From Trypanosoma brucei (taxonomy: Eukaryota), in NCBI GenBank assembly GCA_000002445.1, contig CP000067.1:928001-992000 (forward strand): a DNA stretch of 64,000 nt, read 5' to 3'. A model generated the notes under the pieces. The model was not told the origin of the DNA. It saw only the letters and a program-made list of their open reading frames with translations, and searched no databases. The position numbers and the translations under genes were made by a program. Shown in pieces: positions 1-64,000 of the stretch; within the stretch, counting starts at the first letter, position 1; the number at the start of each line of letters is the position of its first letter.

Positions 1-223
1 CCGGCAAACGAACTTCGACACGCACGCAATCAATATTCAATTATGCTAGAACTTAAATACCACAATATATACAAAAGGAAGCCGCACAAAGGGAAAAGAA
101 GGATAAGCTGTAACCTTTAAAACGGCAAAGGAGCAACGCACCAAATCTGCGGGGTAAACACAAACTCATTTTTAAAACTGAATTAGTCGTTGCTTCTCAA
201 TAGTAGTCCATGCAGTGTCTTCC

Positions 224-1669
224 TCACGGAGTGGTGACGACGCCGCGCAACATATTCTTACACGGTCCCTCCCGCTCTGCGCTTATTAGTTGCTCAATGA
301 GGTCTGGTCGCCCCACAATGCTGGCGCCTCTCGCACAGGCGACACGCACCATATCACTTCTGTGTGTCTTGTAAACATCAAACACATCCTTAATGAAACG
401 ATCGTAGTTTACCAAAGCAACATAAATTATTGTGTACGCCAATTGTCCGACAATGCGATTGGCGCTCAACTGATCGTCAGAAATGCGGAATACGCGCTCC
501 TCATCCGGTGCCCGCTCAGCCGCCGCTGTCAGAAACCTAAGTTCTTCCAACAGTTCGTTGGGGCCCTTGACACACTGCTCCTTTGCCAACGCCGCTAGTA
601 TGTCAACGGGAGTGTCCAGAGGGTATGTTGTCCCCATCACAGTGTTGAAACGCTGGACGAGGGGCTTGCCGCCGCAAAGTCGAGTGTTCTTCGGATAATT
701 AATGTTGCAGAAAATGGGGACATCCAACAACGTTTCCTCACCAGCCTCACTGGATGCAAGACGGTGGTCTACTTGCAGGTCCAGTCGTGTGTGAAACATC
801 AATAATGACTTTGAGTAGACGGTTCGGAATGCGGCCATCCGCAACGGTGTTCCGTCAAGATGTTCGTTACCATCACTCAGGAGCAGTGGCCACCCAAAGA
901 CAAAGGGATTGGATTTCATCATCCTGTCCTCCACAAGACGAAAATGTGGGGAGGTTCCAAGAAACACACTGTATTCACAAGGGTAGTCAAGTTCAAGGTC
1001 CTTTGGATCTCGCCGACGCATGTCCGCCACGAAACGATCCTTCACACTGGTGGGACTTAGCGTTACACCAAGCCTCTCCTGTGTTGACGTTTCCATGGCA
1101 TTTTGCACAGACTCGTAGTAGGGAAGATTTTTCTTCATATGTTCTGCGTCGACATCCAGAAACTCTGAAAAGATGCGCTTAAGTGACTCAAGGGTAGGCT
1201 TCACAGCATACCACAGCAACGGTGGGAAATGGTCTGAAATCTGTATGAGCAACTTTTCAACAGAACTGTTATGATCCCACAGTAGTTTGCATGAATGTTG
1301 TGGCTCATTCACAACGGGGGAGTCTTCCCTGTCGGCAAACGCAAAGGCTTCGCCAATGACGGTGTACTCCGCTTCCTCGTTACCAAGACAGAGACGCCGG
1401 CGCACAATACTGCTCATCCGCGCCGGATCCCATAGCTCCTTGTCGAAACTAAATCGGCGGCGACGCCACGACAACTCATCATATACTTTCACATCACAGG
1501 AAATTGTCTTCTCCGATTTTTGTGCGTCACTGCAGAGCTGTGCTATCCATGAAGGCTTCTGTAAATTGGCACCACTGCCAGTAGAAATGGACCTACAACG
1601 ACGCAGCGATGGTGCGTGTAGTGTGCTCACTGAGAAAAAGACGCGGCCGCAGGCCCCGAAACATCTCAT
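224..1669 (-). CDS. Hypothetical protein (481 aa), possibly organellar; no recognisable domain
   Basis: The long uninterrupted ORF is co-oriented with its neighbours in a minus-strand polycistron. Codon usage and composition resemble the adjacent genes. An Arg-rich N-terminus suggests a targeting peptide. I recognise no motif. Confidence 0.55.
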   Translation of the reverse strand: MRCFGACGRVFFSVSTLHAPSLRRCRSISTGSGANLQKPSWIAQLCSDAQKSEKTISCDVKVYDELSWRRRRFSFDKELWDPARMSSIVRRRLCLGNEEAEYTVIGEAFAFADREDSPVVNEPQHSCKLLWDHNSSVEKLLIQISDHFPPLLWYAVKPTLESLKRIFSEFLDVDAEHMKKNLPYYESVQNAMETSTQERLGVTLSPTSVKDRFVADMRRRDPKDLELDYPCEYSVFLGTSPHFRLVEDRMMKSNPFVFGWPLLLSDGNEHLDGTPLRMAAFRTVYSKSLLMFHTRLDLQVDHRLASSEAGEETLLDVPIFCNINYPKNTRLCGGKPLVQRFNTVMGTTYPLDTPVDILAALAKEQCVKGPNELLEELRFLTAAAERAPDEERVFRISDDQLSANRIVGQLAYTIIYVALVNYDRFIKDVFDVYKTHRSDMVRVACARGASIVGRPDLIEQLISAEREGPCKNMLRGVVTTP

Positions 1670-2041
1670 GTTCGCCCTCCGTTAGCCCCTAGTGCAGACT
1701 GCAACCTAATAAAACACACACTCCGAACACGGCCGTTCACCCCCTGTGCGGTGCCAAAATGAAAAAAAAAAGGACAGCACGTTCCTGTGTATGAATGGGT
1801 GTGAGGCAAAGAGGAGGGATTAATAAAAAAACAAATGAGAAACAATGTTGTCACTGCGCTCGTAACGGACGTGCGCATCCACATTTACCCGCTTGCAGCG
1901 CGGGGCGGTACCACATTGACACCCCGAATATTAGTCTTACGCGCCAAAACGACGTCTCGCACAGCCTACGTATACCTCCATACGATCGGTACTGCGTTAT
2001 GATTATCGAGTCCACACACACACACATCGAACGGTTCTGGG

Positions 2042-3421
2042 TTACACAAACAGCAGCGCTCCATCCTCACTCTCCGGTTCGCGATATGCAACAGTTGGAA
2101 GCTGTGATTTTGAAATTGGCCGCGTCACCTCCGAAGTGAAGAGACGTGCATACGTCTTCTCGTAACGTAGGGGTGCCTGGTCCTCTGCAGGGCTGCTAAA
2201 AACAGAAACCATCAGCGGTACTGTGGGGATAAAGTGACGTTCCAGTGCTGTAAGCTCCCATAATGTGCTGTGCAGTGCGTGAGATTCTCCCAATGGAGCA
2301 TCAGGTACGAAAGGGTCGTTCCCGTCAAACAGCGTTGCTGCCAGTCGGCCCGCCTCCCTTGCTCTATCCCCAGCATCCGAATGTGCAACCTCGTGGTCAT
2401 CATTAGCTGGCACAAATGCCTCCTTCGTGGACCGGTGGATCAATGCGAGGCAGTTTTGGTGACGCTGCAGCACCTTACGGATAAAGGGGAGCACAAAGTA
2501 AAGAACAGGAGCAGGGGAAAGCGTCGCCACGCGAGCTACTTTTTTCGCGAAAGCGGCGGCAATGTACGCTGGCACACGAAGAGATGTTAAAGAAAGATCC
2601 AGCAAACGAAACAGATCGTAGCGATGCCGTGAGGCAAAGGAGTCCGGGGTGAGCAGAGTGTAAAGTTGCTGATAGTAATTAGGGTACTCCAATCCGTGGT
2701 CTAGCATAAGAATGAATATGCCGTGCAGTGCAAGCACGGCAATGAGACCGCCACTGGCAAAGCAACCGCTCAAATAATCTGCTACAACGAGAGGATTCGT
2801 CAGGTACGGCAAAATCACATCGCCCATCCGATGCAGTATGTGCACATGCAATGCCGCCTCTGCCGCATGCTGGAGGCAAGGCATCCACAACGCGGTGAAG
2901 TAGTGCCGATGGGCTCTCTCCGAGAAAACAGAAAGAACCGAAGACATCATAAGCTTTCGCCGTTCAGCGGCGTTGGAGTGGACGTACGCTTCGTCCGACT
3001 CGTAGTTTTTCTTTTCATCACGCAGGAAGTCCCACCGAAGGCATAGCTTGGACAGATCGGGCAGCGCACGGCCGTAGAAGAGAACAAAAACATTCACCGC
3101 TAGCGTTGAAACATTACACTTGTCATTGCGCATCCGTTTCTTCGTGAAGCGGGACAACAACGAGCCGGCGGTGCGATAAAGAAAAAACCAGACATCGTCA
3201 CTTCCGCCCCTAATGTTACACAGCACGTCCCGCAACTGTGATACTTGCGGGTTGCACTCATTAGGACTCACATGATCACGTACGGGTTTCAGCAGCGCAG
3301 AACAGAGACAATTTTCGACCAGGGGTCGCACGGTTGCATCAAAACAGTCACAAAGGTCGTGAAATGTCGAGCATTTGTCACAGCTCTGCAGTGCCTTCGT
3401 GAATTCTTTCTCCATTGTCAC
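2042..3421 (-). CDS. CBF/Mak21-family (Noc4-like nucleolar complex) protein, putative
   Basis: The 459-aa ORF lies in the same minus-strand block. The segment 'LSGCFASGGLIAVLALHGIFILMLDHGLEYPNYYQQLYTLLTPDSF' resembles the conserved CBF/Noc4 domain. Product assignment comes from memory of the family only. Confidence 0.45.
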   Translation of the reverse strand: MTMEKEFTKALQSCDKCSTFHDLCDCFDATVRPLVENCLCSALLKPVRDHVSPNECNPQVSQLRDVLCNIRGGSDDVWFFLYRTAGSLLSRFTKKRMRNDKCNVSTLAVNVFVLFYGRALPDLSKLCLRWDFLRDEKKNYESDEAYVHSNAAERRKLMMSSVLSVFSERAHRHYFTALWMPCLQHAAEAALHVHILHRMGDVILPYLTNPLVVADYLSGCFASGGLIAVLALHGIFILMLDHGLEYPNYYQQLYTLLTPDSFASRHRYDLFRLLDLSLTSLRVPAYIAAAFAKKVARVATLSPAPVLYFVLPFIRKVLQRHQNCLALIHRSTKEAFVPANDDHEVAHSDAGDRAREAGRLAATLFDGNDPFVPDAPLGESHALHSTLWELTALERHFIPTVPLMVSVFSSPAEDQAPLRYEKTYARLFTSEVTRPISKSQLPTVAYREPESEDGALLFV

Positions 3422-3754
3422 TACTATTCCCCTTGTATCCCTTCCCCGTCACCACAGCACCAAAGGTATCCCGAAGCGGCTGCTGGAAATACCACGGCGC
3501 CCTCCCTCTTTACTACGCAAAGGAAGTGTGGCAGATGCCTTTACAAAACACCTTCCCGCGTGTCGCTCGCCACTTGGCACAAACTTTTATTTGAAACAAT
3601 GGACAAAGTGTTGAAACAAAAACGACAGGTAGAAAAAGTAAGGAGCAAAGGCCAGCTGGCAAAAAGTGAGCAACTTACAGACACATAAGCAGCGCAACGC
3701 ATGCACCCAGATATATATCTATGTATTGATACAACTATCACTATAACAAGCGAC

Positions 3755-4603
3755 TCATGTCTTGTGCACATCGAGAAGCTCCGTGATAAGGCTAGGACAA
3801 TCATCTGGTGCCACAGTCCCACGGGTCAGCTGCGCCACTACAACAGTTACATCATCCTGTTTCCCGCCCATGTAGTGGTAGCCTACAGCGCGCGCCTGCT
3901 TGGCAAACGGCGAGTCAAATCCCTTGTTTGCACCGTTCCGGCACGCACAAGCCACAAGGTTTTCCGCGACCCGTTGGCATCCATCACGGTTGACAGCGTC
4001 GAGATGCCGAAGAATGTCTGACATATCAACATTGTCGAGCAATCCATCACTTGCACACAAAAATACGTCGCCCTCACTTACCTCCAGCGTTGTTCGGTCC
4101 CCAACGCTCGGCGGATCCTCGGGGAGCTGGTACGGGCAGTTGAAGCTATGCTGTTGGGGTTCTGTTGCGAAGAAAAGCTTGGAACTACGCAAACAAATCG
4201 TCCCACAGTCTCCAAGGTTCAAGACAGAGGCAAAGCGACCGTCAAGAAGGGTCACAAGAGTTACGGGGCAACCCCCGGGCTGCTTCAGCTTCTGCGCCTC
4301 CGTGTACCCGTAGGTTAAGGCCTGCAACGCCCCAATGGTCCCGCGGTTGTCATCTTCTTGGAGCGCACGAAGCGTATGTTTCATGACATTCCGCGTGTAT
4401 ACTCCCGGATCAACACCATAACTTGCGTAGCCACCCACACCATCCGCAACTCCAATTCCACTTGTGTGAACCACAAAGGCATCCTCGCCGCCTGTTTTGG
4501 CTTTTTCAGGATGCGGTGCCGCAAACACACCACGACGACCAAACCACAGCAGGGGCCTAGCTGAACAGAGAAATCGGGTCGACGGTGTAAACATTGCGCT
4601 CAA
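3755..4603 (-). CDS. PPM/PP2C-type Ser/Thr protein phosphatase (PTC7-like), putative
   Basis: The 282-aa ORF has PP2C metal-binding motifs: 'GGEDAFVV', 'GVADGVGG', 'LNLGDCG' and 'GGKQDDVTVVVAQL' (the C-terminal DD motif). The basic N-terminus 'FLCSARPLLWFGRRGVF' looks like a mitochondrial presequence. Confidence 0.7.
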   Translation of the reverse strand: MSAMFTPSTRFLCSARPLLWFGRRGVFAAPHPEKAKTGGEDAFVVHTSGIGVADGVGGYASYGVDPGVYTRNVMKHTLRALQEDDNRGTIGALQALTYGYTEAQKLKQPGGCPVTLVTLLDGRFASVLNLGDCGTICLRSSKLFFATEPQQHSFNCPYQLPEDPPSVGDRTTLEVSEGDVFLCASDGLLDNVDMSDILRHLDAVNRDGCQRVAENLVACACRNGANKGFDSPFAKQARAVGYHYMGGKQDDVTVVVAQLTRGTVAPDDCPSLITELLDVHKT

Positions 4604-4833
4604 TTTATTTTTTTGTTTTTTTTGTTTTGTAAATTACAAAGTTTGAGGGTGGAAAGGATCTCACAGTAGATGAAGTCATAGAGACCGACGATCCACGGTA
4701 GCACACGAAAGGACTGGAAAGGGGGAGGGGACAACAAGGGGAAAAACAGATCGGTGGACCCCACCCATGTACATGCGCACGTGCATATAGATAAACAACG
4801 ATAAGTGCCCCCATATGTGAAGATAGAAACAGG

Positions 4834-6153
4834 TTACCGCCTAATCATCTCCTCCTTCGTCGTGCCATCTTCGAACGTTGTCACACGCACACCGTCGGCG
4901 CGATCGAGGATGGACGTGTTGTTTGCATATTGGAACAGCATACTACCGTCAGGGTAGGCTGTTGTAGTTAACTCCCTTTTCCTAAATACTCTCGTACCAT
5001 CGGGCTTGAGAAGTGTCACATCTCCATTACGATATGAATATTGCCACGTGCCGTCAGGCAACTGCGTACATTTGGGATCAGGCTCCGCAGAAGCCTTGTT
5101 CTCGCATGGGTCCATACCCTCCGTCTGGGGCTGCTTGGCCTGCACCCCAGGCACGCGTTCGGGAGAGGAGGGTTCGCTGTTAGCAGATGGTGTTGTTGTA
5201 ACCTCAACCGTATCATGTGTCAAAAAAGTAGCCCCACTGTCTCTTAGCCCGCTCATTGCCTTCGTTACCGCTTCACGCTCCAACTTCATGCGATGAACCC
5301 GGATCTTCTCCCCCCGATCACTGGAGGCGTAGTAGGTCTCTGCTTTTTTTAACTGCTGAAGAATGAACCCCCAGTTCATCCGAGACACGGCGTCACGTGC
5401 TACCTTCTCACGAATTTCGCTCAACTTCTTGCCCACGCCCTCCGACATCGGTGCAGTCATGGCAAATGCTTCAGCCGCAGCTTTAGTATCATAAAGCGAG
5501 GCGCGCGCTGCACGACACCACGGTGGCGGCGGAGCCGCCGCTACAGATCCGCTGGATTCAGCACGAACTGCCTCCACTAGCACAGCTTCCGTTACGTTGA
5601 CCACTGCCAGTGGCCAAAGACCGAGAAGTAATGGGGAGCGTTGAGCGGGCATATTCACGACGAGGAGCGGACGTTCCCCCGCTTGCTGTGCATCGTAGAC
5701 TAACCACGTCCATCCGGCTTCTCGGCGGTTCGACGCATGTATAACGAGCTCCTCCACAAGAGCGGCCATCGATCCGAACTGCCGCTCAACAATACATCGC
5801 CATTCCGGCGGTAGCGCGCCGTCGGTCCCACACCCACACCGCTCTACAAAGTCATAGCAGAAATCCTCGCTGGCAAGAAAGTTGATTCGGTGTTTGAGGC
5901 ACGGCACACAAGGGTGTTTCAAAAAGTTATCATCGCTCGCGATCTCAGACAGCGGGATTTTGCGTTCGAGAACGGGACAATTAGACATATGTGGTTCCCT
6001 CTGCTTGGACACGTGACCAGTGGCCACAATGAGGTGCGCGGCGCATACCGAAGCCCCGGTCGGCACGGGTGGATCGAGCAGCGGCAGCAGCGCCGGCAGC
6101 AACCGATGCAACTCCCGTGCGTTGCGCAACGATGTTACAGTCCTCCGCAGCAT
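4834..6153 (-). CDS. Hypothetical protein with C-terminal TCP10/CPAP G-box-like repeats
   Basis: The 439-aa ORF is in the minus polycistron. Its C-terminus carries repeated 'PDGT/ADGV...F..G' units: 'LPDGTWQYSYRNGDVTLLKPDGTRVFRKRELTTTAYPDGSMLFQYANNTSILDRADGVRVTTFEDGTTKEE'. This is typical of the G-box beta-sheet repeat of the SAS-4/CPAP/TCP10 family. Confidence 0.5.
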   Translation of the reverse strand: MLRRTVTSLRNARELHRLLPALLPLLDPPVPTGASVCAAHLIVATGHVSKQREPHMSNCPVLERKIPLSEIASDDNFLKHPCVPCLKHRINFLASEDFCYDFVERCGCGTDGALPPEWRCIVERQFGSMAALVEELVIHASNRREAGWTWLVYDAQQAGERPLLVVNMPAQRSPLLLGLWPLAVVNVTEAVLVEAVRAESSGSVAAAPPPPWCRAARASLYDTKAAAEAFAMTAPMSEGVGKKLSEIREKVARDAVSRMNWGFILQQLKKAETYYASSDRGEKIRVHRMKLEREAVTKAMSGLRDSGATFLTHDTVEVTTTPSANSEPSSPERVPGVQAKQPQTEGMDPCENKASAEPDPKCTQLPDGTWQYSYRNGDVTLLKPDGTRVFRKRELTTTAYPDGSMLFQYANNTSILDRADGVRVTTFEDGTTKEEMIRR

Positions 6154-6466
6154 GGCAACAGGTGATGGGTCACCTTGTACTATTCCTCCCCCTCAAAAAG
6201 GACAAGCACCTTGGTACAGCAACGGACGAAAGGAAGAATCATTTCAGGCGAAGAAAGGGGTAAAGGTAGTGGACAGATGATTAAAAACAAAAGCGACGAT
6301 GATAAACCAAGTAACAATACAGATCAATGGAGAAATAGGAAAGGTAGGCGTACGATCGAACCGCTGGGAGGGAAAAATCCATACAAAATACATGGGACCA
6401 GACCCAGGACACTCGGTAAGAACAGTCAGTACAAACAAAATGGTACACGCACATCTCGAAAAGTGT

Positions 6467-9040
6467 TTAACCTACTTCAAAGGACCGCCATTCAGGTTTT
6501 TCCTTGTTCTTCTTCAACTTGCAGTGCAAGGCGTACGACTTACCATACATTGCAGCAGCTTTTCGAATTGACTTATCTGTTAAGTCCGCGCAATTACTAC
6601 TACGCGTGCGGGCTTTTGAAAGAAGCGCCTTCCCCACGCTATCGTCGCGTATGCTGTGCTTAACATACAACTCCAGCCATTGAATAGCATTGTCAGCGGT
6701 CATGCTGTTGGCGAGACGCAAGACACACCTTCCCACAACTCGAAAAAAAACGTTAGGGAGTTCAGGTGCTCGCCTAACCGCCTCAAGCGTGCGCATCAAC
6801 ATATTTTCGTCCATGGCTTGTAACGCAGAGGTCGCTGAACGACAAACAGCGGCAAGCGCATCCTTATCGTCCACGACATTAACAATCGCCCTAAGTGCAT
6901 CTTCTGCCTCCAGGTCGTTGGCACCAAGCGGTTGGCGTTTGCTAAGCGCCGAAGCCATTGAAAGAAGTTGCTTCCTCGCATCAGCTACAATGGATATTAT
7001 CAAAAATAGATCAAGCGTTGTCAGGTCCTCTGCTTGCGCCTGGGCCAGGACATCCGCACCAGGAAGCGCGAGAAACCCCGCGCGTCGATTTTCACTGCAA
7101 GTGGCAGCAATGAGCACAATATCCGATACGCTCCATCCTTCGAGGGATGTCAGGTTCTGTAGCAATCCGGATTGCTGGAAGTATGTCACGAACTTCAGCT
7201 TCCGTGCAGCCACGGCTATGGCAGTGAGACTCGTGCGATCGGGACCGCAGCGGCCAAGGTGTTCGAGAAGCGCACGAAACATCAAAACGTCGCGAGATTT
7301 TAGGGCGACAAGCACTTCACAAAGTTCTCGAACGTCCGCAGACGTCAGACTGGTGAGGGCCCTTGAAACGTTGGTCAGCAGAACCGTCGGTAGCGATGCG
7401 TTCCCAACATTTAAGCCCGCCAGCAACCTCAACAGACGAATGTTAGCTTCTGTTGATAGGGACCCCTCACGCTGCAGCTGCTCCAGCGTCCTACGAAGGA
7501 CCGCATAAACTCGGGCGTCGTCGAGAAGACTTCTACCTTTTGCAATCTGAAGTGCTTGCAAAACCATTTCCAGTAACTCAGCTGTTAATACACTGGTCTG
7601 GTGTGGACCACTCTTGCGACGATCGAACTTACGAACCGTCGTGAAGCGATTAACTACCTCTTTAAAAAAAGCGCTTGTGGCACTTTCACCCGTGCGCGCT
7701 CCTGCATACATCATGTAAACCGCATCCTGCTGGTTGAAGGATTGTAGTGGGTTAGCAAGATAAGATGCCTTACAAAGAGTGACGGCACGCGGTGGAAACA
7801 CCCGCAATGAACGCATGGCGCGGATGAGGTCCCTTGTGTCGGAGGGTGAAAGTGACGCTTCCGCATCCTGTATGTTTTCTTCGAACCGTCCAAGTAACTT
7901 ACCGGCCTCCTGTGGTGCTACCATTGACAAACAACGCAGCCGCCACGGTACAGCTTTGTCCACAAAATTTTTCCCTTTCGCCCCAGCCACAGCCATGGTG
8001 CATAGCGTACGATGAAGTTCAGTACGAATACGGGGAGCCGTACCAGAAAGCGTGGAAAGGCTTTCGCAGCATTTCAAAATTTCGTCTTGTGACATTCCCG
8101 GAAGAAGCTGTAGCAGTAAGTCCTCAAACATTTCACTGAGAGTTGTCTCATTAAGCACCGCCATAGAATGAAGCAACCCAACTGCGTGTGCGGCCTCAAC
8201 CTCGCCAGTCCTCCGACGACATAGAGCCTCCTGTAGCGCAACTAGCCACTCCGAGTTGGCAGTCTCCGCGGAGCGGCGCGTTGCGAGAACGTTCGCCACC
8301 TCCAACACCTGTGCGGCGCTCAGCATCTCTCGGGTGATGGAAAGGGTAACCGCACGAAGTTCGGCGAAGGTATCACCGCGCAAAAATATCCCGAGTTTGG
8401 CGCACAAGCAAACCGCACAAGGGCGGTTATCACCGCACCCTTCAATGCGTTGCGCTGTCAGTGCGGCTAGTCTGGTTGACACTGCTACAAACGAACCCGA
8501 CACAAGCTGGCGACCGCAGCGACTTTGTGGCGTGGGAAGCAGAGAGTGCCAATATGAAGCACAAAGTGTGAGGTGTTCCTCCAGCGTCATGGTACTGAGC
8601 ATAGCCACAACACTGCTTGTGAACCACCCACGCTCAAACACAACACGTGACCACAGTGGCCCAGAGCCCGGCTCCTCCTGAATCCGCTTGCCGATCGCTA
8701 AAATGTGCTGGCCACAAACCTGCGGCGCGCATTTTGAAAGAAATTCACCCACCTTCATTTCGAGGTGGCTCTCTGCGGGATACGATACGCGATGCATGAA
8801 ATAGAGCAGGTCTGTTGCATCATCCACCTCCTCAATGGACTGCTCGAATTTCAGTTCGTGCAGATACGTCCGAGCCTGTTGGAGCTCTCGCGGTTCACTC
8901 ACAGAACGTGCTATTAACGACTGAATATGCTCGGCATGTGGCCTCCACAACTTCGAAATCCATAAAGTCAGTGATCGACGCATCCCCCGCCGCCGATTCA
9001 AAGCAATACCTGTGGCACTACCGTCTCCGATTTCACACAA
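6467..9040 (-). CDS. Hypothetical Leu/Ala/Arg-rich protein (857 aa)
   Basis: A very long ORF co-directional with its neighbours. It is helical-repeat-like in composition (Leu/Ala/Arg-rich) with no catalytic motif recognised. Confidence 0.6.
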   Translation of the reverse strand: MCEIGDGSATGIALNRRRGMRRSLTLWISKLWRPHAEHIQSLIARSVSEPRELQQARTYLHELKFEQSIEEVDDATDLLYFMHRVSYPAESHLEMKVGEFLSKCAPQVCGQHILAIGKRIQEEPGSGPLWSRVVFERGWFTSSVVAMLSTMTLEEHLTLCASYWHSLLPTPQSRCGRQLVSGSFVAVSTRLAALTAQRIEGCGDNRPCAVCLCAKLGIFLRGDTFAELRAVTLSITREMLSAAQVLEVANVLATRRSAETANSEWLVALQEALCRRRTGEVEAAHAVGLLHSMAVLNETTLSEMFEDLLLQLLPGMSQDEILKCCESLSTLSGTAPRIRTELHRTLCTMAVAGAKGKNFVDKAVPWRLRCLSMVAPQEAGKLLGRFEENIQDAEASLSPSDTRDLIRAMRSLRVFPPRAVTLCKASYLANPLQSFNQQDAVYMMYAGARTGESATSAFFKEVVNRFTTVRKFDRRKSGPHQTSVLTAELLEMVLQALQIAKGRSLLDDARVYAVLRRTLEQLQREGSLSTEANIRLLRLLAGLNVGNASLPTVLLTNVSRALTSLTSADVRELCEVLVALKSRDVLMFRALLEHLGRCGPDRTSLTAIAVAARKLKFVTYFQQSGLLQNLTSLEGWSVSDIVLIAATCSENRRAGFLALPGADVLAQAQAEDLTTLDLFLIISIVADARKQLLSMASALSKRQPLGANDLEAEDALRAIVNVVDDKDALAAVCRSATSALQAMDENMLMRTLEAVRRAPELPNVFFRVVGRCVLRLANSMTADNAIQWLELYVKHSIRDDSVGKALLSKARTRSSNCADLTDKSIRKAAAMYGKSYALHCKLKKNKEKPEWRSFEVG

Positions 9041-9265
9041 AAGAAAACTGACCTCCGTGCACAGAAGCTGCCTAAACCTCCCTCGCTGGAGATGAGAGAG
9101 TCATATCGATGAAAAGATTTGATAAAGGGAAGTAAGGATGAATGAGTGTGAGAAGCCTTGAATTAAAGAAGGGGAATAAACCGAAGCATTAAAACAACTT
9201 ATAGGACAACGCGTATGTATGTGACGATGGCAAAATCAGACAGCGGCTCTTGACACCAACTGGAC

Positions 9266-9775
9266 TCAGTCACCTTTTCCATGTTTTATGTCGACCACCA
9301 CAGCGATTGGGGGCGCTTTCCCCACCAACAGTATCCCGTTCCACTTGCTGCGTCTGGAACGAAAGAGGCCAAAGGCGGTGCATGCCCCACAAAGTGCCGT
9401 CAGTGTATCGAGGACAAGCATCACAAGGGAAACAATAAAATCGAGCATCATAACGTACGTTTGTAACCACATGTAATATACGGCACCACCTATCCCCACA
9501 AGCAAAAGAAACACAGTCAAACTTGTAGACCCCACCTCTTCAAGGAGATTTCCGCGCTTGCCGAGAGCAAGGGTGGAAATACCCAACACAAGAAGCAAGA
9601 AAACTGAAATAATCTCCATGAACAACGCCGTGGGTGGAAAGTATAGAGTCGCACCCTTAAAGATAAGTAACGATAAGGTCGTGACAAACCAGAAAACGCA
9701 CCAGCTGCACGTGCAATAGAGCAGCACTTGAAATAAAAGCGAAAGGCATGTCGGCTGCGTCCTGTTCACTCTCAT
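9266..9775 (-). CDS. Small multi-pass membrane protein (169 aa), hypothetical
   Basis: The ORF sits in the minus block and has 4-5 hydrophobic stretches, for example 'VLLYCTCSWCVFWFVTTLSLLIF', 'ISVFLLLVLGISTLALG' and 'VFLLLVGIGGAVYYMWL'. Confidence 0.4.
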   Translation of the reverse strand: MRVNRTQPTCLSLLFQVLLYCTCSWCVFWFVTTLSLLIFKGATLYFPPTALFMEIISVFLLLVLGISTLALGKRGNLLEEVGSTSLTVFLLLVGIGGAVYYMWLQTYVMMLDFIVSLVMLVLDTLTALCGACTAFGLFRSRRSKWNGILLVGKAPPIAVVVDIKHGKGD

Positions 9776-10072
9776 TCAGCTTCAAAAATAAGGAACACTC
9801 TACCACCATATGTTACGGCGAGGTGATGTTTTGGTGTGTTGTAAGCATGTTGTCACCGATGACGAAAAAAAAAGAGGGGAAGAGGTTATTGTTTACCAAA
9901 CAATTAAAAACCTTCAGTGTTAACAAGTGCATATAAAGGGAGAACCCATACTCAGGGGAAATGATCCACAAACACATTTACTCGTTCATTGCAACTTGCT
10001 CCCGTGTATCCTTCAATGGGGGAAAGGGGGTTTTAGTTAGTTAATAGGTGCGAGGCGCAAAGAAAACTGCTA

Positions 10073-10762
10073 CTATTCCTCATCAATAGAGTCATCATCC
10101 TCATCGTCACACCCTGGCCCTTTGGCGGAACGCCGGAGAATTGTCCGCCGTTCGCGCTCCCTCAAACGGCCTAGGCGTTCTCGCTCTTGTTGCCGGACAT
10201 TAGCTTGCTTCGAGGCCTTTAGCTGACGGATGTCTAATCCTCTCAACGGTTTCAAATCCTCGTCACTATCTTCCCGGTCAACAAACAAGAAGTTGCTACA
10301 CGAGCTGCGCTTCACCGGCATTGCACCTGTTCCCCCTCCTTGCCTCGGGACCGAAGCGTCTCCATGAGGATCCCCTTCACTATCACAATCCTCCGTGTCT
10401 TCACCACTACTCTCCATTGTTGTCGCCTCGTAAGGCGTACCCGGAGGCTTTTGACACTTCGCACAGCACCGCAGAGTTGCTGCACAGGTCTGGCATATAT
10501 GATGATATGCATGGGAAATTGAATTCTCGCCGCAGTGATTGCACTTTTTACGACGCTGTAGTTGAGCGTACTTACCGTAGTCAACCTTCCATTGCAGTAT
10601 ATCACAGCAGCGGCGACAGCACAAACTTGTCATGCGTGCCAAAACGCTGGCAGGTACCTTTTCATCGTCTAACTTGTAACGGTAAGGGTCAAACTTCACC
10701 TTATTCATGTGCACCTGATGTGAGCCGCGGGTACCATTCTTCGTGACTCGCCTACTAGGCAT
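10073..10762 (-). CDS. Conserved Cys-rich zinc-finger protein (DUF2039-like), acidic C-terminus
   Basis: The ORF track extends to 10945, but the likely start is the internal Met at 10762 ('MPSRRVTKNG...'). A Cys/His cluster is present: 'CCRRCCDILQWKVDYGKYAQLQRRKKCNHCGENSISHAYHHICQTCAATLRCCAKCQK'. The C-terminus is an acidic tail, 'DDEDDDSIDEE'. Confidence 0.5.
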   Translation of the reverse strand: MPSRRVTKNGTRGSHQVHMNKVKFDPYRYKLDDEKVPASVLARMTSLCCRRCCDILQWKVDYGKYAQLQRRKKCNHCGENSISHAYHHICQTCAATLRCCAKCQKPPGTPYEATTMESSGEDTEDCDSEGDPHGDASVPRQGGGTGAMPVKRSSCSNFLFVDREDSDEDLKPLRGLDIRQLKASKQANVRQQERERLGRLRERERRTILRRSAKGPGCDDEDDDSIDEE

Positions 10763-10988
10763 TGTTTCTGGGATGTAGTGACAGTGACAACAAAACTGGG
10801 CAGAAAGATGGTGTACGGTCGTGCAAAGTAATTGGTTAAGTTCAAGCGGTCCTCGCCACAGGGAGAATAAAGGAACTGCAAACGGATTCTTAACAGGCAT
10901 AAACACAAGAAAGGAGAAGGAAGAGGGCAAGTACATGCAAGTCACCTTAGCAACGCTAGCACTGTATAATGCACGTTGCTCCCATATG

Positions 10989-11501
10989 CTAAGTGAGACA
11001 CTTGCCTCCCATGGACGTGGGGTTGTCTAAGTAAAGTGAAAGCTGAGAAAGAGTGCTGCAACTAGCAAGCTCCCCCCATTCCCATAGCACAACGTCAGAA
11101 TCGCCACCGGCCGGCCGACGCAGCACAAATCCGGCAACTACGCCAAAACTGCAAGGATCTCCAGCACATTGCTCAATTACGGTCCATGGTCCTAGTGAAG
11201 TGATGGGAAAATGCGAGGGTGCTTCTGCCCCATTTGTCGTCAAATACTCATCGTGTGTATTACCAGCGCCTCGTGCCCAAGACACAACAGAGAAGAGGAG
11301 GTCCTGCTCATCGTATTCTTTTCCGGATTGCGGCCCGTCACTCTCCATAGCTCCAACAACGTCACTTTTTAGGAATAGTACGCAGCCACAAGAGGCTGTC
11401 ATGCCATCCGTCTCATTCATAATAGGTTTCTGCGTCGACTCATCAGTCACCAAGTCAGCCACAGTGCACCCCTTTGTGTAAACCCAACGTCCTGTAAACA
11501 T
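10989..11501 (-). CDS. Hypothetical protein (170 aa)
   Basis: A moderate-length ORF in the same orientation as the block, with a non-repetitive composition. No motif is recognised and it could be spurious. Confidence 0.3.
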   Translation of the reverse strand: MFTGRWVYTKGCTVADLVTDESTQKPIMNETDGMTASCGCVLFLKSDVVGAMESDGPQSGKEYDEQDLLFSVVSWARGAGNTHDEYLTTNGAEAPSHFPITSLGPWTVIEQCAGDPCSFGVVAGFVLRRPAGGDSDVVLWEWGELASCSTLSQLSLYLDNPTSMGGKCLT

Positions 11502-12043
11502 GCTTGCAAACCTTCAACCACAAACACATATAAGCCTAAGTGTTTACGTGTAAGGCAAATAATAAGAAAAACGTGCTAGCTGTCCTCCCATTAAACGCAA
11601 ACAGAAGAGAAATACCAGAAGACTATTCGTGACCACAGTAAACATAAACAGATCGTGAACCCTAATTTTTTTTCTGAGTCCCCGGTAGCACCGATCTCAA
11701 CGACTGGGGTCAAAAGCTTCCACAAAAAAATGCACCGAAGAACAAAATGCATAGTGCAAAAAATGAATTTTCTAAGGATGCCAATACATGGTAGAGATTA
11801 AAACCTATACACCAGCTCTATTCAGGTGCTATTCAGGAGGAGTACCCTCTTAGCATAACCCACAAAATTTGTCAACCTGAGGTAAAAAACATATGACAAC
11901 AACAGCTCGAAACAATAAATACATCTTCAAAGGTACATCTTCGACACCAACACGACACTTTTATAACCTAAGAACGAGTAGCACTGTAAACCTTTGGTGG
12001 CATCCCACGTGCAAGAGAAAAAAACAAAAACCTTGAAGGTTGT

Positions 12044-15000
12044 TTAATGCTTTTCCTTATTATTTAAAAAGGAAACCTCGTGTATCTGATCTCCAGGGAC
12101 GTGACAAGCGTTACCCGCATCAATTACAAATGCGGACATAAGCGCTTCAGGGCGATCAGTAATCAGTTTCATCCATTCGTTTCCGTCAAACACCTTAACG
12201 TGACGCGTGATGACCTTCTCCTTCTTGGTGGTGGGATCAGTCCACAACTCACAGTGCTCCCGCAAAAATACCAATTCCTTTTCTTTTGACGCACAGAGTG
12301 ACTCCAATGCGCTGTTTGTACCATTCAGTCCCTTCAATTGAGTTAGTAAGTCAACTATCTCTGCTTCAAGTGTAGCTAATGCAGTTTCTTTTTCAGATGA
12401 TAAAAGGGTCAGTTTTTCCTCTAAATGCTTAACCTTACACTGCAGTGCGCTATTGGCTGAGTCAGCCTCGAGTAGCCGCGCGCTAGTATCCTCGGCCAAC
12501 AACTCCTTCTCCGACAGACGTTGGGTCACCTCCTCTGCGAGCCTCTTATTCTCGGCAACCTTCAGCTCCAGCTCTTCTGCAAGTTTCTCATTCTCGGCAG
12601 CCTTCAGCTCAAGCTCTTCTGCAAGTTTCTCATTCTCGGCAGCCTTCAGCTCCAGCTCTTCTGCAAGCTTCTCATTCTCGGCAGCCTTCAGCTCAAGCTC
12701 TTCTGCAAGTTTCTCATTCTCGGCAACCTTCAGCTCCAGCTCTTCTGCAAGTTTCTCATTCTCGGCAGCCTTCAGCTCAAGCTCTTCTGCAAGTTTCTCA
12801 TTCTCGGCAACCTTCAGCTCAAGCTCTTCTGCAAGCTTCTCATTCTCGGCAGCCTTCAGCTCAAGCTCTTCTGCAAGTTTCTCATTCTCGGCAGCCTTCA
12901 GCTCCAGCTCTTCTGCAAGCTTCTCATTCTCGGCAGCCTTCAGCTCAAGCTCTTCTGCAAGTTTCTCATTCTCGGCAGCCTTCAGCTCAAGCTCTTCTGC
13001 AAGCTTCTCATTTTCGGCAGCCTTCAGCTCAAGCTCTTCTGCAAGCTTCTCATTTTCGGCAACCTTCAGCTCAAGCTCTTCTGCAAGCTTCTCATTCTCG
13101 GCAGCCTTCAGCTCAAGCTCTTCTGCAAGCTTCTCATTTTCGGCAACCTTCAGCTCAAGCTCTTCTGCAAGCTTCTCATTCTCGGCAGCCTTCAGCTCAA
13201 GCTCTTCTGCAAGTTTCTCATTCTCGGCAACCTTCAGCTCAAGCTCTTCTGCAAGCTTCTCATTCTCGGCAGCCTTCAGCTCAAGCTCTTCTGCAAGTTT
13301 CTCATTCTCGGCAACCTTCAGCTCAAGCTCTTCTGCAAGCTTCTCATTCTCGGCAGCCTTCAGCTCAAGCTCTTCTGCAAGCTTCTCATTTTCGGCAGCC
13401 TTCAGCTCAAGCTCTTCTGCAAGTTTCTCATTCTCGGCAGCCTTCAGCTCAAGCTCTTCTGCAAGCTTCTCATTTTCGGCAGCCTTCAGCTCAAGCTCTT
13501 CTGCAAGCTTCTCATTCTCGGCAACCTTCAGCTCAAGCTCTTCTGCAAGCTTCTCATTTTCGGCAGCCTTCAGCTCAAGCTCTTCTGCAAGCTTCTCATT
13601 CTCGGCAACCTTCAGCTCAAGCTCTTCTGCAAGCTTCTCATTCTCGGCAGCCTTCAGCTCAAGCTCTTCTGCAAGTTTCTCATTCTCGGCAGCCTTCAGC
13701 TCAAGCTCTTCTGCAAGTTTCTCATTCTCGGCAGCCTTCAGCTCCAGCTCTTCTGCAAGCTTCTCATTCTCGGCAGCCTTCAGCTCAAGCTCTTCTGCAA
13801 GCTTCTCATTTTCGGCAGCCTTCAGCTCAAGCTCTTCTGCAAGCTTCTCATTCTCGGCAGCCTTCAGCTCAAGCTCTTCTGCAAGTTTCTCATTCTCGGC
13901 AGCCTTCAGCTCAAGCTCTTCTGCAAGTTTCTCATTCTCGGCAACCTTCAGCTCAAGCTCTTCTGCAAGCTTCTCATTTTCGGCAACCTTCAGCTCAAGC
14001 TCTTCTGCAAGTTTCTCATTCTCGGCAGCCTTCAGCTCAAGCTCTTCTGCAAGTTTCTCATTCTCGGCAGCCTTCAGCTCAAGTTCTTCCATGAGTCTTT
14101 GTACCTGAACATTAAGATTCCGGATGTCACTGCGACTTTTGTTATTTTCAAGAACTAGTTGTTCGTTTTCAGCGGTTTTTCTCTGTATCTCCTCCGCCAA
14201 GCGCTCGTTCTGCAGGGTAACTCCGGACCTATCCCTTTCTTCTCTTTCAAGTTCCTCATGCATATTGTGCAGTTGCTCGCTTAGGCTTTGATTTTCTGCC
14301 ATAAGTTGCTCTAATCTGTCGTGGAGATTTTCTCGCTCGTCATTGGCTTGTTGAAGCTGCTGTCGCAACAGATCGTTTTCTTGCTGGAACTGGTTACTTC
14401 GATGCATATGGTCGTTGTACTCATCCAACGTCACCGAAAGCAGTGGTTCACTACTTATTTCGTCTGCGCTAACCATTTCCTGAAACGGCTTGGTTTGCGT
14501 CCCAATGGGTCGTAACGTAGGTTCAAGAGAGCGAACCTTGTGGGCATTTTGCCGTTTCTCTCTGTATGCCATGAGTTCCGCCTCCTGTTTGTCGAACAAC
14601 TCTTCTAGGTTGTTATAATGCTTTCGCAACTCTTCCAGCAATGCAGTTGTCTTGATATGGTCATCGATCTCACCCTCAAGCCTCTGCTGAAGATCAGATA
14701 TTTCCCTATCGCGCGCCTCAATGTGTGCTTGTGCGCTCTTCTCGGCCGCCCTGAGTGCCTCCAACTGTTCATCTAACTGTTCCAGATTCTCTAAGAGTCC
14801 CTCAATTTCCGCCTGTTTCTCTTCCAAGCGTTGAGTCATTTCTGAAAGCCCCTGCTCAGACAGTCTTGATTTCTCCTCCATCTGCCGAAGCTCGGCTTCG
14901 AGCCTCTCACACTCCGCTTCTAACTTTTCCTTTTCTTCCGAAACACCGCTTAACTCTGCCAGAAGGTCGTCCTGGGCGTTGAGAAGATTCTGGCACTGCT

Positions 15001-17122
15001 CCCGCTGCCGCTCTAGCTCCCGTTCAACTTGGTCACAGTGCTCCGTTTGCTCGCGGAGCTCGTCAAGGGTCACGCAGTAAACCGGTTCCGCGGTATCGTC
15101 CCCTCTGAAAGTCGACAAATTGCGCTGTGCACGTATTTGATTCGCCTGGGTTTTTTGGAGTTTCAATAACTCAAGTTCACTCGCCTGGTTATCGGCAAGA
15201 TCCCTAAGCTTTTCAACCAAATCACGCAAACGACCGATCTCAGCATGAAGCTCACCATTTCGCTGTCGCAGCGACTCCTGTTCGCGCATGGTTGATGCTG
15301 TCTGCCGGCGAAACTCCTCGGCGGATTTCTCAAGCGTGTACTGCAGTGAACGGTTCTCGTTATGGATTTTGTCCAGAAGCATAAGCAGGTCTCCTATCTC
15401 GCTTTCATACGCATCCTTATCGCCTACGCGGCCCTTCATAGCAACCTCTTCAATAAACTTGTCGAACGTCATACCGCGGAATGCATGCTCCCTGAGATCA
15501 AATGCGCGGCACACCTCAACAATTGCACGATCCAAACCCTTTTTGGGTTGGTCGACGTCGCAAAGCATCCGATCCATTCCACGGGAAGGAAATTCTTGCA
15601 GCCGCTTATTTATCTCCGCGGCAGTTTGTTTCACTGGGTGTTGAACGTCAAACGACACCTGTAGCTTCTCCGATGTAGCAGTGAACTCAATATTCCTAAT
15701 AGCATCCTCAGGAACATGGCAGGCCGCAGCCTGCTCGGTCCTGAATGTCGACAGAAGCTCCTCTGGCTTGCGTTCAACAACCTTCGACCACTCCCTCCCC
15801 GGATAAGACTTTCTGTGCTTGGTGGTGACGGTGGGTTCGTTCCGGTACATCCAACGCTCATCATGGCTGCTCAGTTCCTTGATAATTTCTTGTAAGTCCT
15901 TAATATTATTTGCAGAATCGCCTCTGGGGGCCTCAACAGACCTTAACCCGACGTCGGTTTCGATTCTTTCACGACGCGGAGCATTTGTCTTGCCTGCGTT
16001 TGTAAACAAACTGAACACGAAACGCTCCTGTAAATTCAAACGCCTTTCTTCAAGTTCGCTCGTGTACATTGAAAGGCAATGAAGCTCGGCCATCGCCTCC
16101 ATGTAGCTGTTAGATAAATGAGAAAAGTGATCATTTATCTGGAGGCGAGTTTGCTCTGCCTTATCGAGTATCAACCCCACTTCATCGTCAGTTAATACGC
16201 AGTCCTGTGCTGAAGGATCAACTCCCACAATGGATATGACGGAGGAGAGGGGAGCCTTAAGCTGCACCGACGTTTTGGTGAATGATGTTAACTGACCTCC
16301 GAATGTCGGCGTCCCTCCCCGTTCGAGCTCCTCCTTCAGCTTCATCACCTTCAAACGGCAGCCCTTCATTCCCGCAATGCAGTTTGCAATGGCATCATTT
16401 TGTTCCTGCACTCGTGTGTCCGTTGTCAGACGGCAGTACGCTTCCTGATACGCTAAAGCACTTAATACCCAGTGATGTAAGCTGCTGATTGCCTCAGAAT
16501 CTCGTGATGCAGCCAGTGACGAAAGACGCTGCTCGTTTAGTGATGAACATATCTCTTCAGCGTTAGGGTACGTTTTCCCAGTGATGTCTGCGCTTATGAA
16601 ATCTGCAATGGCATTCGGCCTCCGGTATTCCATACGAATGTCGTCCCATGTGGAGCAGTTGGTTACTGTCGGGTCGTTTTGTGCCAGCGCGAGCACAGAC
16701 TTGAGAACCTCAACGGCAACTGGAGAGGGGCATGCTTGAGACGTTACTTCCCGCATGTGCACTTCGTCAACGCTCGCCACACGCGCCTTGGCATCCTCAA
16801 ACACGGCGCGTGCGGCAGAAACGCGGTCTTCGTTTTCGCTGCGGATGGCAGCCAGTTTATCACGCGCACTGGAGAGCTGCTCCTGAAACACGCCCATGCG
16901 CTTCATCTCCTTCTGAATTTCGCTGGATATATTGTGCTTCAGCGTCTCGCAGCTACCTTCATTGACTGCCCACTGCTCCACGACAACAACATGTTTGTCG
17001 GAAGAGACGACCGTGCCCAAAGCCCACTGCCAGTGCTCTCCGTTTGCCAAATGATCGAATGCAATAACTTGGCCAGGCTGTAAAGTTAGTGGGTTTTCAC
17101 TGATAACATTCAGAAGAGCCAT
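12044..17122 (-). CDS. Large repetitive coiled-coil protein (1692 aa) with a central array of 14-aa repeats; FAZ/cytoskeletal repetitive-antigen type
   Basis: This is a 5.1-kb ORF. Its centre consists of about 37 tandem copies of 'ELELK(A/V)AENEKLAE' (42 bp). The flanks are heptad-rich coiled coil with many E/L/K/Q residues. A roughly 45-aa motif 'EW.K......PE.L.S.F......ACHVP.D.I...F' recurs three times: near the N-terminus, in the middle and at the C-terminus. The architecture matches trypanosome flagellum-attachment-zone and cytoskeletal repetitive proteins. My recollection that T. brucei FAZ1 is this size with 14-aa repeats is unverified. Confidence 0.8.
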   Translation of the reverse strand: MALLNVISENPLTLQPGQVIAFDHLANGEHWQWALGTVVSSDKHVVVVEQWAVNEGSCETLKHNISSEIQKEMKRMGVFQEQLSSARDKLAAIRSENEDRVSAARAVFEDAKARVASVDEVHMREVTSQACPSPVAVEVLKSVLALAQNDPTVTNCSTWDDIRMEYRRPNAIADFISADITGKTYPNAEEICSSLNEQRLSSLAASRDSEAISSLHHWVLSALAYQEAYCRLTTDTRVQEQNDAIANCIAGMKGCRLKVMKLKEELERGGTPTFGGQLTSFTKTSVQLKAPLSSVISIVGVDPSAQDCVLTDDEVGLILDKAEQTRLQINDHFSHLSNSYMEAMAELHCLSMYTSELEERRLNLQERFVFSLFTNAGKTNAPRRERIETDVGLRSVEAPRGDSANNIKDLQEIIKELSSHDERWMYRNEPTVTTKHRKSYPGREWSKVVERKPEELLSTFRTEQAAACHVPEDAIRNIEFTATSEKLQVSFDVQHPVKQTAAEINKRLQEFPSRGMDRMLCDVDQPKKGLDRAIVEVCRAFDLREHAFRGMTFDKFIEEVAMKGRVGDKDAYESEIGDLLMLLDKIHNENRSLQYTLEKSAEEFRRQTASTMREQESLRQRNGELHAEIGRLRDLVEKLRDLADNQASELELLKLQKTQANQIRAQRNLSTFRGDDTAEPVYCVTLDELREQTEHCDQVERELERQREQCQNLLNAQDDLLAELSGVSEEKEKLEAECERLEAELRQMEEKSRLSEQGLSEMTQRLEEKQAEIEGLLENLEQLDEQLEALRAAEKSAQAHIEARDREISDLQQRLEGEIDDHIKTTALLEELRKHYNNLEELFDKQEAELMAYREKRQNAHKVRSLEPTLRPIGTQTKPFQEMVSADEISSEPLLSVTLDEYNDHMHRSNQFQQENDLLRQQLQQANDERENLHDRLEQLMAENQSLSEQLHNMHEELEREERDRSGVTLQNERLAEEIQRKTAENEQLVLENNKSRSDIRNLNVQVQRLMEELELKAAENEKLAEELELKAAENEKLAEELELKVAENEKLAEELELKVAENEKLAEELELKAAENEKLAEELELKAAENEKLAEELELKAAENEKLAEELELKAAENEKLAEELELKAAENEKLAEELELKAAENEKLAEELELKAAENEKLAEELELKVAENEKLAEELELKAAENEKLAEELELKVAENEKLAEELELKAAENEKLAEELELKAAENEKLAEELELKAAENEKLAEELELKAAENEKLAEELELKVAENEKLAEELELKAAENEKLAEELELKVAENEKLAEELELKAAENEKLAEELELKVAENEKLAEELELKAAENEKLAEELELKVAENEKLAEELELKAAENEKLAEELELKAAENEKLAEELELKAAENEKLAEELELKAAENEKLAEELELKAAENEKLAEELELKVAENEKLAEELELKAAENEKLAEELELKVAENEKLAEELELKAAENEKLAEELELKAAENEKLAEELELKAAENEKLAEELELKVAENKRLAEEVTQRLSEKELLAEDTSARLLEADSANSALQCKVKHLEEKLTLLSSEKETALATLEAEIVDLLTQLKGLNGTNSALESLCASKEKELVFLREHCELWTDPTTKKEKVITRHVKVFDGNEWMKLITDRPEALMSAFVIDAGNACHVPGDQIHEVSFLNNKEKH
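12540..14090 (-). repeat. In-frame 42-bp tandem repeat array (about 37 copies) inside the coiled-coil CDS
   Basis: Plus-strand unit: 'ctcggcagccttcagctcaagctcttctgcaagtttctcatt'. Variants gcc/acc (Ala/Val) and synonymous ttt/ctt, ttc/ttt changes are interspersed. The array generates two long spurious antisense ORFs (12453..14108 +, 12521..14158 +). Confidence 0.95.
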
Positions 17123-20100
17123 AATTGGAGCACTTCTAAAGCGACTTAATCCGGAGTTCGCGAATCCCTATATCCTTGCGGAAGTGCTATTTTATTTTTT
17201 CCTACCCACTGTTGTTGCTTGACTTGTTTTCCCTCTCCGATGTCGAGGAGAGAAATTTAATTTTACGTAGAGAAAAATGGCATAGGTGTATGGTCACATT
17301 TTTTTCTGTGCGACCGCAGGGGCAGGCAGAGCAAGATGATCCACATCCACCTGTTCCTTTCTTGCAGAACTCCAACCCCGACACAGAAAGGGTTTACAAT
17401 AGATATATCGGTACTGCATCAACTGCTGCAGCTTCCGAAGGAGGTTGCAGGTGTTTACCACAAGTATAAACAAAATAAATATGTTATCGCGTGCAAAAAG
17501 CTGCTTCTTAAACGCGCAAGAAAATAAAGTCCTCTGTTAATCCTTACGCACACCTCGAAGGGGCACAAAGACATGTTACGCAGAACTACGCGAAGAAAGA
17601 CGGTATTGTATGCTATCGCCCTCCCCTATAGCCACGTTAACATAAATAGTGAAACGCTGAAATGGGTTAGTCGTGCAAACGTAACACCCCTCCCGCACAC
17701 ACTCGCTGATCCCTCCTCATATACGCCTTTACTGGGGCGGGTAACGCTGCGCACGTCACTTCACATCCCTTTGCACAATAATCTTGACGCTCTGTTTGGA
17801 CCATGTGCTTTATTTCCGTTACGGAACACTACAAAGATATAAGCACCGAATGAACAGCTGTGAGGGAATCAGTCGAGTATTCAAAAAAAAAAAATGCCCC
17901 TTCCGACTATATAAGAGCAACCACATATTCGTCAATCGATTTGTTCCTTTATACGAAATTTTCTAACTGCAAAGGTAACTACAACAACCTCATTAGTAAA
18001 CAGCTAAACAAAAAATCTACACACAAACGTCGGCACGAGAGTGCCTATGAATTGAAACAAAGAAATTACAGAATACACACCCTGACACGCAAAATACGCT
18101 CGCTCGCTGACAGCGTAGGTAGGCGGGTAAAGGACAAACCACTGTAAATATTTTATTCTTAATACCTTTTCACACACGCTGAACAAAAATGTGATAACAT
18201 CGGTAACTGTCCGCTTTAGCTTGTGTTTTTCTTTAAGATACCAGTCTCTAGTAACAGAAAGCGGTAGCTGTCCTGATTATCCTTGTGAACTACAAAATCA
18301 ACGCCATTTCGTTCCTGTAAATGGTCAGATAATGTCCACAACAGTACCAGATGGTATAATATTTGATAAAATGGCACGCAATGCGACAACTTCATGGCAT
18401 CAGACAAGCAGGACAAATCAAATACTTCCACTTCGCCATCGATGCAGATTCTGTGGCGGAAGGAGCACGGCAGCACAACGGCAAGTATTAATGCTGCGCA
18501 TTCAACGACGTGCTGTTACTTGCACTCCTCATTTATTACAACAATAGGAAATACAGAACACCACCATAACCCCTCGTAAGCGTAGTGTTTTAACTTGGAG
18601 AAATCCCACACCAAAAGATACCTGGATATTCGGAAGTTGCTATAAAAACAAACACTCTATGGGTCCAACTAAGTGTATCGTGACGATCATTTTCATTTTT
18701 TTTTTCCTAATCCAGTGAGATATGCTTCTGCTTCCCTTGATCATATGTGTTGCTTCATTTTACTCCCTGGGTTTATTACTGTTCTATGCTTGATAGCCGT
18801 TTCACCTTCGGCACAGCGAAGCATTGAGAACCGGAACGGATATAAAAGCCACTTGCGCTTGGAACGAATCATTTTCGTGAGCACCGGTGATAATAAAAGT
18901 GAATGCGGCAAACTGATGGGCATAGCAGTGACCGCCACAAAAGCAACTATAGCACGACCCCTTCTCAACATGTAAATATGGTGTCCCCCTACATAGCCCG
19001 GTGTTTTGGTGCAAGTATCCGAACGACAAAGAGTAATCAATTTCCCGTTTTTCACTACAAAAATACAAGAGAACATAAGCTAAAAATACCGGATCTCACT
19101 GTATGAATAGAAACACAATAACGTGCAAACGTGCAATGCCTTGCCAACGCGTAGCTTATGTAAAGTCATCCATTTATTTACGCAACATGAAACACACACC
19201 CTGATGTTAAAAACACAGAGGTGGGACAAACCCCCCTCCTGCGGGTACGCTGTGGTAAGGAAATAAAGACATCAGACAACGTACTGTTAATTAAAGTTAA
19301 ACGAAAGTTCATTCCGTCGCCGACTGTCAGCTCAACGCATATGTATTTTTCCAAGCAGAATCATCACAGTTTTTTTCTTGATATGGATACCATTTTATAC
19401 AATAACGGCATTAACCACGTCTTTCTCAAATGACATTGCTTCGCTATCCCAACACTAACATCTGGCAACCACTCTATGTATACTCTGTTTCACATCTACT
19501 GCGTCCTGACTCTGTGATGCAGATTATAAACCTTGGTACCGCAAAATAGAAGCTTTAATAGCACTGAACCACATAGTTACTCGAAACTACCCAACGCTTT
19601 GAACCACCGCATGCAAAAGCCGGAATGAATCAGGACATGCGTAGCATCAAGAAGTAAACATAAGCTCACGGAAGTGAAATTCAACTATTTATCGCATTGG
19701 GATAACTCGAACAATGCTCCGTTAGAGACCCACCGTATGTTTCAGTTGAACGAATACTAAAAACGCTCGGTCTCTGCTTGAAAAATTTGAAGTCCCTTCT
19801 ATATCAATAACTAAGTGGTCGCGCTTCAATAGTCGTGCGCTCCAAAAGAAAGAAGGAGAGCTAGAAATTTTTCGGTGAGTATAGTACAAGAAATTTGCAA
19901 AGAGGCATGAGTAAATGAACTTCGGGGGAATGTTTGAGCAACGAGAGTACCGTATCTGAATGCGAGGTAAGACTCAGTGTACTTGTTAGTGGCGCTTACC
20001 ATCTTCACCTGCCTTGTTGACTAGTGCTGAAAAACGAGAGGAATAAAAGTGCCGCGGGCATAAAGCCAAAAGGCAAGCCAACTTGGTAATCTATTTATTT

Positions 20101-22679
20101 TTTTAACGGAGGTATCAATAATAACTTCAACAGAGGTTGAAACGAGGATACTTAGTGTGGAAAGGGCTGATGAATACATCTAGGACGCGAACCGGTAAGT
20201 ACCTTAATTTCGGGTAAATGATAATAATAATAATAACCGTATTTCTCCAGTAGTCATACCATAAACCGAGCACATGCATAATGAGTTGTTAAAACACGCA
20301 CACTATCTTCATTGTCACCAGTGTATGACACCCAACGCTGATCAAGCGCGTAGGCAACATATTACAAACGGGTGTTAAGTTGTATGAAATATGGCACTGT
20401 TTCAAATGCTACCCCCTTCTCAACAGCGTCAGTACACCTCGCACTGCAGTCGGACGAAGGCACAGATGTGACACCCAACGTCACGGTGTTTCAACAAGAC
20501 GCTTGCAGAGCGTGCAGAAAAGTGATTCCTTTGCGGCTGTGCCTATGCGCGCACCCCATTACCATCAGTACTCCCGAACAGGAACCCACCTTCCGAGACG
20601 ACAACAACGGCTGGTATAAAGATCAACGACCATGCACTTGCCAGCGCGCAGCGGACGCAACTCATAGACCCATAAAAGCATGAATTCAATAAAACAATAG
20701 CAACACCAATGTGAAAACGTCTGCGATAGCGCCGCCACCTTCATTCACCCGGTCCACTGCACTGCGCACCGCTCCCACACCGATAGGTGCCAGAGGCATC
20801 GATGAACGACTACTTCGCAGCACCTCCAAAACGGTTTTAGACAGAAATTAGCAGGGCCGCCGGCTCGCCCGGGCACTAAAGCAATCCCTTAAACTACCTG
20901 AAACCTGGCGGAAGACCCCACGGAAACGCACGGGCGGAGGCCTACAGAGAAAGGCGCCCCGCTACGCACAGGCGCCCTCGCCGGCTCACAAAAAGGAAAC
21001 CATGCGTACCTCCCACTCACGAGACACACCACAACCGCCGAACCCCATACCGTGTGGACGTCCCCCGCGCGCAGGGGGAACCACGGGTTTACTGCTGCAG
21101 TCCCGTCACCCCAGCAGCGAACACGCGGATCCCTCGCGATAGCCGAAAACAAAGCAGAGGGAAATGACTCGCGTCTGTCGGGGCCGCGGACGCCAGCGCC
21201 TCAACAGGTCAACTTTGGGCAGAACCTCCTCAGGTCGGGGACGTCAAGAGCCCCCACGTGGCACCGGGGTTGAGTACATCATTAAAGGGGAGGCCAAACG
21301 ACTGTTCGCACCCTGTCATCAGGGAGACATGGCAGCTCGCCGGCTGTTGGTTGTTGGGGTAATGGGAGAAGTGGAAACGATATTGGCTCCCTGATGTGGG
21401 AACCGATATCTTTGTTGTCCCTTGCACGCTCTTGCATGTTCCCGTGGGCGTGTAGGGGCAACTCCCGTTGTGGAGAAGATATCAGAGGCAACTGTAATTC
21501 ACCTACTGGCGTATGGTAAGGGACTGTCTCTTCAAATTTTTTTGGGGGAAAAGGAAGGCTTCTTTTGCGTTTTGAAGGGGACATACATCCACGCGACGAA
21601 GAAGTGAACTGCAAAATGATGCCTGTATTTCCGGAGCATTGATATAGCAAACCCTTCTAGGGGTTGACGAGTGTCAAAATCGGCAGAAAATAGCACAGGT
21701 AGAATGCAAGGCTCGTAACAAAATGGGGACTGGAAGAGTGCCAGCTAAACCGAAACTCGCTCAGGAGTAGTGGAACACACTCGTGTCAATATTTTTCTGT
21801 GGCCAAATCTGGAATCACCTGACCACTACTGGAAGGTTGCATGGAAGAGATAGTTTGAAGGTTTGCAGAAAGGCAATGGAGTAGCAATTCGACGAAGGAG
21901 GAAACTTAAATACCCCACATATCACGCGGAATGCTGCCTTGGAATAGGATTCCGCAGAATATGAGGGATAAATGTTATTGCCGCCTGAAGGAATAATAGT
22001 CACTTATAGGGATAGGGGTTTACGATGGGAATTAGGCAGTTCCTTCAGCTGTTGGAAGTTTTGAAGCAAATAGACAAGACAGAAAAAACAATGAACTTCC
22101 TGAGGAATCAGAGCAGGCAATGCAAAAGGCACTGACCGAAGCGCAGAGTAGAACACGATACAAATGTAGATGGTGCGATTATTAGCGTGTTCATGTGTCG
22201 GGGCCCATTCTGCACACAAGGAACAAACACTCGGTGGAAGTTGGAATGAAAAAAGATACAAATGATAAAGCATCTCCGGCATCAAAGACAGCTCCAAAGA
22301 CCCTCCAACGCTCGCAGTACAAAATGCGTGCAACAAAGTGACCTCACTGAACTCATGCAGCGGAAAGGCGAATGCAAAATAGGAAAAAAAGCACAACACT
22401 GTAAAAAGTGGGTACTACTCATCTTCCCTAAAACCGTCACAACACCCCTCCCCAGGAAGCGCTGCGTAGAGAAAGCGGTCGAAAATGCCGCAAACAGATG
22501 GTTGCCGTTTCGCATGCAACTGGCACGTTTCCATGCAAGCTATTTCAACCAAAGGATTTGGAGCTAAACACAGAGGAGCGTCAACAGACTCAAGATAACT
22601 GTCAAAGGAATTCACACTGAAACGACCATGGGTTGGGAAAAAGGAAAAGGGGGACTACTTCGCCGACGGCCAAGCCTAC

Positions 22680-25600
22680 CTACATTCCGCCACGCCATAC
22701 TTTGAAGAACCCGGCGTGTGAGTGCTGCTTGCGGCCGAGGGCACACAACTCATTGGCGCAAAAGGTGACAGTCACGCGGCGGTGTGGAACCGCACGATTC
22801 GATCAGATACTAGGGGAATAACTTTACTGCGGCGCCATGTCGGTAAGTAGCTTCGGGCCAACAAAAAACTGGCGATAGCACCAAGTGTGCGTGCCAACAT
22901 CGGGAGCTCACACCTGATGCGTCACCCCTCAAGGGAAGTGCGGGGCGCACCAATGGATGTCATAGAACTTCACCGAGCAGTGATGGTCAACATCTCCTCG
23001 ATATGAGTGTGTGGAACGTACGGGGTGAGCCCATTCGCCAACAGCTTCTCTGCATTCGTAGACCAAATCCAAACGGAGAAATTTTCTCAGGACAGCCGAC
23101 GAACTCTGACGGAAGAATTGGAACTGGTGGAACGCGCACGAATTGGAGAAATGTCTGAGGTGCGGCATCCGTGTTGCAACCGCAGGGGTTGTTCCTTGAA
23201 TCACAGCCACACCACAACACTCAACACCTCAACTTACTAAACTCGATAAGGGGATTGCGAGGTGTCATCGCTCATTGAATGGGGGAACTGGTCGACATGC
23301 AGAGGTAGCTTCCAGGCCGCATGACAAATGAAGGGTGTTTCGTGCCGTTCTGAGAGCACAAGGCTCCGGTCCGTTGCAACTGGTGCGTCAAGAAAGTGTA
23401 CGCGTCGGGGCCATTCAACCTCCTGGCGGCTATATGAGACGGTGCTCCAAAACCGACTACCGGCAGGAGAAACATTTCGTTGATCCCTACGCGCCCCGGG
23501 CAACAGATTACTTATCCTCGCCCTTAAGGCATTCGACGTGAGTTTATGGAATGGAATCGTACCTGCTGCACGGGAGAGTTATCAATAATTTCCATACAGA
23601 AACACCCTAAGAAGGTGGAGCGTTTGGATGTCCACGAGGCGGTGAAAGCGATGAGTTGCGCGCGCAAAGCCATCGAGAACATCGTTGGTAATGGAATTGG
23701 GGACTTTATGAGGGAGGGGCCCACACTAGAACCGGGATTTCGGCCGGGTCGCCCCACGCTAAGGCTGCTTCAGCGCTTCCAGATGGCCCTTGGTCACCCG
23801 TCGCCGTCGCACATGGGAGCGGCATTCATAGTTTACGCGAATGCCTTGGATGTCACACGGAAAGCGGCTGATGGTTTTATTTTACAGCAGAATGAAAGGA
23901 ACAAAAGTTGGCAAAACACTGTTAAACAGCCGGACGCTTGCAAGAGGCATAAAGCAACTGCATCAGAGCGCACTGTGCCCCTCAGCCTCGGACTCGCAGA
24001 GCCAACTCTTGGAAGCATTTCCGCTATCACATGACGGCTTTTTTGCGGATAATTTGGCGCTATCGGCGCGATGCACGAAGAGGGACCCCGAAGACCGCAC
24101 ACCGCAGGGCAGCCCCGGCGTTGTGATACAATGGCAGCAAAAGTGACTTATGTACGCCCGCACGCCGGTGACGAAATGCAAACTGCTCAGTTACATTGAA
24201 CACTTATCGTCAATGTAACATCACGGTGGGGCTCGGGCTGGGGTTGGAAAAGTACCGAAGATGTTTTGGGACGGCGCGCTGCGCAAACACAGCGAATAGC
24301 AAGCCGCAGGGCGCTGAAAATAGAAACCGTTTGGGCGACGGCGTATCACCCAGATGAGGCGTTGCGTGCTTTACACTTCCGGTTTTTACAATTACGTGAC
24401 ACGTGCAGAGCTGATGTGTGGCATTAGTGCGTCTCAGAAGGTATTCGAGAGGCGACCGGAGCGGAGCGGCACAAAGACAGCCAAACCATCGAGGATGTAT
24501 CGCACGCGCACTATACAACCCCACCCGTAACTTCGTGCCGGGACGGAAGCCGCTGATCCAAACTTCTCCAACGCCTTCCTTTTCAATGCAACAGGGCCTT
24601 CCGCGGGAAGATAAGGCCCGTGTGCGCAAACTGTCCCGGAGAGGCTTAGATCGGCGAATGGACATTCTTAAACCAGAGGTCCGGCCAGACCCTCAGCCCA
24701 AGTGAGGACGAAAAAACGATACATCAGGTCAACAAAAGCGGCGGCGCACTTGCACGTGGGCGCTGTGTAGGACCCCTTGCACTGGCGGTGGGCCTGCGAA
24801 AGGCACCGAATCCCTTCCTAATTCACAAGGCGGTGCTGCCCAGCCTCTCGATATACCCGCTTTCGTTCTCCACCATGCCGGAGGCGAGCGCAGTTACCAT
24901 TACTGACCCGTCCCTGCACAAATTGCGGTGGTCAGCTGTGACAATACCGGGCAGGAACAATTGCATTAGACCACAGTTTGTACTCCCCTGCTGCGGCGTG
25001 GCATTGAACGAAGGCGCGCGGCGAAATTGCGAAGAATGTCGTTGGCATGTCACAGTTGCCCGACCGGGGGTTTGCAGACACCGCGGCCTATTCGAAGCGT
25101 TTGTTGTGATCTGGGGAAATATACTCGGGGGCCCACCGGGACACATTTCACGACCAAATGCAAAGAATGGATGCGCGGGCCGACAGCGTTGGCTGGCACT
25201 GCTGGTGGTCGCCGCACAAAATCAACTCATGGGTGGCCCGTTCCACCGGTGGCAGGAACCGTAATTTCCACTGGCGACGCTTGCACCCCAACCAATCCCA
25301 ACGACCACGACCTCGGTGTTAACAACCTTCTTTCACGCTGAGGGACAAAAAAGGTGTACTAATTGCGGTGCGATATGGCAAACACCGAACGAGTGCAGTG
25401 ACGAATATGGCGGCGGATCTTCTGGCGTAGGCGCGTTCTTTTGAAAAATGAAATGCGGTGATGCGTCGCGTCCAGCGTATGATCCATCAGAACCCATGCA
25501 ACCGCGGCCCGTACTGGCGCCTTCGCGAGTATCAACAACAGCAAGCCTCAACACTAAACATTCAAAGGCGTCACGACGGCACCACCTTCGCAGCCACATT

Positions 25601-26200
25601 TGTGATACAAAGCAATCGGTTCGCGAGCTAAACAGGTCTTGAATTGAAAAGCAGGATGCAAGATGTAAAGCAATAACTACAAGACAGCGCATCTACCGCA
25701 AGAAAACATTGTTTTACCCAACAAGCTACCATGCCCCGGAGGCAACATAGCCAACACCAAACGACACCGCCATCCTGCAGAAGTTCTGCTTCTCCGGTCG
25801 CCTTGAATAACTTCAACTCACCACAAAACGACTCCAGCGCTTGACGCCACTCTTAGCTACGACTATTGAAAAACAGGGTAAACAGGAACAAAAATCATAC
25901 AGCACCCCCATTAACAAGAGAATAGACAGAAAAAACTAAGCAACAAACAAAGAAGTGGAAAAGTAGGCAAGTCAGCAAGTCTAACATCTAGCATCGCCTC
26001 CTCACCCTTCAACAAACACACACCCAAAAGACAAAACAATGCACGAAAAATATTCACATCAGCAAAAGAAAAAAAACCAAAAATACAAAATAAAGAAAAA
26101 AACAACATTTATCAGCGGTGAAGAGAACGGTACAACTAAAGAAAAAACAAGAATAAAAAAAGACACAATCAACAAACACAAAACATATTAAAACCAGCGA
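22680..26200 (+). mobile_element. Degenerate non-LTR retrotransposon remnant (ingi/DIRE-like), left arm of the palindrome
   Basis: The ORF fragment 23546..24034 (+) keeps recognisable non-LTR RT motifs. These are 'EPGFRPGRPT' (motif 3, Q.GFR.GRS) followed by 'AAFIVYANALDV' (motif 4, h.D..KAFD.V). The surrounding sequence is GC-rich and heavily stop-interrupted. The RT reads toward the satellite array. Confidence 0.5.
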
Positions 26201-29200
26201 CAAATGGGTATGATTGTGCAACACTGTTTTTGCACAATCATACGCATAAACGCGTATTTGACGTGAAAATACGCAATAGTGCACAATTTGCACACAAACA
26301 TGCCACATTGTGCATGTTATGCAAGAATGCGTGTTTTGCACCAAAACACCTTACATATTGCATTGCAACACTGTTTTTGCGCAATCATACGCATGAACGC
26401 GTATTTGACGTGAAAATACGCAATAGTGCACAATTTGTGAACAAACATGCCACATTGTGCATGTTATGCAAGAATGCGTGTTTTGCACCAAAACACCTTA
26501 CATATTGCATTGCAATACTGTTTTTGCACAATCATACGCATAAACGCGTATTTGACGTGAAAATACGCAATAGTGCACAATTTGCACACAAACACGCCAC
26601 ATTGTGCATGTTATGCAAGAATGCGTGTTTTACACCAAAACACCTTACATATTGCATTGCAACACTGTTTTTGCGCAATCATACGCATGAACGCGTATTT
26701 GACGTGAAAATACGCAATAGTGCACAATTTGCACACAAACATGCCACATTGTGCATGTTATGCAAGAATGCGTGTTTTACACCAAAACACCTTACATATT
26801 GCATTGCAACACTGTTTTTGCACAATCATACGCATAAACGCGTATTTGACGTGAAAATACGCAATAGTGCACAATTTGCACACAAACATGCCACATTGTG
26901 CATGTTATGCAAGAATGCGTGTTTTGCACCAAAACACCTTACATATTGCATTGCAACACTGTTTTTGCGCAATCATACGCATAAACGCGTATTTGACGTG
27001 AAAATACGCAATAGTGCACAATTTGCACACAAACATGCCACATTGTGCATGTTATGCAAGAATGCGTGTTTTACACCAAAACACCTTACATATTGCATTG
27101 CAATACTGTTTTTGCACAATCATACGCATAAACGCGTATTTGACGTGAAAATACGCAATAGTGCACAATTTGCACACAAACACGCCACATTGTGCATGTT
27201 ATGCAAGAATGCGTGTTTTACACCAAAACACCTTACATATTGCATTGCAACACTGTTTTTGCGCAATCATACGCATGAACGCGTATTTAACGTGAAAATA
27301 CGCAATAGTGCACAATTTGCACACAAACACGCCACATTGTGCATGTTATGCAAGAATGCGTGTTTTACACCAAAACACCTTACATATTGCATTGCAACAC
27401 TGTTTTTGCGCAATCATACGCATGAACGCGTATTTGACGTGAAAATACGCAATAGTGCACAATTTGCACACAAACACGCCACATTGTGCATGTTATGCAA
27501 GAATGCGTGTTTTACACCAAAACACCTTACATGTTGCATTGCAACACTGTTTTTGCGCAATCATACGCATAAACGCGTATTTGACGTGAAAATACGCAAT
27601 AGTGCACAATTTGCACACAAACACGCCACATTGTGCATGTTATGCAAGAATGCGTGTTTTACACCAAAACACCTTACATGTGGCATTGCAACACTGTTTT
27701 TGCGCAATCATACGCATAAACGCGTATTTGACGTGAAAATACGCAATAGTGCACAATTTGCACACAAACACGCCACATTGTGCATGTTATGCAAGAATGC
27801 GTGTTTTACACCAAAACACCTTACATATTGCATTGCAACACTGTTTTTGCGCAATCATACGCATGAACGCGTATTTGACGTGAAAATACGCAATAGTGCA
27901 CAATTTGCACACAAACACGCCACATTGTGCATGTTATGCAAGAATGCGTGTTTTACACCAAAACACCTTACATGTTGCATTGCAACACTGTTTTTGCGCA
28001 ATCATACGCATAAACGCGTATTTGACGTGAAAATACGCAATAGTGCACAATTTGCACACAAACATGCCACATTGTGCATGTTATGCAAGAATGCGTGTTT
28101 TGCACCAAAACACCTTACATATTGCATTGCAACACTGTTTTTGCACAATCATACGCATAAACGCGTATTTGACGTGAAAATACGCAATAGTGCACAATTT
28201 GCACACAAACATGCCACATTGTGCATGTTATGCAAGAATGCGTGTTTTACACCAAAACACCTTACATATTGCATTGCAATACTGTTTTTGCACAATCATA
28301 CGCATAAACGCGTATTTGACGTGAAAATACGCAATAGTGCACAATTTGTGAACAAACATGCCACGTTGTGCATGTTATGCAAGAATGCGTGTTTTACACC
28401 AAAACACCTTACATGTTGCATTGCAACACTGTTTTTGCGCAATCATACGCATAAACGCGTATTTGACGTGAAAATACGCAATAGTGCACAATTTGCACAC
28501 AAACATGCCACATTGTGCATGTTATGCAAGAATGCGTGTTTTGCACCAAAACACCTTACATATTGCATTGCAACACTGTTTTTGCACAATCATACGCATA
28601 AACGCGTATTTGACGTGAAAATACGCAATAGTGCACAATTTGCACACAAACATGCAACATTGTGCATGTTATGCAAGAATGCGTGTTTTACACCAAAACA
28701 CCTTACATATTGCATTGCAACACTGTTTTTGCGCAATCATACGCATGAACGCGTATTTGACGTGAAAATACGCAATAGTGCACAATTTGCACACAAACAT
28801 GCCACATTGTGCATGTTATGCAAGAATGCGTGTTTTGCACCAAAACACCTTACATATTGCATTGCAACACTGTTTTTGCACAATCATACGCATAAACGCG
28901 TATTTGACGTGAAAATACGCAATAGTGCACAATTTGTGAACAAACATGCCACATTGTGCATGTTATGCAAGAATGCGTGTTTTGCACAAAAACACCTTAC
29001 ATGTTGCATTGCAACACTGTTTTTGCGCAATCATACGCATGAACGCGTATTTGACGTGAAAATACGCAATAGTGCACAATTTGTGAACAAACATGCCACA
29101 TTGTGCATGTTATGCAAGAATGCGTGTTTTGCACCAAAACACCTTACATGTTGCGTTGCAACACTGTTTTTGCGCAATCATACGCATGAACGCGTATTTG

Positions 29201-29765
29201 ACGTGAAAATACGCAATAGTGCACAATTTGCACACAAACATGCCACATTGTGCATGTTATGCAAGAATGCGTGTTTTGCACCAAAACACCTTACATATTG
29301 CATTGCAACACTGTTTTTGCGCAATCATACGCATGAACGCGTATTTGACGTGAAAATACGCAATAGTGCACAATTTGTGAACAAACATGCAACGTTGTGC
29401 ATGTTATGCAAGAATGCGTGTTTTGCACCAAAACACCTTACATATTGCATTGCAACACTGTTTTTGCGCAATCATACGCATGAACGCGTATTTGACGTGA
29501 AAATACGCAATAGTGCACAATTTGTGAACAAACATGCAACGTTGTGCATGTTATGCAAGAATGCGTGTTTTGCACCAAAACACCTTACATATTGCATTGC
29601 AACACTGTTTTTGCACAATCATACGCATGAACGCGTATTTGACGTGAAAATACGCAATAGTGCACAATTTGTGAACAAACATGCCACATTGTGCATGTTA
29701 TGCAAGAATGCGTGTTTTGCACAAAAACACCTTACATATTGCATTGCAACACTGTTTTTGCACAA
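26200..29765. repeat. 147-bp satellite, about 24 head-to-tail copies (candidate centromeric repeat, CIR147-like)
   Basis: The period is exactly 147 bp (for example 'tgttttt' at 26225 recurs at 26372). The unit is 'tgtttttgcacaatcatacgcataaacgcgtatttgacgtgaaaatacgcaatagtgcacaatttgcacacaaacatgccacattgtgcatgttatgcaagaatgcgtgttttgcaccaaaacaccttacatattgcattgcaacac'. Because 147 = 3 x 49 and one frame lacks stops, a spurious 1229-aa ORF appears (26230..29919 +). Confidence 0.95.
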
Positions 29766-32700
29766 TCATACCCATTTGTCTCTGGTTTCAATATGTTTTG
29801 TGTTTGTTGATTGTGTCTTTTTTTATTCTTGTTTTTTCTGTAGTTGTCCCGTTCTCTTCACCGCTGATAGATGTTTTTTTTTCTTTATTTTGTATTTTTG
29901 GTTTTTTTTCTTTTGCTGATGTGAATATTTTTCGTGCATTGTTTTGTCTTTTGGGTGTGCGTTTGTTGAAGGGTGAGGAGGCGATGCTAGATGTTAGACT
30001 TGCTGACATGCCGACTTTTCCACTTCTTTGTTTGTTGCTTAGTTTTTTCTGTCTATTCTCTTGTTAATGGGGGTGCTGTATGATTTTGGTTCCTGTTTAC
30101 CCTGTTTTTCAGTAGTCGTAGCTAAGAGTGGCGTCAAGCGCTGGAGTCGTTTTGTGGTGAGTTGAAGTTATTCAAGGCGACCGGAGAAGCAGAACTTCTG
30201 CAGGATGGCGGTGTCGTTTGGTGTTGGCTATGTTGCCTCCGGGGCATGGTAGCTTGTTGGGTAAAACAATGTTTTCTTGCGGTAGATGCGCTGTCTTGTA
30301 GTTATTGCTTTACATCTTGCATCCTGCTTTTCAATTCAAGACCTGTTTAGCTCGCGAACCGATTGCTTTGTATCACAAATGTGGCTGCGAAGGTGGTGCC
30401 GTCGTGACGCCTTTGAATGTTTAGTGTTGAGGCTTGCTGTTGTTGATACTCGCGAAGCCGCCAGTACGGGCCGCGGTTGCATGGGTTCTGATGGATCATA
30501 CGCTGGACGCGACGCATCACCGCATTTAATTTTTCAAAAGAACGCGCCTACGCCAGAAGATCCGCCGCCATATTCGTCACTGCACTCGTTCGGTGTTTGC
30601 CATATCGCACCGCAATTAGTACACCTTTTTTGTCCCTCAGCGTGAAAGAAGGTTGTTAACACCGAGGTCGTGGTCGTTGGGATTGGTTGGGGTGCAAGCG
30701 TCGCCAGTGGAAATTACGGTTCCTGCCACCGGTGGAACGGGCCACCCATGAGTTGATTTTGTGCGGCGACCACCAGCAGTGCCAGCCAACGCTGTCGGCC
30801 CGCGCATCCATTCTTTGCATTTGGTCGTGAAATGTGTCCCGGTGGGCCCCCGAGTATATTTCCCCAGATCACAACAAACGCTTCGAATAGGCCGCGGTGT
30901 CTGCAAACCCCCGGTCGGGCAACTGTGACATGCCAACGACATTCTTCGCAATTTCGCCGCGCGCCTTCGTTCAATGCCACGCCGCAGCAGGGGAGTACAA
31001 ACTGTGGTCTAATGCAATTGTTCCTGCCCGGTATTGTCACAGCTGACCACCGCAATTTGTGCAGGGACGGGTCAGTAATGGTAACTGCGCTCGCCTCCGG
31101 CATGGTGGAGAACGAAAGCGGGTATATCGAGAGGCTGGGCAGCACCGCCTTGTGAATTAGGAAGGGATTCGGTGCCTTTCGCAGGCCCACCGCCAGTGCA
31201 AGGGGTCCTACACAGCGCCCACGTGCAAGTGCGCCGCCGCTTTTGTTGACCTGATGTATCGTTTTTTCGTCCTCACTTGGGCTGAGGGTCTGGCCGGACC
31301 TCTGGTTTAAGAATGTCCATTCGCCGATCTAAGCCTCTCCGGGACAGTTTGCGCACACGGGCCTTATCTTCCCGCGGAAGGCCCTGTTGCATTGAAAAGG
31401 AAGGCGTTGGAGAAGTTTGGATCAGCGGCTTCCGTCCCGGCACGAAGTTACGGGTGGGGTTGTATAGTGCGCGTGCGATACATCCTCGATGGTTTGGCTG
31501 TCTTTGTGCCGCTCCGCTCCGGTCGCCTCTCGAATACCTTCTGAGACGCACTAATGCCACACATCAGCTCTGCACGTGTCACGTAATTGTAAAAACCGGA
31601 AGTGTAAAGCACGCAACGCCTCATCTGGGTGATACGCCGTCGCCCAAACGGTTTCTATTTTCAGCGCCCTGCGGCTTGCTATTCGCTGTGTTTGCGCAGC
31701 GCGCCGTCCCAAAACATCTTCGGTACTTTTCCAACCCCAGCCCGAGCCCCACCGTGATGTTACATTGACGATAAGTGTTCAATGTAACTGAGCAGTTTGC
31801 ATTTCGTCACCGGCGTGCGGGCGTACATAAGTCACTTTTGCTGCCATTGTATCACAACGCCGGGGCTGCCCTGCGGTGTGCGGTCTTCGGGGTCCCTCTT
31901 CGTGTATCGCGCCGATAGCGCCAAATTATCCGCAAAAAAGCCGTCATGTGATAGCGGAAATGCTTCCAAGAGTTGGCTCTGCGAGTCCGAGGCTGAGGGG
32001 CACAGTGCGCTCTGATGCAGTTGCTTTATGCCTCTTGCAAGCGTCCGGCTGTTTAACAGTGTTTTGCCAACTTTTGTTCCTTTCATTCTGCTGTAAAATA
32101 AAACCATCAGCCGCTTTCCGTGTGACATCCAAGGCATTCGCGTAAACTATGAATGCCGCTCCCATGTGCGACGGCGACGGGTGACCAAGGGCCATCTGGA
32201 AGCGCTGAAGCAGCCTTAGCGTGGGGCGACCCGGCCGAAATCCCGGTTCTAGTGTGGGCCCCTCCCTCATAAAGTCCCCAATTCCATTACCAACGATGTT
32301 CTCGATGGCTTTGCGCGCGCAACTCATCGCTTTCACCGCCTCGTGGACATCCAAACGCTCCACCTTCTTAGGGTGTTTCTGTATGGAAATTATTGATAAC
32401 TCTCCCGTGCAGCAGGTACGATTCCATTCCATAAACTCACGTCGAATGCCTTAAGGGCGAGGATAAGTAATCTGTTGCCCGGGGCGCGTAGGGATCAACG
32501 AAATGTTTCTCCTGCCGGTAGTCGGTTTTGGAGCACCGTCTCATATAGCCGCCAGGAGGTTGAATGGCCCCGACGCGTACACTTTCTTGACGCACCAGTT
32601 GCAACGGACCGGAGCCTTGTGCTTTCAGAACGGCACGAAGCACCCTTCATTTGTCATGCGGCCTGGAAGCTACCTCTGCATGTCGACCAGTTCCCCCATT

Positions 32701-33300
32701 CAATGAGCGATGACACCTCGCAATCCCCTTATCGAGTTTAGTAAGTTGAGGTGTTGAGTGTTGTGGTGTGGCTGTGATTCAAGGAACAACCCCTGCGGTT
32801 GCAACACGGATGCCGCACCTCAGACATTTCTCCAATTCGTGCGCGTTCCACCAGTTCCAATTCTTCCGTCAGAGTTCGTCGGCTGTCCTGAGAAAATTTC
32901 TCCGTGTGGATTTGGTCTATGAATGCAGAGAAGCTGTTGGTGAATGGGCTCACCCCGTACGTTCCACACACTCATATCGAGGAGATGTTGACCATCACTG
33001 CTCGGTGAAGTTCTATGACATCCATTGGTGCGCCCCGCACTTCCCTTGAGGGGTGACGCATCAGGTGTGAGCTCCCGATGTTGGCACGCACACTTGGTGC
33101 TATCGCCAGTTTTTTGTTGGCCCGAAGCTACTTACCGACATGGCGCCGCAGTAAAGTTATTCCCCTAGTATCTGATCGAATCGTGCGGTTCCACACCGCC
33201 GCGTGACTGTCACCTTTTGCACCAATGAGTTGTGTGCCCTCGGCCGCAAGCAGCACTCACACGCCGGGTTCTTCAAAGTATGGCGTGGCGGAATGTAGGC
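29765..33300 (-). mobile_element. Degenerate non-LTR retrotransposon remnant, right arm (inverted copy of 22680-26200)
   Basis: Mirror-image ORF fragments occur on the opposite strand. For example, 31944..32432 (-) is identical to 23546..24034 (+). Also, 30162..30350 (+) equals 25628..25816 (-), and 32738..32971 (-) equals 23007..23240 (+) with two substitutions. Coordinate sums are constant at about 55978, giving a symmetry centre near 27989. Confidence 0.5.
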
Positions 33301-36300
33301 GGGGGCGATGATTTGCAGCATGTCGTGTAGTAGGCGGATGGTGCCCTGAGGATGTTCGGCGTGCCCATTCACCTTGCTCACGGTTCTACTGGCAAGTTTT
33401 CTATGACGAACACGTGAATACGCCGCTACCTTTTTACAACGGTAAACTGTGCTGTGAGATGTTGGTGGTCGGCAACACCAAAACGATCGATCCCCGCAGC
33501 TTCTGTTCTCGTTTTAGTAAAAAGACAGAACATTGCCGAAACAACCATGGGTGTTTTGTAGAGTATCTACCTCTTTACTTGAAGGAGCCCGGCGCAGTTC
33601 CATCGCATCCGACGCAACGATGGACCGGGATTCTTCACATCACCAAATCTGAGTGTCCTCATGCGATTGATACTGATAATAATGCCGTGCCGCCAGCTCG
33701 GGGGGTTGAGGGGGCTAACGTGTCCCAGCGCGACACTACTGCTTCGTGTGCCATCCGATACTCTGGTTAGGGTGGTAAAGACAGAAGGGGCTTGCCCTTG
33801 GTGAGAAATCCAACTCAGTCAGGCCATGTGCCGACACATGCTTCCCCTTTTTTGAACTTATCCGGCAGTTGCAATGTGTCAGAGTATTTTCGTCCATTTT
33901 GTACATTCGCCTTCAAGCCTCATGGGGGTGATGCAACTCCGTAGGGTGGGACCCATGTCCAGGGTACTTGATTTATGAGGTGCTCCTCAACCACCGATTT
34001 TGGAACACCATCCCTCCACAGGACCCAGTTATTCTTGCGTTGGATGGTTGTGCGGGTACAGTTGCTCTTCTATGGCCGCGGGCCGCCCTGCTCCTGTTTG
34101 GAGCGCGGCGGTAGCATACAATTGCCCTCTCACTTGCCACTTTCTTAACAGATTTCAGCTACCCTCCTTTGACTGCGTTTCGTGTGCTTGCCATACAGTG
34201 AAACTCCAGTAATCCGATTCTCCGCCCGAAGTTGCATGTTCTATATATTTTTTTTTGAAATTTTCTTCGTGCCTTCGTGAGAGTTTCCCCACACTGGCGC
34301 GGCCATCAGCCATCACCGTAGAGCCCTGAGATGCTATCGGTCTGGCGACTGTGGCAGATTCTCCCTTTTTTTATTCATCCTAACACACTCTCTATAATTT
34401 TTGCTGTATTTCCGCAGTTGAACGGAATACAGCAGATGGGGCGACAAGCCTCCCACCCTGGACTCTCCCAAAGATGTCAATTAGCAATCCTTTTTTGGAG
34501 TTCCACATCACCGGACAGCAGCATCTTAGTGCGGATGATACTGCTGATGGCACGCTGGCACGTGCCCAGGGACCGACAAATGAAGAACGGTGTCCCAGCA
34601 AGACGCTGCTGATCCCTGTGCTGTATGATGCCGTAGCCGGAGCAAAGCAGTGTTCCCCATGAAAGGAACGCTGTTGGCTCTTGGCTTCCCCCGATGATAC
34701 GAGGTACTGGACTCTGACACCACGTTGAGGTGGCCGGCATCGCCAGGGTGTTCTATATATTCTCCCCAGCGGGAGGCGAGGCTGATAAGCACTACGCGGC
34801 GATACCAAGGTGCGTCTCTACTCGGATAAATCCTGTGTGAAAGCCTCTCAGCGCTTCCTAGTGACTCCACTTGGGTGATGCCACTTACCCTATGTGCGGT
34901 AATATCGTTCTTGCCAACTTTGCTCCTTGTCCAACGTGATTCGACCCTCTTCTCAGTGGCCGCAAATCGAGGCTTGAGGGATTTTTTTTTTTCGCATCGC
35001 TCACCCCGACCCCGCCACGTGAAAGGCACATGGATCCCAAGTGCGGACCCCGAATGGCGGACGCCCCGTTCTTTTTCCTCTTCGGAATCTCCATAAGTTG
35101 CTTCTTTCACCACTCGACCACGCCCTCCAGCCCTTGGTGTGGCGTCTCCATCGGTTTCGCCATGTCCAAGATCGTTGCGGTGATGTTCAGATCACAAGCG
35201 AATAAACTATCCCCGAGTCACGGGGTTTCATTTACCTCCACACTCTGCCTTCCCACCGTCACGTTTAAAAGAATGAGACTTGGACAATGATACCGGGGGA
35301 AAAAGCGCATCCCGGCATTGCATTATTGGACAAGGCGCTGTTTGTTCTAACCGTTTCAGTTTATTTTATAAACAGCAAAATATTTGTCTGCCGTGTCAGG
35401 CATGAGTTTACTTTGAACCGCCGCAGCACGCGGGGGAAGCGTCGCAGTCCAAAAAATCGCTAACACATTACTCATAAATAAGCACTACAGCGCCGCGCTT
35501 CTCCTTCCCCAGGACCAATCATATTCATTGCCTATCTAGTGGAGCTGATGCCGAATACTCGTGGTCGGAAGCCGAGCTGCTGCTCCATAGAGCCTTTAAA
35601 AATCCTTATTGCGGGTTCTTCAACGAGTTCGTACACAGTGCTAGTTAATATCGCCGACTGAGGCGAAACAATGCCCTCAGCCGATTCGTTTTATCCAATG
35701 GATGGTACGATGATCATCTCCCCCGCTACTCAGGAGGCTTGTTTAATCTCCGGAAACGATCGTAGAGGTAAAGGAATATGCCCTGCTAATTCCACCCATC
35801 TTCCCTGCCTTCTCAGAATAAATCTCGCCTTTCCCAATCGCAGTTCGTCCTGACGATTCCTGTCGCTTTTATCAACTTAGTGTGTTCAAACAATTCAAAC
35901 ACGCCGCCCTTGGTCATGGAAATACTCACTGGAGGGACTTCCAGATCCCCCCTGGCACGCTTCGCATACATATCAGCTTGCGTCTCCTGTTACCTCTTCG
36001 TCAATGGATGTCCGCATACTGTTGGCACCGGGGGCGGGGTGACGGACGCGACGAAATCCCTAACTTAACCAGTCTCCAGTCTTCGTTTTCGGTAGATGAT
36101 GGTTTTGAGGCACTTTGTTGCCGTGCTGGTGCGGTAGTGTCGGTCACCGTCACCTTTCTTGGGTCAACGCGGGGCAGCCCTTTCGCCAAAAGTGTGCGTG
36201 AGTGTGGGTTGTTTGTGGTGCCATGTGGTAGATTACGTATGCGATAACTCCCTTGATCTAGCTGGCTCCTGCGATCACTTTTACCCCCTTTATCCTCTTA

Positions 36301-39300
36301 GAGGGTATCAACTGCGCACCGCTTTCGGGAGATTAGCCATATACCCCCTTCCCTCAAGTGCAAGAGCGAATGTGGCCTTCAGCACACAATTCCTTCTGCA
36401 TCACTCCCTGCCTCTGCATCGAAGGTGACCCAACGCTGATTACCATCAAGGGCCATCACCTCTTTCCGGGATGCGACCTCATATTTTTTAAATCAGGCAA
36501 CTTCTGTGGGGGACGGCCGAACCATAAACTAAGCTTCGTCAGATTGGGGACACGTTACCGGCAACAGTAAAACCTCGGTCCACGGACCAACCAACTGTAA
36601 ATTCCCCATCCTTGGCATCTGGAACGCAGGACCCCTGTTCAGAGTGGTGGGAATTTGCATCCGCTCAAATCGCTAACGTTTTTTAGATTCTAGCTCGGTT
36701 GGTCAAACATTCCATGCTTACATGGGGGCTTCTGGGGAAATGTACCGAGTTCGCAGCAAGGCACTCGCCATTTCCAAGCTGCATCATAGCAGACACCACT
36801 TGCCAGGTTCCATTTTTTTTTTTGACCCTCAACCACGTCTGACCCGCTCTGAACGGGTATAGAGACGACGCCGTCCTTTACTTTAGAGCTGGACCACACT
36901 GCGTGTTTGTAGCGGTAGAAAGTACGTACCACATTTACTCCAGCCTTCGTGTATACCCTTGAGGGAAGCAAAAGACCACCGGAAGCAGGTGAATAATATG
37001 GAAGAGACAATCTCTCTCCGGCTTAGGCACTTCCTGCACCCCTTCGAGCTTTGCAGAGAATGAGAACTTGGTTATGCTTAACCTTCCTATTAAGGGGTCG
37101 CTACGATCCCACCGATGCAGAGCGTAACAGTATGCTTGCGCCAGAAGCGACATGCGCTCAGAGGTTATACTTCACCAGTAGTTCTCTGTTAGTTCTGCAC
37201 ACGGCTTCTGGTCGCTGTGCTCTAATCGCCAACACCACTTCGACGACACAAAGACACTAACTTTTGGTGGGTTCCTTTTGCACGGGAGGTAGGACCCTAG
37301 TACTACGATGAAGTACCCAGCATGACGAGGGGTACATGCCGTAAGGTACGCAAGCTTTTCGTCTTGGATGACAATGTTCCCACCATAATGAGGAATAGAG
37401 AAAAATAGCGGTCGATTTTCCTAACACATCCAATTCGCCGCACATCAGCCCGTATCGGCACTCCCAGAGTAATATAAGACCACTAAGAATACCGAGATAA
37501 TCGCACAACCCCATGGTACTGACGTTCCTTCGGCTTAGAGACATCAGAACATTCGCAAACAATTTACTCACAAACATTGGTGATGCACTATTCAGACTGA
37601 CGTTGAGTAACAACGGTATGTCTATACCGGTGCTTATGAAATCAAAGCTGATATGCCGTTCCCGTAACAAAATCTGTAGCATGATCTATATTTCCCTTAA
37701 AAATCCTTCTCCCCGTCGTCTTAACCACTCGCTCAACTGTGCAATGATGTGGAAAAGATAATAGGATCAGCTTTCATTACTTTATTCACTCTTCGCAGTT
37801 TCCGTCTGGTATGGCCTCCACATTGAAGACAGAACACTGCCTTCGTCAACAATAGTCAGGAGCGATTTTTTACTCAGTAACAGCGAGGATGCGAGTACAC
37901 AAGACAATGCAGCCTTAATGTTAGGCCGCATACGGCTTTCATTACTTCAAACAAGTTAAGCACCTTTGAACCAACTGCACGGTCCTTGTTGCGGCTTAAA
38001 ACATTCTAACACCGCAGATGTCTAGGTTACCCGAAGGAACCACTTGTGTACCTCACCTCCATAACATATTATCACATGAAAGAGCTACCTTATTTCACCG
38101 GAAAAAAGACAACGAAGAGTGGTAGACTGGCTGACGTACCTACGCTAACAACATTTCCCCCCTCGTGACTAGACTGAAAGAAGCTCAGCAACACCGAGGC
38201 AGTGCGTATTCGATACCAGTGTAGCACCTACTGAACAAATGGTTCATTGTACGCAGTTTATTTTGCATACCAACAGCATTGAGGCCACGCAAGTGTCTAC
38301 ACTAAATTGGCCAAAAGAAGAGTTATGGAGAACATGTATTTCTGTCCCTCACAATTGTGCAGAGAAAGGGACGTGATGAGAAGAAAAAAAAAACGAATGC
38401 TATTATGACAAGGATGCATCTCCACCACATGCCGTGTGCTTTGTGGGATTCAATGACATCGGCTGTTTATACCGAATAAAACACAGAAAAAATTTTGCGT
38501 CACCCACCCGCTCTGACGCGCTACACAGAACACGATTTGGCGTGGTGACAAGTAATCATACCCTGCCTTCGAGTTTTCGCAGTGACTTTAAAAGGGTATT
38601 TTAAACACCCGAATCAGAGCGAAACAACCACGATGAACGTACCCTACAGTCGGAACATTTTTCTGTTATTGTTTTCTCAAAATAAAACGAAACAACAAAA
38701 CAACACACACACACGAGTGTCCGAAAAATACAACGGATGACGGTTCCATGCTTGATCTTACGCGTTTTCGTACGGATTGCTTGCAGGCTCAAGTGCCTCC
38801 CTTTTTTACTAATTCATCCATGTGGCTCTGTTGCCTAAATACCGGCGTTGTAACTCATAAACGCGGTGTTTTAACTACAAATGACGGTGCGCAAGAGCAC
38901 GACAAAAAGCTAGTGACATATTTCCCATATCCCTGACAGCGGTACTGAAGCCACGGAGTTATCACCAAATAGTTAACTTCACAATCCCTTTGTTCCTTCG
39001 TAACATCCTCGCTTCGTGTTGCAAGAAGGGAGTGTAATTGCTTGCCCGTTTTCAATGCCCAGTGCAGTTGGTGGCACCAAAAAGGCCATCCTTAGGTAAA
39101 CGTCCAGGTCTCCAGATATTAATCGGCAAGGAACTCTCCCGAAACTGGGTGATAGCAAACGTAAGTGTTTTCGTCTGAAAATTACTCTCCTGTTTGTGAG
39201 GTTGGATAGCCACGCAAAGTTCATGTGGTAAAAATGCTTATTTCCAGTGCAGATGATTGTGCACATTCTGTCTTCTATCACGGCAAAAACTTGTCCTCTG

Positions 39301-40711
39301 AAGTATCAGAAAAAATTAACCGAGCACGAGTTGGTTAAAACGAGCATGCACATGGTCATTACTTACAGCAATCGTACTTGGGTTGAGGAAAAAAAAATAA
39401 AAAGAATAGCGGCACCTTGGAACGCAAGGCGCCTCGAAGCGATCATTGTGTTAGAGTGCTGACGGCGACCTCAACCACCACAGTATGTTATCAGGCGATG
39501 GTGCTTTGCTTAGGTAGGGATGTCAAATCTCTACCACGCACTACACCAGCTTTTCGGCACGGTAGAAAGTTGGCGAGCGCCAACTAACAGTCAAATACAC
39601 GACAAGCCGGTTATCAGATGGGACATTCTCTTCGGAGTCGTCTAGGAGCATGTGCATTTCTCTGCACCGGCAGCTGTACACAAATGTTAAAGCCGAAAAG
39701 TTAGCATTGAACAACTGGATATATCTAGGAGCTTGGGCGAAATATGGAGATCATGTCATCAGAACAACACTTCTGCGCTGGCTGCAATCCTGTCACGCAA
39801 AGCAATGTAAGCCTTACTTCCTTTTGACAGATCACATAACTTCAATGATGACGCAGACTCCTCTGCTGCTGCATGTTCCAACAATATGCTACAGACTATA
39901 ATTTCTGCATGAACTGCAGTGACGCCGCAATGATATACCATGGCATATTCTAACACTCATTCTTGCATGATCTCTCGTACTTCCGACAACATCAGGCAAG
40001 TTTTGAGCATTCGTCGTCAACAAAAATTCGTGTTTGTTTCTACTAGCACTACCGCCGACGTTCGTGGAGGTGTTATTCATCCGCTTCACACCAGCACAAG
40101 TGCTTCGTACTGTCGCGGACACGGCAATACCTAAAACAGGTTCGCTCGCGGTCTCCCCACCTCCACTTCCTCGCGGATTATTCTTTCTGCCTGCCCACTG
40201 GGGCGCAGTCGAACTAAGGAGACGGGCATATCCATTTGCACTTCGACTGCCCCGCGATACAACTGCCCCAACAGCCAAGGGACCACACAACACGGGACAC
40301 AGTGCTCGGCATCACTTTCCCAGTTCCCCTTTCCTTTTTCAATTCCGCCGCTGCGGTCAACCGACTAAACTTCCGTGGGGGATCGTCGGCATGTTGAGTG
40401 CCTACGGGCGCGCACGACTGCCCCGCGTGTCTACATCTGCGCAAGCTAACCCCGAGGCAAGAGGCGTGACCCCACAACACCCGGGGGCGTGCAACTGCTT
40501 CCCGCCCCACTTCGGACCCGATTGACAAGGCGTCACCGCAGTTGAAGAACATCAGGCCTCCACCGGGGCCGATCGAAACCTTTCAGCGTCCCTTAAGTCC
40601 GTAACGTCCTACCGTGCGGACGGGTGGCCCCTACCCAGTAGCTGATCCGCAGGCGCAAACCAGCGCAGAGGGAAGGGGGTTTGACACTCCTGTGATACCT
40701 CATGCGGTCGA

Positions 40712-40911
40712 GGGCCAACGCAAGCATGATGGTAGCGGCGGGGTGGAGCTCCGCGAACGTATTTTCTTCATAACTCATCCTCAGCCGATGAGAAGCAGCA
40801 TTTGTACTGTGGCACGCGATCTTCCAGAGCCACTTATCAATATAACAGATGAGAAAGTGACCCTCGGTTTCTCATCCATATTACCGGGGAGCTGGTCCTT
40901 AATACCGCAGC
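40712..40911 (+). repeat. Left copy of a roughly 200-bp inverted repeat pair
   Basis: This sequence is the reverse complement of 44834..45032 at about 97% identity. Both copies keep an open frame: 'RKHDGSGGVELRERIFFITHPQPMRSSICTVARDLPEP(L/F)INITDE(K/R)VTLGFSSILPGSWSLIPQRN'. Confidence 0.85.
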
Positions 40912-43900
40912 GAAATGCCCAGAGCGAGGGGAAAAGGAGGTGAGCGTTGCGAGCCGGCCTGTCCTTGCGGGTGCCAGCGGGCTTTGGGTTTTCAGGGTGG
41001 AACGATCAAAGGGGCGGTGGGAGAGTGGAAGCGGATGGGAATACGCTGAAGTACTGTGGCAGCGCCGCGTGCGACCGGTTGCTATGCGGGAACCTCCGTG
41101 GGTGGTGGTGGCTTCTGACTGTAAGTCGCGTGCCCGTGGTTGGGGTGCGAGCGTTTTCAAAGAGGCTCTTTATGACGAAAAATGAGTGGCCATTCGGTGT
41201 CGTCTCCTCCGTCGACCGCCGCGAAGGTATTTACTTTGTTCCATTTCATTTGCGCGATGCTTTGTGCTACAACCAGATTGAAAATATAACACCTCCTTGA
41301 AAACCCAAAGGAAAATTTCTATTTTCATTTAGAGATAAAGTTCAGGAGACAGGAATATTTTGTGATGCTCCGCGGTGTGGGCAGACATATTGCTACAGAA
41401 CGCGCGATACCATTGGTTGGGAGGTGAGCGTTGGAAAAGGACATGAAGCGAAGTGGGAGATAGGAGGTATATGTGTGTGTGTGTGTTGGGCGGTGGATCG
41501 GGGCGCGGTCCGATACAAGCGGTGGGCCGCCGGAGGCAGCGACGAGACATGTGCAAGTAAGTGGCACAACCCGAAAAAAATAAAAAATAAATTGGAGTTT
41601 GGTCAGGAGCTGACCCGCCTATGTGGCGAATCTGGACTTATATTTGCTTCTGTAGACTGTATGTTTCTGAATTTTGGTGATGCTGGATACCCACCCACCC
41701 ACTCACTCCCCCAAACACACGTACGTGTACATTCGTACGTGCATGTGCTGCTGTTTCTGGCTATCAGTTGTCCTACTGTGCGATGGCAGCGGATGACAGA
41801 TGTGAGTGGCTTGGGGGGGGGGGCGATATATTGCACATGAGTACATGGTATAATGTGTATGTGCGCGGCAGCGACGGAGATGGGTTTACCTATTGGTGGA
41901 TGGAGAAGGGCCGCTACTAGTGAGACCAACCAAACTATGCACACTTTTGGCAACGCTTTCCCCACCACGCCCCCCGGCGAGAAGGCTTTGTGAACATAAT
42001 ACAATGTCGTTACGCGTTTGATAAAGCGCTTAACGCTAAACGTCCCGTGCATGTGTTTGTGGCTGTGCTTTCCTTCAGATTGCTGTAAGTAAAGCGCATA
42101 TGTGAAAACTCATCTTTAGAGTTTCATTGGGAGTGTTATGCAGTTTCGTACTGGTGTCCAGGGGTGTCCACTGCAACGGTAGTTTGTGACTTCAGTTTCA
42201 TTCGTTGAATTTGCATTTCTAATTAATTGGCCCCCTTCGTGTTGGGGGACGCATTGTTGTGGGGTTGAAGAGTGTTTCTCATGGTGTTGTCGCAAAGCGG
42301 TCGACACCATGCTCTGTCACACGTGTAGGGCGGTTGTATGCGCGGGGACGTTGAGTCTTTTTTTTTTCGGAAGAAACATAGAGGGTGGGCGGAGGTGCCA
42401 ACGGGCGTCTTCCGACTTCACACAAACATGTTATTCATGCCTACCATAAGGCTGATAGGTGGTTCAACGTGGAAGAGTTTTGTGAGACATTTATGTTTTT
42501 ACAGTGGCTGCACGATGCTCTCATGGATTCGTGGACGTACAGGAAGTGTGGTACAAGTCACATTGATACTGGAAGCTGTTGTAAGGTCAACATGTACGCT
42601 TTCAGTAAGCGTCTAACCGGCGGTGGGACAACTGATTTGTGGATGGCCACTAGCGGAGGCAGCAGATGAAATTGTATGACACATTATTTTCAGAGACTAT
42701 GGGTTTCTTCACTTCATGTTTGTCAATGTCCATTATATTTGTGAAGGTGGTGTCTTGAGCCGCGCGTCGGCGCATTCCTCATCCGGCGTACTTGTTTGGC
42801 AAATGTTCGCGGTAAAGGACTCGAAATCATATGGCAAGATGGTCATCATGAATGCTCTTGAGAGCACTGGGTCCGTAGCCAGTTTGTGGTTGACCAGGCT
42901 TAGGCCACGTGCGAATATCAATGCGCGATTCAAAGAACAAAACAGGAATGTGAGCTTCAGCTCAACCGCCCTGTGCTTACACGAAAAGATTACTAACGTT
43001 AATTATTTATTAGACTAACCGCGATAGCGGTGCCGCTTACGTCCGGAAGGATATGGGACAAACTATGAAAACTGCTCTGCACAAGTCAGCTGAATTGTGC
43101 AAATTGTAACAGAATTAAACCAAGCTAAATTGCGGACAAAGCTTCCTCGCTGTAACGATGACCGTGGAGATACTTTCCCTTTTTCCTTTCCGCTAGTCAC
43201 ACAATTGTCCAACTTCCGTGCAATATCGCCGCGACAGGCGCGGCGTAGACACTCTACGGGCTAAGTTACTAATTCAATAGATATCAGAGATTTCCTGAAA
43301 CGCGTGAGCAAGGCATTCCGTAGTGGTTGTATAAGTGTAAAGCAAGGTGGAGGAGGAGAATAATTGTGTACAGTTGGGAGGAGCTGTGTCAGGAAATTAG
43401 ATCACGGCACAAAGGGCGGAGGTGACCTGATGGAGGCGGTGTTTTTTTCTTCTTTTTAACTGTGTTGAACTCGCCGAACCCATTTCTACATACATCAGGG
43501 GCAGTTACCATGATGCTCCTTACCCTTTCTCATTTTCAGGTTGAAATGTTGACCAGTATAGGCACTGTGTCTTAATGTGGCGGCAGCTATCGGTATGCAT
43601 AATGCGGCAGTTCAAGTCGAACCCCTAAGTTGGTCAGGTGAGAGGAAGAGAGCATGCCATACGTCGGGGGAGTGTTCGGTGGAGACCCACCGATATATGA
43701 AAATGTTCGTTGTGCTTAATGCTGGCACTGCCGGTGTACGCTCTAGTTCCGCGAAGGTAAGTCTACATGTCCCTATTCGATGAACCGAGGTGGCCCACAT
43801 CTTTTGCGGTCCACAACCACTCCTTCTGACACATTTTTGCATCCACTGCACATTGCATGGTCGCGGTTTTATTATTGCCCTAAGGACTTTGTGGCTGCTG

Positions 43901-44833
43901 GCGACGTTTGAGGCGAATATGGGGTGTTATTGCCCTATGCGGCGTGTTCATTTTGACTTATACCCACAACGACATTGATGTGGTGGCTACAAGCTCACAT
44001 GTCTCTTCGTGCCTAGAGTTTCAAAAAAGAAAAAAAAAGGAAACATGGCTATACTGTTGTTAGTATCATTTGTTAGTAGAAATATCTCTTATGTTTTTTT
44101 GTGACCAGAAAAAGCTTCGCAATAATGTCTAATATAGTATTCCTTGTACCGCTGTTTTGCATAGGGGTTGTTTTCATCAACTTTCTCCCTTTGTAGAGGT
44201 CTTAAAAGATTGTGAGGCAACGTGTAAGCGCACACAGACAACCAGCCAGCCGTGAGGGGGATTCAAAGGGAGGTGGTCTTGTATTTTTGTCTATAGGATG
44301 CGGAGGAGTGCACTTACCAGAGCGAGATGCCACTGAATGGTACAAAGTTTCTGGTGATTCTTGTTTCAACGCTACCAAAAGCAACACTGTATATTCCCTA
44401 GCGTTCAAACTCTACACGCTAGCGGTGGAGGCGTTCCGTGTTGAATGCCTTGAAGAATCACCTGGTAGAGGTGTGAATTACACCAATGCGGCGAGGCACT
44501 CGACGAAAAGGACAATATATGGCGGTACCGAATACATGTATTTCGATGAACATGGGTGTGCACACAAAGTTTAATCGCGCCGTTGCGCGGGGAGCATCGA
44601 GATTCCGTCATTGCCTATCGTTCACTTTCTTTTTTTAAATGAGGATATACACTGTAGAATATACGAATGCTCTGTCAGCACGGGGTGACCGCTAGAGGGA
44701 CTACGCATTAAAGGTCATCACATAACTCTACAAAAAGCCGCTTCACTGACTGAGTTATCGCTAACAAAGCTTTGCATGTCCTGTGTGTGTGAGTCGCTAA
44801 TGCAAAACTGCAGAGGTCGCTTGGTTTCATGAC

Positions 44834-45032
44834 AATTTCGCTGCGGTATTAAGGACCAGCTCCCCGGTAATATGGATGAGAAACCGAGGGTCACTCTCTC
44901 ATCCGTTATATTGATAAATGGCTCTGGAAGATCGCGTGCCACAGTACAAATGCTGCTTCTCATCGGCTGAGGATGAGTTATGAAGAAAATACGTTCGCGG
45001 AGCTCCACCCCGCCGCTACCATCATGCTTGCG
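44834..45032 (-). repeat. Right copy of the roughly 200-bp inverted repeat pair, about 230 bp upstream of the adenylate cyclase ORF
   Basis: See the left copy. Homology breaks abruptly at both ends: 'aataccgcagcgaaat' at one end and 'cgcaagcatgatgg' at the other. Confidence 0.85.
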
Positions 45033-45265
45033 TTTATGTTTGGATGCTTTGGAGGGTGACAGTAAGGTACTGCGCATGTACGCTAGGGGAAGACCTGTTT
45101 GCGATTGAAGGGTGTGTGTGTCTTGGCGCAGTTGCGTCTCGAATCCTTTGACAATTTTCCCAGCGCATAAACATTTTATTAGGGTCTCTGGATCTGGGAT
45201 GTCTCTGAGGTGCCACCGTACCTGTCGATGTCACGAGGTAGACGTTTCAAACTTAGGTTGCTCCA

Positions 45266-48200
45266 ATGTGCAACATCAGATCTAGTTTCTTATGCGCACT
45301 TTCCCCATTTCTTCTCAGCACAACTATTCTTCCTGCTATTTCTGTAGGCAACAAACTTGAGCAGCTGGGGGGCCCTATCATGTTTTCTTTCACGCCTCGG
45401 GTTGGGCTTAGCTTTGACATTTCTGGCAGACGGGGAGCAGATAACTCTGGTTTGTGCCGCCCTCACCGTCTACGCTTAGCCACCGTAGTGATGTTACTAC
45501 TCTTCATGGCTCCCCCAGCTTTATCAGAAGATGTCATGACGGTTAGGGTCTACTCTTTGCTATATAATCCTCTTATACCGGACAACCTATGCGATGCAAT
45601 CAATGCAGGACTCAACGCTTCTCTGGCATCCCGCAAATGGACTGTTGCACCCGATGTCAAGGTAGAGCTCATTTCACCTACGTCTTACAAGATCAAGCCT
45701 GTTGAGGTCCTTCAAGTCGCCTTAGAGCGACACAAAGGCGAGTTCTTTGTCGTCATTGGGCCAGTTGGCGACGGTCAGGCGCTTGCCTCCCTTCCATTGC
45801 TGGAGCGAGAGAATTTGGTCGGTTTTGCTCCGTCCACCGGGTCCAACGCTATGCGTGGATGGAATCCCCACGTATATTTTCTCAGTGCTTCGCCCAATGC
45901 GGAATTGCTCACCCTCGTTCGCTATGCTGTCAGCCAACTGCGCCTGCTTCGGATTGGATTTATGTATCTTCGGGGCATTTCCTTTGGTGATACTGAGTAT
46001 AAGATGACCACGTCACTAATGTCCAGCGTGGGCCGTGAGCTATGTGGTGTGTTTACTGTGGACGGCTTAATGAGAGGACGGGTCAACGATGATGACTTTA
46101 ATACCGCCTGGGAGCAGTTTGCGGAGACGAGACCGCAAGGCGTCATCGCGTTTGCCCCTCCGGCAAAAGACCTCATCAAGTTTGTGAAGAGGTTGTTGTC
46201 TGACAGCCGCACGCACGATGCTTACTTGCTGTCTTCTTCATCGCTTGAGTTCGCACTAGACACGTGGCGCGAGGCATTGGAAGCAGATGGTGCTGAATTT
46301 TTTCTTGGCCAACTCATGCTAACACGAACAGGTCCACTGGCGAGGGACACACACTACCAAGCAATCAGGCGCTTTCAGGATCACATGAGGTCGTACCTGA
46401 GCGCTAATCCTGGAGTGACTGTTTTCAATGGCACGGATAACTTCGACCACGACGACGTGGATGGGGAGCTTATGGTGTATGGGTGGATTGCGGGAGAAGT
46501 GCTGTCCCAGGCGCTAAGTAGTCGGGAGTGGCTAACAAGCAGGAAGGCATTCATGGAGTCACTGTATAACCAGCGCCGTTATGTTATTGACGACCTTGTG
46601 ATTGGTGATTTTGGTGGAGACTGCAAAGGTGGGGCCGGTGAGCGAGGAGCAGCATGCAACTGTAATCAGGGAGGGAATGTGCTGTACATCAATGTCGTCG
46701 GAAACGACGAGCGATTCCACACGGTGCAGGGAGGAACAACAGTCTTTGAACCGTCCAGGTGCCTTGCTGAAAGCGTAAGACTGTACTCTCCACTGAACAC
46801 TTTGATGTTTTTAATGCTGGATCGCGAGTTGGCGCAGGTCTCCAGCGAGGCACTGTACTACGGAGCTAATGTTCTAACTGGTAACGGGAGATTTGGTCAA
46901 TCTGATCGGCTATTTATAAGCATGATACCTTCGCCGTCAAATGCCACCTATTTGGCACTACAGAGCGAGCTTGACACAAGGAGTGTGACGGCTGTGTTTG
47001 GTGTCGTTGATGATGCGATGCTGTCCATTGCCGAAGTTGCCTTCGTTGACCCTGTAATGCTTACACCACGCCTGCATCATCGTGGCAGAAACGTGATTCA
47101 ACTTTCACCCACACTCGAGCAGCAGTTGTTTGTTGTTGTGGGTTACGTGACAAACACAAGTGCCAGCGCCCCTATGTCTGCCATCGTACGTGGAGCTGAT
47201 GCCACCATCATTGAGGTCGCACTGCGGAAGATTGTTTGGATGCACGGCGGAACACTGCAAACGGTAGCTGTGCTGGATGACAATGCCACCCTTGTTGGGC
47301 GCCTGCCAAACCGTGGGAATGCGTTTGTTATTGGTCTTGCCCCCGGTGACCCTTCCTTGCTCGCAGCGCACCTGGATCGCAACCCAGATGTGCGTGTGCT
47401 CATCCCATTCTTCGACGTTGCCCTGATGTATGATGAGCTGGTCAGCGCATTCAATGGTAACCCGAACGCTGAGCGTGTGCAGTTCGCGACAAGTTTACCT
47501 CACTGGGCAGACGCCAATACGTCATCAGAGATCGTAAGAGAATTTCATACCGCATTGCCAGACTCATCAGCATGGAAGCCGCTGCCGTTGCTGGGGTACG
47601 CTGCTGCACGGTTTGCTCAAGCCGTCCTCCCACGCATGGAGTATGTGACACCCAAAACGCTGCTTGACACCATCTACATGCAATCTATCATTACCGCGGA
47701 TGAAATGCGGTACGGTCCTTTTGAAGAGGAAGAGGAGAAGGAGTGCTTCACAGCCAATGACCCAGTCCCTGAACAAGGAGAGGTGTGTGTTGTGAACTAT
47801 GGCGCAACGCGTATTTCCATGTGGTCACTGGCACGTGCATTAAATGCCTCCGTACCGCCATTAACCTCGCCCGTCACGCCATTGATACGCTACGCTGATC
47901 CTAACGCCATTAAGTTGTCGTCCGCACAACTTGCCGGAGTTATTGTTGGTTCCCTCGTCGCCTTGGCTTTGTTTGCTGCGCCTCTGGTGGTGGTGCTCTA
48001 TGTTCTGCGCCGTGGTGCGCGTGACAATGACAGTGCTCCCAAGGAGCCAATGGAGCCCGTAACGCTAATCTTTACTGACATAGAGAGCAGCACAGCGCAA
48101 TGGGCAGCACACCCTGAGCTGATGCCTGATGCCGTGTCAACACACCACCGTCTTATCCGCTCACTCATCGTACAGTACGGATGCTATGAGGTAAAGACTG

Positions 48201-49090
48201 TTGGGGACTCGTTTATGATTGCTTGTAAAAAACCTTTTGCTGCTGCACAGCTTGCGTCCGACTTACAGCGGTGCTTCCTGCGCCATGAGTGGGGCACCAC
48301 AGCATTCGACGATTCGTATCGTGAGTTTGAGAGGCAGCGTGCAGATGACGATAACGAATACAAGGCACCGTCCGCACGGTTGGATCCTGAGGTTTATCGC
48401 CAACTGTGGAATGGGTTGCGCGTGCGTGTCGGGGTCCACACTGGTATTTGCGATATCCGCCGAGATGAGGTGACAAAAGGCTACGATTACTACGGGCGAA
48501 CATCAAACATGGCAGCGCGAACAGAAAGTGTGGCTAATGGTGGTCAGGTGCTGCTGTCGCGCGCGGCATATCTTTCGCTAAGCAATTCAGAGCGTGGGCA
48601 ACTTGACGTGACAGCTCTTGGATCCATGTCGTTGCGTGGCGTCCCTAAGCCTGTTGAAATGTACCAACTAAACGCTGTAGTCGGACGGTCCTTCGCAGCA
48701 CTGAGGTTGGACCGCGAGGTTGTCGAGGACGGGGATCTGTCAAGCACTTCCTTCAGCGATACGGGATCCTTACGTGGCGTATTAAGTGGAACTTCGCAGA
48801 TGATTGACAGCTGTTTGCATGCCGTGCTTGGAACGCTAGGTCCATCCCAAAGACAGAAACTATTGATGCCTTTATGCGAGCGCTGGCAGGTGAGCCTCCC
48901 GCCGTCATCGAAAGCCACGTGGAATGAGGAATATTGCGAAGGAGTTATACGGCGTATTGCAGTGAAAGTGGGTCGAGTGGTCGATCACTGTGCAGCAAGT
49001 GGCAGTGAGCGGTCCGCGAGTACACTTAGGAGTGCGTCACTCATTATAATTTCTAATCATGGATTGGATGGGGAGGCGCGTACCACATAG
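45266..49090 (+). CDS. Receptor-type adenylate cyclase (GRESAG4/ESAG4-like): extracellular periplasmic-binding-protein-like domain, single TM, class III cyclase catalytic domain
   Basis: A single TM 'LAGVIVGSLVALALFAAPLVVVLYVL' (about 47930-48010) is followed by a class III cyclase core. Its motifs are 'VTLIFTDIESSTAQW', 'YEVKTVGDSFMIACK' and 'GLRVRVGVHTG' (about 48050-48700). The large N-terminal ectodomain has a signal-like 'MLLLFMAPPALS'. A polypyrimidine tract plus AG at 45300-45358 lies inside the annotated 5' extension, so the true start is probably Met39 (45380) or Met76 (45491). Confidence 0.85.
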   Translation: MCNIRSSFLCALSPFLLSTTILPAISVGNKLEQLGGPIMFSFTPRVGLSFDISGRRGADNSGLCRPHRLRLATVVMLLLFMAPPALSEDVMTVRVYSLLYNPLIPDNLCDAINAGLNASLASRKWTVAPDVKVELISPTSYKIKPVEVLQVALERHKGEFFVVIGPVGDGQALASLPLLERENLVGFAPSTGSNAMRGWNPHVYFLSASPNAELLTLVRYAVSQLRLLRIGFMYLRGISFGDTEYKMTTSLMSSVGRELCGVFTVDGLMRGRVNDDDFNTAWEQFAETRPQGVIAFAPPAKDLIKFVKRLLSDSRTHDAYLLSSSSLEFALDTWREALEADGAEFFLGQLMLTRTGPLARDTHYQAIRRFQDHMRSYLSANPGVTVFNGTDNFDHDDVDGELMVYGWIAGEVLSQALSSREWLTSRKAFMESLYNQRRYVIDDLVIGDFGGDCKGGAGERGAACNCNQGGNVLYINVVGNDERFHTVQGGTTVFEPSRCLAESVRLYSPLNTLMFLMLDRELAQVSSEALYYGANVLTGNGRFGQSDRLFISMIPSPSNATYLALQSELDTRSVTAVFGVVDDAMLSIAEVAFVDPVMLTPRLHHRGRNVIQLSPTLEQQLFVVVGYVTNTSASAPMSAIVRGADATIIEVALRKIVWMHGGTLQTVAVLDDNATLVGRLPNRGNAFVIGLAPGDPSLLAAHLDRNPDVRVLIPFFDVALMYDELVSAFNGNPNAERVQFATSLPHWADANTSSEIVREFHTALPDSSAWKPLPLLGYAAARFAQAVLPRMEYVTPKTLLDTIYMQSIITADEMRYGPFEEEEEKECFTANDPVPEQGEVCVVNYGATRISMWSLARALNASVPPLTSPVTPLIRYADPNAIKLSSAQLAGVIVGSLVALALFAAPLVVVLYVLRRGARDNDSAPKEPMEPVTLIFTDIESSTAQWAAHPELMPDAVSTHHRLIRSLIVQYGCYEVKTVGDSFMIACKKPFAAAQLASDLQRCFLRHEWGTTAFDDSYREFERQRADDDNEYKAPSARLDPEVYRQLWNGLRVRVGVHTGICDIRRDEVTKGYDYYGRTSNMAARTESVANGGQVLLSRAAYLSLSNSERGQLDVTALGSMSLRGVPKPVEMYQLNAVVGRSFAALRLDREVVEDGDLSSTSFSDTGSLRGVLSGTSQMIDSCLHAVLGTLGPSQRQKLLMPLCERWQVSLPPSSKATWNEEYCEGVIRRIAVKVGRVVDHCAASGSERSASTLRSASLIIISNHGLDGEARTT
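45300..45358 (+). promoter_or_regulatory. Polypyrimidine tract and AG dinucleotide: probable trans-splice acceptor region for the adenylate cyclase mRNA
   Basis: 'ttatgcgcactttccccatttcttctcagcacaactattcttcctgctatttctgtag' lies immediately upstream of candidate start codons at 45380 and 45491. Confidence 0.45.
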
Positions 49091-52000
49091 ATATTTATCC
49101 CTGGCTCGGGAGCCTGCACAATTAAGCTTTTCCCTTTTCAGTTTGGCGTGGAGTGTCCGCGGCGACGCATGCGCATACGTGGCACGTGCTTTTATAGAAC
49201 CCGACAGTTTACTCTGTGTCTTCCCTTCCTTTCACAACGCATTGCGTTATCATTTCTGATTTGAAAATACCATGCAATACCCCTGGCCGGGGGGGGGGGG
49301 GTTAATTCCTCTTTTGCATTCCGTGTATTCGAGAGGAGAGCAATTATTACCACCCAAATTGTTCCATTCGTAAATTTTGTTCGCAAATTATTGAAACTGA
49401 AAATAACTTCCTTAAAGTGTTCAGTGGCTCATAATCCCGCCCCACCATCGTTTTGCCAATTTTTTTCTTCTTTTCCGTTTTCTCCGCAGCAGGAGGGGAT
49501 AAGTAATCCCGGTCTTAAGCTAATTTCAGTACGGCCACATTTTGCATTTTTTTTTCCCCCTTCCCTCTTTTTTATTATGCGCCAGCGCTGCCAGTGGCAT
49601 GCTTGCTGGTGTGCATTGTTTCTTATTTCTACTTTACTACGGCGATGCGATTTTCCTTTTCCAGGAGGGGACCTTGGTGCACCCATGTGCGCAATGGCAT
49701 TGAATGTGGTATGCGTGCCAGTGAGTTTTCATGGGCTTGTTGTGTGTTGGAACGTGTGGCTTCCACCCACTGTGGATGTTTTACCGATTGATGAATCTCC
49801 TTAAAGCTCCCTCCTTTGGAACGTCTGCGTTTTTTTTTCTCTTGTCTTTCATCACCTAGTGATTTGCTTTTCTCTGTAAGGAAGATTAGCTGCTTCCATG
49901 CGTCGGCCCCCTCTTCCGCGTAGATACGGTTTGGCACGCCGGCTTGTCTGAGGAACCGGCGGGACCGGGCGGTTGCGGTTGCAGGGTGAGAGTTGTAACC
50001 GCAGCGCGCACCTTTTGGCAGCGAGAACCATCAGGCATTCGGGGTGCCGTTGGGCGACGGAACAGGTGACGTCGAAAGGGAAATAGAGGGAGGGGGTGGG
50101 TTGGCTGCTGTGCAAGCGGCGGGTGCATTGCCAGGTCCCTTTTTAAATGGGTATGTTAATAGCGTCGGCTTCCAGTCCATCCAACAGTGGGGCGGGCGCG
50201 GGAGTCGTGCGTGTTCGGGTGGAGCGGCTTGGGGAGAGGGGGGGGGGGGGAGGGACTGTGGACTGAATTACGTGGCTGAGGCGGCGGGCGTCGCGGAAAC
50301 AAGAGATCCATTAAGTTTGTATGGTGGGGGGGCAGGGCTCCCGGGAACTCCGACCATCCTCATGTGGGGTTGACTGGGCGGTGAAGTGTGAGGGGCTTTG
50401 GGCCTTAAACGGCAATTCCCGCGGAAGCCGGGCGATGAAATTGCCTTATGGAGAACTGGGTCGTTCAAAGGTGTCCGGTCCGAGGGATTGGGTTCTCACT
50501 TTTTTGTCGGACGCGTTCGAGCAAAGCTATCGCGAGAAAATTTTTGGGGCCATCGCCCCACATGGCGGCAAGCCACTTCCCCTCCCCCCAGATTCGCGTC
50601 AGTGCTGACGATGTCGCGCTTGAGAGTTCCTGACGTAACCGTGGTGCAAGGAGGTCAAAAAGCGTAGGAAAAGGAAGGACCGGGCTAGTGGATCACAAGG
50701 ACTTTTTTCTCCCCCCCACCCACCGGGATGCGGCCACCGAGCGAAATAATAATGTGTATTTTTTAAAAGTTGGGAACCATAAGCAAACACAGTGACCGGT
50801 AGGTTGGGGAGCGGACCTGGGCAGGCGAGTGTCGCTGGAGACCACAGCCCCGAGACTTGAGAGATGCAGGTTTCGCTTCTCGAATGCGACCCTCTTCGTG
50901 AAAAGTGCGCCTTTCGGTTATGGTCAAAACCGGCTTTGGCGAACCGAAAGGGGGGACGGGGGAGGGGGCCCAACTGTTTTAAAATTTGGAGCGGAAGTCC
51001 AAGGGCCGGAAGCTCTTCAGCGGGGTCCGATACATACAAAACTGTTATGGAACGCCCTTCTTTTCACGCACAGATATGTAGCGGATTTTCCTAAAATTTT
51101 CTCGACACTGAAACGGACTAAATGCCTTGCCGTCGCTTACTCCTGTTCCTATCCGTTGCGTGCAGGCCAGATTATGCTACAAGTTCTTATTATGAAGCAC
51201 GACGTCTAGGGGATAAATGACTGTCGCCGTATGTTTCATTTCGTTAGGTTTAGAGAAGTAGGAATCACGTGGTTCCTTACCACGCTTCTTTCGTGTCGTT
51301 CCCCCCTTTCCATTTTTCTTTTCCTTTTACTGGATTTGGGGTCCGGCCGTCCTTTCATTTGTCCATAATGATAACTTGAGGTGCATTACGAAAATAAGTT
51401 AATTCCACTTGACTGGCAGCCCACATAAAATAAGACCAAGCCATCTCACACGCCACACGGTATCTCAATTAACCTTATTTATTTTTATTATATTTTTAGA
51501 CCCGCTTCCCGCTCATTCGGTGCGTTACATATATTCTGGGAAGTGGGGGGAAGGGGTGCCCCTCCGTCGCTTTTCCCCTTTTTCCGTGTCCTTAGTTATT
51601 ACACTTTATCTTGTTTTGACGGGATGGCCTAAAACTTTTTTGGCGCCTTTCCCTTCCTTTTTTCCGTGAAGCAAACGGTATTACATTTTTTTTTTTTAAA
51701 TAGAAGCCTGCATTATGAATGGTTTTGGGCTTAGGAATGCGGAGTATTATTGTGCAAGGTTATCATTGTATAAATACGCTGGCCCTTTCAACACATTACA
51801 CAGCTGTTTTGCAAGAGGGTGAAAATTTTAGAAAGCCCACACAACCCAACCTTCTCCGCCCCGCCAGGGAGGCGGGTTAAAAACGCTTTCAGCACTTCCA
51901 TATCGTTAAACTATCGTTATAATTCATATTTTGTGTAGGATGATGAGGAAACCTTACTGTTTCTTCGGCATGATAATTATTTTTTATATCTTTCTTTTCA

Positions 52001-53585
52001 CCTCGTTTCATGACTTCCCCTTATCGTAGTCTCCACGTTTCCAGTTAATGTGAGTGAGCCGACGGAGGCATCGCTTTTTCGTGCCGTTTCGACTCCCGAG
52101 ATTTCGCCGTTGATGTTGGCAGCGAATAGGAATTTCCCCCGTGGATATTTTTGTGGCGGCACACGGAAATGTGTTCCCTCCACCTTTTCTTTTCTTTTTA
52201 TTGTTTTTTATTTTTATTCATTCCTCTCCCTTCTCTTCTTTACCTTCCCTTAATCGCCACACTCGGGGGTTCCACCGGCGATTTAAATCAAAGTTTTACT
52301 GCCGGCACGTTTGTGTTGAAAGCTCCGGGACCGTTTGGCAACTAAACATCCACGCCAGAATAAATATGCAACTTTGCCGCCCACTGGGGGTTAAAACATC
52401 TCTTTGTCTTAAAAAAAAAATAATGTGGGAACCCAATACACTCGTGGCTGCATTTGTTTGTTGTAATAAATGATAGCGGCACGAGATGTAAGGGATGAGT
52501 AGGGAAAGCAAAAAAAAAAAAAAAAGAAACAATCAAAAACAACAACAGCAGAATTTATGTAACGAAACATGATATGGTGAAGTCAAATGCTACGCAACAG
52601 CGCTCACATGTATGTATGCATATGTATGTGTGAGTTGTTTTCCCACTCTCCCTCATCTTCACTTTCTCTCCTAAGTGTACAAATATATATATATATATAT
52701 ATATTATATTATTTTTTGAGTACCAACTATGGCGGCCAAGTGCCAACAAAACAACAATAATAATAAAAAATAAAAATAAAAGAAAGTGTTTTTGGGAAAT
52801 TACTTTTTTTGTTTGTTTTTTCTTCACCTCCTCTGGTTGGGTTTGTGTCCAATAATTTCTGTTAAGAACGTGCTGCTTTTCCTCCCCATTGCCGCGTGAA
52901 GAGGATTCCGCATTCTTTTGTTTTTGTTTATCTGTTGGACTTCAATATTTCCCTCCTTTTTTCTTTTTTAAAGATTTTTTTTCTTCTTTAAAATCTCCTC
53001 CTTCTCCTCCTCAGTTTTTGTCCCCCCCCTTCCTTCGAGTGAGTTTTTGTCTGTCTTTTAATATAAATAAATAAACGAAAAAAAAAAGGTCTGATAATTA
53101 AATTGAAAATAAAACAAACAACCAAACAAACACACTTAAAAACATCAAAAAACAAAGGAAGGAAATAAGGACATCTTAACTGTTTGAGAGGCCCGAAGCA
53201 CCAAGTTGTAAGGGACACACACGCACACTCATATAATGTGAATAAATAAATAAATATATGTATATACATACATGTGCATATGCGCATGAAATTGTACATA
53301 TGACAGTACTTTCCCGTACCATTCCTCCGTTTCCTTGTTTCGGCAACTGCGCCCACCCAAACACCCAACGCCCACACGCACGCAAAATTATAATATTAAA
53401 AATAAAATACAAAAACAAAAACAAAAAAACAACATTGCATTTGACTTTCCAAAGTCCACGACATCTTTCACAACCACTTTTATTTTGGATCATAGGATGA
53501 GTTGTTGCACAGTGAAGAATTTGTATGTTGGAAAAATAACTTTCATATGTAGTAGTGCATTTCGGCATCAATAAATTCAGTCGTC

Positions 53586-54791
53586 TCATCCTTCACTTTG
53601 AATTTCGTTTCTTTTCTCTCCTGCCGCTTCCATTCCATACGGAGGCGCCACCTCCACGGCAACATTATCGCTTATTTCATATCCGAGCGTATGGGCACGT
53701 TTTCTGAACATATCCCTAAAATGCATTCCATCTTTTACGGGAGAATCACTAATCGAATTTGATGTTGACGATGATGATGTTGATGAAATGGAAGAAGTTT
53801 CTTCCCCATCCATTTGTTCTCGACTTTGTGCGTTGAGGTGTTCGCTGTGCATTTCCTCATCCTGGACTTCATCATTGTTATCTGCTGATTCGGACCGGCT
53901 CGATGTGTCGGGCTGCTGCTCTCGATATGGTTCGTTTATTGCGTTTGGAATTTCACAACGCAAGCGGTCCGCTATTCGTACGGCCTCCGCGAGTTCAAGT
54001 AAATATGATTTGCGGCACCTGAACTTTTGCACTTGGCCGAGTTCGTTAATTCCGTGAAGGAGCAGGAGGGGATCATCATCACTGTTGTTGCTGTTATTAT
54101 TATTATTATTAATAATATTAATATTATTGTTATTATTATCACTATTACCGTTGCTGCCCTCTCCTCGCTCCCGCTCGCTCCATTCGTCATATTTGTACTG
54201 TGGTGGGTAATTTTTTTGTGGTTCCGATGCGCCATCAGCTCTCATGCGTTTCTGTGGGCACATTCCCATAACTGTTGTGGAGTTGAATGTTTGAGGGAAG
54301 TTTCTTTTAACATATGATTGGTGAAAATGCGCTGACGGGTAATTTGCAGGGGATTCCCCCATGACGGGAGTTCCTGCCACCCACTTCACCATACCTTGTG
54401 ATGGATGTTGGGTGTGGAGGTTTTTTTTTGCAACACGAGGCGCAAAATTTAACTTTGTCCCATATGACCTTTTGCATTTATCCCAATATTTCTCATTTAT
54501 TCCTTCCATTCGTGTGACGGGTGCGTGTGGTGGCGCTGTTGTCGTTCGGAATTGAAGAGTTCCACCACCGTAATCGTTTCTTGAAACAAATCCCGTCACC
54601 GGTGCCGGAACATGTGGTGAAGTAATTCCTCTCCTTTGCGTCATGATGTCATGTAATTTTGGATGCATTGGACGTAATGGTTCAAATGAAGGTATATTTT
54701 GTGTTGGGTATCGAAATACGACATATTGAGGGACTGCTGGTGTCGGTTTACGCGCGGCGTTTGGTGCATTTCCACCCATGTTTCTTACCAT
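53586..54791 (-). CDS. Hypothetical low-complexity protein (401 aa) with poly-Asn and Ser-rich tracts
   Basis: The ORF is co-oriented with downstream minus-strand genes. It contains 'NNNNNINIINNNNNNSNNSDDD' and 'SSISSTSSSSTSNS' tracts and no catalytic motif. Confidence 0.4.
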   Translation of the reverse strand: MVRNMGGNAPNAARKPTPAVPQYVVFRYPTQNIPSFEPLRPMHPKLHDIMTQRRGITSPHVPAPVTGFVSRNDYGGGTLQFRTTTAPPHAPVTRMEGINEKYWDKCKRSYGTKLNFAPRVAKKNLHTQHPSQGMVKWVAGTPVMGESPANYPSAHFHQSYVKRNFPQTFNSTTVMGMCPQKRMRADGASEPQKNYPPQYKYDEWSERERGEGSNGNSDNNNNNINIINNNNNNSNNSDDDPLLLLHGINELGQVQKFRCRKSYLLELAEAVRIADRLRCEIPNAINEPYREQQPDTSSRSESADNNDEVQDEEMHSEHLNAQSREQMDGEETSSISSTSSSSTSNSISDSPVKDGMHFRDMFRKRAHTLGYEISDNVAVEVAPPYGMEAAGEKRNEIQSEG

Positions 54792-54799
54792 TGTCTATG

Positions 54800-57700
54800 T
54801 TTATGTCTTTCTTTTTTTTTTTTCTATTATTTTCTGCTCCTTTCTTTTATTTTCTTCTTTTTCAAAATTCTGCTGCTCAATCCTTTGCCGCGCTCCAGTC
54901 CCTTCTTTTGTGTGGGGATTCAGTTCGGTAAAGTTCAGTTCAGTTCAGTTCAGTAAAGTTCAGCGTTGATCTAAATTAGTTGATTTCTTTTCTTCTTTGC
55001 CAAATATATATATATATATATTTTCAGCTTTTCAACAGATCCCAGAGTTGAAATTCACTTTCCTCGAGCAACGTGAATGACGATGAGGGGTCCCTTCAAA
55101 AAATTTTTTCCTTTAGAAAAACCGCGTAATGTTAAACAACAACAATAATAATAATAATAGCTAACTAACTAACTGAAACTAAAAGTAAAATAAATATAAA
55201 AATATATTACTTGATTATGAGAGTGGGATGAAAAATGCCTACCTTTGTTTTTTTTTCCCTTTGATAAATAAATAAATATATATAATTATCTTTCTTTCTT
55301 GGTGTGTATATCTGCCTGCGGTATCACTGCTAAGCATTTTTTTTTGTGCCAAAAAAAAAAACAAAAAACAAAAAGGAAAGAGATCAAAAAGTAGAAACGA
55401 CAATAAATAAAGCAAATGAAAAGAAGAAAGGAGACATGCGCAACTATAATGAAGGAAAAAGGAATTAAAGAATTTTTTCTTTTGTTTGTTCATTCATGTC
55501 CAAAAGAAGGAAAGTAAAGAAAGAAAGTAAAGAAAGTAAAGAAGGAAAAAAAAAAAAGGGGCATCTCACGTCACTTTAAATATATTCATATTCATATATA
55601 AATATAAATATTAAACAAAAACAAAACGACAACACCAGCACGGCAATACAAATTTCCTCTTCCCATTGGAATAAACCGCACTCAATTGATCACCGATTTC
55701 AGCAACATCATATAACTTTTTTTTTTTGTTCCTTTTCGTTAATTTATTTACAAAATGCGGCCATTGCTTGAAATCGTATTGAGGGCAGTGACATTAAGAA
55801 GCGAAACGAAGGCAAATTTTGTTTCTTTTTTTTTTCTCGTTTTCTTTTTCTCCTAAAAGTGATAAAAAGAAAAAGAAAAAGAAAAATAAAAATAAAAAGG
55901 GCAAACACACTTTATAAGTTGTTTCACCCGCTAAATCAGAAACGTGCTTTACCGAATGTTTGGAAATATAAATATATGAAAACGCATATGTTTATGTGCT
56001 TGGGTGTTTGAGTGAGTTAACACCTACATATAAAAACGATACACAAAATAACCATCATAAATTTCTTTTTCTTTCTTTCTTCATTTTTCTTTCTTTCTTT
56101 TTAATATTTTCATTGACACTGTGGTGCTATTCCTATAAAAATAATACATAATAAATAATACATAATAAATAGACAAATATATTAACTTGAAAGTTAATTA
56201 TACCTAAAATGCAATACTCGCTTTGATGTGTTGGGAGGGATCACTTTCGTTTTGTTGATTAAATTAAATTGAATTAAATTAAATTAGATATTGTTTCGAG
56301 CGCGGAAGCGATACAAAAATACAAGGAAACCATCCGGATATGAAACGTAACAAAAATATAAATATCATTTTGAACTTGCGCGCATATTTGAAAGAAGAAG
56401 AAGAAGAAAAAAAAAAAAGAAAACTTCCCCCGCTTTCCTTTTCCCATCAACACAAAATATAAGAAGCAGTTGACGTTTATAAAATATCATTTATTTATTT
56501 ATTCATGCATGCATGCATGAGTTTATTTAATTTTTTTAAATTTTCAACACTAAAGTCGAGAAACCCAAAAAAAAAAAAACAACAACGACAACAACAAAAC
56601 AAAACAAAACAAAAAAAAAACAATTGAGTGAAGCAACTCGATTTCAGATGGGAAGGTGGAAGGGCAGGTGAGATTAAAAGGTTCCGAGAACCAAAAAAAA
56701 ACAACAACAAAAACAAACAAACAAAATGAACAGCAACAAAAATGAACAGACGAATACAAGAGAGAGAGAGAGAAAGAAAAAAAAATTGATGTTACAACAA
56801 TATTATTATTATTATTATTATCATTATTATTAATTGTGCGTATACGTACGGCTATCTACCGACTAAAATAATATATATATATAGATAGATAGATATTGAT
56901 TCATATTTATATATTTCCCCCCTTTCCCTTTTCTTCCACAAATCAAATACACACCAAATGCATTGTTGCGCTTTCAGTTTACAAATAAATAAATAAATAA
57001 ATTTTATTTACGTGCGAATTCACGCATTTATATTTATATTTGGATTTGCATTTGTGTGTGGAGCAAAAACCAAAACAATGTTCCTTTTTTTTCTTATTAT
57101 TCTTATTATCATTATGCCTCGCTCTTTCTCTTCGGACGCACATGTACTCACTCACTCACTCAGTTACTTACTTTTTATTTCTTTCTCTCTTTACAAAAAT
57201 ATAAATATATAAATAAATATAAATTAAAATATCTATTTTTTTCTTTCTTAATTTATTTTGATTTAAGAATTTATTTTCACCGAATGGCACTCAGCCGAGG
57301 ACAAACAAGACAATTAAAAGCAACACAAACAAACAAACAAAAAAAAACAAAAAAGAAACAAAGTGACTTGCGGGTATGGGCGGGTGGAGGGAAAAATAAA
57401 AGAGGAGGGGAATTATTTCGCTAAAACTTCTCCTGACGTTTAAAAAAAAAAAAAAGAAAACAACAACAAAAAAAAAACAACACCAAAGTGACGATTTCTG
57501 GCACCCGTATGAGTTGTGCGTTGCAAATGTCGATGGAATTTTTACAAGAGCAAAGAAAAAAAACAATGATATGTTCATATCCTTTATTGTTATCAATAAT
57601 ATCGAATAATATTAATAAATATTACTAAATATTATGAAAAAAAAAAGGATTTAAACTAAAACTAAAACAAAGGGAAAACAAACAAAAAGAAGTTAAAATA

Positions 57701-58600
57701 ATAAAATACTTTGAAATATAACCTTCGCAGCGGCGCATGGCAGCGAATTGCAAATGAAAGAAAGAGAAAGAAAGAGTGTGTGTGTATGGGAGACAGGGCC
57801 GCTCACTTCTATCTGCAGTTTGAATATAAATAAATAAATAAATATATATATATATATTTTCCCCTTTTTAATTTATTTTGAATTCTGTTATTTTAGTTAG
57901 TTTTTCTTTTTTTTTTTCGTTATTCTGATGGGTCGTCACCTGAAGCGATGACGATTACTCCCACACGCATACGTGACGAAAATATAAAAAAAATTGAATA
58001 TATATATATATATATTTTCTTTTTCCCTCTTTCTCAAATACGTGTATTTAATTGATTGATTAATTAATTAATTAAACGAGCGAGCGAGCGAATGAGCCAG
58101 TGTACTCATAGAGGGATGCCTGCACGGAACCCGTCTTTCCTCCCCTAATGTTATTATTTTTATTGTTATTATTATTTTTTTTTAAATAAAAAACAGAGGC
58201 AAAACAAAACCCGAAAAAAAAAAAGAAGAAAAGATTAAATAAATAGTAAAAATAAAAATAACACCCGTGCGCGCCCTCCCAAGTTTGCTACTTGAAATAT
58301 GTATCTACATTTGTTTTCAGTACTTTTGTTTTTGATTTTTTAAATAAAAATAACAAGTGATCCGTTGCCACTATTGAACCGTGCGCTGAGATAATATTTC
58401 GCGTGGGAACCACCTGTACACGCACACAAATACATGCATTAAGTATATAAAAGTATATAAAAATATGAATTTGTGTCTGTTTGTGTGTGCTTTTCGTTCC
58501 TTTCTTTTATTTTCTTTTGTTTTGTTTTGCTTCGTTTTTTTTCTTTGTTTTTTCCCTTTTCCTCTTTTTCACTCTCTCATACTTGAGTGATAGAGAGAAT
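54800..58600. repeat. Microsatellite-rich, extremely AT/pyrimidine-rich intergenic region
   Basis: Simple-sequence runs include (TA)n at 55005 and 57840-58010, (GTTCA)n at 54920, (AATTA/AATTG)n at 56260, (ATGC)n at 56500, (GA)n at 56760 and (ATT)n at 56800. There are also (TAGA)n at 56880, (AAAT)n at 56985 and 57830, (CTCA)n at 57140, (GAGC)n at 58080, and long A/T homopolymers. Confidence 0.8.
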
Positions 58601-58611
58601 ATTCCATCACA

Positions 58612-60069
58612 CTATTTACAGCCGGAAACCAAAGCTTTTGTACGTTCACTCACTTGCCTCCATTCACAGTCAATTGGCACATTACCTTTCAACCGCTCCT
58701 GTGGAACAGCCTCCAATGCGGTGGAAAAGGCAAATGCCGCTTCGATAATTTTCTCCACCGCGCTCAAAACTTTTCCCGCGCGGTCATCTTTCCCAAGGGA
58801 AAGTTTTACATCAAGTTCCGCATTAGATTGCATTGCCCTCAAACTATAGAGAAAAGGATAAACCTTCCGTCTGCGATTACCTACAAATAAATATTCGTGA
58901 ACATTTTGAATGTGCCGACAGACCGTTTGTGAGCTACACGAGCAGCAATCCTGCAGTTTGTGTCCACCCCTCGATGCAAGAACCTTTCCAAAGTCAACCA
59001 AATGGACAACCGTTGGATCGGTTTGAGATACGACTTCAATAATGGTGGAGAGCTTGTCCTTATGCCGAAGATGTTTCGTGAAGGAAGCACAACTGTCAAT
59101 ACCTCCCAGCATTTCATGTGATGTGCGTATCACAGCCGTCGCTCCACGAAGTTTTGTTATTGCAGTGAGGCTCCGTATTTCTTCTATGCTTTCACCCAAA
59201 TGTTTATCTGGTTGATCATCTGTTATCCATGGGTGATTAAGCAGCTCGCGGGCTGAGGGCCTCTTTGCGGGGTCTCGTGTCAAGCAGCTGCGAATAAACG
59301 ATTTCCCCATGAGGGAAATGGTGTTCCATATGGGCCCACCAAAGCTCCATTTTCCATCAACGATGCGACGGAATATTTCGCGATGTGTGGCACCATAAAA
59401 CGGCATCTTTCCAGAAAGGAGAACAAATGTAATAACCCCTAACGACCATACATCGCATTTGTTGTCATACGTCCCCTTCACTGTGCCATAATAACCCACC
59501 TTAACAACCTCCGGTGCGATATATTTAGCGGTGCCGCAGCAGGCCTTACCGGGCCCGGTGCTCGCCAATCCAAAATCTGAAATGCACACGTCAGACAACC
59601 ACGAGGTGTCGTCACTATCGCGTTGGGGTCGAAGAAGAAGATTTTCCGGTTTCAGATCACGATGTATAATCCCTCGGGAATGGATATGAACTAAACCAGA
59701 AAGTACATTACGCACCAGATCAGCAGCGATCTTCTCATCGTAATGGCTAAGCTCTGCAATCCGGTCAAATACCATACCGCCACTAAGGAGATCCATAACA
59801 ATGTAAATGCTCTCTCTGGTCTCGAAGTAATCCACAAGCCGAGCAACATGCGGGTGGTTGCCGATTTGTTTCATAATGTGCACCTCCAAACTCACGCTCT
59901 GAATATCATTCGGAAGTGTCATGTTCTTGTCAACAATCTTCACAGCATACGACTCCTTAGTTATACGGTTCACACATTTGTACACCAGCGCAAACGTTCC
60001 TTTACCGATCGGAGTCCTGTCAGTCAAGTGGTACTTCCGGTAGAAGGCACTTTCTGTTGTGTATGACAT
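58612..60069 (-). CDS. Ser/Thr protein kinase (CAMK-like) with long C-terminal extension
   Basis: The likely start is 'MSYTTESAFYRKYHLTDRTPIGKGTFALVY' (the ORF track extends to 60165). Kinase motifs are present: Gly-loop 'GKGTFA', 'AVKIVDK', 'HRDLKPENLLL', 'DFGLA', 'APE' and 'DVWSLGVI'. The kinase domain is followed by a roughly 200-aa tail. Confidence 0.8.
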   Translation of the reverse strand: MSYTTESAFYRKYHLTDRTPIGKGTFALVYKCVNRITKESYAVKIVDKNMTLPNDIQSVSLEVHIMKQIGNHPHVARLVDYFETRESIYIVMDLLSGGMVFDRIAELSHYDEKIAADLVRNVLSGLVHIHSRGIIHRDLKPENLLLRPQRDSDDTSWLSDVCISDFGLASTGPGKACCGTAKYIAPEVVKVGYYGTVKGTYDNKCDVWSLGVITFVLLSGKMPFYGATHREIFRRIVDGKWSFGGPIWNTISLMGKSFIRSCLTRDPAKRPSARELLNHPWITDDQPDKHLGESIEEIRSLTAITKLRGATAVIRTSHEMLGGIDSCASFTKHLRHKDKLSTIIEVVSQTDPTVVHLVDFGKVLASRGGHKLQDCCSCSSQTVCRHIQNVHEYLFVGNRRRKVYPFLYSLRAMQSNAELDVKLSLGKDDRAGKVLSAVEKIIEAAFAFSTALEAVPQERLKGNVPIDCEWRQVSERTKALVSGCK

Positions 60070-60295
60070 TTCTGCGTTTCTCCTTCTTTTGTTTGTTGTG
60101 AGAGTGATATATGAATATGTAAGTAACAGACAAATAGACAAGCAAGTAAGCGACCAAACAAACAAACAAATATATATATATATATATTATGGTCTCCCTT
60201 TACGGTAAAAGTGTCACGTTTCTGTCACCGCCTTACGCGTGTCTATATGACTTAAGCCCAAGTGCCCCTTTTAAATAAAATGAATGAAGCGGAAG

Positions 60296-60345
60296 AAGGA
60301 AGGAGGGAAAAAAGATAATAATAATAATAATAGAAATAAGGTGCT
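60296..60345 (-). promoter_or_regulatory. Polypyrimidine tract (minus strand) upstream of the kinase gene: candidate trans-splice signal
   Basis: The plus strand is purine-rich here: 'aggaaggagggaaaaaagataataataataataatagaaataag'. This gives a long polyY run on the coding strand 130-230 nt upstream of the kinase ATG. Confidence 0.35.
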
Positions 60346-61011
60346 TGAGTAAAGGGAGAACAGCAGCACCGCCAACGAAGTACATGCCAAACTCCCTCCC
60401 TCTAAATACGCATATTTTAAAGAATCGAAGGAGAAAAAAAAACAAACACAACAACTCCTTCTCTTGTCTCCGTTATTTTTGTTACTATCGCCGTTATATC
60501 TTGCCACTGCCTCCGTTCGGTGTGTCGTTCTTGGAGACAATACGCATGTGTAAAGACATCAATCACACACACTTTGCATTCTTTAGAACTCTTCCTCTTC
60601 CTCCTTTTTTTTTTCTTCTTCACTACTCAGTGGGCACAATAAGTGATTTTACATTCCAATCGCAGAGTCAGATACTGCAGAACCCTCCGATATTTCTTCA
60701 ATAGTGAGTCAGATCCAACAATACCACCATAATTCAAACAAAAAAAAAGAAGAAATGGAAGCAAATGTAGCATTTAATATATATATACACTTCAAATGAC
60801 CCGGAATAAATCTCATGCAAGCATTGAAGCAACAATAAAGTTATTATGAAAAGCGCAGAGAAGGAAACGCACTGCAAGCACATTTGCTTAACCCTTCTCC
60901 TTCCCGCACTGCTACGATAATCACTACACTTAAATGTGCATGCAAATAAACTACAATACGATTGAATATGCGTGTGACATATGCTGATTCATGCCGAAGC
61001 GAATTGGTTCA

Positions 61012-61419
61012 TCAACTTTCATCGATACCTTTTGAAAGGCGACGGAAGTGCGGCATTGGCGTTGCTCTTTCTTTCAATTCTTTAGGAATGGGACGTCCCT
61101 CCCACACCGTTGGTAATTCACCCGGACGCATGTTTTTAAGATAAGGCACCGCATAAGTCCCCAACCATGACCAAAACACCATAAATGCTATAAAGAATTT
61201 CCACGGGTATTCCTGCAGTTTCTTTAGACGACTACGCCACGGGAGCATTCGGTTGCGCTCCGCTTCTTCTCTATCACGGCGAAGGGATTCCATAAGATCA
61301 AACCGCTCTTTTCCAAGCTTTGCACTACTGACGGCATGATGCGTCGCGCGGCGGGGAAATTTGTGATGCCCCACACCTTTATTGCTTTGAAGCCTAATGA
61401 AAAAACGGTTTCTAAACAT
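61012..61419 (-). CDS. Small hypothetical protein with one TM helix (about 136 aa from an internal Met; ORF extends to 61593)
   Basis: 'MFRNRFFIRLQSNKGVGHHKFPRR...WKFFIAFMVFWSWLGTYAVPYL...' has a basic N-terminus and a single hydrophobic helix. It is reminiscent of small mitochondrial membrane subunits. The orientation is consistent with the block. Confidence 0.35.
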   Translation of the reverse strand: MFRNRFFIRLQSNKGVGHHKFPRRATHHAVSSAKLGKERFDLMESLRRDREEAERNRMLPWRSRLKKLQEYPWKFFIAFMVFWSWLGTYAVPYLKNMRPGELPTVWEGRPIPKELKERATPMPHFRRLSKGIDES

Positions 61420-61638
61420 AATAACAAAACGGGGCTCTTTGGATTCGGAAATAATCACGTGGGGAGGAGGTGCGGTTACATATATCGGTGCGTGAAGTTG
61501 TCCATGTAACACAACGCGCAAGTACAAAGCGGTCACCCGCGACGCATGAAATACGCCTCTGCAGCATACGCACCGTACCCGCGTATATGTCAATGATTAT
61601 ATTATATAGACTTCATGCTTACTATATACATATATATA

Positions 61639-61671
<33 letters not shown>

Positions 61672-62551
61672 TGTTAGCACTACAAATAAATATGCCTCAT
61701 ATTATGCACTCGTATGTACAGTCGCAGTGTGCTTTAGTCCCCGCGTCTCGGTGTGGGAGCATCTTTTTGTCTCCTTTTTCTTTCCTCTTCCTTCTACATT
61801 AAAGCCGCCACCGACTGCCGGTCATGTCACGCACACAAATTCGCGGCGAACTGATGTTAAGTAATGTGTGAGCCCCTCCTCATCTCCAAAAGTCAAAAAC
61901 AAAAGACTAAAAAACTAAACTACAAGAGAGAACCACCACCCACAAATCTTTTCAGCAATGTTCCGTTATCGTTTTATGTAAGCTCCCTTCTTCTCTTCAC
62001 TTTTATCCGTAAGTGCACGTCCCGGTTCCCTTTCGCTTTCCCGGTAAACTTCATGTCCCAAAGGGAAATATTTTGGCAGCACTCCACGTGAATAATACAT
62101 GTAATTACGCATCATAACAACGACATGATAATGATAACAATATCAACTACGACATGAACTGCGGGGATGTGAATACATTGAGGTCTTAAGGGTACTTTTC
62201 TTGAACACTTAACCCTACAAACAGAGGCCAAGTAAATATGTTAACACCAGAACAACTTCAAGGAGCCCCCCCCCAAAAAAAAATAAGAAAAAATAGAGAA
62301 AGAGAAGAGAAAAAAAAAGATATATATATGCGAGGTAGCACCCAAATCGAACGAGACCAAACAAAAAAAAATTACCTTTGTGCGGGTATGTAACAAAAAC
62401 ATTAATAGTTGTTTGCGCGCTAACAGTTTTACGTTATCCCCCGTGTTTACCCTGTAGCGACATCACGGCTCTCGTGTTTCTTTGTTTCCTTTCTTCTTTC
62501 CTTACTTCTGCTTTCTTTCTTTTTTTTTCCTTCCTCTTCTTCTTCCCTTCT

Positions 62552-63949
62552 CTACAGCGGAATGACCGACTGCTTCGTGCGAGGGTCTCTTGAGCGGTAC
62601 ATGAGGACATACGCAATGTGGGCTTCACCTGAACCCCGAAGTCGCTTCACATCCTCCTCCGAAACCGCTGCCGTGTTACTGTCATCCAACACCATCCATT
62701 GATCCGCGTATTTTCCCCAAAACACGTAATGCCCGCTGTCCGCGCTACGCCCCTTGTGAGATATAACACCACATAATTCATAATAACCGCTGTGATTCCC
62801 TACGGTAGTGTTGATTGGTTCCGCAGTGTTGGAGGCATCTTCCGCAGGTGCCGCTTCGTCATCATCCAACTTTGTTTTATTCTTTGCGGCTCGGCGACGC
62901 TCCATTTCAATATCCCGCCGCTTTAACACTCGCTTTCGCTCCACCTCCAGTTCAGGTTTGTACTCCTCCGCGCATAGCGCATGAAGGTCAAGCGTCATTG
63001 GGAAGGTAACGGGCTTCAAAATCTTTGCCTTGCTTTGAATGTCTGACCTCCAAGAGAAGCGAACCATGTGTATGAAAAGATACTCGGGCATTGCAGCGAT
63101 ACGACTGGTCCGAGTGTGAAGGGCCTCGCGCGCAAGTTTCTCCGAGTGGAGTTTAACCGTTTCATTGAAGGCCGCTTCAAGACCAGCCTCTAAAGTTTCA
63201 ATTTCTGCGTCAATATTGCACGAAAGCATGAGAAATGGGACATCATGCAATACGGGTTGGTCATCAGGATCATCCTTGCAGACCATTTTTTGCGATAGAT
63301 TTCCGGTGAAGAGTCGCTTATGTGACTCTGGTAGGCAACTGTTAATACGTTGGAGTAAGGCGTTAAGGGCCTCTTGCGAATCATGTTGCATTGGGTGACC
63401 CTTTTCATTAACTTCAGCAAATGTGGGGAAATGGGCCAACAAAATGGACCAAAGAGATGCCGGTACAACTGGATCACGTTTAGTGTCCATCGTGTTGTAG
63501 AGCTTCAGAAGTTCGCTCACTATTGGGTCATTCGCATTGAAGTTAAGTACGTCGCGCACTTCAGGAACTAATCGCAGCATTTGCACGGCTGCATTCATGT
63601 AACATGTATTCGCAATGTTTTGCAGACCGACCGCCTGTTTTTCTGCAGGATGGGAAGCAGGTGCTTGCACTGCCGAATCCTTGTTCCCAGTAGCCACAAT
63701 CGGCGTTGCTCTTACAACCTCAGCAGCGGTGCCGATGAGCATTAGCGTTTTTCCGGCCGCTACGCCAGCCGCTTCTAACGTTACCTCGTTATCATTGCAC
63801 TGAGAGGCTTTTACTCCCATAATCTTTTGACGCTCCACTGGTACCGATGTGAGTTGCTGCAACTGCTCCTTGAAACACTTAACGGTGCTTCTGAGGTCCA
63901 CCGTAAGTTCAAATGTTTCTCTACCCCATTTCACTTTAACAGGAACCAT
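62552..63949 (-). CDS. Ubiquitin carboxyl-terminal hydrolase, USP14/Ubp6-type (N-terminal ubiquitin-like domain plus USP domain)
   Basis: The N-terminal ubiquitin-like (UBL) domain is 'VPVKVKWGRETFELTVDLRSTVKCFKEQLQQLTSVPVERQKIMG'. The Cys box is 'GLQNIANTCYMNAAVQ' and the His box is 'SGHYVFW...YVLMY'. The 465-aa length fits the proteasome-associated Ubp6/USP14 family. Confidence 0.8.
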   Translation of the reverse strand: MVPVKVKWGRETFELTVDLRSTVKCFKEQLQQLTSVPVERQKIMGVKASQCNDNEVTLEAAGVAAGKTLMLIGTAAEVVRATPIVATGNKDSAVQAPASHPAEKQAVGLQNIANTCYMNAAVQMLRLVPEVRDVLNFNANDPIVSELLKLYNTMDTKRDPVVPASLWSILLAHFPTFAEVNEKGHPMQHDSQEALNALLQRINSCLPESHKRLFTGNLSQKMVCKDDPDDQPVLHDVPFLMLSCNIDAEIETLEAGLEAAFNETVKLHSEKLAREALHTRTSRIAAMPEYLFIHMVRFSWRSDIQSKAKILKPVTFPMTLDLHALCAEEYKPELEVERKRVLKRRDIEMERRRAAKNKTKLDDDEAAPAEDASNTAEPINTTVGNHSGYYELCGVISHKGRSADSGHYVFWGKYADQWMVLDDSNTAAVSEEDVKRLRGSGEAHIAYVLMYRSRDPRTKQSVIPL

Positions 63950-64000
63950 TCTGCAACTTATTTTATTTTGTTTACTTGCACTTGTTTTTCTTTTTCTTTT

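What the first reader, a model, noticed from the sequence alone, without database searches (positions are those of the whole stretch)
17123..45265. Candidate regional centromere: 147-bp satellite at the exact centre of a retroelement palindrome, inside a 28-kb gene-free divergent strand-switch region
Three properties coincide here. First, the gene desert is unusually long and sits between diverging transcription units. Second, it holds a nucleosome-length (147 bp) tandem satellite. Third, the satellite is flanked by degenerate ingi/DIRE-like retroelements. This combination is what has been described for T. brucei centromeres (topoisomerase-II cleavage sites and KKT kinetochore-protein enrichment on 147-bp arrays bordered by decayed retroelements). 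If the source genome is annotated, this locus probably is, or lies next to, a centromere. If it is an unannotated or related species, it is a strong centromere prediction. The assembled array (about 3.5 kb) is probably collapsed relative to reality.
Basis: partly seen in the sequence, partly recalled or inferred. Interest (0 to 1): 0.75.

Follow-up and report, generated by a model that had tools for sequence, protein, structure and literature searches.

The report
Known T. brucei chromosome 4 centromere

Summary
A CIR147 array lies at 26217-29771: 24.2 units of 147 bp, 60.8% AT. Two inverted arms of about 3.54 kb, 99.4% identical, abut it on both sides. All of this sits in a 28,143-bp stretch with no recognisable gene, between diverging genes. 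The flanking proteins match T. b. brucei TREU927 FAZ1 (XP_844524) and GRESAG4 adenylate cyclase (XP_844525) exactly. Together with Tb927.4.3760 (XP_844526), named in the source record, these consecutive accessions correspond by inference to Tb927.4.3740 and Tb927.4.3750, the ORFs published as bracketing the chromosome 4 centromeric array. Published size (3.5 kb), unit (147 bp), AT content (61%) and 'head-to-head DIREs' all fit. Published work already shows topoisomerase-II cleavage, KKT2/KKT3 enrichment, early replication, siRNA production and a true array size near 70 kb. Side results from comparing assemblies: the arms evolve in concert; the array and its junctions are flipped in the T. b. 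gambiense assembly relative to TREU927 and T. b. equiperdum (real inversion or assembly choice, unresolved); the same arm flanks the gambiense chromosome 5 centromere; RIME insertions differ between strains. Homology searches could not confirm that the arms derive from a retroelement.

The parts
12044..17122 (-). FAZ1 gene (inferred Tb927.4.3740), the last gene of the minus-strand cluster left of the centromere
   Evidence: Exact match to XP_844524.1/AAZ10965.1, flagellar attachment zone protein 1, TREU927. Obado 2007 Table 1 names Tb927.4.3740 as the left flanking ORF. The gene-number assignment is inferred from consecutive accessions.
17123..45265 (.). 28,143-bp strand-switch region with no recognisable gene; it holds the centromere
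   Evidence: Flanking genes have consecutive protein accessions. 28 ORFs of 100 aa or more have no Pfam hit. No Rfam families or tRNAs.
22679..26221 (+). Left (FAZ1-side) palindrome arm. Annotated in the literature as a DIRE. Its A-rich end abuts the array.
   Evidence: Inverted repeat at 99.44% over 3543 nt. 'Head-to-head DIREs' in Obado 2007. RT-like motifs seen by eye in plus-strand frames. Homology searches negative.
26208..26221 (-). 14-nt inverted CIR147 fragment (GTATGATTGTGCAA) at the left, L-type junction. It overlaps the first 5 nt of the direct array.
   Evidence: Read directly from sequence. The same junction occurs on gambiense chromosome 5 and on the GRESAG4 side of gambiense chromosome 4.
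26217..29771 (+). CIR147 centromeric satellite: 24 units of 147 bp plus 27 nt, 60.8% AT, all in one orientation. The assembled copy is collapsed.
   Evidence: Published array 3.5-3.6 kb in the assembly and about 70 kb in reality. KKT2/3 enrichment on the array.
29758..33299 (-). Right (GRESAG4-side) palindrome arm with the R-type junction
34250..34748 (-). RIME non-LTR retroposon, a TREU927-specific insertion with a 12-13-bp target-site duplication (34237-34249 and 34749-34761)
   Evidence: Absent from gambiense and equiperdum at this site. Sequence, duplication and T-run. Pr77-type 5' end at 34718-34748 with 0 mismatches (the pattern was recalled from memory).
45266..49090 (+). GRESAG4 receptor-type adenylate cyclase (inferred Tb927.4.3750), the only plus-strand gene right of the centromere
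   Evidence: Exact match to XP_844525.1. Pfam adenylate cyclase domains.

Best explanation
This is the regional centromere of Trypanosoma brucei brucei TREU927 chromosome 4.

Shown by published experiments. The kinetoplastid kinetochore (KKT2 and KKT3 tested) assembles on the CIR147 array. Topoisomerase II cleaves here in the presence of etoposide. The locus is among the earliest-replicating on the chromosome. CIR147 repeats yield DCL2-dependent siRNAs. The real array is about 70 kb, so the 3.6 kb assembled here is a collapse.

Shown here. The array is bracketed by two inverted 3.5-kb arms that evolve in concert. The same arm and junction flank the chromosome 5 centromere in T. b. gambiense. 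RIME retroposons have inserted recently and differently in different strains.

Inferred. The arms are 3' parts of degenerate ingi-related elements, duplicated in inverted orientation and kept alike by gene conversion. How KKT proteins recognise the array is unknown. The unit's modest excess of short dyad symmetries is compatible with a role for DNA structure but does not demonstrate one.
For: Identity: exact matches to TREU927 XP_844524 (FAZ1), XP_844525 (GRESAG4) and XP_844526 (named Tb927.4.3760) on a 1,590,432-bp record.

Repeat: period 147, 24.2 copies, with the published CIR147 TALE target once per unit, 60.8% AT and 3,555 bp. The published figures are 61% AT, 3.5 kb, 147 bp, between Tb927.4.3740 and Tb927.4.3750, with head-to-head DIREs. 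If the window starts at 928,001, the array falls at 954,217-957,775, against the published 954,159-957,772.

Function, from papers: topoisomerase-II cleavage; KKT2/KKT3 ChIP-seq on the arrays of chromosomes 1, 2 and 4-8; KKT2 and 147R-TALE ChIP on the chromosome 4 array in Lister 427; replication peaks of highest amplitude at mapped centromeres; CIR147 siRNAs; true size about 70 kb.

Architecture is conserved: gambiense has the same 28.2-kb spacing and the same palindrome boundary, and equiperdum shows the same arm, junction and array.

Concerted evolution: with chromosome 5 as outgroup, 10 sites are derived in both gambiense arms plus equiperdum, and 5 sites are derived in both TREU927 arms.
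Against: Nothing argues against the identity.

Limits on the details: none of the functional evidence was generated here; it comes from papers. Seven searches failed to show homology between the arms and reverse transcriptases. Only one Pr77 hallmark is in the window, and it is in the RIME, not in the arms. The assembled array is known to be collapsed, so its copy number, internal order and possibly its orientation do not reflect the real chromosome. The DNA fold z-score of the unit is only -2.7, with 4 of 200 shuffles as good.
Confidence: 0.97

Rival explanations
1. The locus is an RNAi-targeted satellite and strand-switch region only. Kinetochore position would be set by something other than the CIR147 array, such as an epigenetic mark or flanking sequence, with the array as a passenger.
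For: On chromosome 3 the KKT peak lies beside the repeats, not on them. T. cruzi centromeres have no satellite (title and abstract). CIR147 is a major siRNA source.
Against: On chromosome 4 the KKT2/3 enrichment coincides with the array itself. KKT2 and a CIR147-directed TALE co-localise on it in another strain. There is a single array per chromosome, at the topoisomerase-II site.
Confidence: 0.1
2. The palindrome, or the single-orientation array between its arms, is an assembly artefact of a collapsed repeat region.
For: The array is collapsed about 20-fold. The gambiense and equiperdum assemblies have 100-N gaps inside it. Arms 3.5 kb long and over 99% identical are longer than Sanger reads. 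Tschudi 2012's survey of large inverted repeats in TREU927 does not list this one.
Against: Both arms, with the same outer boundary and both junction types, recur in the independent gambiense assembly. Equiperdum, which breaks inside the array, shows the GRESAG4-side arm with the R-type junction. The arms carry arm-specific SNPs, 19 in TREU927 and 11 in gambiense. The L-type junction also occurs on gambiense chromosome 5. Obado 2007 describes the same layout.
Confidence: 0.05
3. The opposite orientation of the array and its junctions in T. b. gambiense DAL972 is an arbitrary orientation choice by the assembler, not a biological inversion.
For: The flipped unit is exactly the whole palindrome. 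Only the outermost part of each arm links it to unique DNA, and the arms are over 99.5% identical in gambiense. DAL972 is a Sanger-era assembly (my own knowledge).
Against: Arm-specific SNPs travel with junction type. The gambiense FAZ1-side arm (R-type) differs from the equiperdum GRESAG4-side arm (R-type) at 5 sites, against 14 for the gambiense GRESAG4-side arm. A real inversion predicts this, but so does a mis-oriented contig.
Confidence: 0.5

Closest known systems
T. brucei CIR147-class centromeres (chromosomes 4, 5, 8; related repeats on 9, 10, 11)
   Same: This is the chromosome 4 member itself. It has the same 147-bp unit and TALE target, the same flanking ORFs, the same size and AT content in the reference assembly, and DIRE/ingi-type elements beside the array.
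   Different: Nothing differs. Details not mentioned in the papers I could search: the arms are 99.4% identical, they evolve in concert, and the arm is shared with the chromosome 5 centromere.
Centromeres flanked by inverted repeats: S. pombe imr repeats (cited in Obado 2007) and the homogenised inverted repeats of Candida tropicalis (my own knowledge)
   Same: A kinetochore-binding centre is bracketed by kilobase-scale inverted repeats that stay nearly identical within a chromosome.
   Different: The centre here is a tandem satellite, not a unique core. Kinetoplastids have no CENP-A and use KKT proteins (and its abstract). The chromosome 5 centromere of gambiense shows only one arm, so the palindrome is not a general requirement in this species.
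T. brucei minichromosome 177-bp repeat palindromes (Wickstead 2004, cited)
   Same: Tandem repeats with an inversion point. KKT proteins are enriched on them.
   Different: In minichromosomes the repeat array itself is palindromic with a central inversion point. Here the assembled array runs in one direction, and only 14 nt of inverted unit sit at one junction. The repeat families differ, and CIR147 is absent from small chromosomes.
Human alpha-satellite and other regional satellite centromeres
   Same: An AT-rich satellite of roughly nucleosome length, bordered by retroelements, tens of kb or more, and homogenised.
   Different: No higher-order repeat period is visible in the 24 assembled units. 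Obado 2007 reports no divergence gradient towards the edges. The kinetochore proteins are unrelated.

Membership tests
T. brucei CIR147-class regional centromere | Tandem array of about 147-bp AT-rich units matching the CIR147 consensus | tested here: met
   Period 147, 24.2 copies, 97% matches. The published CIR147 TALE target occurs once per unit, 24 hits against 0 expected. 60.8% AT.
T. brucei CIR147-class regional centromere | Lies in a region separating directional gene clusters | tested here: met
   Minus-strand ORFs up to 17122 and a plus-strand GRESAG4 from 45266. The plus-strand side is only one gene long.
T. brucei CIR147-class regional centromere | Position between Tb927.4.3740 and Tb927.4.3750 (the mapped chromosome 4 site) | tested here: met
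   Exact matches to XP_844524 and XP_844525, followed by XP_844526, which the source names Tb927.4.3760. Obado 2007 Table 1. The two flanking gene numbers are inferred from the consecutive accessions.
T. brucei CIR147-class regional centromere | [quoted passage not shown] | tested here: met
   A RIME with target-site duplication and Pr77-type 5' end lies at 34250-34748. The arms themselves are annotated as DIREs in the literature, but see the DIRE rows below.
T. brucei CIR147-class regional centromere | Etoposide-induced topoisomerase-II cleavage at the site | not testable with these tools
   Published as positive for chromosome 4 (Obado 2007).
T. brucei CIR147-class regional centromere | Enrichment of kinetochore proteins KKT2/KKT3 | not testable with these tools
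   Published as positive on the chromosome 4 array (Akiyoshi & Gull 2014; eLife 2026).
T. brucei CIR147-class regional centromere | Single array per chromosome, absent from mini and intermediate chromosomes | not testable with these tools
   Within the window the unit occurs only in the array. The genome-wide statement comes from papers.
DIRE (degenerate ingi/L1Tc-related element), for the palindrome arms | Detectable remnants of the ingi/L1Tc reverse transcriptase or endonuclease ORF | tested here: inconclusive
   Pfam on stop-masked frames and on a stitched 290-aa sequence found nothing. The PDB search found nothing. Two searches of 5.8 billion proteins found only the same ORF in equiperdum. 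The exhaustive phmmer search found only that ORF and one spurious repeat protein. Motifs EPGFRPGRPTL, AAFIVYANALDV and GFFADNLAL resemble non-LTR RT boxes by eye only.
DIRE (degenerate ingi/L1Tc-related element), for the palindrome arms | Pr77 (77-79 bp) hallmark at the 5' end | tested here: not met
   At up to 3 mismatches the only Pr77-type match in the window is in the RIME at 34718-34748. The arms look 5'-truncated, which would remove it. The pattern was recalled from memory.
DIRE (degenerate ingi/L1Tc-related element), for the palindrome arms | Dispersed, multi-copy element | tested here: met
   The same 4.1-kb sequence (window 22066-26221) is on gambiense chromosome 5 at 96-99% identity. 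However, that copy is also next to a CIR147 array, so this could be a centromere-specific segmental duplication and not transposition.
RIME retroposon (34250-34748) | About 500 bp, ingi-type 5' hallmark, A-tail, target-site duplication, insertion polymorphism | tested here: met
   499 bp, T-run on the plus strand, 12-13-bp duplication, Pr77-type end. The site is empty in gambiense and equiperdum. A 95.4% identical copy is inserted elsewhere in gambiense.
Inverted-repeat-flanked centromere (S. pombe / Candida tropicalis type) | Kinetochore-binding centre bracketed by near-identical inverted repeats | tested here: met
   Arms of 3543 nt at 99.44% abut the array. Concerted evolution of the arms.
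Inverted-repeat-flanked centromere (S. pombe / Candida tropicalis type) | The inverted repeats are needed for centromere function | not testable with these tools
   No experiment is known to me. The gambiense chromosome 5 centromere shows one arm only, which argues against a general requirement.

The most novel reading that the evidence does not exclude
The two 3.5-kb arms may form an active recombination system. Gene conversion keeps them nearly identical, and crossing-over between them flips the whole centromeric array, so that T. b. gambiense carries the array in the opposite orientation to TREU927 and T. b. equiperdum, and both isomers might coexist in populations. The arm and junction are also exchanged with the chromosome 5 centromere, which Micro-C data show clustering with centromere 4. 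Centromere flanks in a CENP-A-less eukaryote would then behave like the homogenised inverted repeats of fungal centromeres.
Probability: 0.3. Interest if true: 0.4.

Novelty: already known. Interest (0 to 1): 0.12.

Why it matters
As a discovery it does not matter. This centromere has been mapped, sized and shown to bind kinetochore proteins since 2007-2014.

That could help with unannotated Trypanozoon or related genomes.

The side results would be of modest interest to people working on centromere evolution in organisms without CENP-A, if long reads confirm them. These are concerted evolution of the arms, a possible flip of the array between subspecies, and an arm shared by centromeres 4 and 5.

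Tried and rejected
1. Proving the arms are retroelement remnants. The minus-strand frames of the arm were not scanned as whole frames; only three of their ORFs were.

2. Using the stop-free ORF through the array to pull CIR147 loci from other assemblies found nothing.

3. Exact look-ups of TREU927 proteins in the contig index failed, because that genome is not indexed there. One cluster look-up was largely wasted by trimming the stop codon at the wrong end of minus-strand ORFs; it was redone.

4. I first read the gambiense FAZ1-side arm as 'more like the TREU927 right arm'. The four-arm and six-arm comparisons showed this simply reflects more private mutations in the TREU927 left arm. In the gambiense/TREU927 comparison only the junctions and array orientation differ. 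Arm SNPs do, however, track junction type when gambiense is compared with equiperdum (5 against 14 differences).

5. Short-read Logan contigs carrying arm ORFs all end inside the arm and cannot resolve orientation.

6. Rfam and tRNA scans of the whole window found nothing.

7. No higher-order repeat is evident in the 24 units. Units up to 5 positions apart differ slightly less (about 3.9 differences) than more distant ones (about 5).

8. I considered a coding function for the 1229-aa ORF in the array and rejected it. It follows from a 49-codon unit with one stop-free frame, and no homologues exist.

Full report
**Observation**

Tandem Repeats Finder reports one 147-bp array at 26217-29775, with 24.2 copies and 97% matches. 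Phasing it gives 24 full units plus 27 nt (26217-29771), 15 variable columns, 60.8% AT and no obvious higher-order period. The repeat search found an inverted pair at 22679-26102 / 29876-33299. Gapped alignment extends it to 22679-26221 / 29758-33299, 3543 nt at 99.44%, with 19 mismatches and one gap in the 3525-nt core. The arms touch the array on both sides, so the array is at the centre of the palindrome (27989.5 against 27994).

The interval 17123-45265 runs exactly from the start codon of the last minus-strand gene to the start codon of the first plus-strand gene. Outside the array its longest ATG ORF is 162 aa. None of 28 ORFs of 100 aa or more hits Pfam, while the neighbouring adenylate cyclase does. 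There are no Rfam families or tRNAs.

**Identity**

The 1692-aa protein at 12044-17122 matches T. b. brucei TREU927 XP_844524 (flagellar attachment zone protein 1) exactly. The 1274-aa protein at 45266-49090 matches XP_844525 (receptor-type adenylate cyclase GRESAG4) exactly. The 401-aa protein at 53586-54791 matches XP_844526, which the source names Tb927.4.3760. All three are on a 1,590,432-bp record. The consecutive accessions imply that FAZ1 and GRESAG4 are Tb927.4.3740 and Tb927.4.3750.

Obado et al. 2007 (PMC1868937) list the chromosome 4 AT-rich array as 3.5 kb, 147-bp units, 61% AT, between Tb927.4.3740 and Tb927.4.3750. [quoted passage not shown] Echeverry et al. 2012 (PMC3292466) give coordinates 954159..957772. 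If the window begins at 928,001, the array falls at 954,217-957,775.

The published target of the CIR147-directed TALE, TTGACGTGAAAATAC (PMC12975129), occurs once in every unit: 24 hits, one of them with a single mismatch, against none expected by chance. The window therefore contains the reference-genome copy of the chromosome 4 centromere.

**Function (from the literature, not generated here)**

- Etoposide-induced topoisomerase-II cleavage on chromosome 4 is concentrated in this region.
- KKT2 and KKT3 ChIP-seq give one strong peak per megabase chromosome. For chromosomes 1, 2 and 4-8 the peak lies on the AT-rich array (PMC3978658).
- In Lister 427, KKT2 and the 147R-TALE co-localise on the chromosome 4 array, and no CIR147-related repeats are on intermediate or minichromosomes.
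- The replication peaks of highest amplitude coincide with the mapped centromeres (PMC3607257).
- CIR147 yields 8.6% of Argonaute-bound small RNAs, dependent on DCL2 (PMC3447711).

Its refutation condition is not met.

**Retroelements**

I could not show homology between the arms and any reverse transcriptase. The only real hit is the same 162-aa ORF annotated in T. b. equiperdum. Motifs resembling non-LTR RT boxes are visible by eye on the plus strand of the left arm. That would put the A-rich 3' ends against the array, but this is a resemblance and not a test. The arms lack a Pr77 hallmark.

By contrast, 34250-34748 is a clear RIME. It is 499 bp, on the minus strand, with a T-run on the plus strand, a 12-13-bp target-site duplication and a Pr77-type 5' end. 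The site is empty in gambiense and equiperdum. A 95% identical RIME sits inside one gambiense arm.

**Comparison with other assemblies**

*T. b. gambiense DAL972 chromosome 4* (FN554967.1; L001-L003) has the same FAZ1-GRESAG4 spacing of about 28.2 kb, the same outer palindrome boundary, and a CIR147 array containing a 100-N gap.

The two array-arm junctions differ. Both begin GACAAATGGGTATGATTGTGCAA. The L-type continues into the array in direct orientation (CACTG...), and the R-type continues in inverted orientation (AAACAGTG...). So the L-type junction contains 14 nt of inverted unit and a switch at a 5-nt microhomology.

- In TREU927 the L-type junction is on the FAZ1 side.
- In gambiense it is on the GRESAG4 side.
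- In the T. b. equiperdum assembly (CM010675.1; L006) the GRESAG4 side is R-type, as in TREU927.

Arm SNPs go with junction type: the gambiense FAZ1-side arm differs from the equiperdum GRESAG4-side arm at 5 sites, against 14 for the gambiense GRESAG4-side arm. The whole palindrome is therefore flipped in the gambiense assembly. A real inversion by crossing-over between the arms and an arbitrary contig orientation both predict this, and I cannot separate them.

*Concerted evolution.* With the chromosome 5 copy as outgroup, 10 sites are derived in both gambiense arms and in equiperdum, and 5 sites are derived in both TREU927 arms. That requires gene conversion between the arms.

*Gambiense chromosome 5* (FN554968.1, 165-186 kb; L007) lies near the position where the chromosome 5 centromere is mapped in TREU927 (197,919-199,815). 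It carries the same arm, extended 613 bp outwards (window 22066-26221), the L-type junction and a CIR147 array, but no second arm in the 3.8 kb of sequence held beyond the array. Centromeres 4 and 5 cluster in Micro-C (PMC11666725).

**DNA structure**

The consensus unit, folded as single-stranded DNA, gives -31.3 kcal/mol against -22.9 +/- 3.1 for shuffles (z = -2.7; 4 of 200 shuffles as good), through five short hairpins. This is suggestive at most.

**Verdict**

The locus is already known in detail, so interest as a finding is low. The papers I could search note the head-to-head DIREs but not their 99.4% identity, their concerted evolution, the orientation difference in gambiense or the arm shared with centromere 5. 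Tschudi 2012's table of large inverted repeats omits this one. These are modest additions that need long reads to confirm.

Noticed in passing
window 26208-26221 and 29758-29771; L002 about 850-870; L003 about 17915-17930; L007 about 13945-13960: The two array-arm junctions share GACAAATGGGTATGATTGTGCAA and then diverge into direct (L-type) or inverted (R-type) CIR147. The L-type junction holds 14 nt of inverted unit, with a switch at a 5-nt TGCAA/TTGCA microhomology. It is conserved on gambiense chromosomes 4 and 5, so it is old and not an assembly artefact.
   Followed up: partly
L002/L003 (T. b. gambiense FN554967.1) versus window 22679-33299; L006 (T. b. equiperdum CM010675.1): The array with both junctions, and the arm-specific SNPs, are flipped relative to the outside genes in the gambiense assembly compared with TREU927 and equiperdum. 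This is either a real inversion between the arms or an assembly orientation choice.
   Followed up: partly
window 22679-26203 / 29776-33299 and the orthologous arms in L002, L003, L006, L007: The arms evolve in concert. With chromosome 5 as outgroup, 10 sites are derived in both gambiense arms (and in equiperdum) and 5 sites are derived in both TREU927 arms. The TREU927 FAZ1-side arm carries 12 private substitutions.
   Followed up: yes
L007 9806-16456 (T. b. gambiense chromosome 5, FN554968.1 about 175-182 kb): The chromosome 5 centromere carries the same arm (96-99% identical, extending 613 bp further out than the chromosome 4 palindrome), the same L-type junction and a CIR147 array. No second arm appears in the 3.8 kb held beyond the array.
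   Followed up: partly
window 34250-34748; L003 16941-17442: RIME insertion polymorphisms. One RIME with a 12-13-bp target-site duplication is present only in TREU927. A 95% identical RIME sits inside the GRESAG4-side arm only in gambiense. Retroposition into the centromere flank is therefore recent.
   Followed up: yes
window 26230-29919: One reading frame of the CIR147 array has no stop codons (147 bp = 49 codons), which gives a spurious 1229-aa ORF. The DAL972 gene calls include 466-aa and 568-aa products through its array. No homologues were found.
   Followed up: yes
window 40717-40916 and 44835-45034: A 200-bp inverted pair at 98.5% identity, 3.9 kb apart. The right copy lies 230 bp upstream of the GRESAG4 start codon. 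ORFs across it have no Pfam hit. Its origin is unexplained.
   Followed up: no
window 12530-14089: A 42-bp (14-aa) tandem repeat, 37 copies at 95% matches, inside FAZ1. The gambiense protein is 56 aa longer, which equals four repeat units.
   Followed up: no
window 49091-53585 and 54800-58600: GRESAG4 is the only plus-strand gene right of the centromere; genes from 53586 onward are on the minus strand, making a convergent switch. The intergenic stretch at 54.8-58.6 kb is very AT-rich (GC about 28%) and full of low-complexity microsatellites.
   Followed up: no
L006 14742-20489 (T. b. equiperdum CM010675.1): The scaffold has a 100-N gap 2.1 kb into the CIR147 array and continues with an unrelated tandem-repeat gene sequence, so this assembly does not span the centromere.
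   Followed up: partly
window 21341-21678; L007 2695-3026: A 340-bp stretch outside the palindrome is 74.6% identical to sequence in the chromosome 5 centromere flank of gambiense. It may be another decayed dispersed element.
   Followed up: no

What the first reader, a model, noticed from the sequence alone, without database searches (positions are those of the whole stretch)
22680..33300. Near-identical 3.5-kb inverted arms: recent conversion, cruciform-capable structure, or assembly artefact
The two arms differ at only about 1-2% of positions, judged from aligned ORF fragments with 0-2 aa changes per 60-160 aa. Yet the retroelement they derive from is heavily decayed, with many stops and no intact RT. 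Old elements that are nearly identical to each other imply ongoing gene conversion or recent duplication across the satellite. Alternatively, an assembler may have mirrored one flank. A 3.5-kb perfect palindrome is also a potential hairpin or fragile site and a substrate for isochromosome-like rearrangement.
Basis: seen in the sequence. Interest (0 to 1): 0.55.

Follow-up and report, generated by a model that had tools for sequence, protein, structure and literature searches.

The report
Inverted repeats flanking trypanosome centromere 4
The two near-identical 3.5-kb inverted arms are real and are the already published "head-to-head" degenerate retroelement copies on either side of the 147-bp satellite of the Trypanosoma brucei chromosome 4 centromere; they appear to stay alike by copying sequence from one arm to the other, not because an assembler mirrored a flank.

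Summary
Arms 22679-26221 and 29758-33299 align over 3,543 nt with 19 substitutions and 1 indel (99.4%). They flank 24 head-to-tail 147-bp monomers.

The window is T. brucei TREU927 chromosome 4, 928,001-992,000. This is the mapped centromere, published in 2007 as "head-to-head DIREs either side of a 3.5 kb AT-rich element".

A mirrored-flank artefact is refuted. Each outer and inner junction recurs in other assemblies (T. b. gambiense, two T. equiperdum strains, three short-read assemblies). About 15 of the 20 arm differences recur in them, each on its own kind of arm. The array itself is collapsed: 3.6 kb assembled against about 70 kb by restriction mapping. The "palindrome" therefore has a spacer of tens of kb, and cruciform extrusion of the arms is implausible.

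Arm copies group by genome, not by side. The 927 arms differ at 9 of 3,067 sites, while orthologous arms in other strains differ at 16-21. The 927 differences avoid the central 2 kb. This points to arm-to-arm gene conversion. Consensus blending in the Sanger assembly is the main rival.

The structure is already known. The conversion evidence and junction anatomy are modest additions.

The parts
22679..26221 (+). Left arm of the inverted repeat: a degenerate element annotated in the literature as DIRE, with its A-rich 3' end towards the satellite. The last 14-18 nt are reverse-complement satellite.
   Evidence: 3,543 nt, 99.44% to the right arm; junction alignment; longest ORF 162 aa; Obado 2007.
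29758..33299 (-). Right arm of the inverted repeat. It is the same element on the minus strand, truncated at its outer (5') end relative to the left copy. The + satellite runs seamlessly into it ('R-type' junction).
   Evidence: The outer junction 33299/33300 recurs in L001 (PacBio T. b. equiperdum IVM-t1) and in L003, L004, L005, L006.
26222..29771 (+). CIR147 centromeric satellite: 24 full 147-bp monomers plus 22 nt, all in one orientation, 39% G+C. This is a collapsed representation of an array of about 70 kb.
   Evidence: The consensus contains TTGACGTGAAAATAC, the CIR147 target quoted in PMC12975129. Array size: Echeverry 2012 Table 1 and Additional file 2.
26204..26247 (+). Left ('L-type') junction. 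14 nt of reverse-complement satellite (26208-26221) are followed by 8 nt (CACTGTTT) and then the same 14 nt forward, giving a 14-bp stem / 8-nt loop fold-back. The orientation switch lies at TGCAA|CACTG, with 4-5 nt of microhomology to the normal monomer end.
   Evidence: DNA fold -17.1 kcal/mol, z = -7.0. The identical junction occurs in T. equiperdum OVI (L006) and on T. b. gambiense chromosome 5 (L002).
22066..22678 (+). Outer extension of the left copy that is missing from the right arm. It is shared with the centromere-flanking copy on T. b. gambiense chromosome 5, so the left copy is the longer version (about 4.15 kb) of the same element.
   Evidence: L002 8522-14855 aligns to window 22066-28403; OVI contig covers 22507-22678 contiguous with the arm.
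12044..17122 (-). FAZ1 (Tb927.4.3740-type flagellar attachment zone protein), the last gene of the leftward-transcribed cluster. It anchors the window to TREU927 chromosome 4.
   Evidence: 1,692/1,692 aa identical to XP_844524.1 on a 1,590,432-bp record.
45266..49090 (+). Receptor-type adenylate cyclase gene, the first long ORF to the right. It is transcribed away from the centromere, so the IR and satellite sit in a strand-switch region of about 28 kb that contains no gene.

Best explanation
The feature is the core of the Trypanosoma brucei chromosome 4 centromere. A CIR147 satellite array, on which the kinetoplastid kinetochore assembles, is bracketed by two inverted copies of one decayed element of 3.5-4.2 kb (annotated as DIRE). 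The A-rich tails of both copies face the array.

Origin (inferred): both copies come from a single inverted duplication of an already decayed element together with its junction to the satellite. They are not two separate insertions. They share every stop and frameshift, the same 3' end and the same 14-18 nt of attached satellite. One copy is cut short at 22679-equivalent. One junction is a fold-back with microhomology.

Age (shown): the structure is older than the split of the T. brucei subspecies sampled, because both arm types and both junction types occur in T. b. gambiense and T. equiperdum assemblies.

Maintenance (inferred from sequence patterns): the arms remain 99.4-99.6% identical because homologous recombination between them transfers sequence from one arm to the other. 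This is non-crossover gene conversion, giving concerted evolution, and it is most efficient in the middle of the arms. Crossovers between the arms would invert the whole array (a prediction, possibly seen in T. b. gambiense).

Structure-forming potential: with a spacer of 3.5 kb in the assembly and about 70 kb in vivo, the arms are not a cruciform-forming palindrome.
For: Identity of the locus:
- FAZ1 is 100% identical to the TREU927 protein on a 1.59-Mb record.
- Published coordinates of Tb927.4.3690, Tb927.4.3760 and the array (954159..957772) match window ORFs and the array with one offset of 928,000.
- KKT2 occupies the CIR147 arrays of chromosomes 4, 5 and 8.

The repeat is real:
- The right outer junction, arm and R-type junction are contiguous on a PacBio contig of T. 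b. equiperdum IVM-t1 (L001) and in three Logan assemblies.
- The left flank, arm and L-type junction are present in T. equiperdum OVI (L006).
- FAZ1, left flank and arm are contiguous in T. b. gambiense chromosome 4 (L007).
- Seven left-specific states are shared by 927-left and OVI-left. The matching right-arm states are shared by 927-right with the IVM-t1 and Logan right arms.

Single duplication:
- The alignment is ungapped over 3,424 nt.
- Both arms carry the same 14 nt of satellite.
- The right arm lacks 22066-22678, which the left arm and the chromosome 5 copy have.

Conversion:
- Over 22679-25745 the 927 arms differ at 9 sites. 927-right differs from orthologous right arms at 16-18 sites, and 927-left differs from gambiense-left at 21.
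- Gambiense-left and IVM-t1-right differ at only 4 sites.
- Thirteen sites separate haplotype A (both 927 arms and OVI-left) from haplotype B (gambiense-left, IVM-t1-right, Logan-right). With the chromosome 5 copy as outgroup, 4 derived states are shared by both 927 arms, and 9 are shared by B copies on both sides.
- Of the 20 differences between the 927 arms, 1 lies in the central 2.06 kb where 11.6 are expected (P<1e-5). The largest gap is 1,377 nt (P=0.001).

Context: seven other large IRs in Tb927 are 99-100% identical, and two were PCR-verified in another strain (Tschudi 2012).
Against: - The pattern 'differences only within about 700 nt of each arm end' is also what a Sanger shotgun assembly produces when reads in the middle of a 3.5-kb repeat cannot be assigned to one copy. 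The central identity in TREU927 may therefore be partly technical.
- No other genome yielded both arms from a single long-read assembly, so within-genome comparison rests on TREU927 alone.
- The gambiense 'left' arm carries an R-type junction and right-arm states throughout. It could be right-arm reads mis-placed in a reference-guided assembly. That would remove one of the two cases of haplotype B on the left side.
- The OVI contig is from short reads and may be a mosaic of both arms.
- The restriction mapping of Echeverry 2012 brackets window 20871-33488, so it does not test the arms themselves.
- No recombination event was observed directly.
- The DIRE identity could not be confirmed by any search.
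Confidence: 0.7

Rival explanations
1. The inverted repeat is real, but its near-identity in the central 2 kb is an artefact of the 2005 Sanger assembly. Reads further than one read length from a unique anchor could not be assigned to one arm, so both arms received the same consensus. On this reading the true arms would differ by roughly 0.7-1%, as the other copies do from one another.
For: The 20 differences lie at 22757-23354 and 25450-26198, within about 700-770 nt of the outer boundary or the orientation-specific inner junction. Only one (24073) lies in the central 2.06 kb. The same assembly collapsed the satellite from about 70 kb to 3.6 kb.
Against: - Position 24073, in the centre, and position 23037 still differ between the arms, and their states match other strains' arms of the same side. 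Reads were therefore being assigned to individual arms.
- Neither TREU927 arm shows any haplotype B state at the 13 A/B sites, although the orthologous right arm of IVM-t1 is B throughout.
- The short-read OVI contig has the same A haplotype.
- Other large IRs of Tb927 are 99-100% identical, and two were verified by PCR.
- An edge-enriched divergence pattern is also the expected biological signature of conversion tracts that must lie inside the homology.
Confidence: 0.2
2. The arms are alike simply because the inverted duplication is very recent, with no conversion involved.
For: Divergence is low (0.4-0.6%) and the alignment is indel-free over 3.4 kb.
Against: - The truncated right arm with the same outer junction occurs in T. 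b. equiperdum IVM-t1 and in three other samples.
- The left arm occurs in T. equiperdum OVI and T. b. gambiense.
- The L-type junction even occurs on gambiense chromosome 5. The duplication therefore predates these lineages.
- Despite that age, the 927 arms are closer to each other (9 differences) than to their orthologues (16-21).
Confidence: 0.04
3. One arm does not exist: the assembler, or a finisher, mirrored one flank of the satellite.
For: The region is repeat-rich and the array is demonstrably mis-sized in the assembly.
Against: - A mirrored flank would be 100% identical and would carry a mirrored satellite junction. Instead the arms differ at 19 sites plus 1 indel.
- The satellite has the same orientation at both junctions, so the two junction sequences are different molecules.
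- Each arm is contiguous with its own unique flank in independent assemblies.
Confidence: 0.02
4. The identity of the arms is maintained by selection for a function that needs both arms. Examples would be a long hairpin transcript feeding the RNAi pathway, or an S. pombe imr-like boundary or structural element required for kinetochore placement.
For: - Tschudi 2012 speculated that the high identity of T. brucei large IRs reflects selection for a DNA or RNA hairpin. All seven IRs they listed give siRNAs, and CIR147 is transcribed on both strands and diced by DCL2.
- The architecture (IR arms directly abutting the kinetochore-binding core) resembles fission-yeast and Candida/Komagataella centromeres (established knowledge).
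Against: [quoted passage not shown]
- In three samples the arm is interrupted by a RIME/ingi insertion at position 25745-equivalent.
- The arms differ in outer extent.
- Other T. brucei centromeres are described as having 'at least one' DIRE/ingi, not an IR.
Confidence: 0.05

Closest known systems
T. brucei chromosome 4 centromeric domain as described by Obado et al. 2007 (PMC1868937) and Echeverry et al. 2012 (PMC3292466)
   Same: It is the same object. It lies between directional gene clusters and consists of a 3.5-3.6 kb assembled array of about 147-bp AT-rich repeats at 954159..957772, with head-to-head DIREs on either side.
   Different: In the text read here, those papers do not quantify the arm identity (99.4-99.6%), the junction anatomy, the unequal outer ends, or the behaviour of the arms across strains. 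Those points are the only additions made here.
Large near-identical inverted repeats of the Tb927 genome catalogued by Tschudi et al. 2012 (PMC3447711, Table 3)
   Same: They are kilobase-scale IRs (422 bp-10 kb) with 99-100% arm identity and kilobase spacers in the same genome. Two were verified by PCR, and the authors raised the same question of why the arms stay identical.
   Different: The chromosome 4 centromeric IR is not in that list. It brackets a satellite array and is made of retroelement-derived sequence. No arm-derived siRNA is reported, since centromeric regions outside CIR147 were 'not a significant source'.
Inverted-repeat centromeres of fungi: S. pombe imr repeats around the central core, and Candida tropicalis, C. 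albicans CEN5 and Komagataella phaffii centromeres (established knowledge; S. pombe organisation also summarised)
   Same: Chromosome-specific inverted arms of 2-7 kb lie directly on either side of the kinetochore-binding core. The arms are homogenised within a centromere. IR-mediated inversion of the core or isochromosome formation is known or inferred in those yeasts.
   Different: Here the core is a tandem satellite of about 70 kb, not a unique sequence. There are no tRNA genes in or next to the arms. The kinetochore is the unconventional KKT type without CENP-A. Other T. brucei centromeres are not reported to have the IR, so it is unlikely to be a required element.
Arm-to-arm gene conversion in large palindromes with long spacers, such as human Y-chromosome palindromes P1-P8 (established knowledge)
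   Same: Inverted arms are separated by spacers of kilobases to more than 100 kb. Paralogous arms are more similar than orthologous arms between lineages. Divergence is concentrated away from the homogenised interior.
   Different: The arms here are 100-1000 times shorter, non-coding and decayed. Identity (99.4-99.6%) is lower than the Y-palindrome value of about 99.97%. Evidence here comes from a handful of assemblies, not population or primate comparisons.
177-bp repeat palindromes forming the core of T. brucei minichromosomes (Wickstead, Ersfeld & Gull 2004, cited)
   Same: This is a satellite-based chromosome core in the same organism, with a single orientation-switch point. The left junction here is such a switch point within CIR147, 14 nt from the arm.
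   Different: In the TREU927 assembly the 147-bp array is unidirectional apart from those 14 nt. The inverted elements are the non-satellite arms.

Membership tests
T. brucei regional centromere of the CIR147 class | Tandem array of about 147-bp AT-rich CIR147 repeats, single site per chromosome | tested here: met
   TRF reports period 147, 24.2 copies and 97% matches at 26217-29775. The consensus has 39% G+C and contains the published CIR147 target TTGACGTGAAAATAC. There is no second array in the 64-kb window. Uniqueness on the whole chromosome comes only from the literature.
T. brucei regional centromere of the CIR147 class | Located between directional gene clusters (strand-switch region) | tested here: met
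   All long ORFs from 224 to 17122 are on the minus strand. The next long ORF, at 45266-49090, is on the plus strand (adenylate cyclase).
T. brucei regional centromere of the CIR147 class | Etoposide/topoisomerase-II cleavage and KKT kinetochore protein occupancy | not testable with these tools
   Reported for chromosome 4 by Obado 2007 and for KKT2 in PMC12975129. Not testable from sequence.
DIRE (degenerate ingi/L1Tc-related retroelement) | Recognisable remnants of the ingi/L1Tc coding sequence (endonuclease, reverse transcriptase) | tested here: not met
   - No Pfam family in any of six frames at E<=1, nor for the 168-aa best ORF at E<=10.
- No PDB match at E<=10.
- Only self-type hits in the 5.8-billion word search.
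- Only a spurious repeat protein in the 1.84-billion HMMER search.
- RT-like strings seen by eye (GFRPGRPT, AAFIVYANALDV) are not statistically supported.
The DIRE label rests on GeneDB and Obado 2007.
DIRE (degenerate ingi/L1Tc-related retroelement) | Many stops and frameshifts; A-rich 3' end | tested here: met
   The longest ORF is 162 aa in 3.5 kb. The inner about 170 nt of each arm is A-rich on the strand reading towards the array.
DIRE (degenerate ingi/L1Tc-related retroelement) | Conserved about 79-nt 5' signature shared with ingi/RIME | tested here: inconclusive
   The RIME in the window starts with CCCTGGCG. No CCCTGGC lies at or near 22066 or inside the arms, and sensitive blastn of the RIME against the arms finds nothing. 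The 5' end of the element may lie elsewhere or be degraded.
Inverted-repeat (IR) centromere of the S. pombe / Candida / Komagataella kind | Near-identical inverted arms immediately flanking the kinetochore-binding core | tested here: met
   The arms abut the CIR147 array on both sides with 99.4% identity.
Inverted-repeat (IR) centromere of the S. pombe / Candida / Komagataella kind | Unique, non-repetitive central core (and, for S. pombe imr, embedded tRNA genes) | tested here: not met
   The core is a tandem satellite. There are no tRNA genes and no Rfam family in the window.
Inverted-repeat (IR) centromere of the S. pombe / Candida / Komagataella kind | The IR is required for, or contributes to, centromere function | not testable with these tools
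   This needs arm deletion or minichromosome assays. Other T. brucei centromeres are described only as having at least one DIRE/ingi.
Palindrome homogenised by arm-to-arm gene conversion | Paralogous arms within a genome are more similar than orthologous arms between genomes | tested here: met
   Differences over 3,067 nt: 927-left against 927-right 9; 927-right against IVM-t1/Logan right 16-18; 927-left against gambiense-left 21; gambiense-left against IVM-t1-right 4. Caveat: this depends on the correctness of the assemblies.
Cruciform / hairpin-forming palindrome (fragile site) | Arms separated by no spacer or a very short one, so that intrastrand pairing can nucleate | tested here: not met
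   The spacer is 3,536 nt in the assembly and about 70 kb by restriction mapping. Only a 14-bp stem / 8-nt loop exists, at 26208-26243.
Assembly artefact (mirrored flank) | Arms identical, inner junctions mirror images, second arm absent from independent data | tested here: not met
   The arms show 19 substitutions and 1 indel. The junctions differ in kind, L-type against R-type. Both arms are found with their own flanks in other assemblies.

The most novel reading that the evidence does not exclude
Centromere 4 of T. brucei behaves as a true IR-type centromere module, in two respects.

(i) Crossovers between the arms flip the whole satellite array. This would give two isomers. TREU927, T. equiperdum OVI and IVM-t1 have the fold-back (L-type) junction on the FAZ1 side and the seamless (R-type) junction on the other side. 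T. b. gambiense DAL972 has the seamless junction on the FAZ1 side.

(ii) The module 'DIRE + fold-back junction + CIR147' has been exchanged between non-homologous centromeres. The identical L-type junction and the longer 4.15-kb element occur on gambiense chromosome 5.

If this is right, satellite orientation at a kinetoplastid centromere is polymorphic, and centromere flanks evolve in concert both within and between chromosomes.
Probability: 0.3. Interest if true: 0.55.

Novelty: already known. Interest (0 to 1): 0.3.

Why it matters
The locus is one of the best-mapped centromeres of an organism whose kinetochore is built from unconventional proteins and lacks CENP-A.

The practical lessons are as follows:
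- The reference sequence here is structurally right at the arms but collapsed in the array.
- Reads cannot be placed uniquely in the central 2 kb of the arms, so ChIP-seq or small-RNA signal over the arms is ambiguous.
- The 20 arm-specific sites and the two junction types listed here give handles for arm-specific PCR or read assignment.

Biologically, the data suggest that pericentromeric flanks in T. brucei undergo intrachromosomal gene conversion, as in yeast IR centromeres and Y-chromosome palindromes. They also suggest that centromere modules may move between chromosomes 4 and 5. That is an incremental addition to a published structure, not a new kind of element.

Tried and rejected
- Exact-product look-ups of window genes failed. 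This covers FAZ1, adenylate cyclase and a 151-aa arm ORF. TREU927 gene positions are not in that index.
- Access to other genomes came only through the cluster of the 162-aa arm ORF and the gambiense FAZ1.
- A concatenated query of seven right-flank ORFs, meant to reach the gambiense chromosome 4 right arm, found nothing and used the last homologue search. The flip-isomer prediction therefore stayed untested.
- I first read L006 (T. equiperdum OVI) as a right arm 173-183 nt longer than in TREU927. The alignment showed a run of 10 N between the right flank and the rest, so L006 is a scaffold join and its arm is a left-type copy.
- I first suspected that L002 was the gambiense orthologue of the left arm. 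I rejected this because the record is FN554968.1 at about 177 kb, the gambiense FAZ1 is on a different record of 1,432,056 bp, and the upstream 8.5 kb does not match the window.
- Retroelement identity of the arms could not be shown by any route: Pfam in six frames, PDB, two very large protein searches, and blastn against the RIME in the window.
- The Rfam and tRNA scans of the window were empty, so no rRNA or tRNA genes accompany this centromere within 64 kb.
- The published restriction map was examined as a test of the arms. It brackets 20871-33488 as a whole, so it says nothing about the arms individually.


Full report
1. THE OBSERVATION

The repeat finder reports arms 22679-26102 and 29876-33299: 3,424 nt, ungapped, 3,773 nt apart. 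A direct count gives 14 mismatches (99.59%). Complementarity falls to random level (19-35%) in every 100-nt block outside and inside the arms.

Gapped blastn extends the repeat by about 120 nt to 22679-26221 against 33299-29758. That alignment has 3,543 columns, 19 mismatches, one 1-nt indel and 99.44% identity.

Between the arms are 24 complete 147-bp monomers plus 22 nt of a 25th (26222-29771). All are in the same orientation and 94.6-100% identical to their consensus.

The arms are decayed. The longest ORF is 162 aa, and no Pfam domain is found in any of the six frames.

2. WHAT THE LOCUS IS

The 1,692-aa ORF at 12044-17122 (minus strand) is 100% identical to FAZ1 of T. b. brucei TREU927, which lies on a 1,590,432-bp record.

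Published coordinates fit the window with a single offset of 928,000:
- Tb927.4.3690 (932834..934153) is window 4834..6153.
- Tb927.4.3760 (981586..982791) is window 53586..54791.
- The centromeric array (954159..957772) is window 26159..29772.

The window is therefore chromosome 4, 928,001-992,000. The feature is the centromere mapped by etoposide/topoisomerase-II cleavage. Obado et al. [quoted passage not shown]

The gene layout agrees. All long ORFs up to 17122 are on the minus strand. The next long ORF, a receptor adenylate cyclase at 45266-49090, is on the plus strand.

The satellite is CIR147. Its consensus contains the published TALE target TTGACGTGAAAATAC. KKT2 occupies these arrays on chromosomes 4, 5 and 8. 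CIR147 is transcribed on both strands and processed into DCL2-dependent siRNAs.

3. ASSEMBLY QUESTIONS

The array is collapsed. A NotI fragment predicted at 94 kb runs at 165 kb, and Echeverry et al. 2012 estimate about 70 kb of repeats against 3.6 kb in the sequence. The interval that absorbs the extra DNA is window 20871-33488, so the mapping does not test the arms themselves.

First, the two inner junctions are not mirror images. On the right, the + oriented satellite runs seamlessly into the arm; I call this the R-type junction. On the left, the arm ends with 14 nt of reverse-complement satellite and the orientation then switches; I call this the L-type junction, …GGGTATGATTGTGCAA|CACTGTTTTTGCACAATCATAC….

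Second, most differences between the arms are heritable. Seven left-specific states (23037, 24073, 25965, 25970, 26018, 26103, 26198) are shared by TREU927-left and the T. equiperdum OVI left-type contig. The alternative states are shared by TREU927-right with right arms from other strains.

Third, every junction is seen elsewhere:
- Right flank, arm and R-type junction lie on one PacBio contig of T. b. equiperdum IVM-t1 (L001).
- Right flank and arm are present in three Logan short-read assemblies (L003-L005).
- Left flank (from 22507), arm and L-type junction are present in T. equiperdum OVI (L006).
- FAZ1, left flank and arm are contiguous in T. b. gambiense chromosome 4 (L007).

All of these assemblies break inside the satellite, either at N gaps or at contig ends.

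4. ANATOMY AND ORIGIN (INFERRED)

The A-rich inner end of each arm faces the array. The left copy is longer than the right. Window 22066-22678 is absent from the right arm but present in a third copy, on T. b. gambiense record FN554968.1 at about 177 kb (L002). That record is chromosome 5, for three reasons:
- The gambiense FAZ1 lies on a different record (1,432,056 bp).
- The upstream 8.5 kb of L002 does not match the window.
- The position matches the published chromosome 5 array at about 198 kb.

The chromosome 5 copy also has the identical L-type junction.

The L-type junction is a fold-back. It consists of 14 nt of reverse-complement satellite, 8 nt (CACTGTTT), then the same 14 nt forward. 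As DNA it folds at -17.1 kcal/mol with z = -7. The switch falls in TGCAA, which is also the normal end of a monomer, giving 4-5 nt of microhomology.

Taken together, these features indicate one inverted duplication of an already decayed element plus its satellite junction, not two insertions:
- identical decay in both arms;
- an identical 3' end, including the attached satellite;
- one truncated outer end;
- one microhomology fold-back junction.

5. WHY THE ARMS ARE SO SIMILAR

The arm copies do not group by side (differences over 22679-25745, 3,067 nt):

| Comparison | Differences |
|---|---|
| TREU927-left vs TREU927-right | 9 |
| TREU927-right vs its orthologues (IVM-t1, Logan) | 16-18 |
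| TREU927-left vs gambiense-left | 21 |
| gambiense-left vs IVM-t1-right | 4 |

Thirteen sites separate two haplotypes:
- Haplotype A: both TREU927 arms and OVI-left.
- Haplotype B: gambiense-left, IVM-t1-right and the three Logan right arms.

Taking the chromosome 5 copy as outgroup, four derived states are shared by both TREU927 arms, and nine are shared by B copies found on both sides.

Since the IR predates these lineages, shared derived states on both arms require transfer between the arms.

Within TREU927, the 20 differences avoid the centre. One lies in 23379-25441, where 11.6 are expected (P<1e-5 by permutation). The largest gap is 1,377 nt (P=0.001). This is the expected footprint of conversion tracts confined within the homology.

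It is also the expected footprint of consensus blending in a Sanger shotgun assembly beyond one read length from an anchor. I cannot exclude that rival and give it about 0.2. Three points count against it:
- The arm-specific sites 23037 and 24073 (the latter within the central tract) were resolved.
- Both TREU927 arms lack any B state.
- Seven other large IRs in Tb927 are 99-100% identical, and two were confirmed by PCR in another strain.

That survey lists no chromosome 4 IR, so the near-identity of these particular arms seems not to have been tabulated before.

6. CRUCIFORM, FRAGILITY AND REARRANGEMENT

The arms are separated by 3.5 kb in the assembly and about 70 kb in vivo. It is established that cruciform extrusion and replication-associated hairpins need very short spacers. 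The 3.5-kb arms are therefore not a cruciform substrate. Only the 14-bp mini-hairpin at the left junction could fold.

Recombination between inverted arms has two expected outcomes: conversion (supported above) and inversion of the intervening array.

The gambiense chromosome 4 assembly shows the seamless R-type junction on the FAZ1 side. Its arm and junction-proximal monomers nearly match the IVM-t1 right arm: 5 differences in 3.5 kb, 146/147 in the first monomer and 806/840 overall. This is what a flipped isomer would look like. It is equally what mis-placed right-arm reads in a reference-guided assembly would look like. I could not fetch the gambiense right side to decide between them.

Isochromosome formation through the arms is plausible only by analogy with Candida and fission yeast.

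7. THE RETROELEMENT LABEL

None of the searches recovers reverse transcriptase or endonuclease homology:
- Pfam in six frames.
- PDB sequences.
- The word-indexed 5.8-billion protein search.
- The exhaustive HMMER search of 1.84 billion representatives. This gave only the same ORF from other trypanosomes and a spurious repetitive protein.

Strings that look RT-like by eye (GFRPGRPT…AAFIVYANALDV in the 162-aa ORF) are a lead, not evidence. The bona fide RIME in the window shares nothing with the arms. 'DIRE' is therefore taken from the published annotation.

8. COMPARISON AND VERDICT

The object itself is known (Obado 2007; Echeverry 2012).

In architecture it works like the IR centromeres of S. 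pombe, Candida and Komagataella. It fails their defining feature of a unique core and lacks tRNA genes. Other T. brucei centromeres are not reported to need an IR.

In dynamics it resembles palindromes homogenised by arm-to-arm conversion. The fold-back switch point recalls the 177-bp palindromes of T. brucei minichromosomes.

Novelty: already known. The additions are precise arm identity, junction anatomy, unequal arm ends, sharing of the module with chromosome 5, and cross-strain evidence for concerted evolution.

Interest: 0.3.

The most novel reading not excluded is array flipping plus inter-centromere exchange of the whole module (probability about 0.3, interest about 0.55 if true).

Noticed in passing
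window 34250-34748 (minus strand): A 499-bp RIME retroposon starts with CCCTGGCG, ends in an A run and is flanked by a 12-bp target-site duplication, ATATATAGAACA. The site is empty in T. b. equiperdum IVM-t1 (L001) and in Logan contigs L003 and L004. It is therefore a lineage-specific, polymorphic insertion 950 nt outside the right arm.
   Followed up: yes
L003 7435-7447, L004 4251-4281, L005 3112-3141 (arm position 25745 / window 30233 equivalent): All three Logan contigs (ERR7929163, ERR7929161, ERR7929156) leave the arm at the same base. They continue as TTTTTTTTTTTTTAGAATTTTCTTCGTGCC, the reverse complement of a RIME/ingi 3' end. In those samples the arm attached to the right flank is interrupted by a retroposon insertion that TREU927 lacks.
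   Followed up: partly
L002 (T. b. gambiense FN554968.1:166841-187329), 8522-14855: The chromosome 5 centromere flank of T. b. gambiense carries the same 4.15-kb element (window 22066-26221 equivalent, about 98.8% identical) and exactly the same fold-back junction to CIR147 as the chromosome 4 left arm of TREU927. Centromere-flank modules are therefore shared between non-homologous chromosomes.
   Followed up: partly
L007 1-4388 (T. b. gambiense FN554967.1, chromosome 4): In the gambiense assembly the arm on the FAZ1 side joins the satellite through the seamless junction. The satellite there is in the opposite orientation to TREU927's left junction. This is either a flipped array isomer or mis-placed right-arm reads.
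   Followed up: partly
window 12530-14089; L007 10001-15247: The FAZ1 coding sequence contains 37 copies of a 42-bp (14-aa, EELELKAAENEKLA) repeat at 95% identity. The gambiense orthologue is 1,748 aa against 1,692 aa, which fits repeat-number variation of four units. Two long spurious ORFs (551 and 545 aa) run through the repeat on the opposite strand.
   Followed up: no
window 26230-29919 (+): Because 147 bp equals 49 codons, the satellite array reads as an uninterrupted 1,229-aa ORF. This is a trap for automatic gene callers.
   Followed up: no
window 40717-40916 and 44835-45034: A second, small inverted repeat (200 bp, 98.5%) brackets 3.9 kb just upstream of the adenylate cyclase gene. One arm is also seen in T. 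b. equiperdum (L001 2023-2220, 97%).
   Followed up: no
window 55000-58000: A 3-kb block has very low G+C (28-29%) and many short A/T-rich microsatellites. It lies between the 401-aa ORF and the protein kinase gene and is unrelated to the centromeric satellite.
   Followed up: no
L001 14742-14841; L002 14857-14956; L006 979-988: Every other assembly breaks at this locus: 100-N gaps occur after about 2.1 kb of satellite in IVM-t1 and in gambiense chromosome 5. A 10-N scaffold join sits exactly at the outer boundary of the right arm in T. equiperdum OVI. No public assembly reached here spans arm-array-arm.
   Followed up: yes
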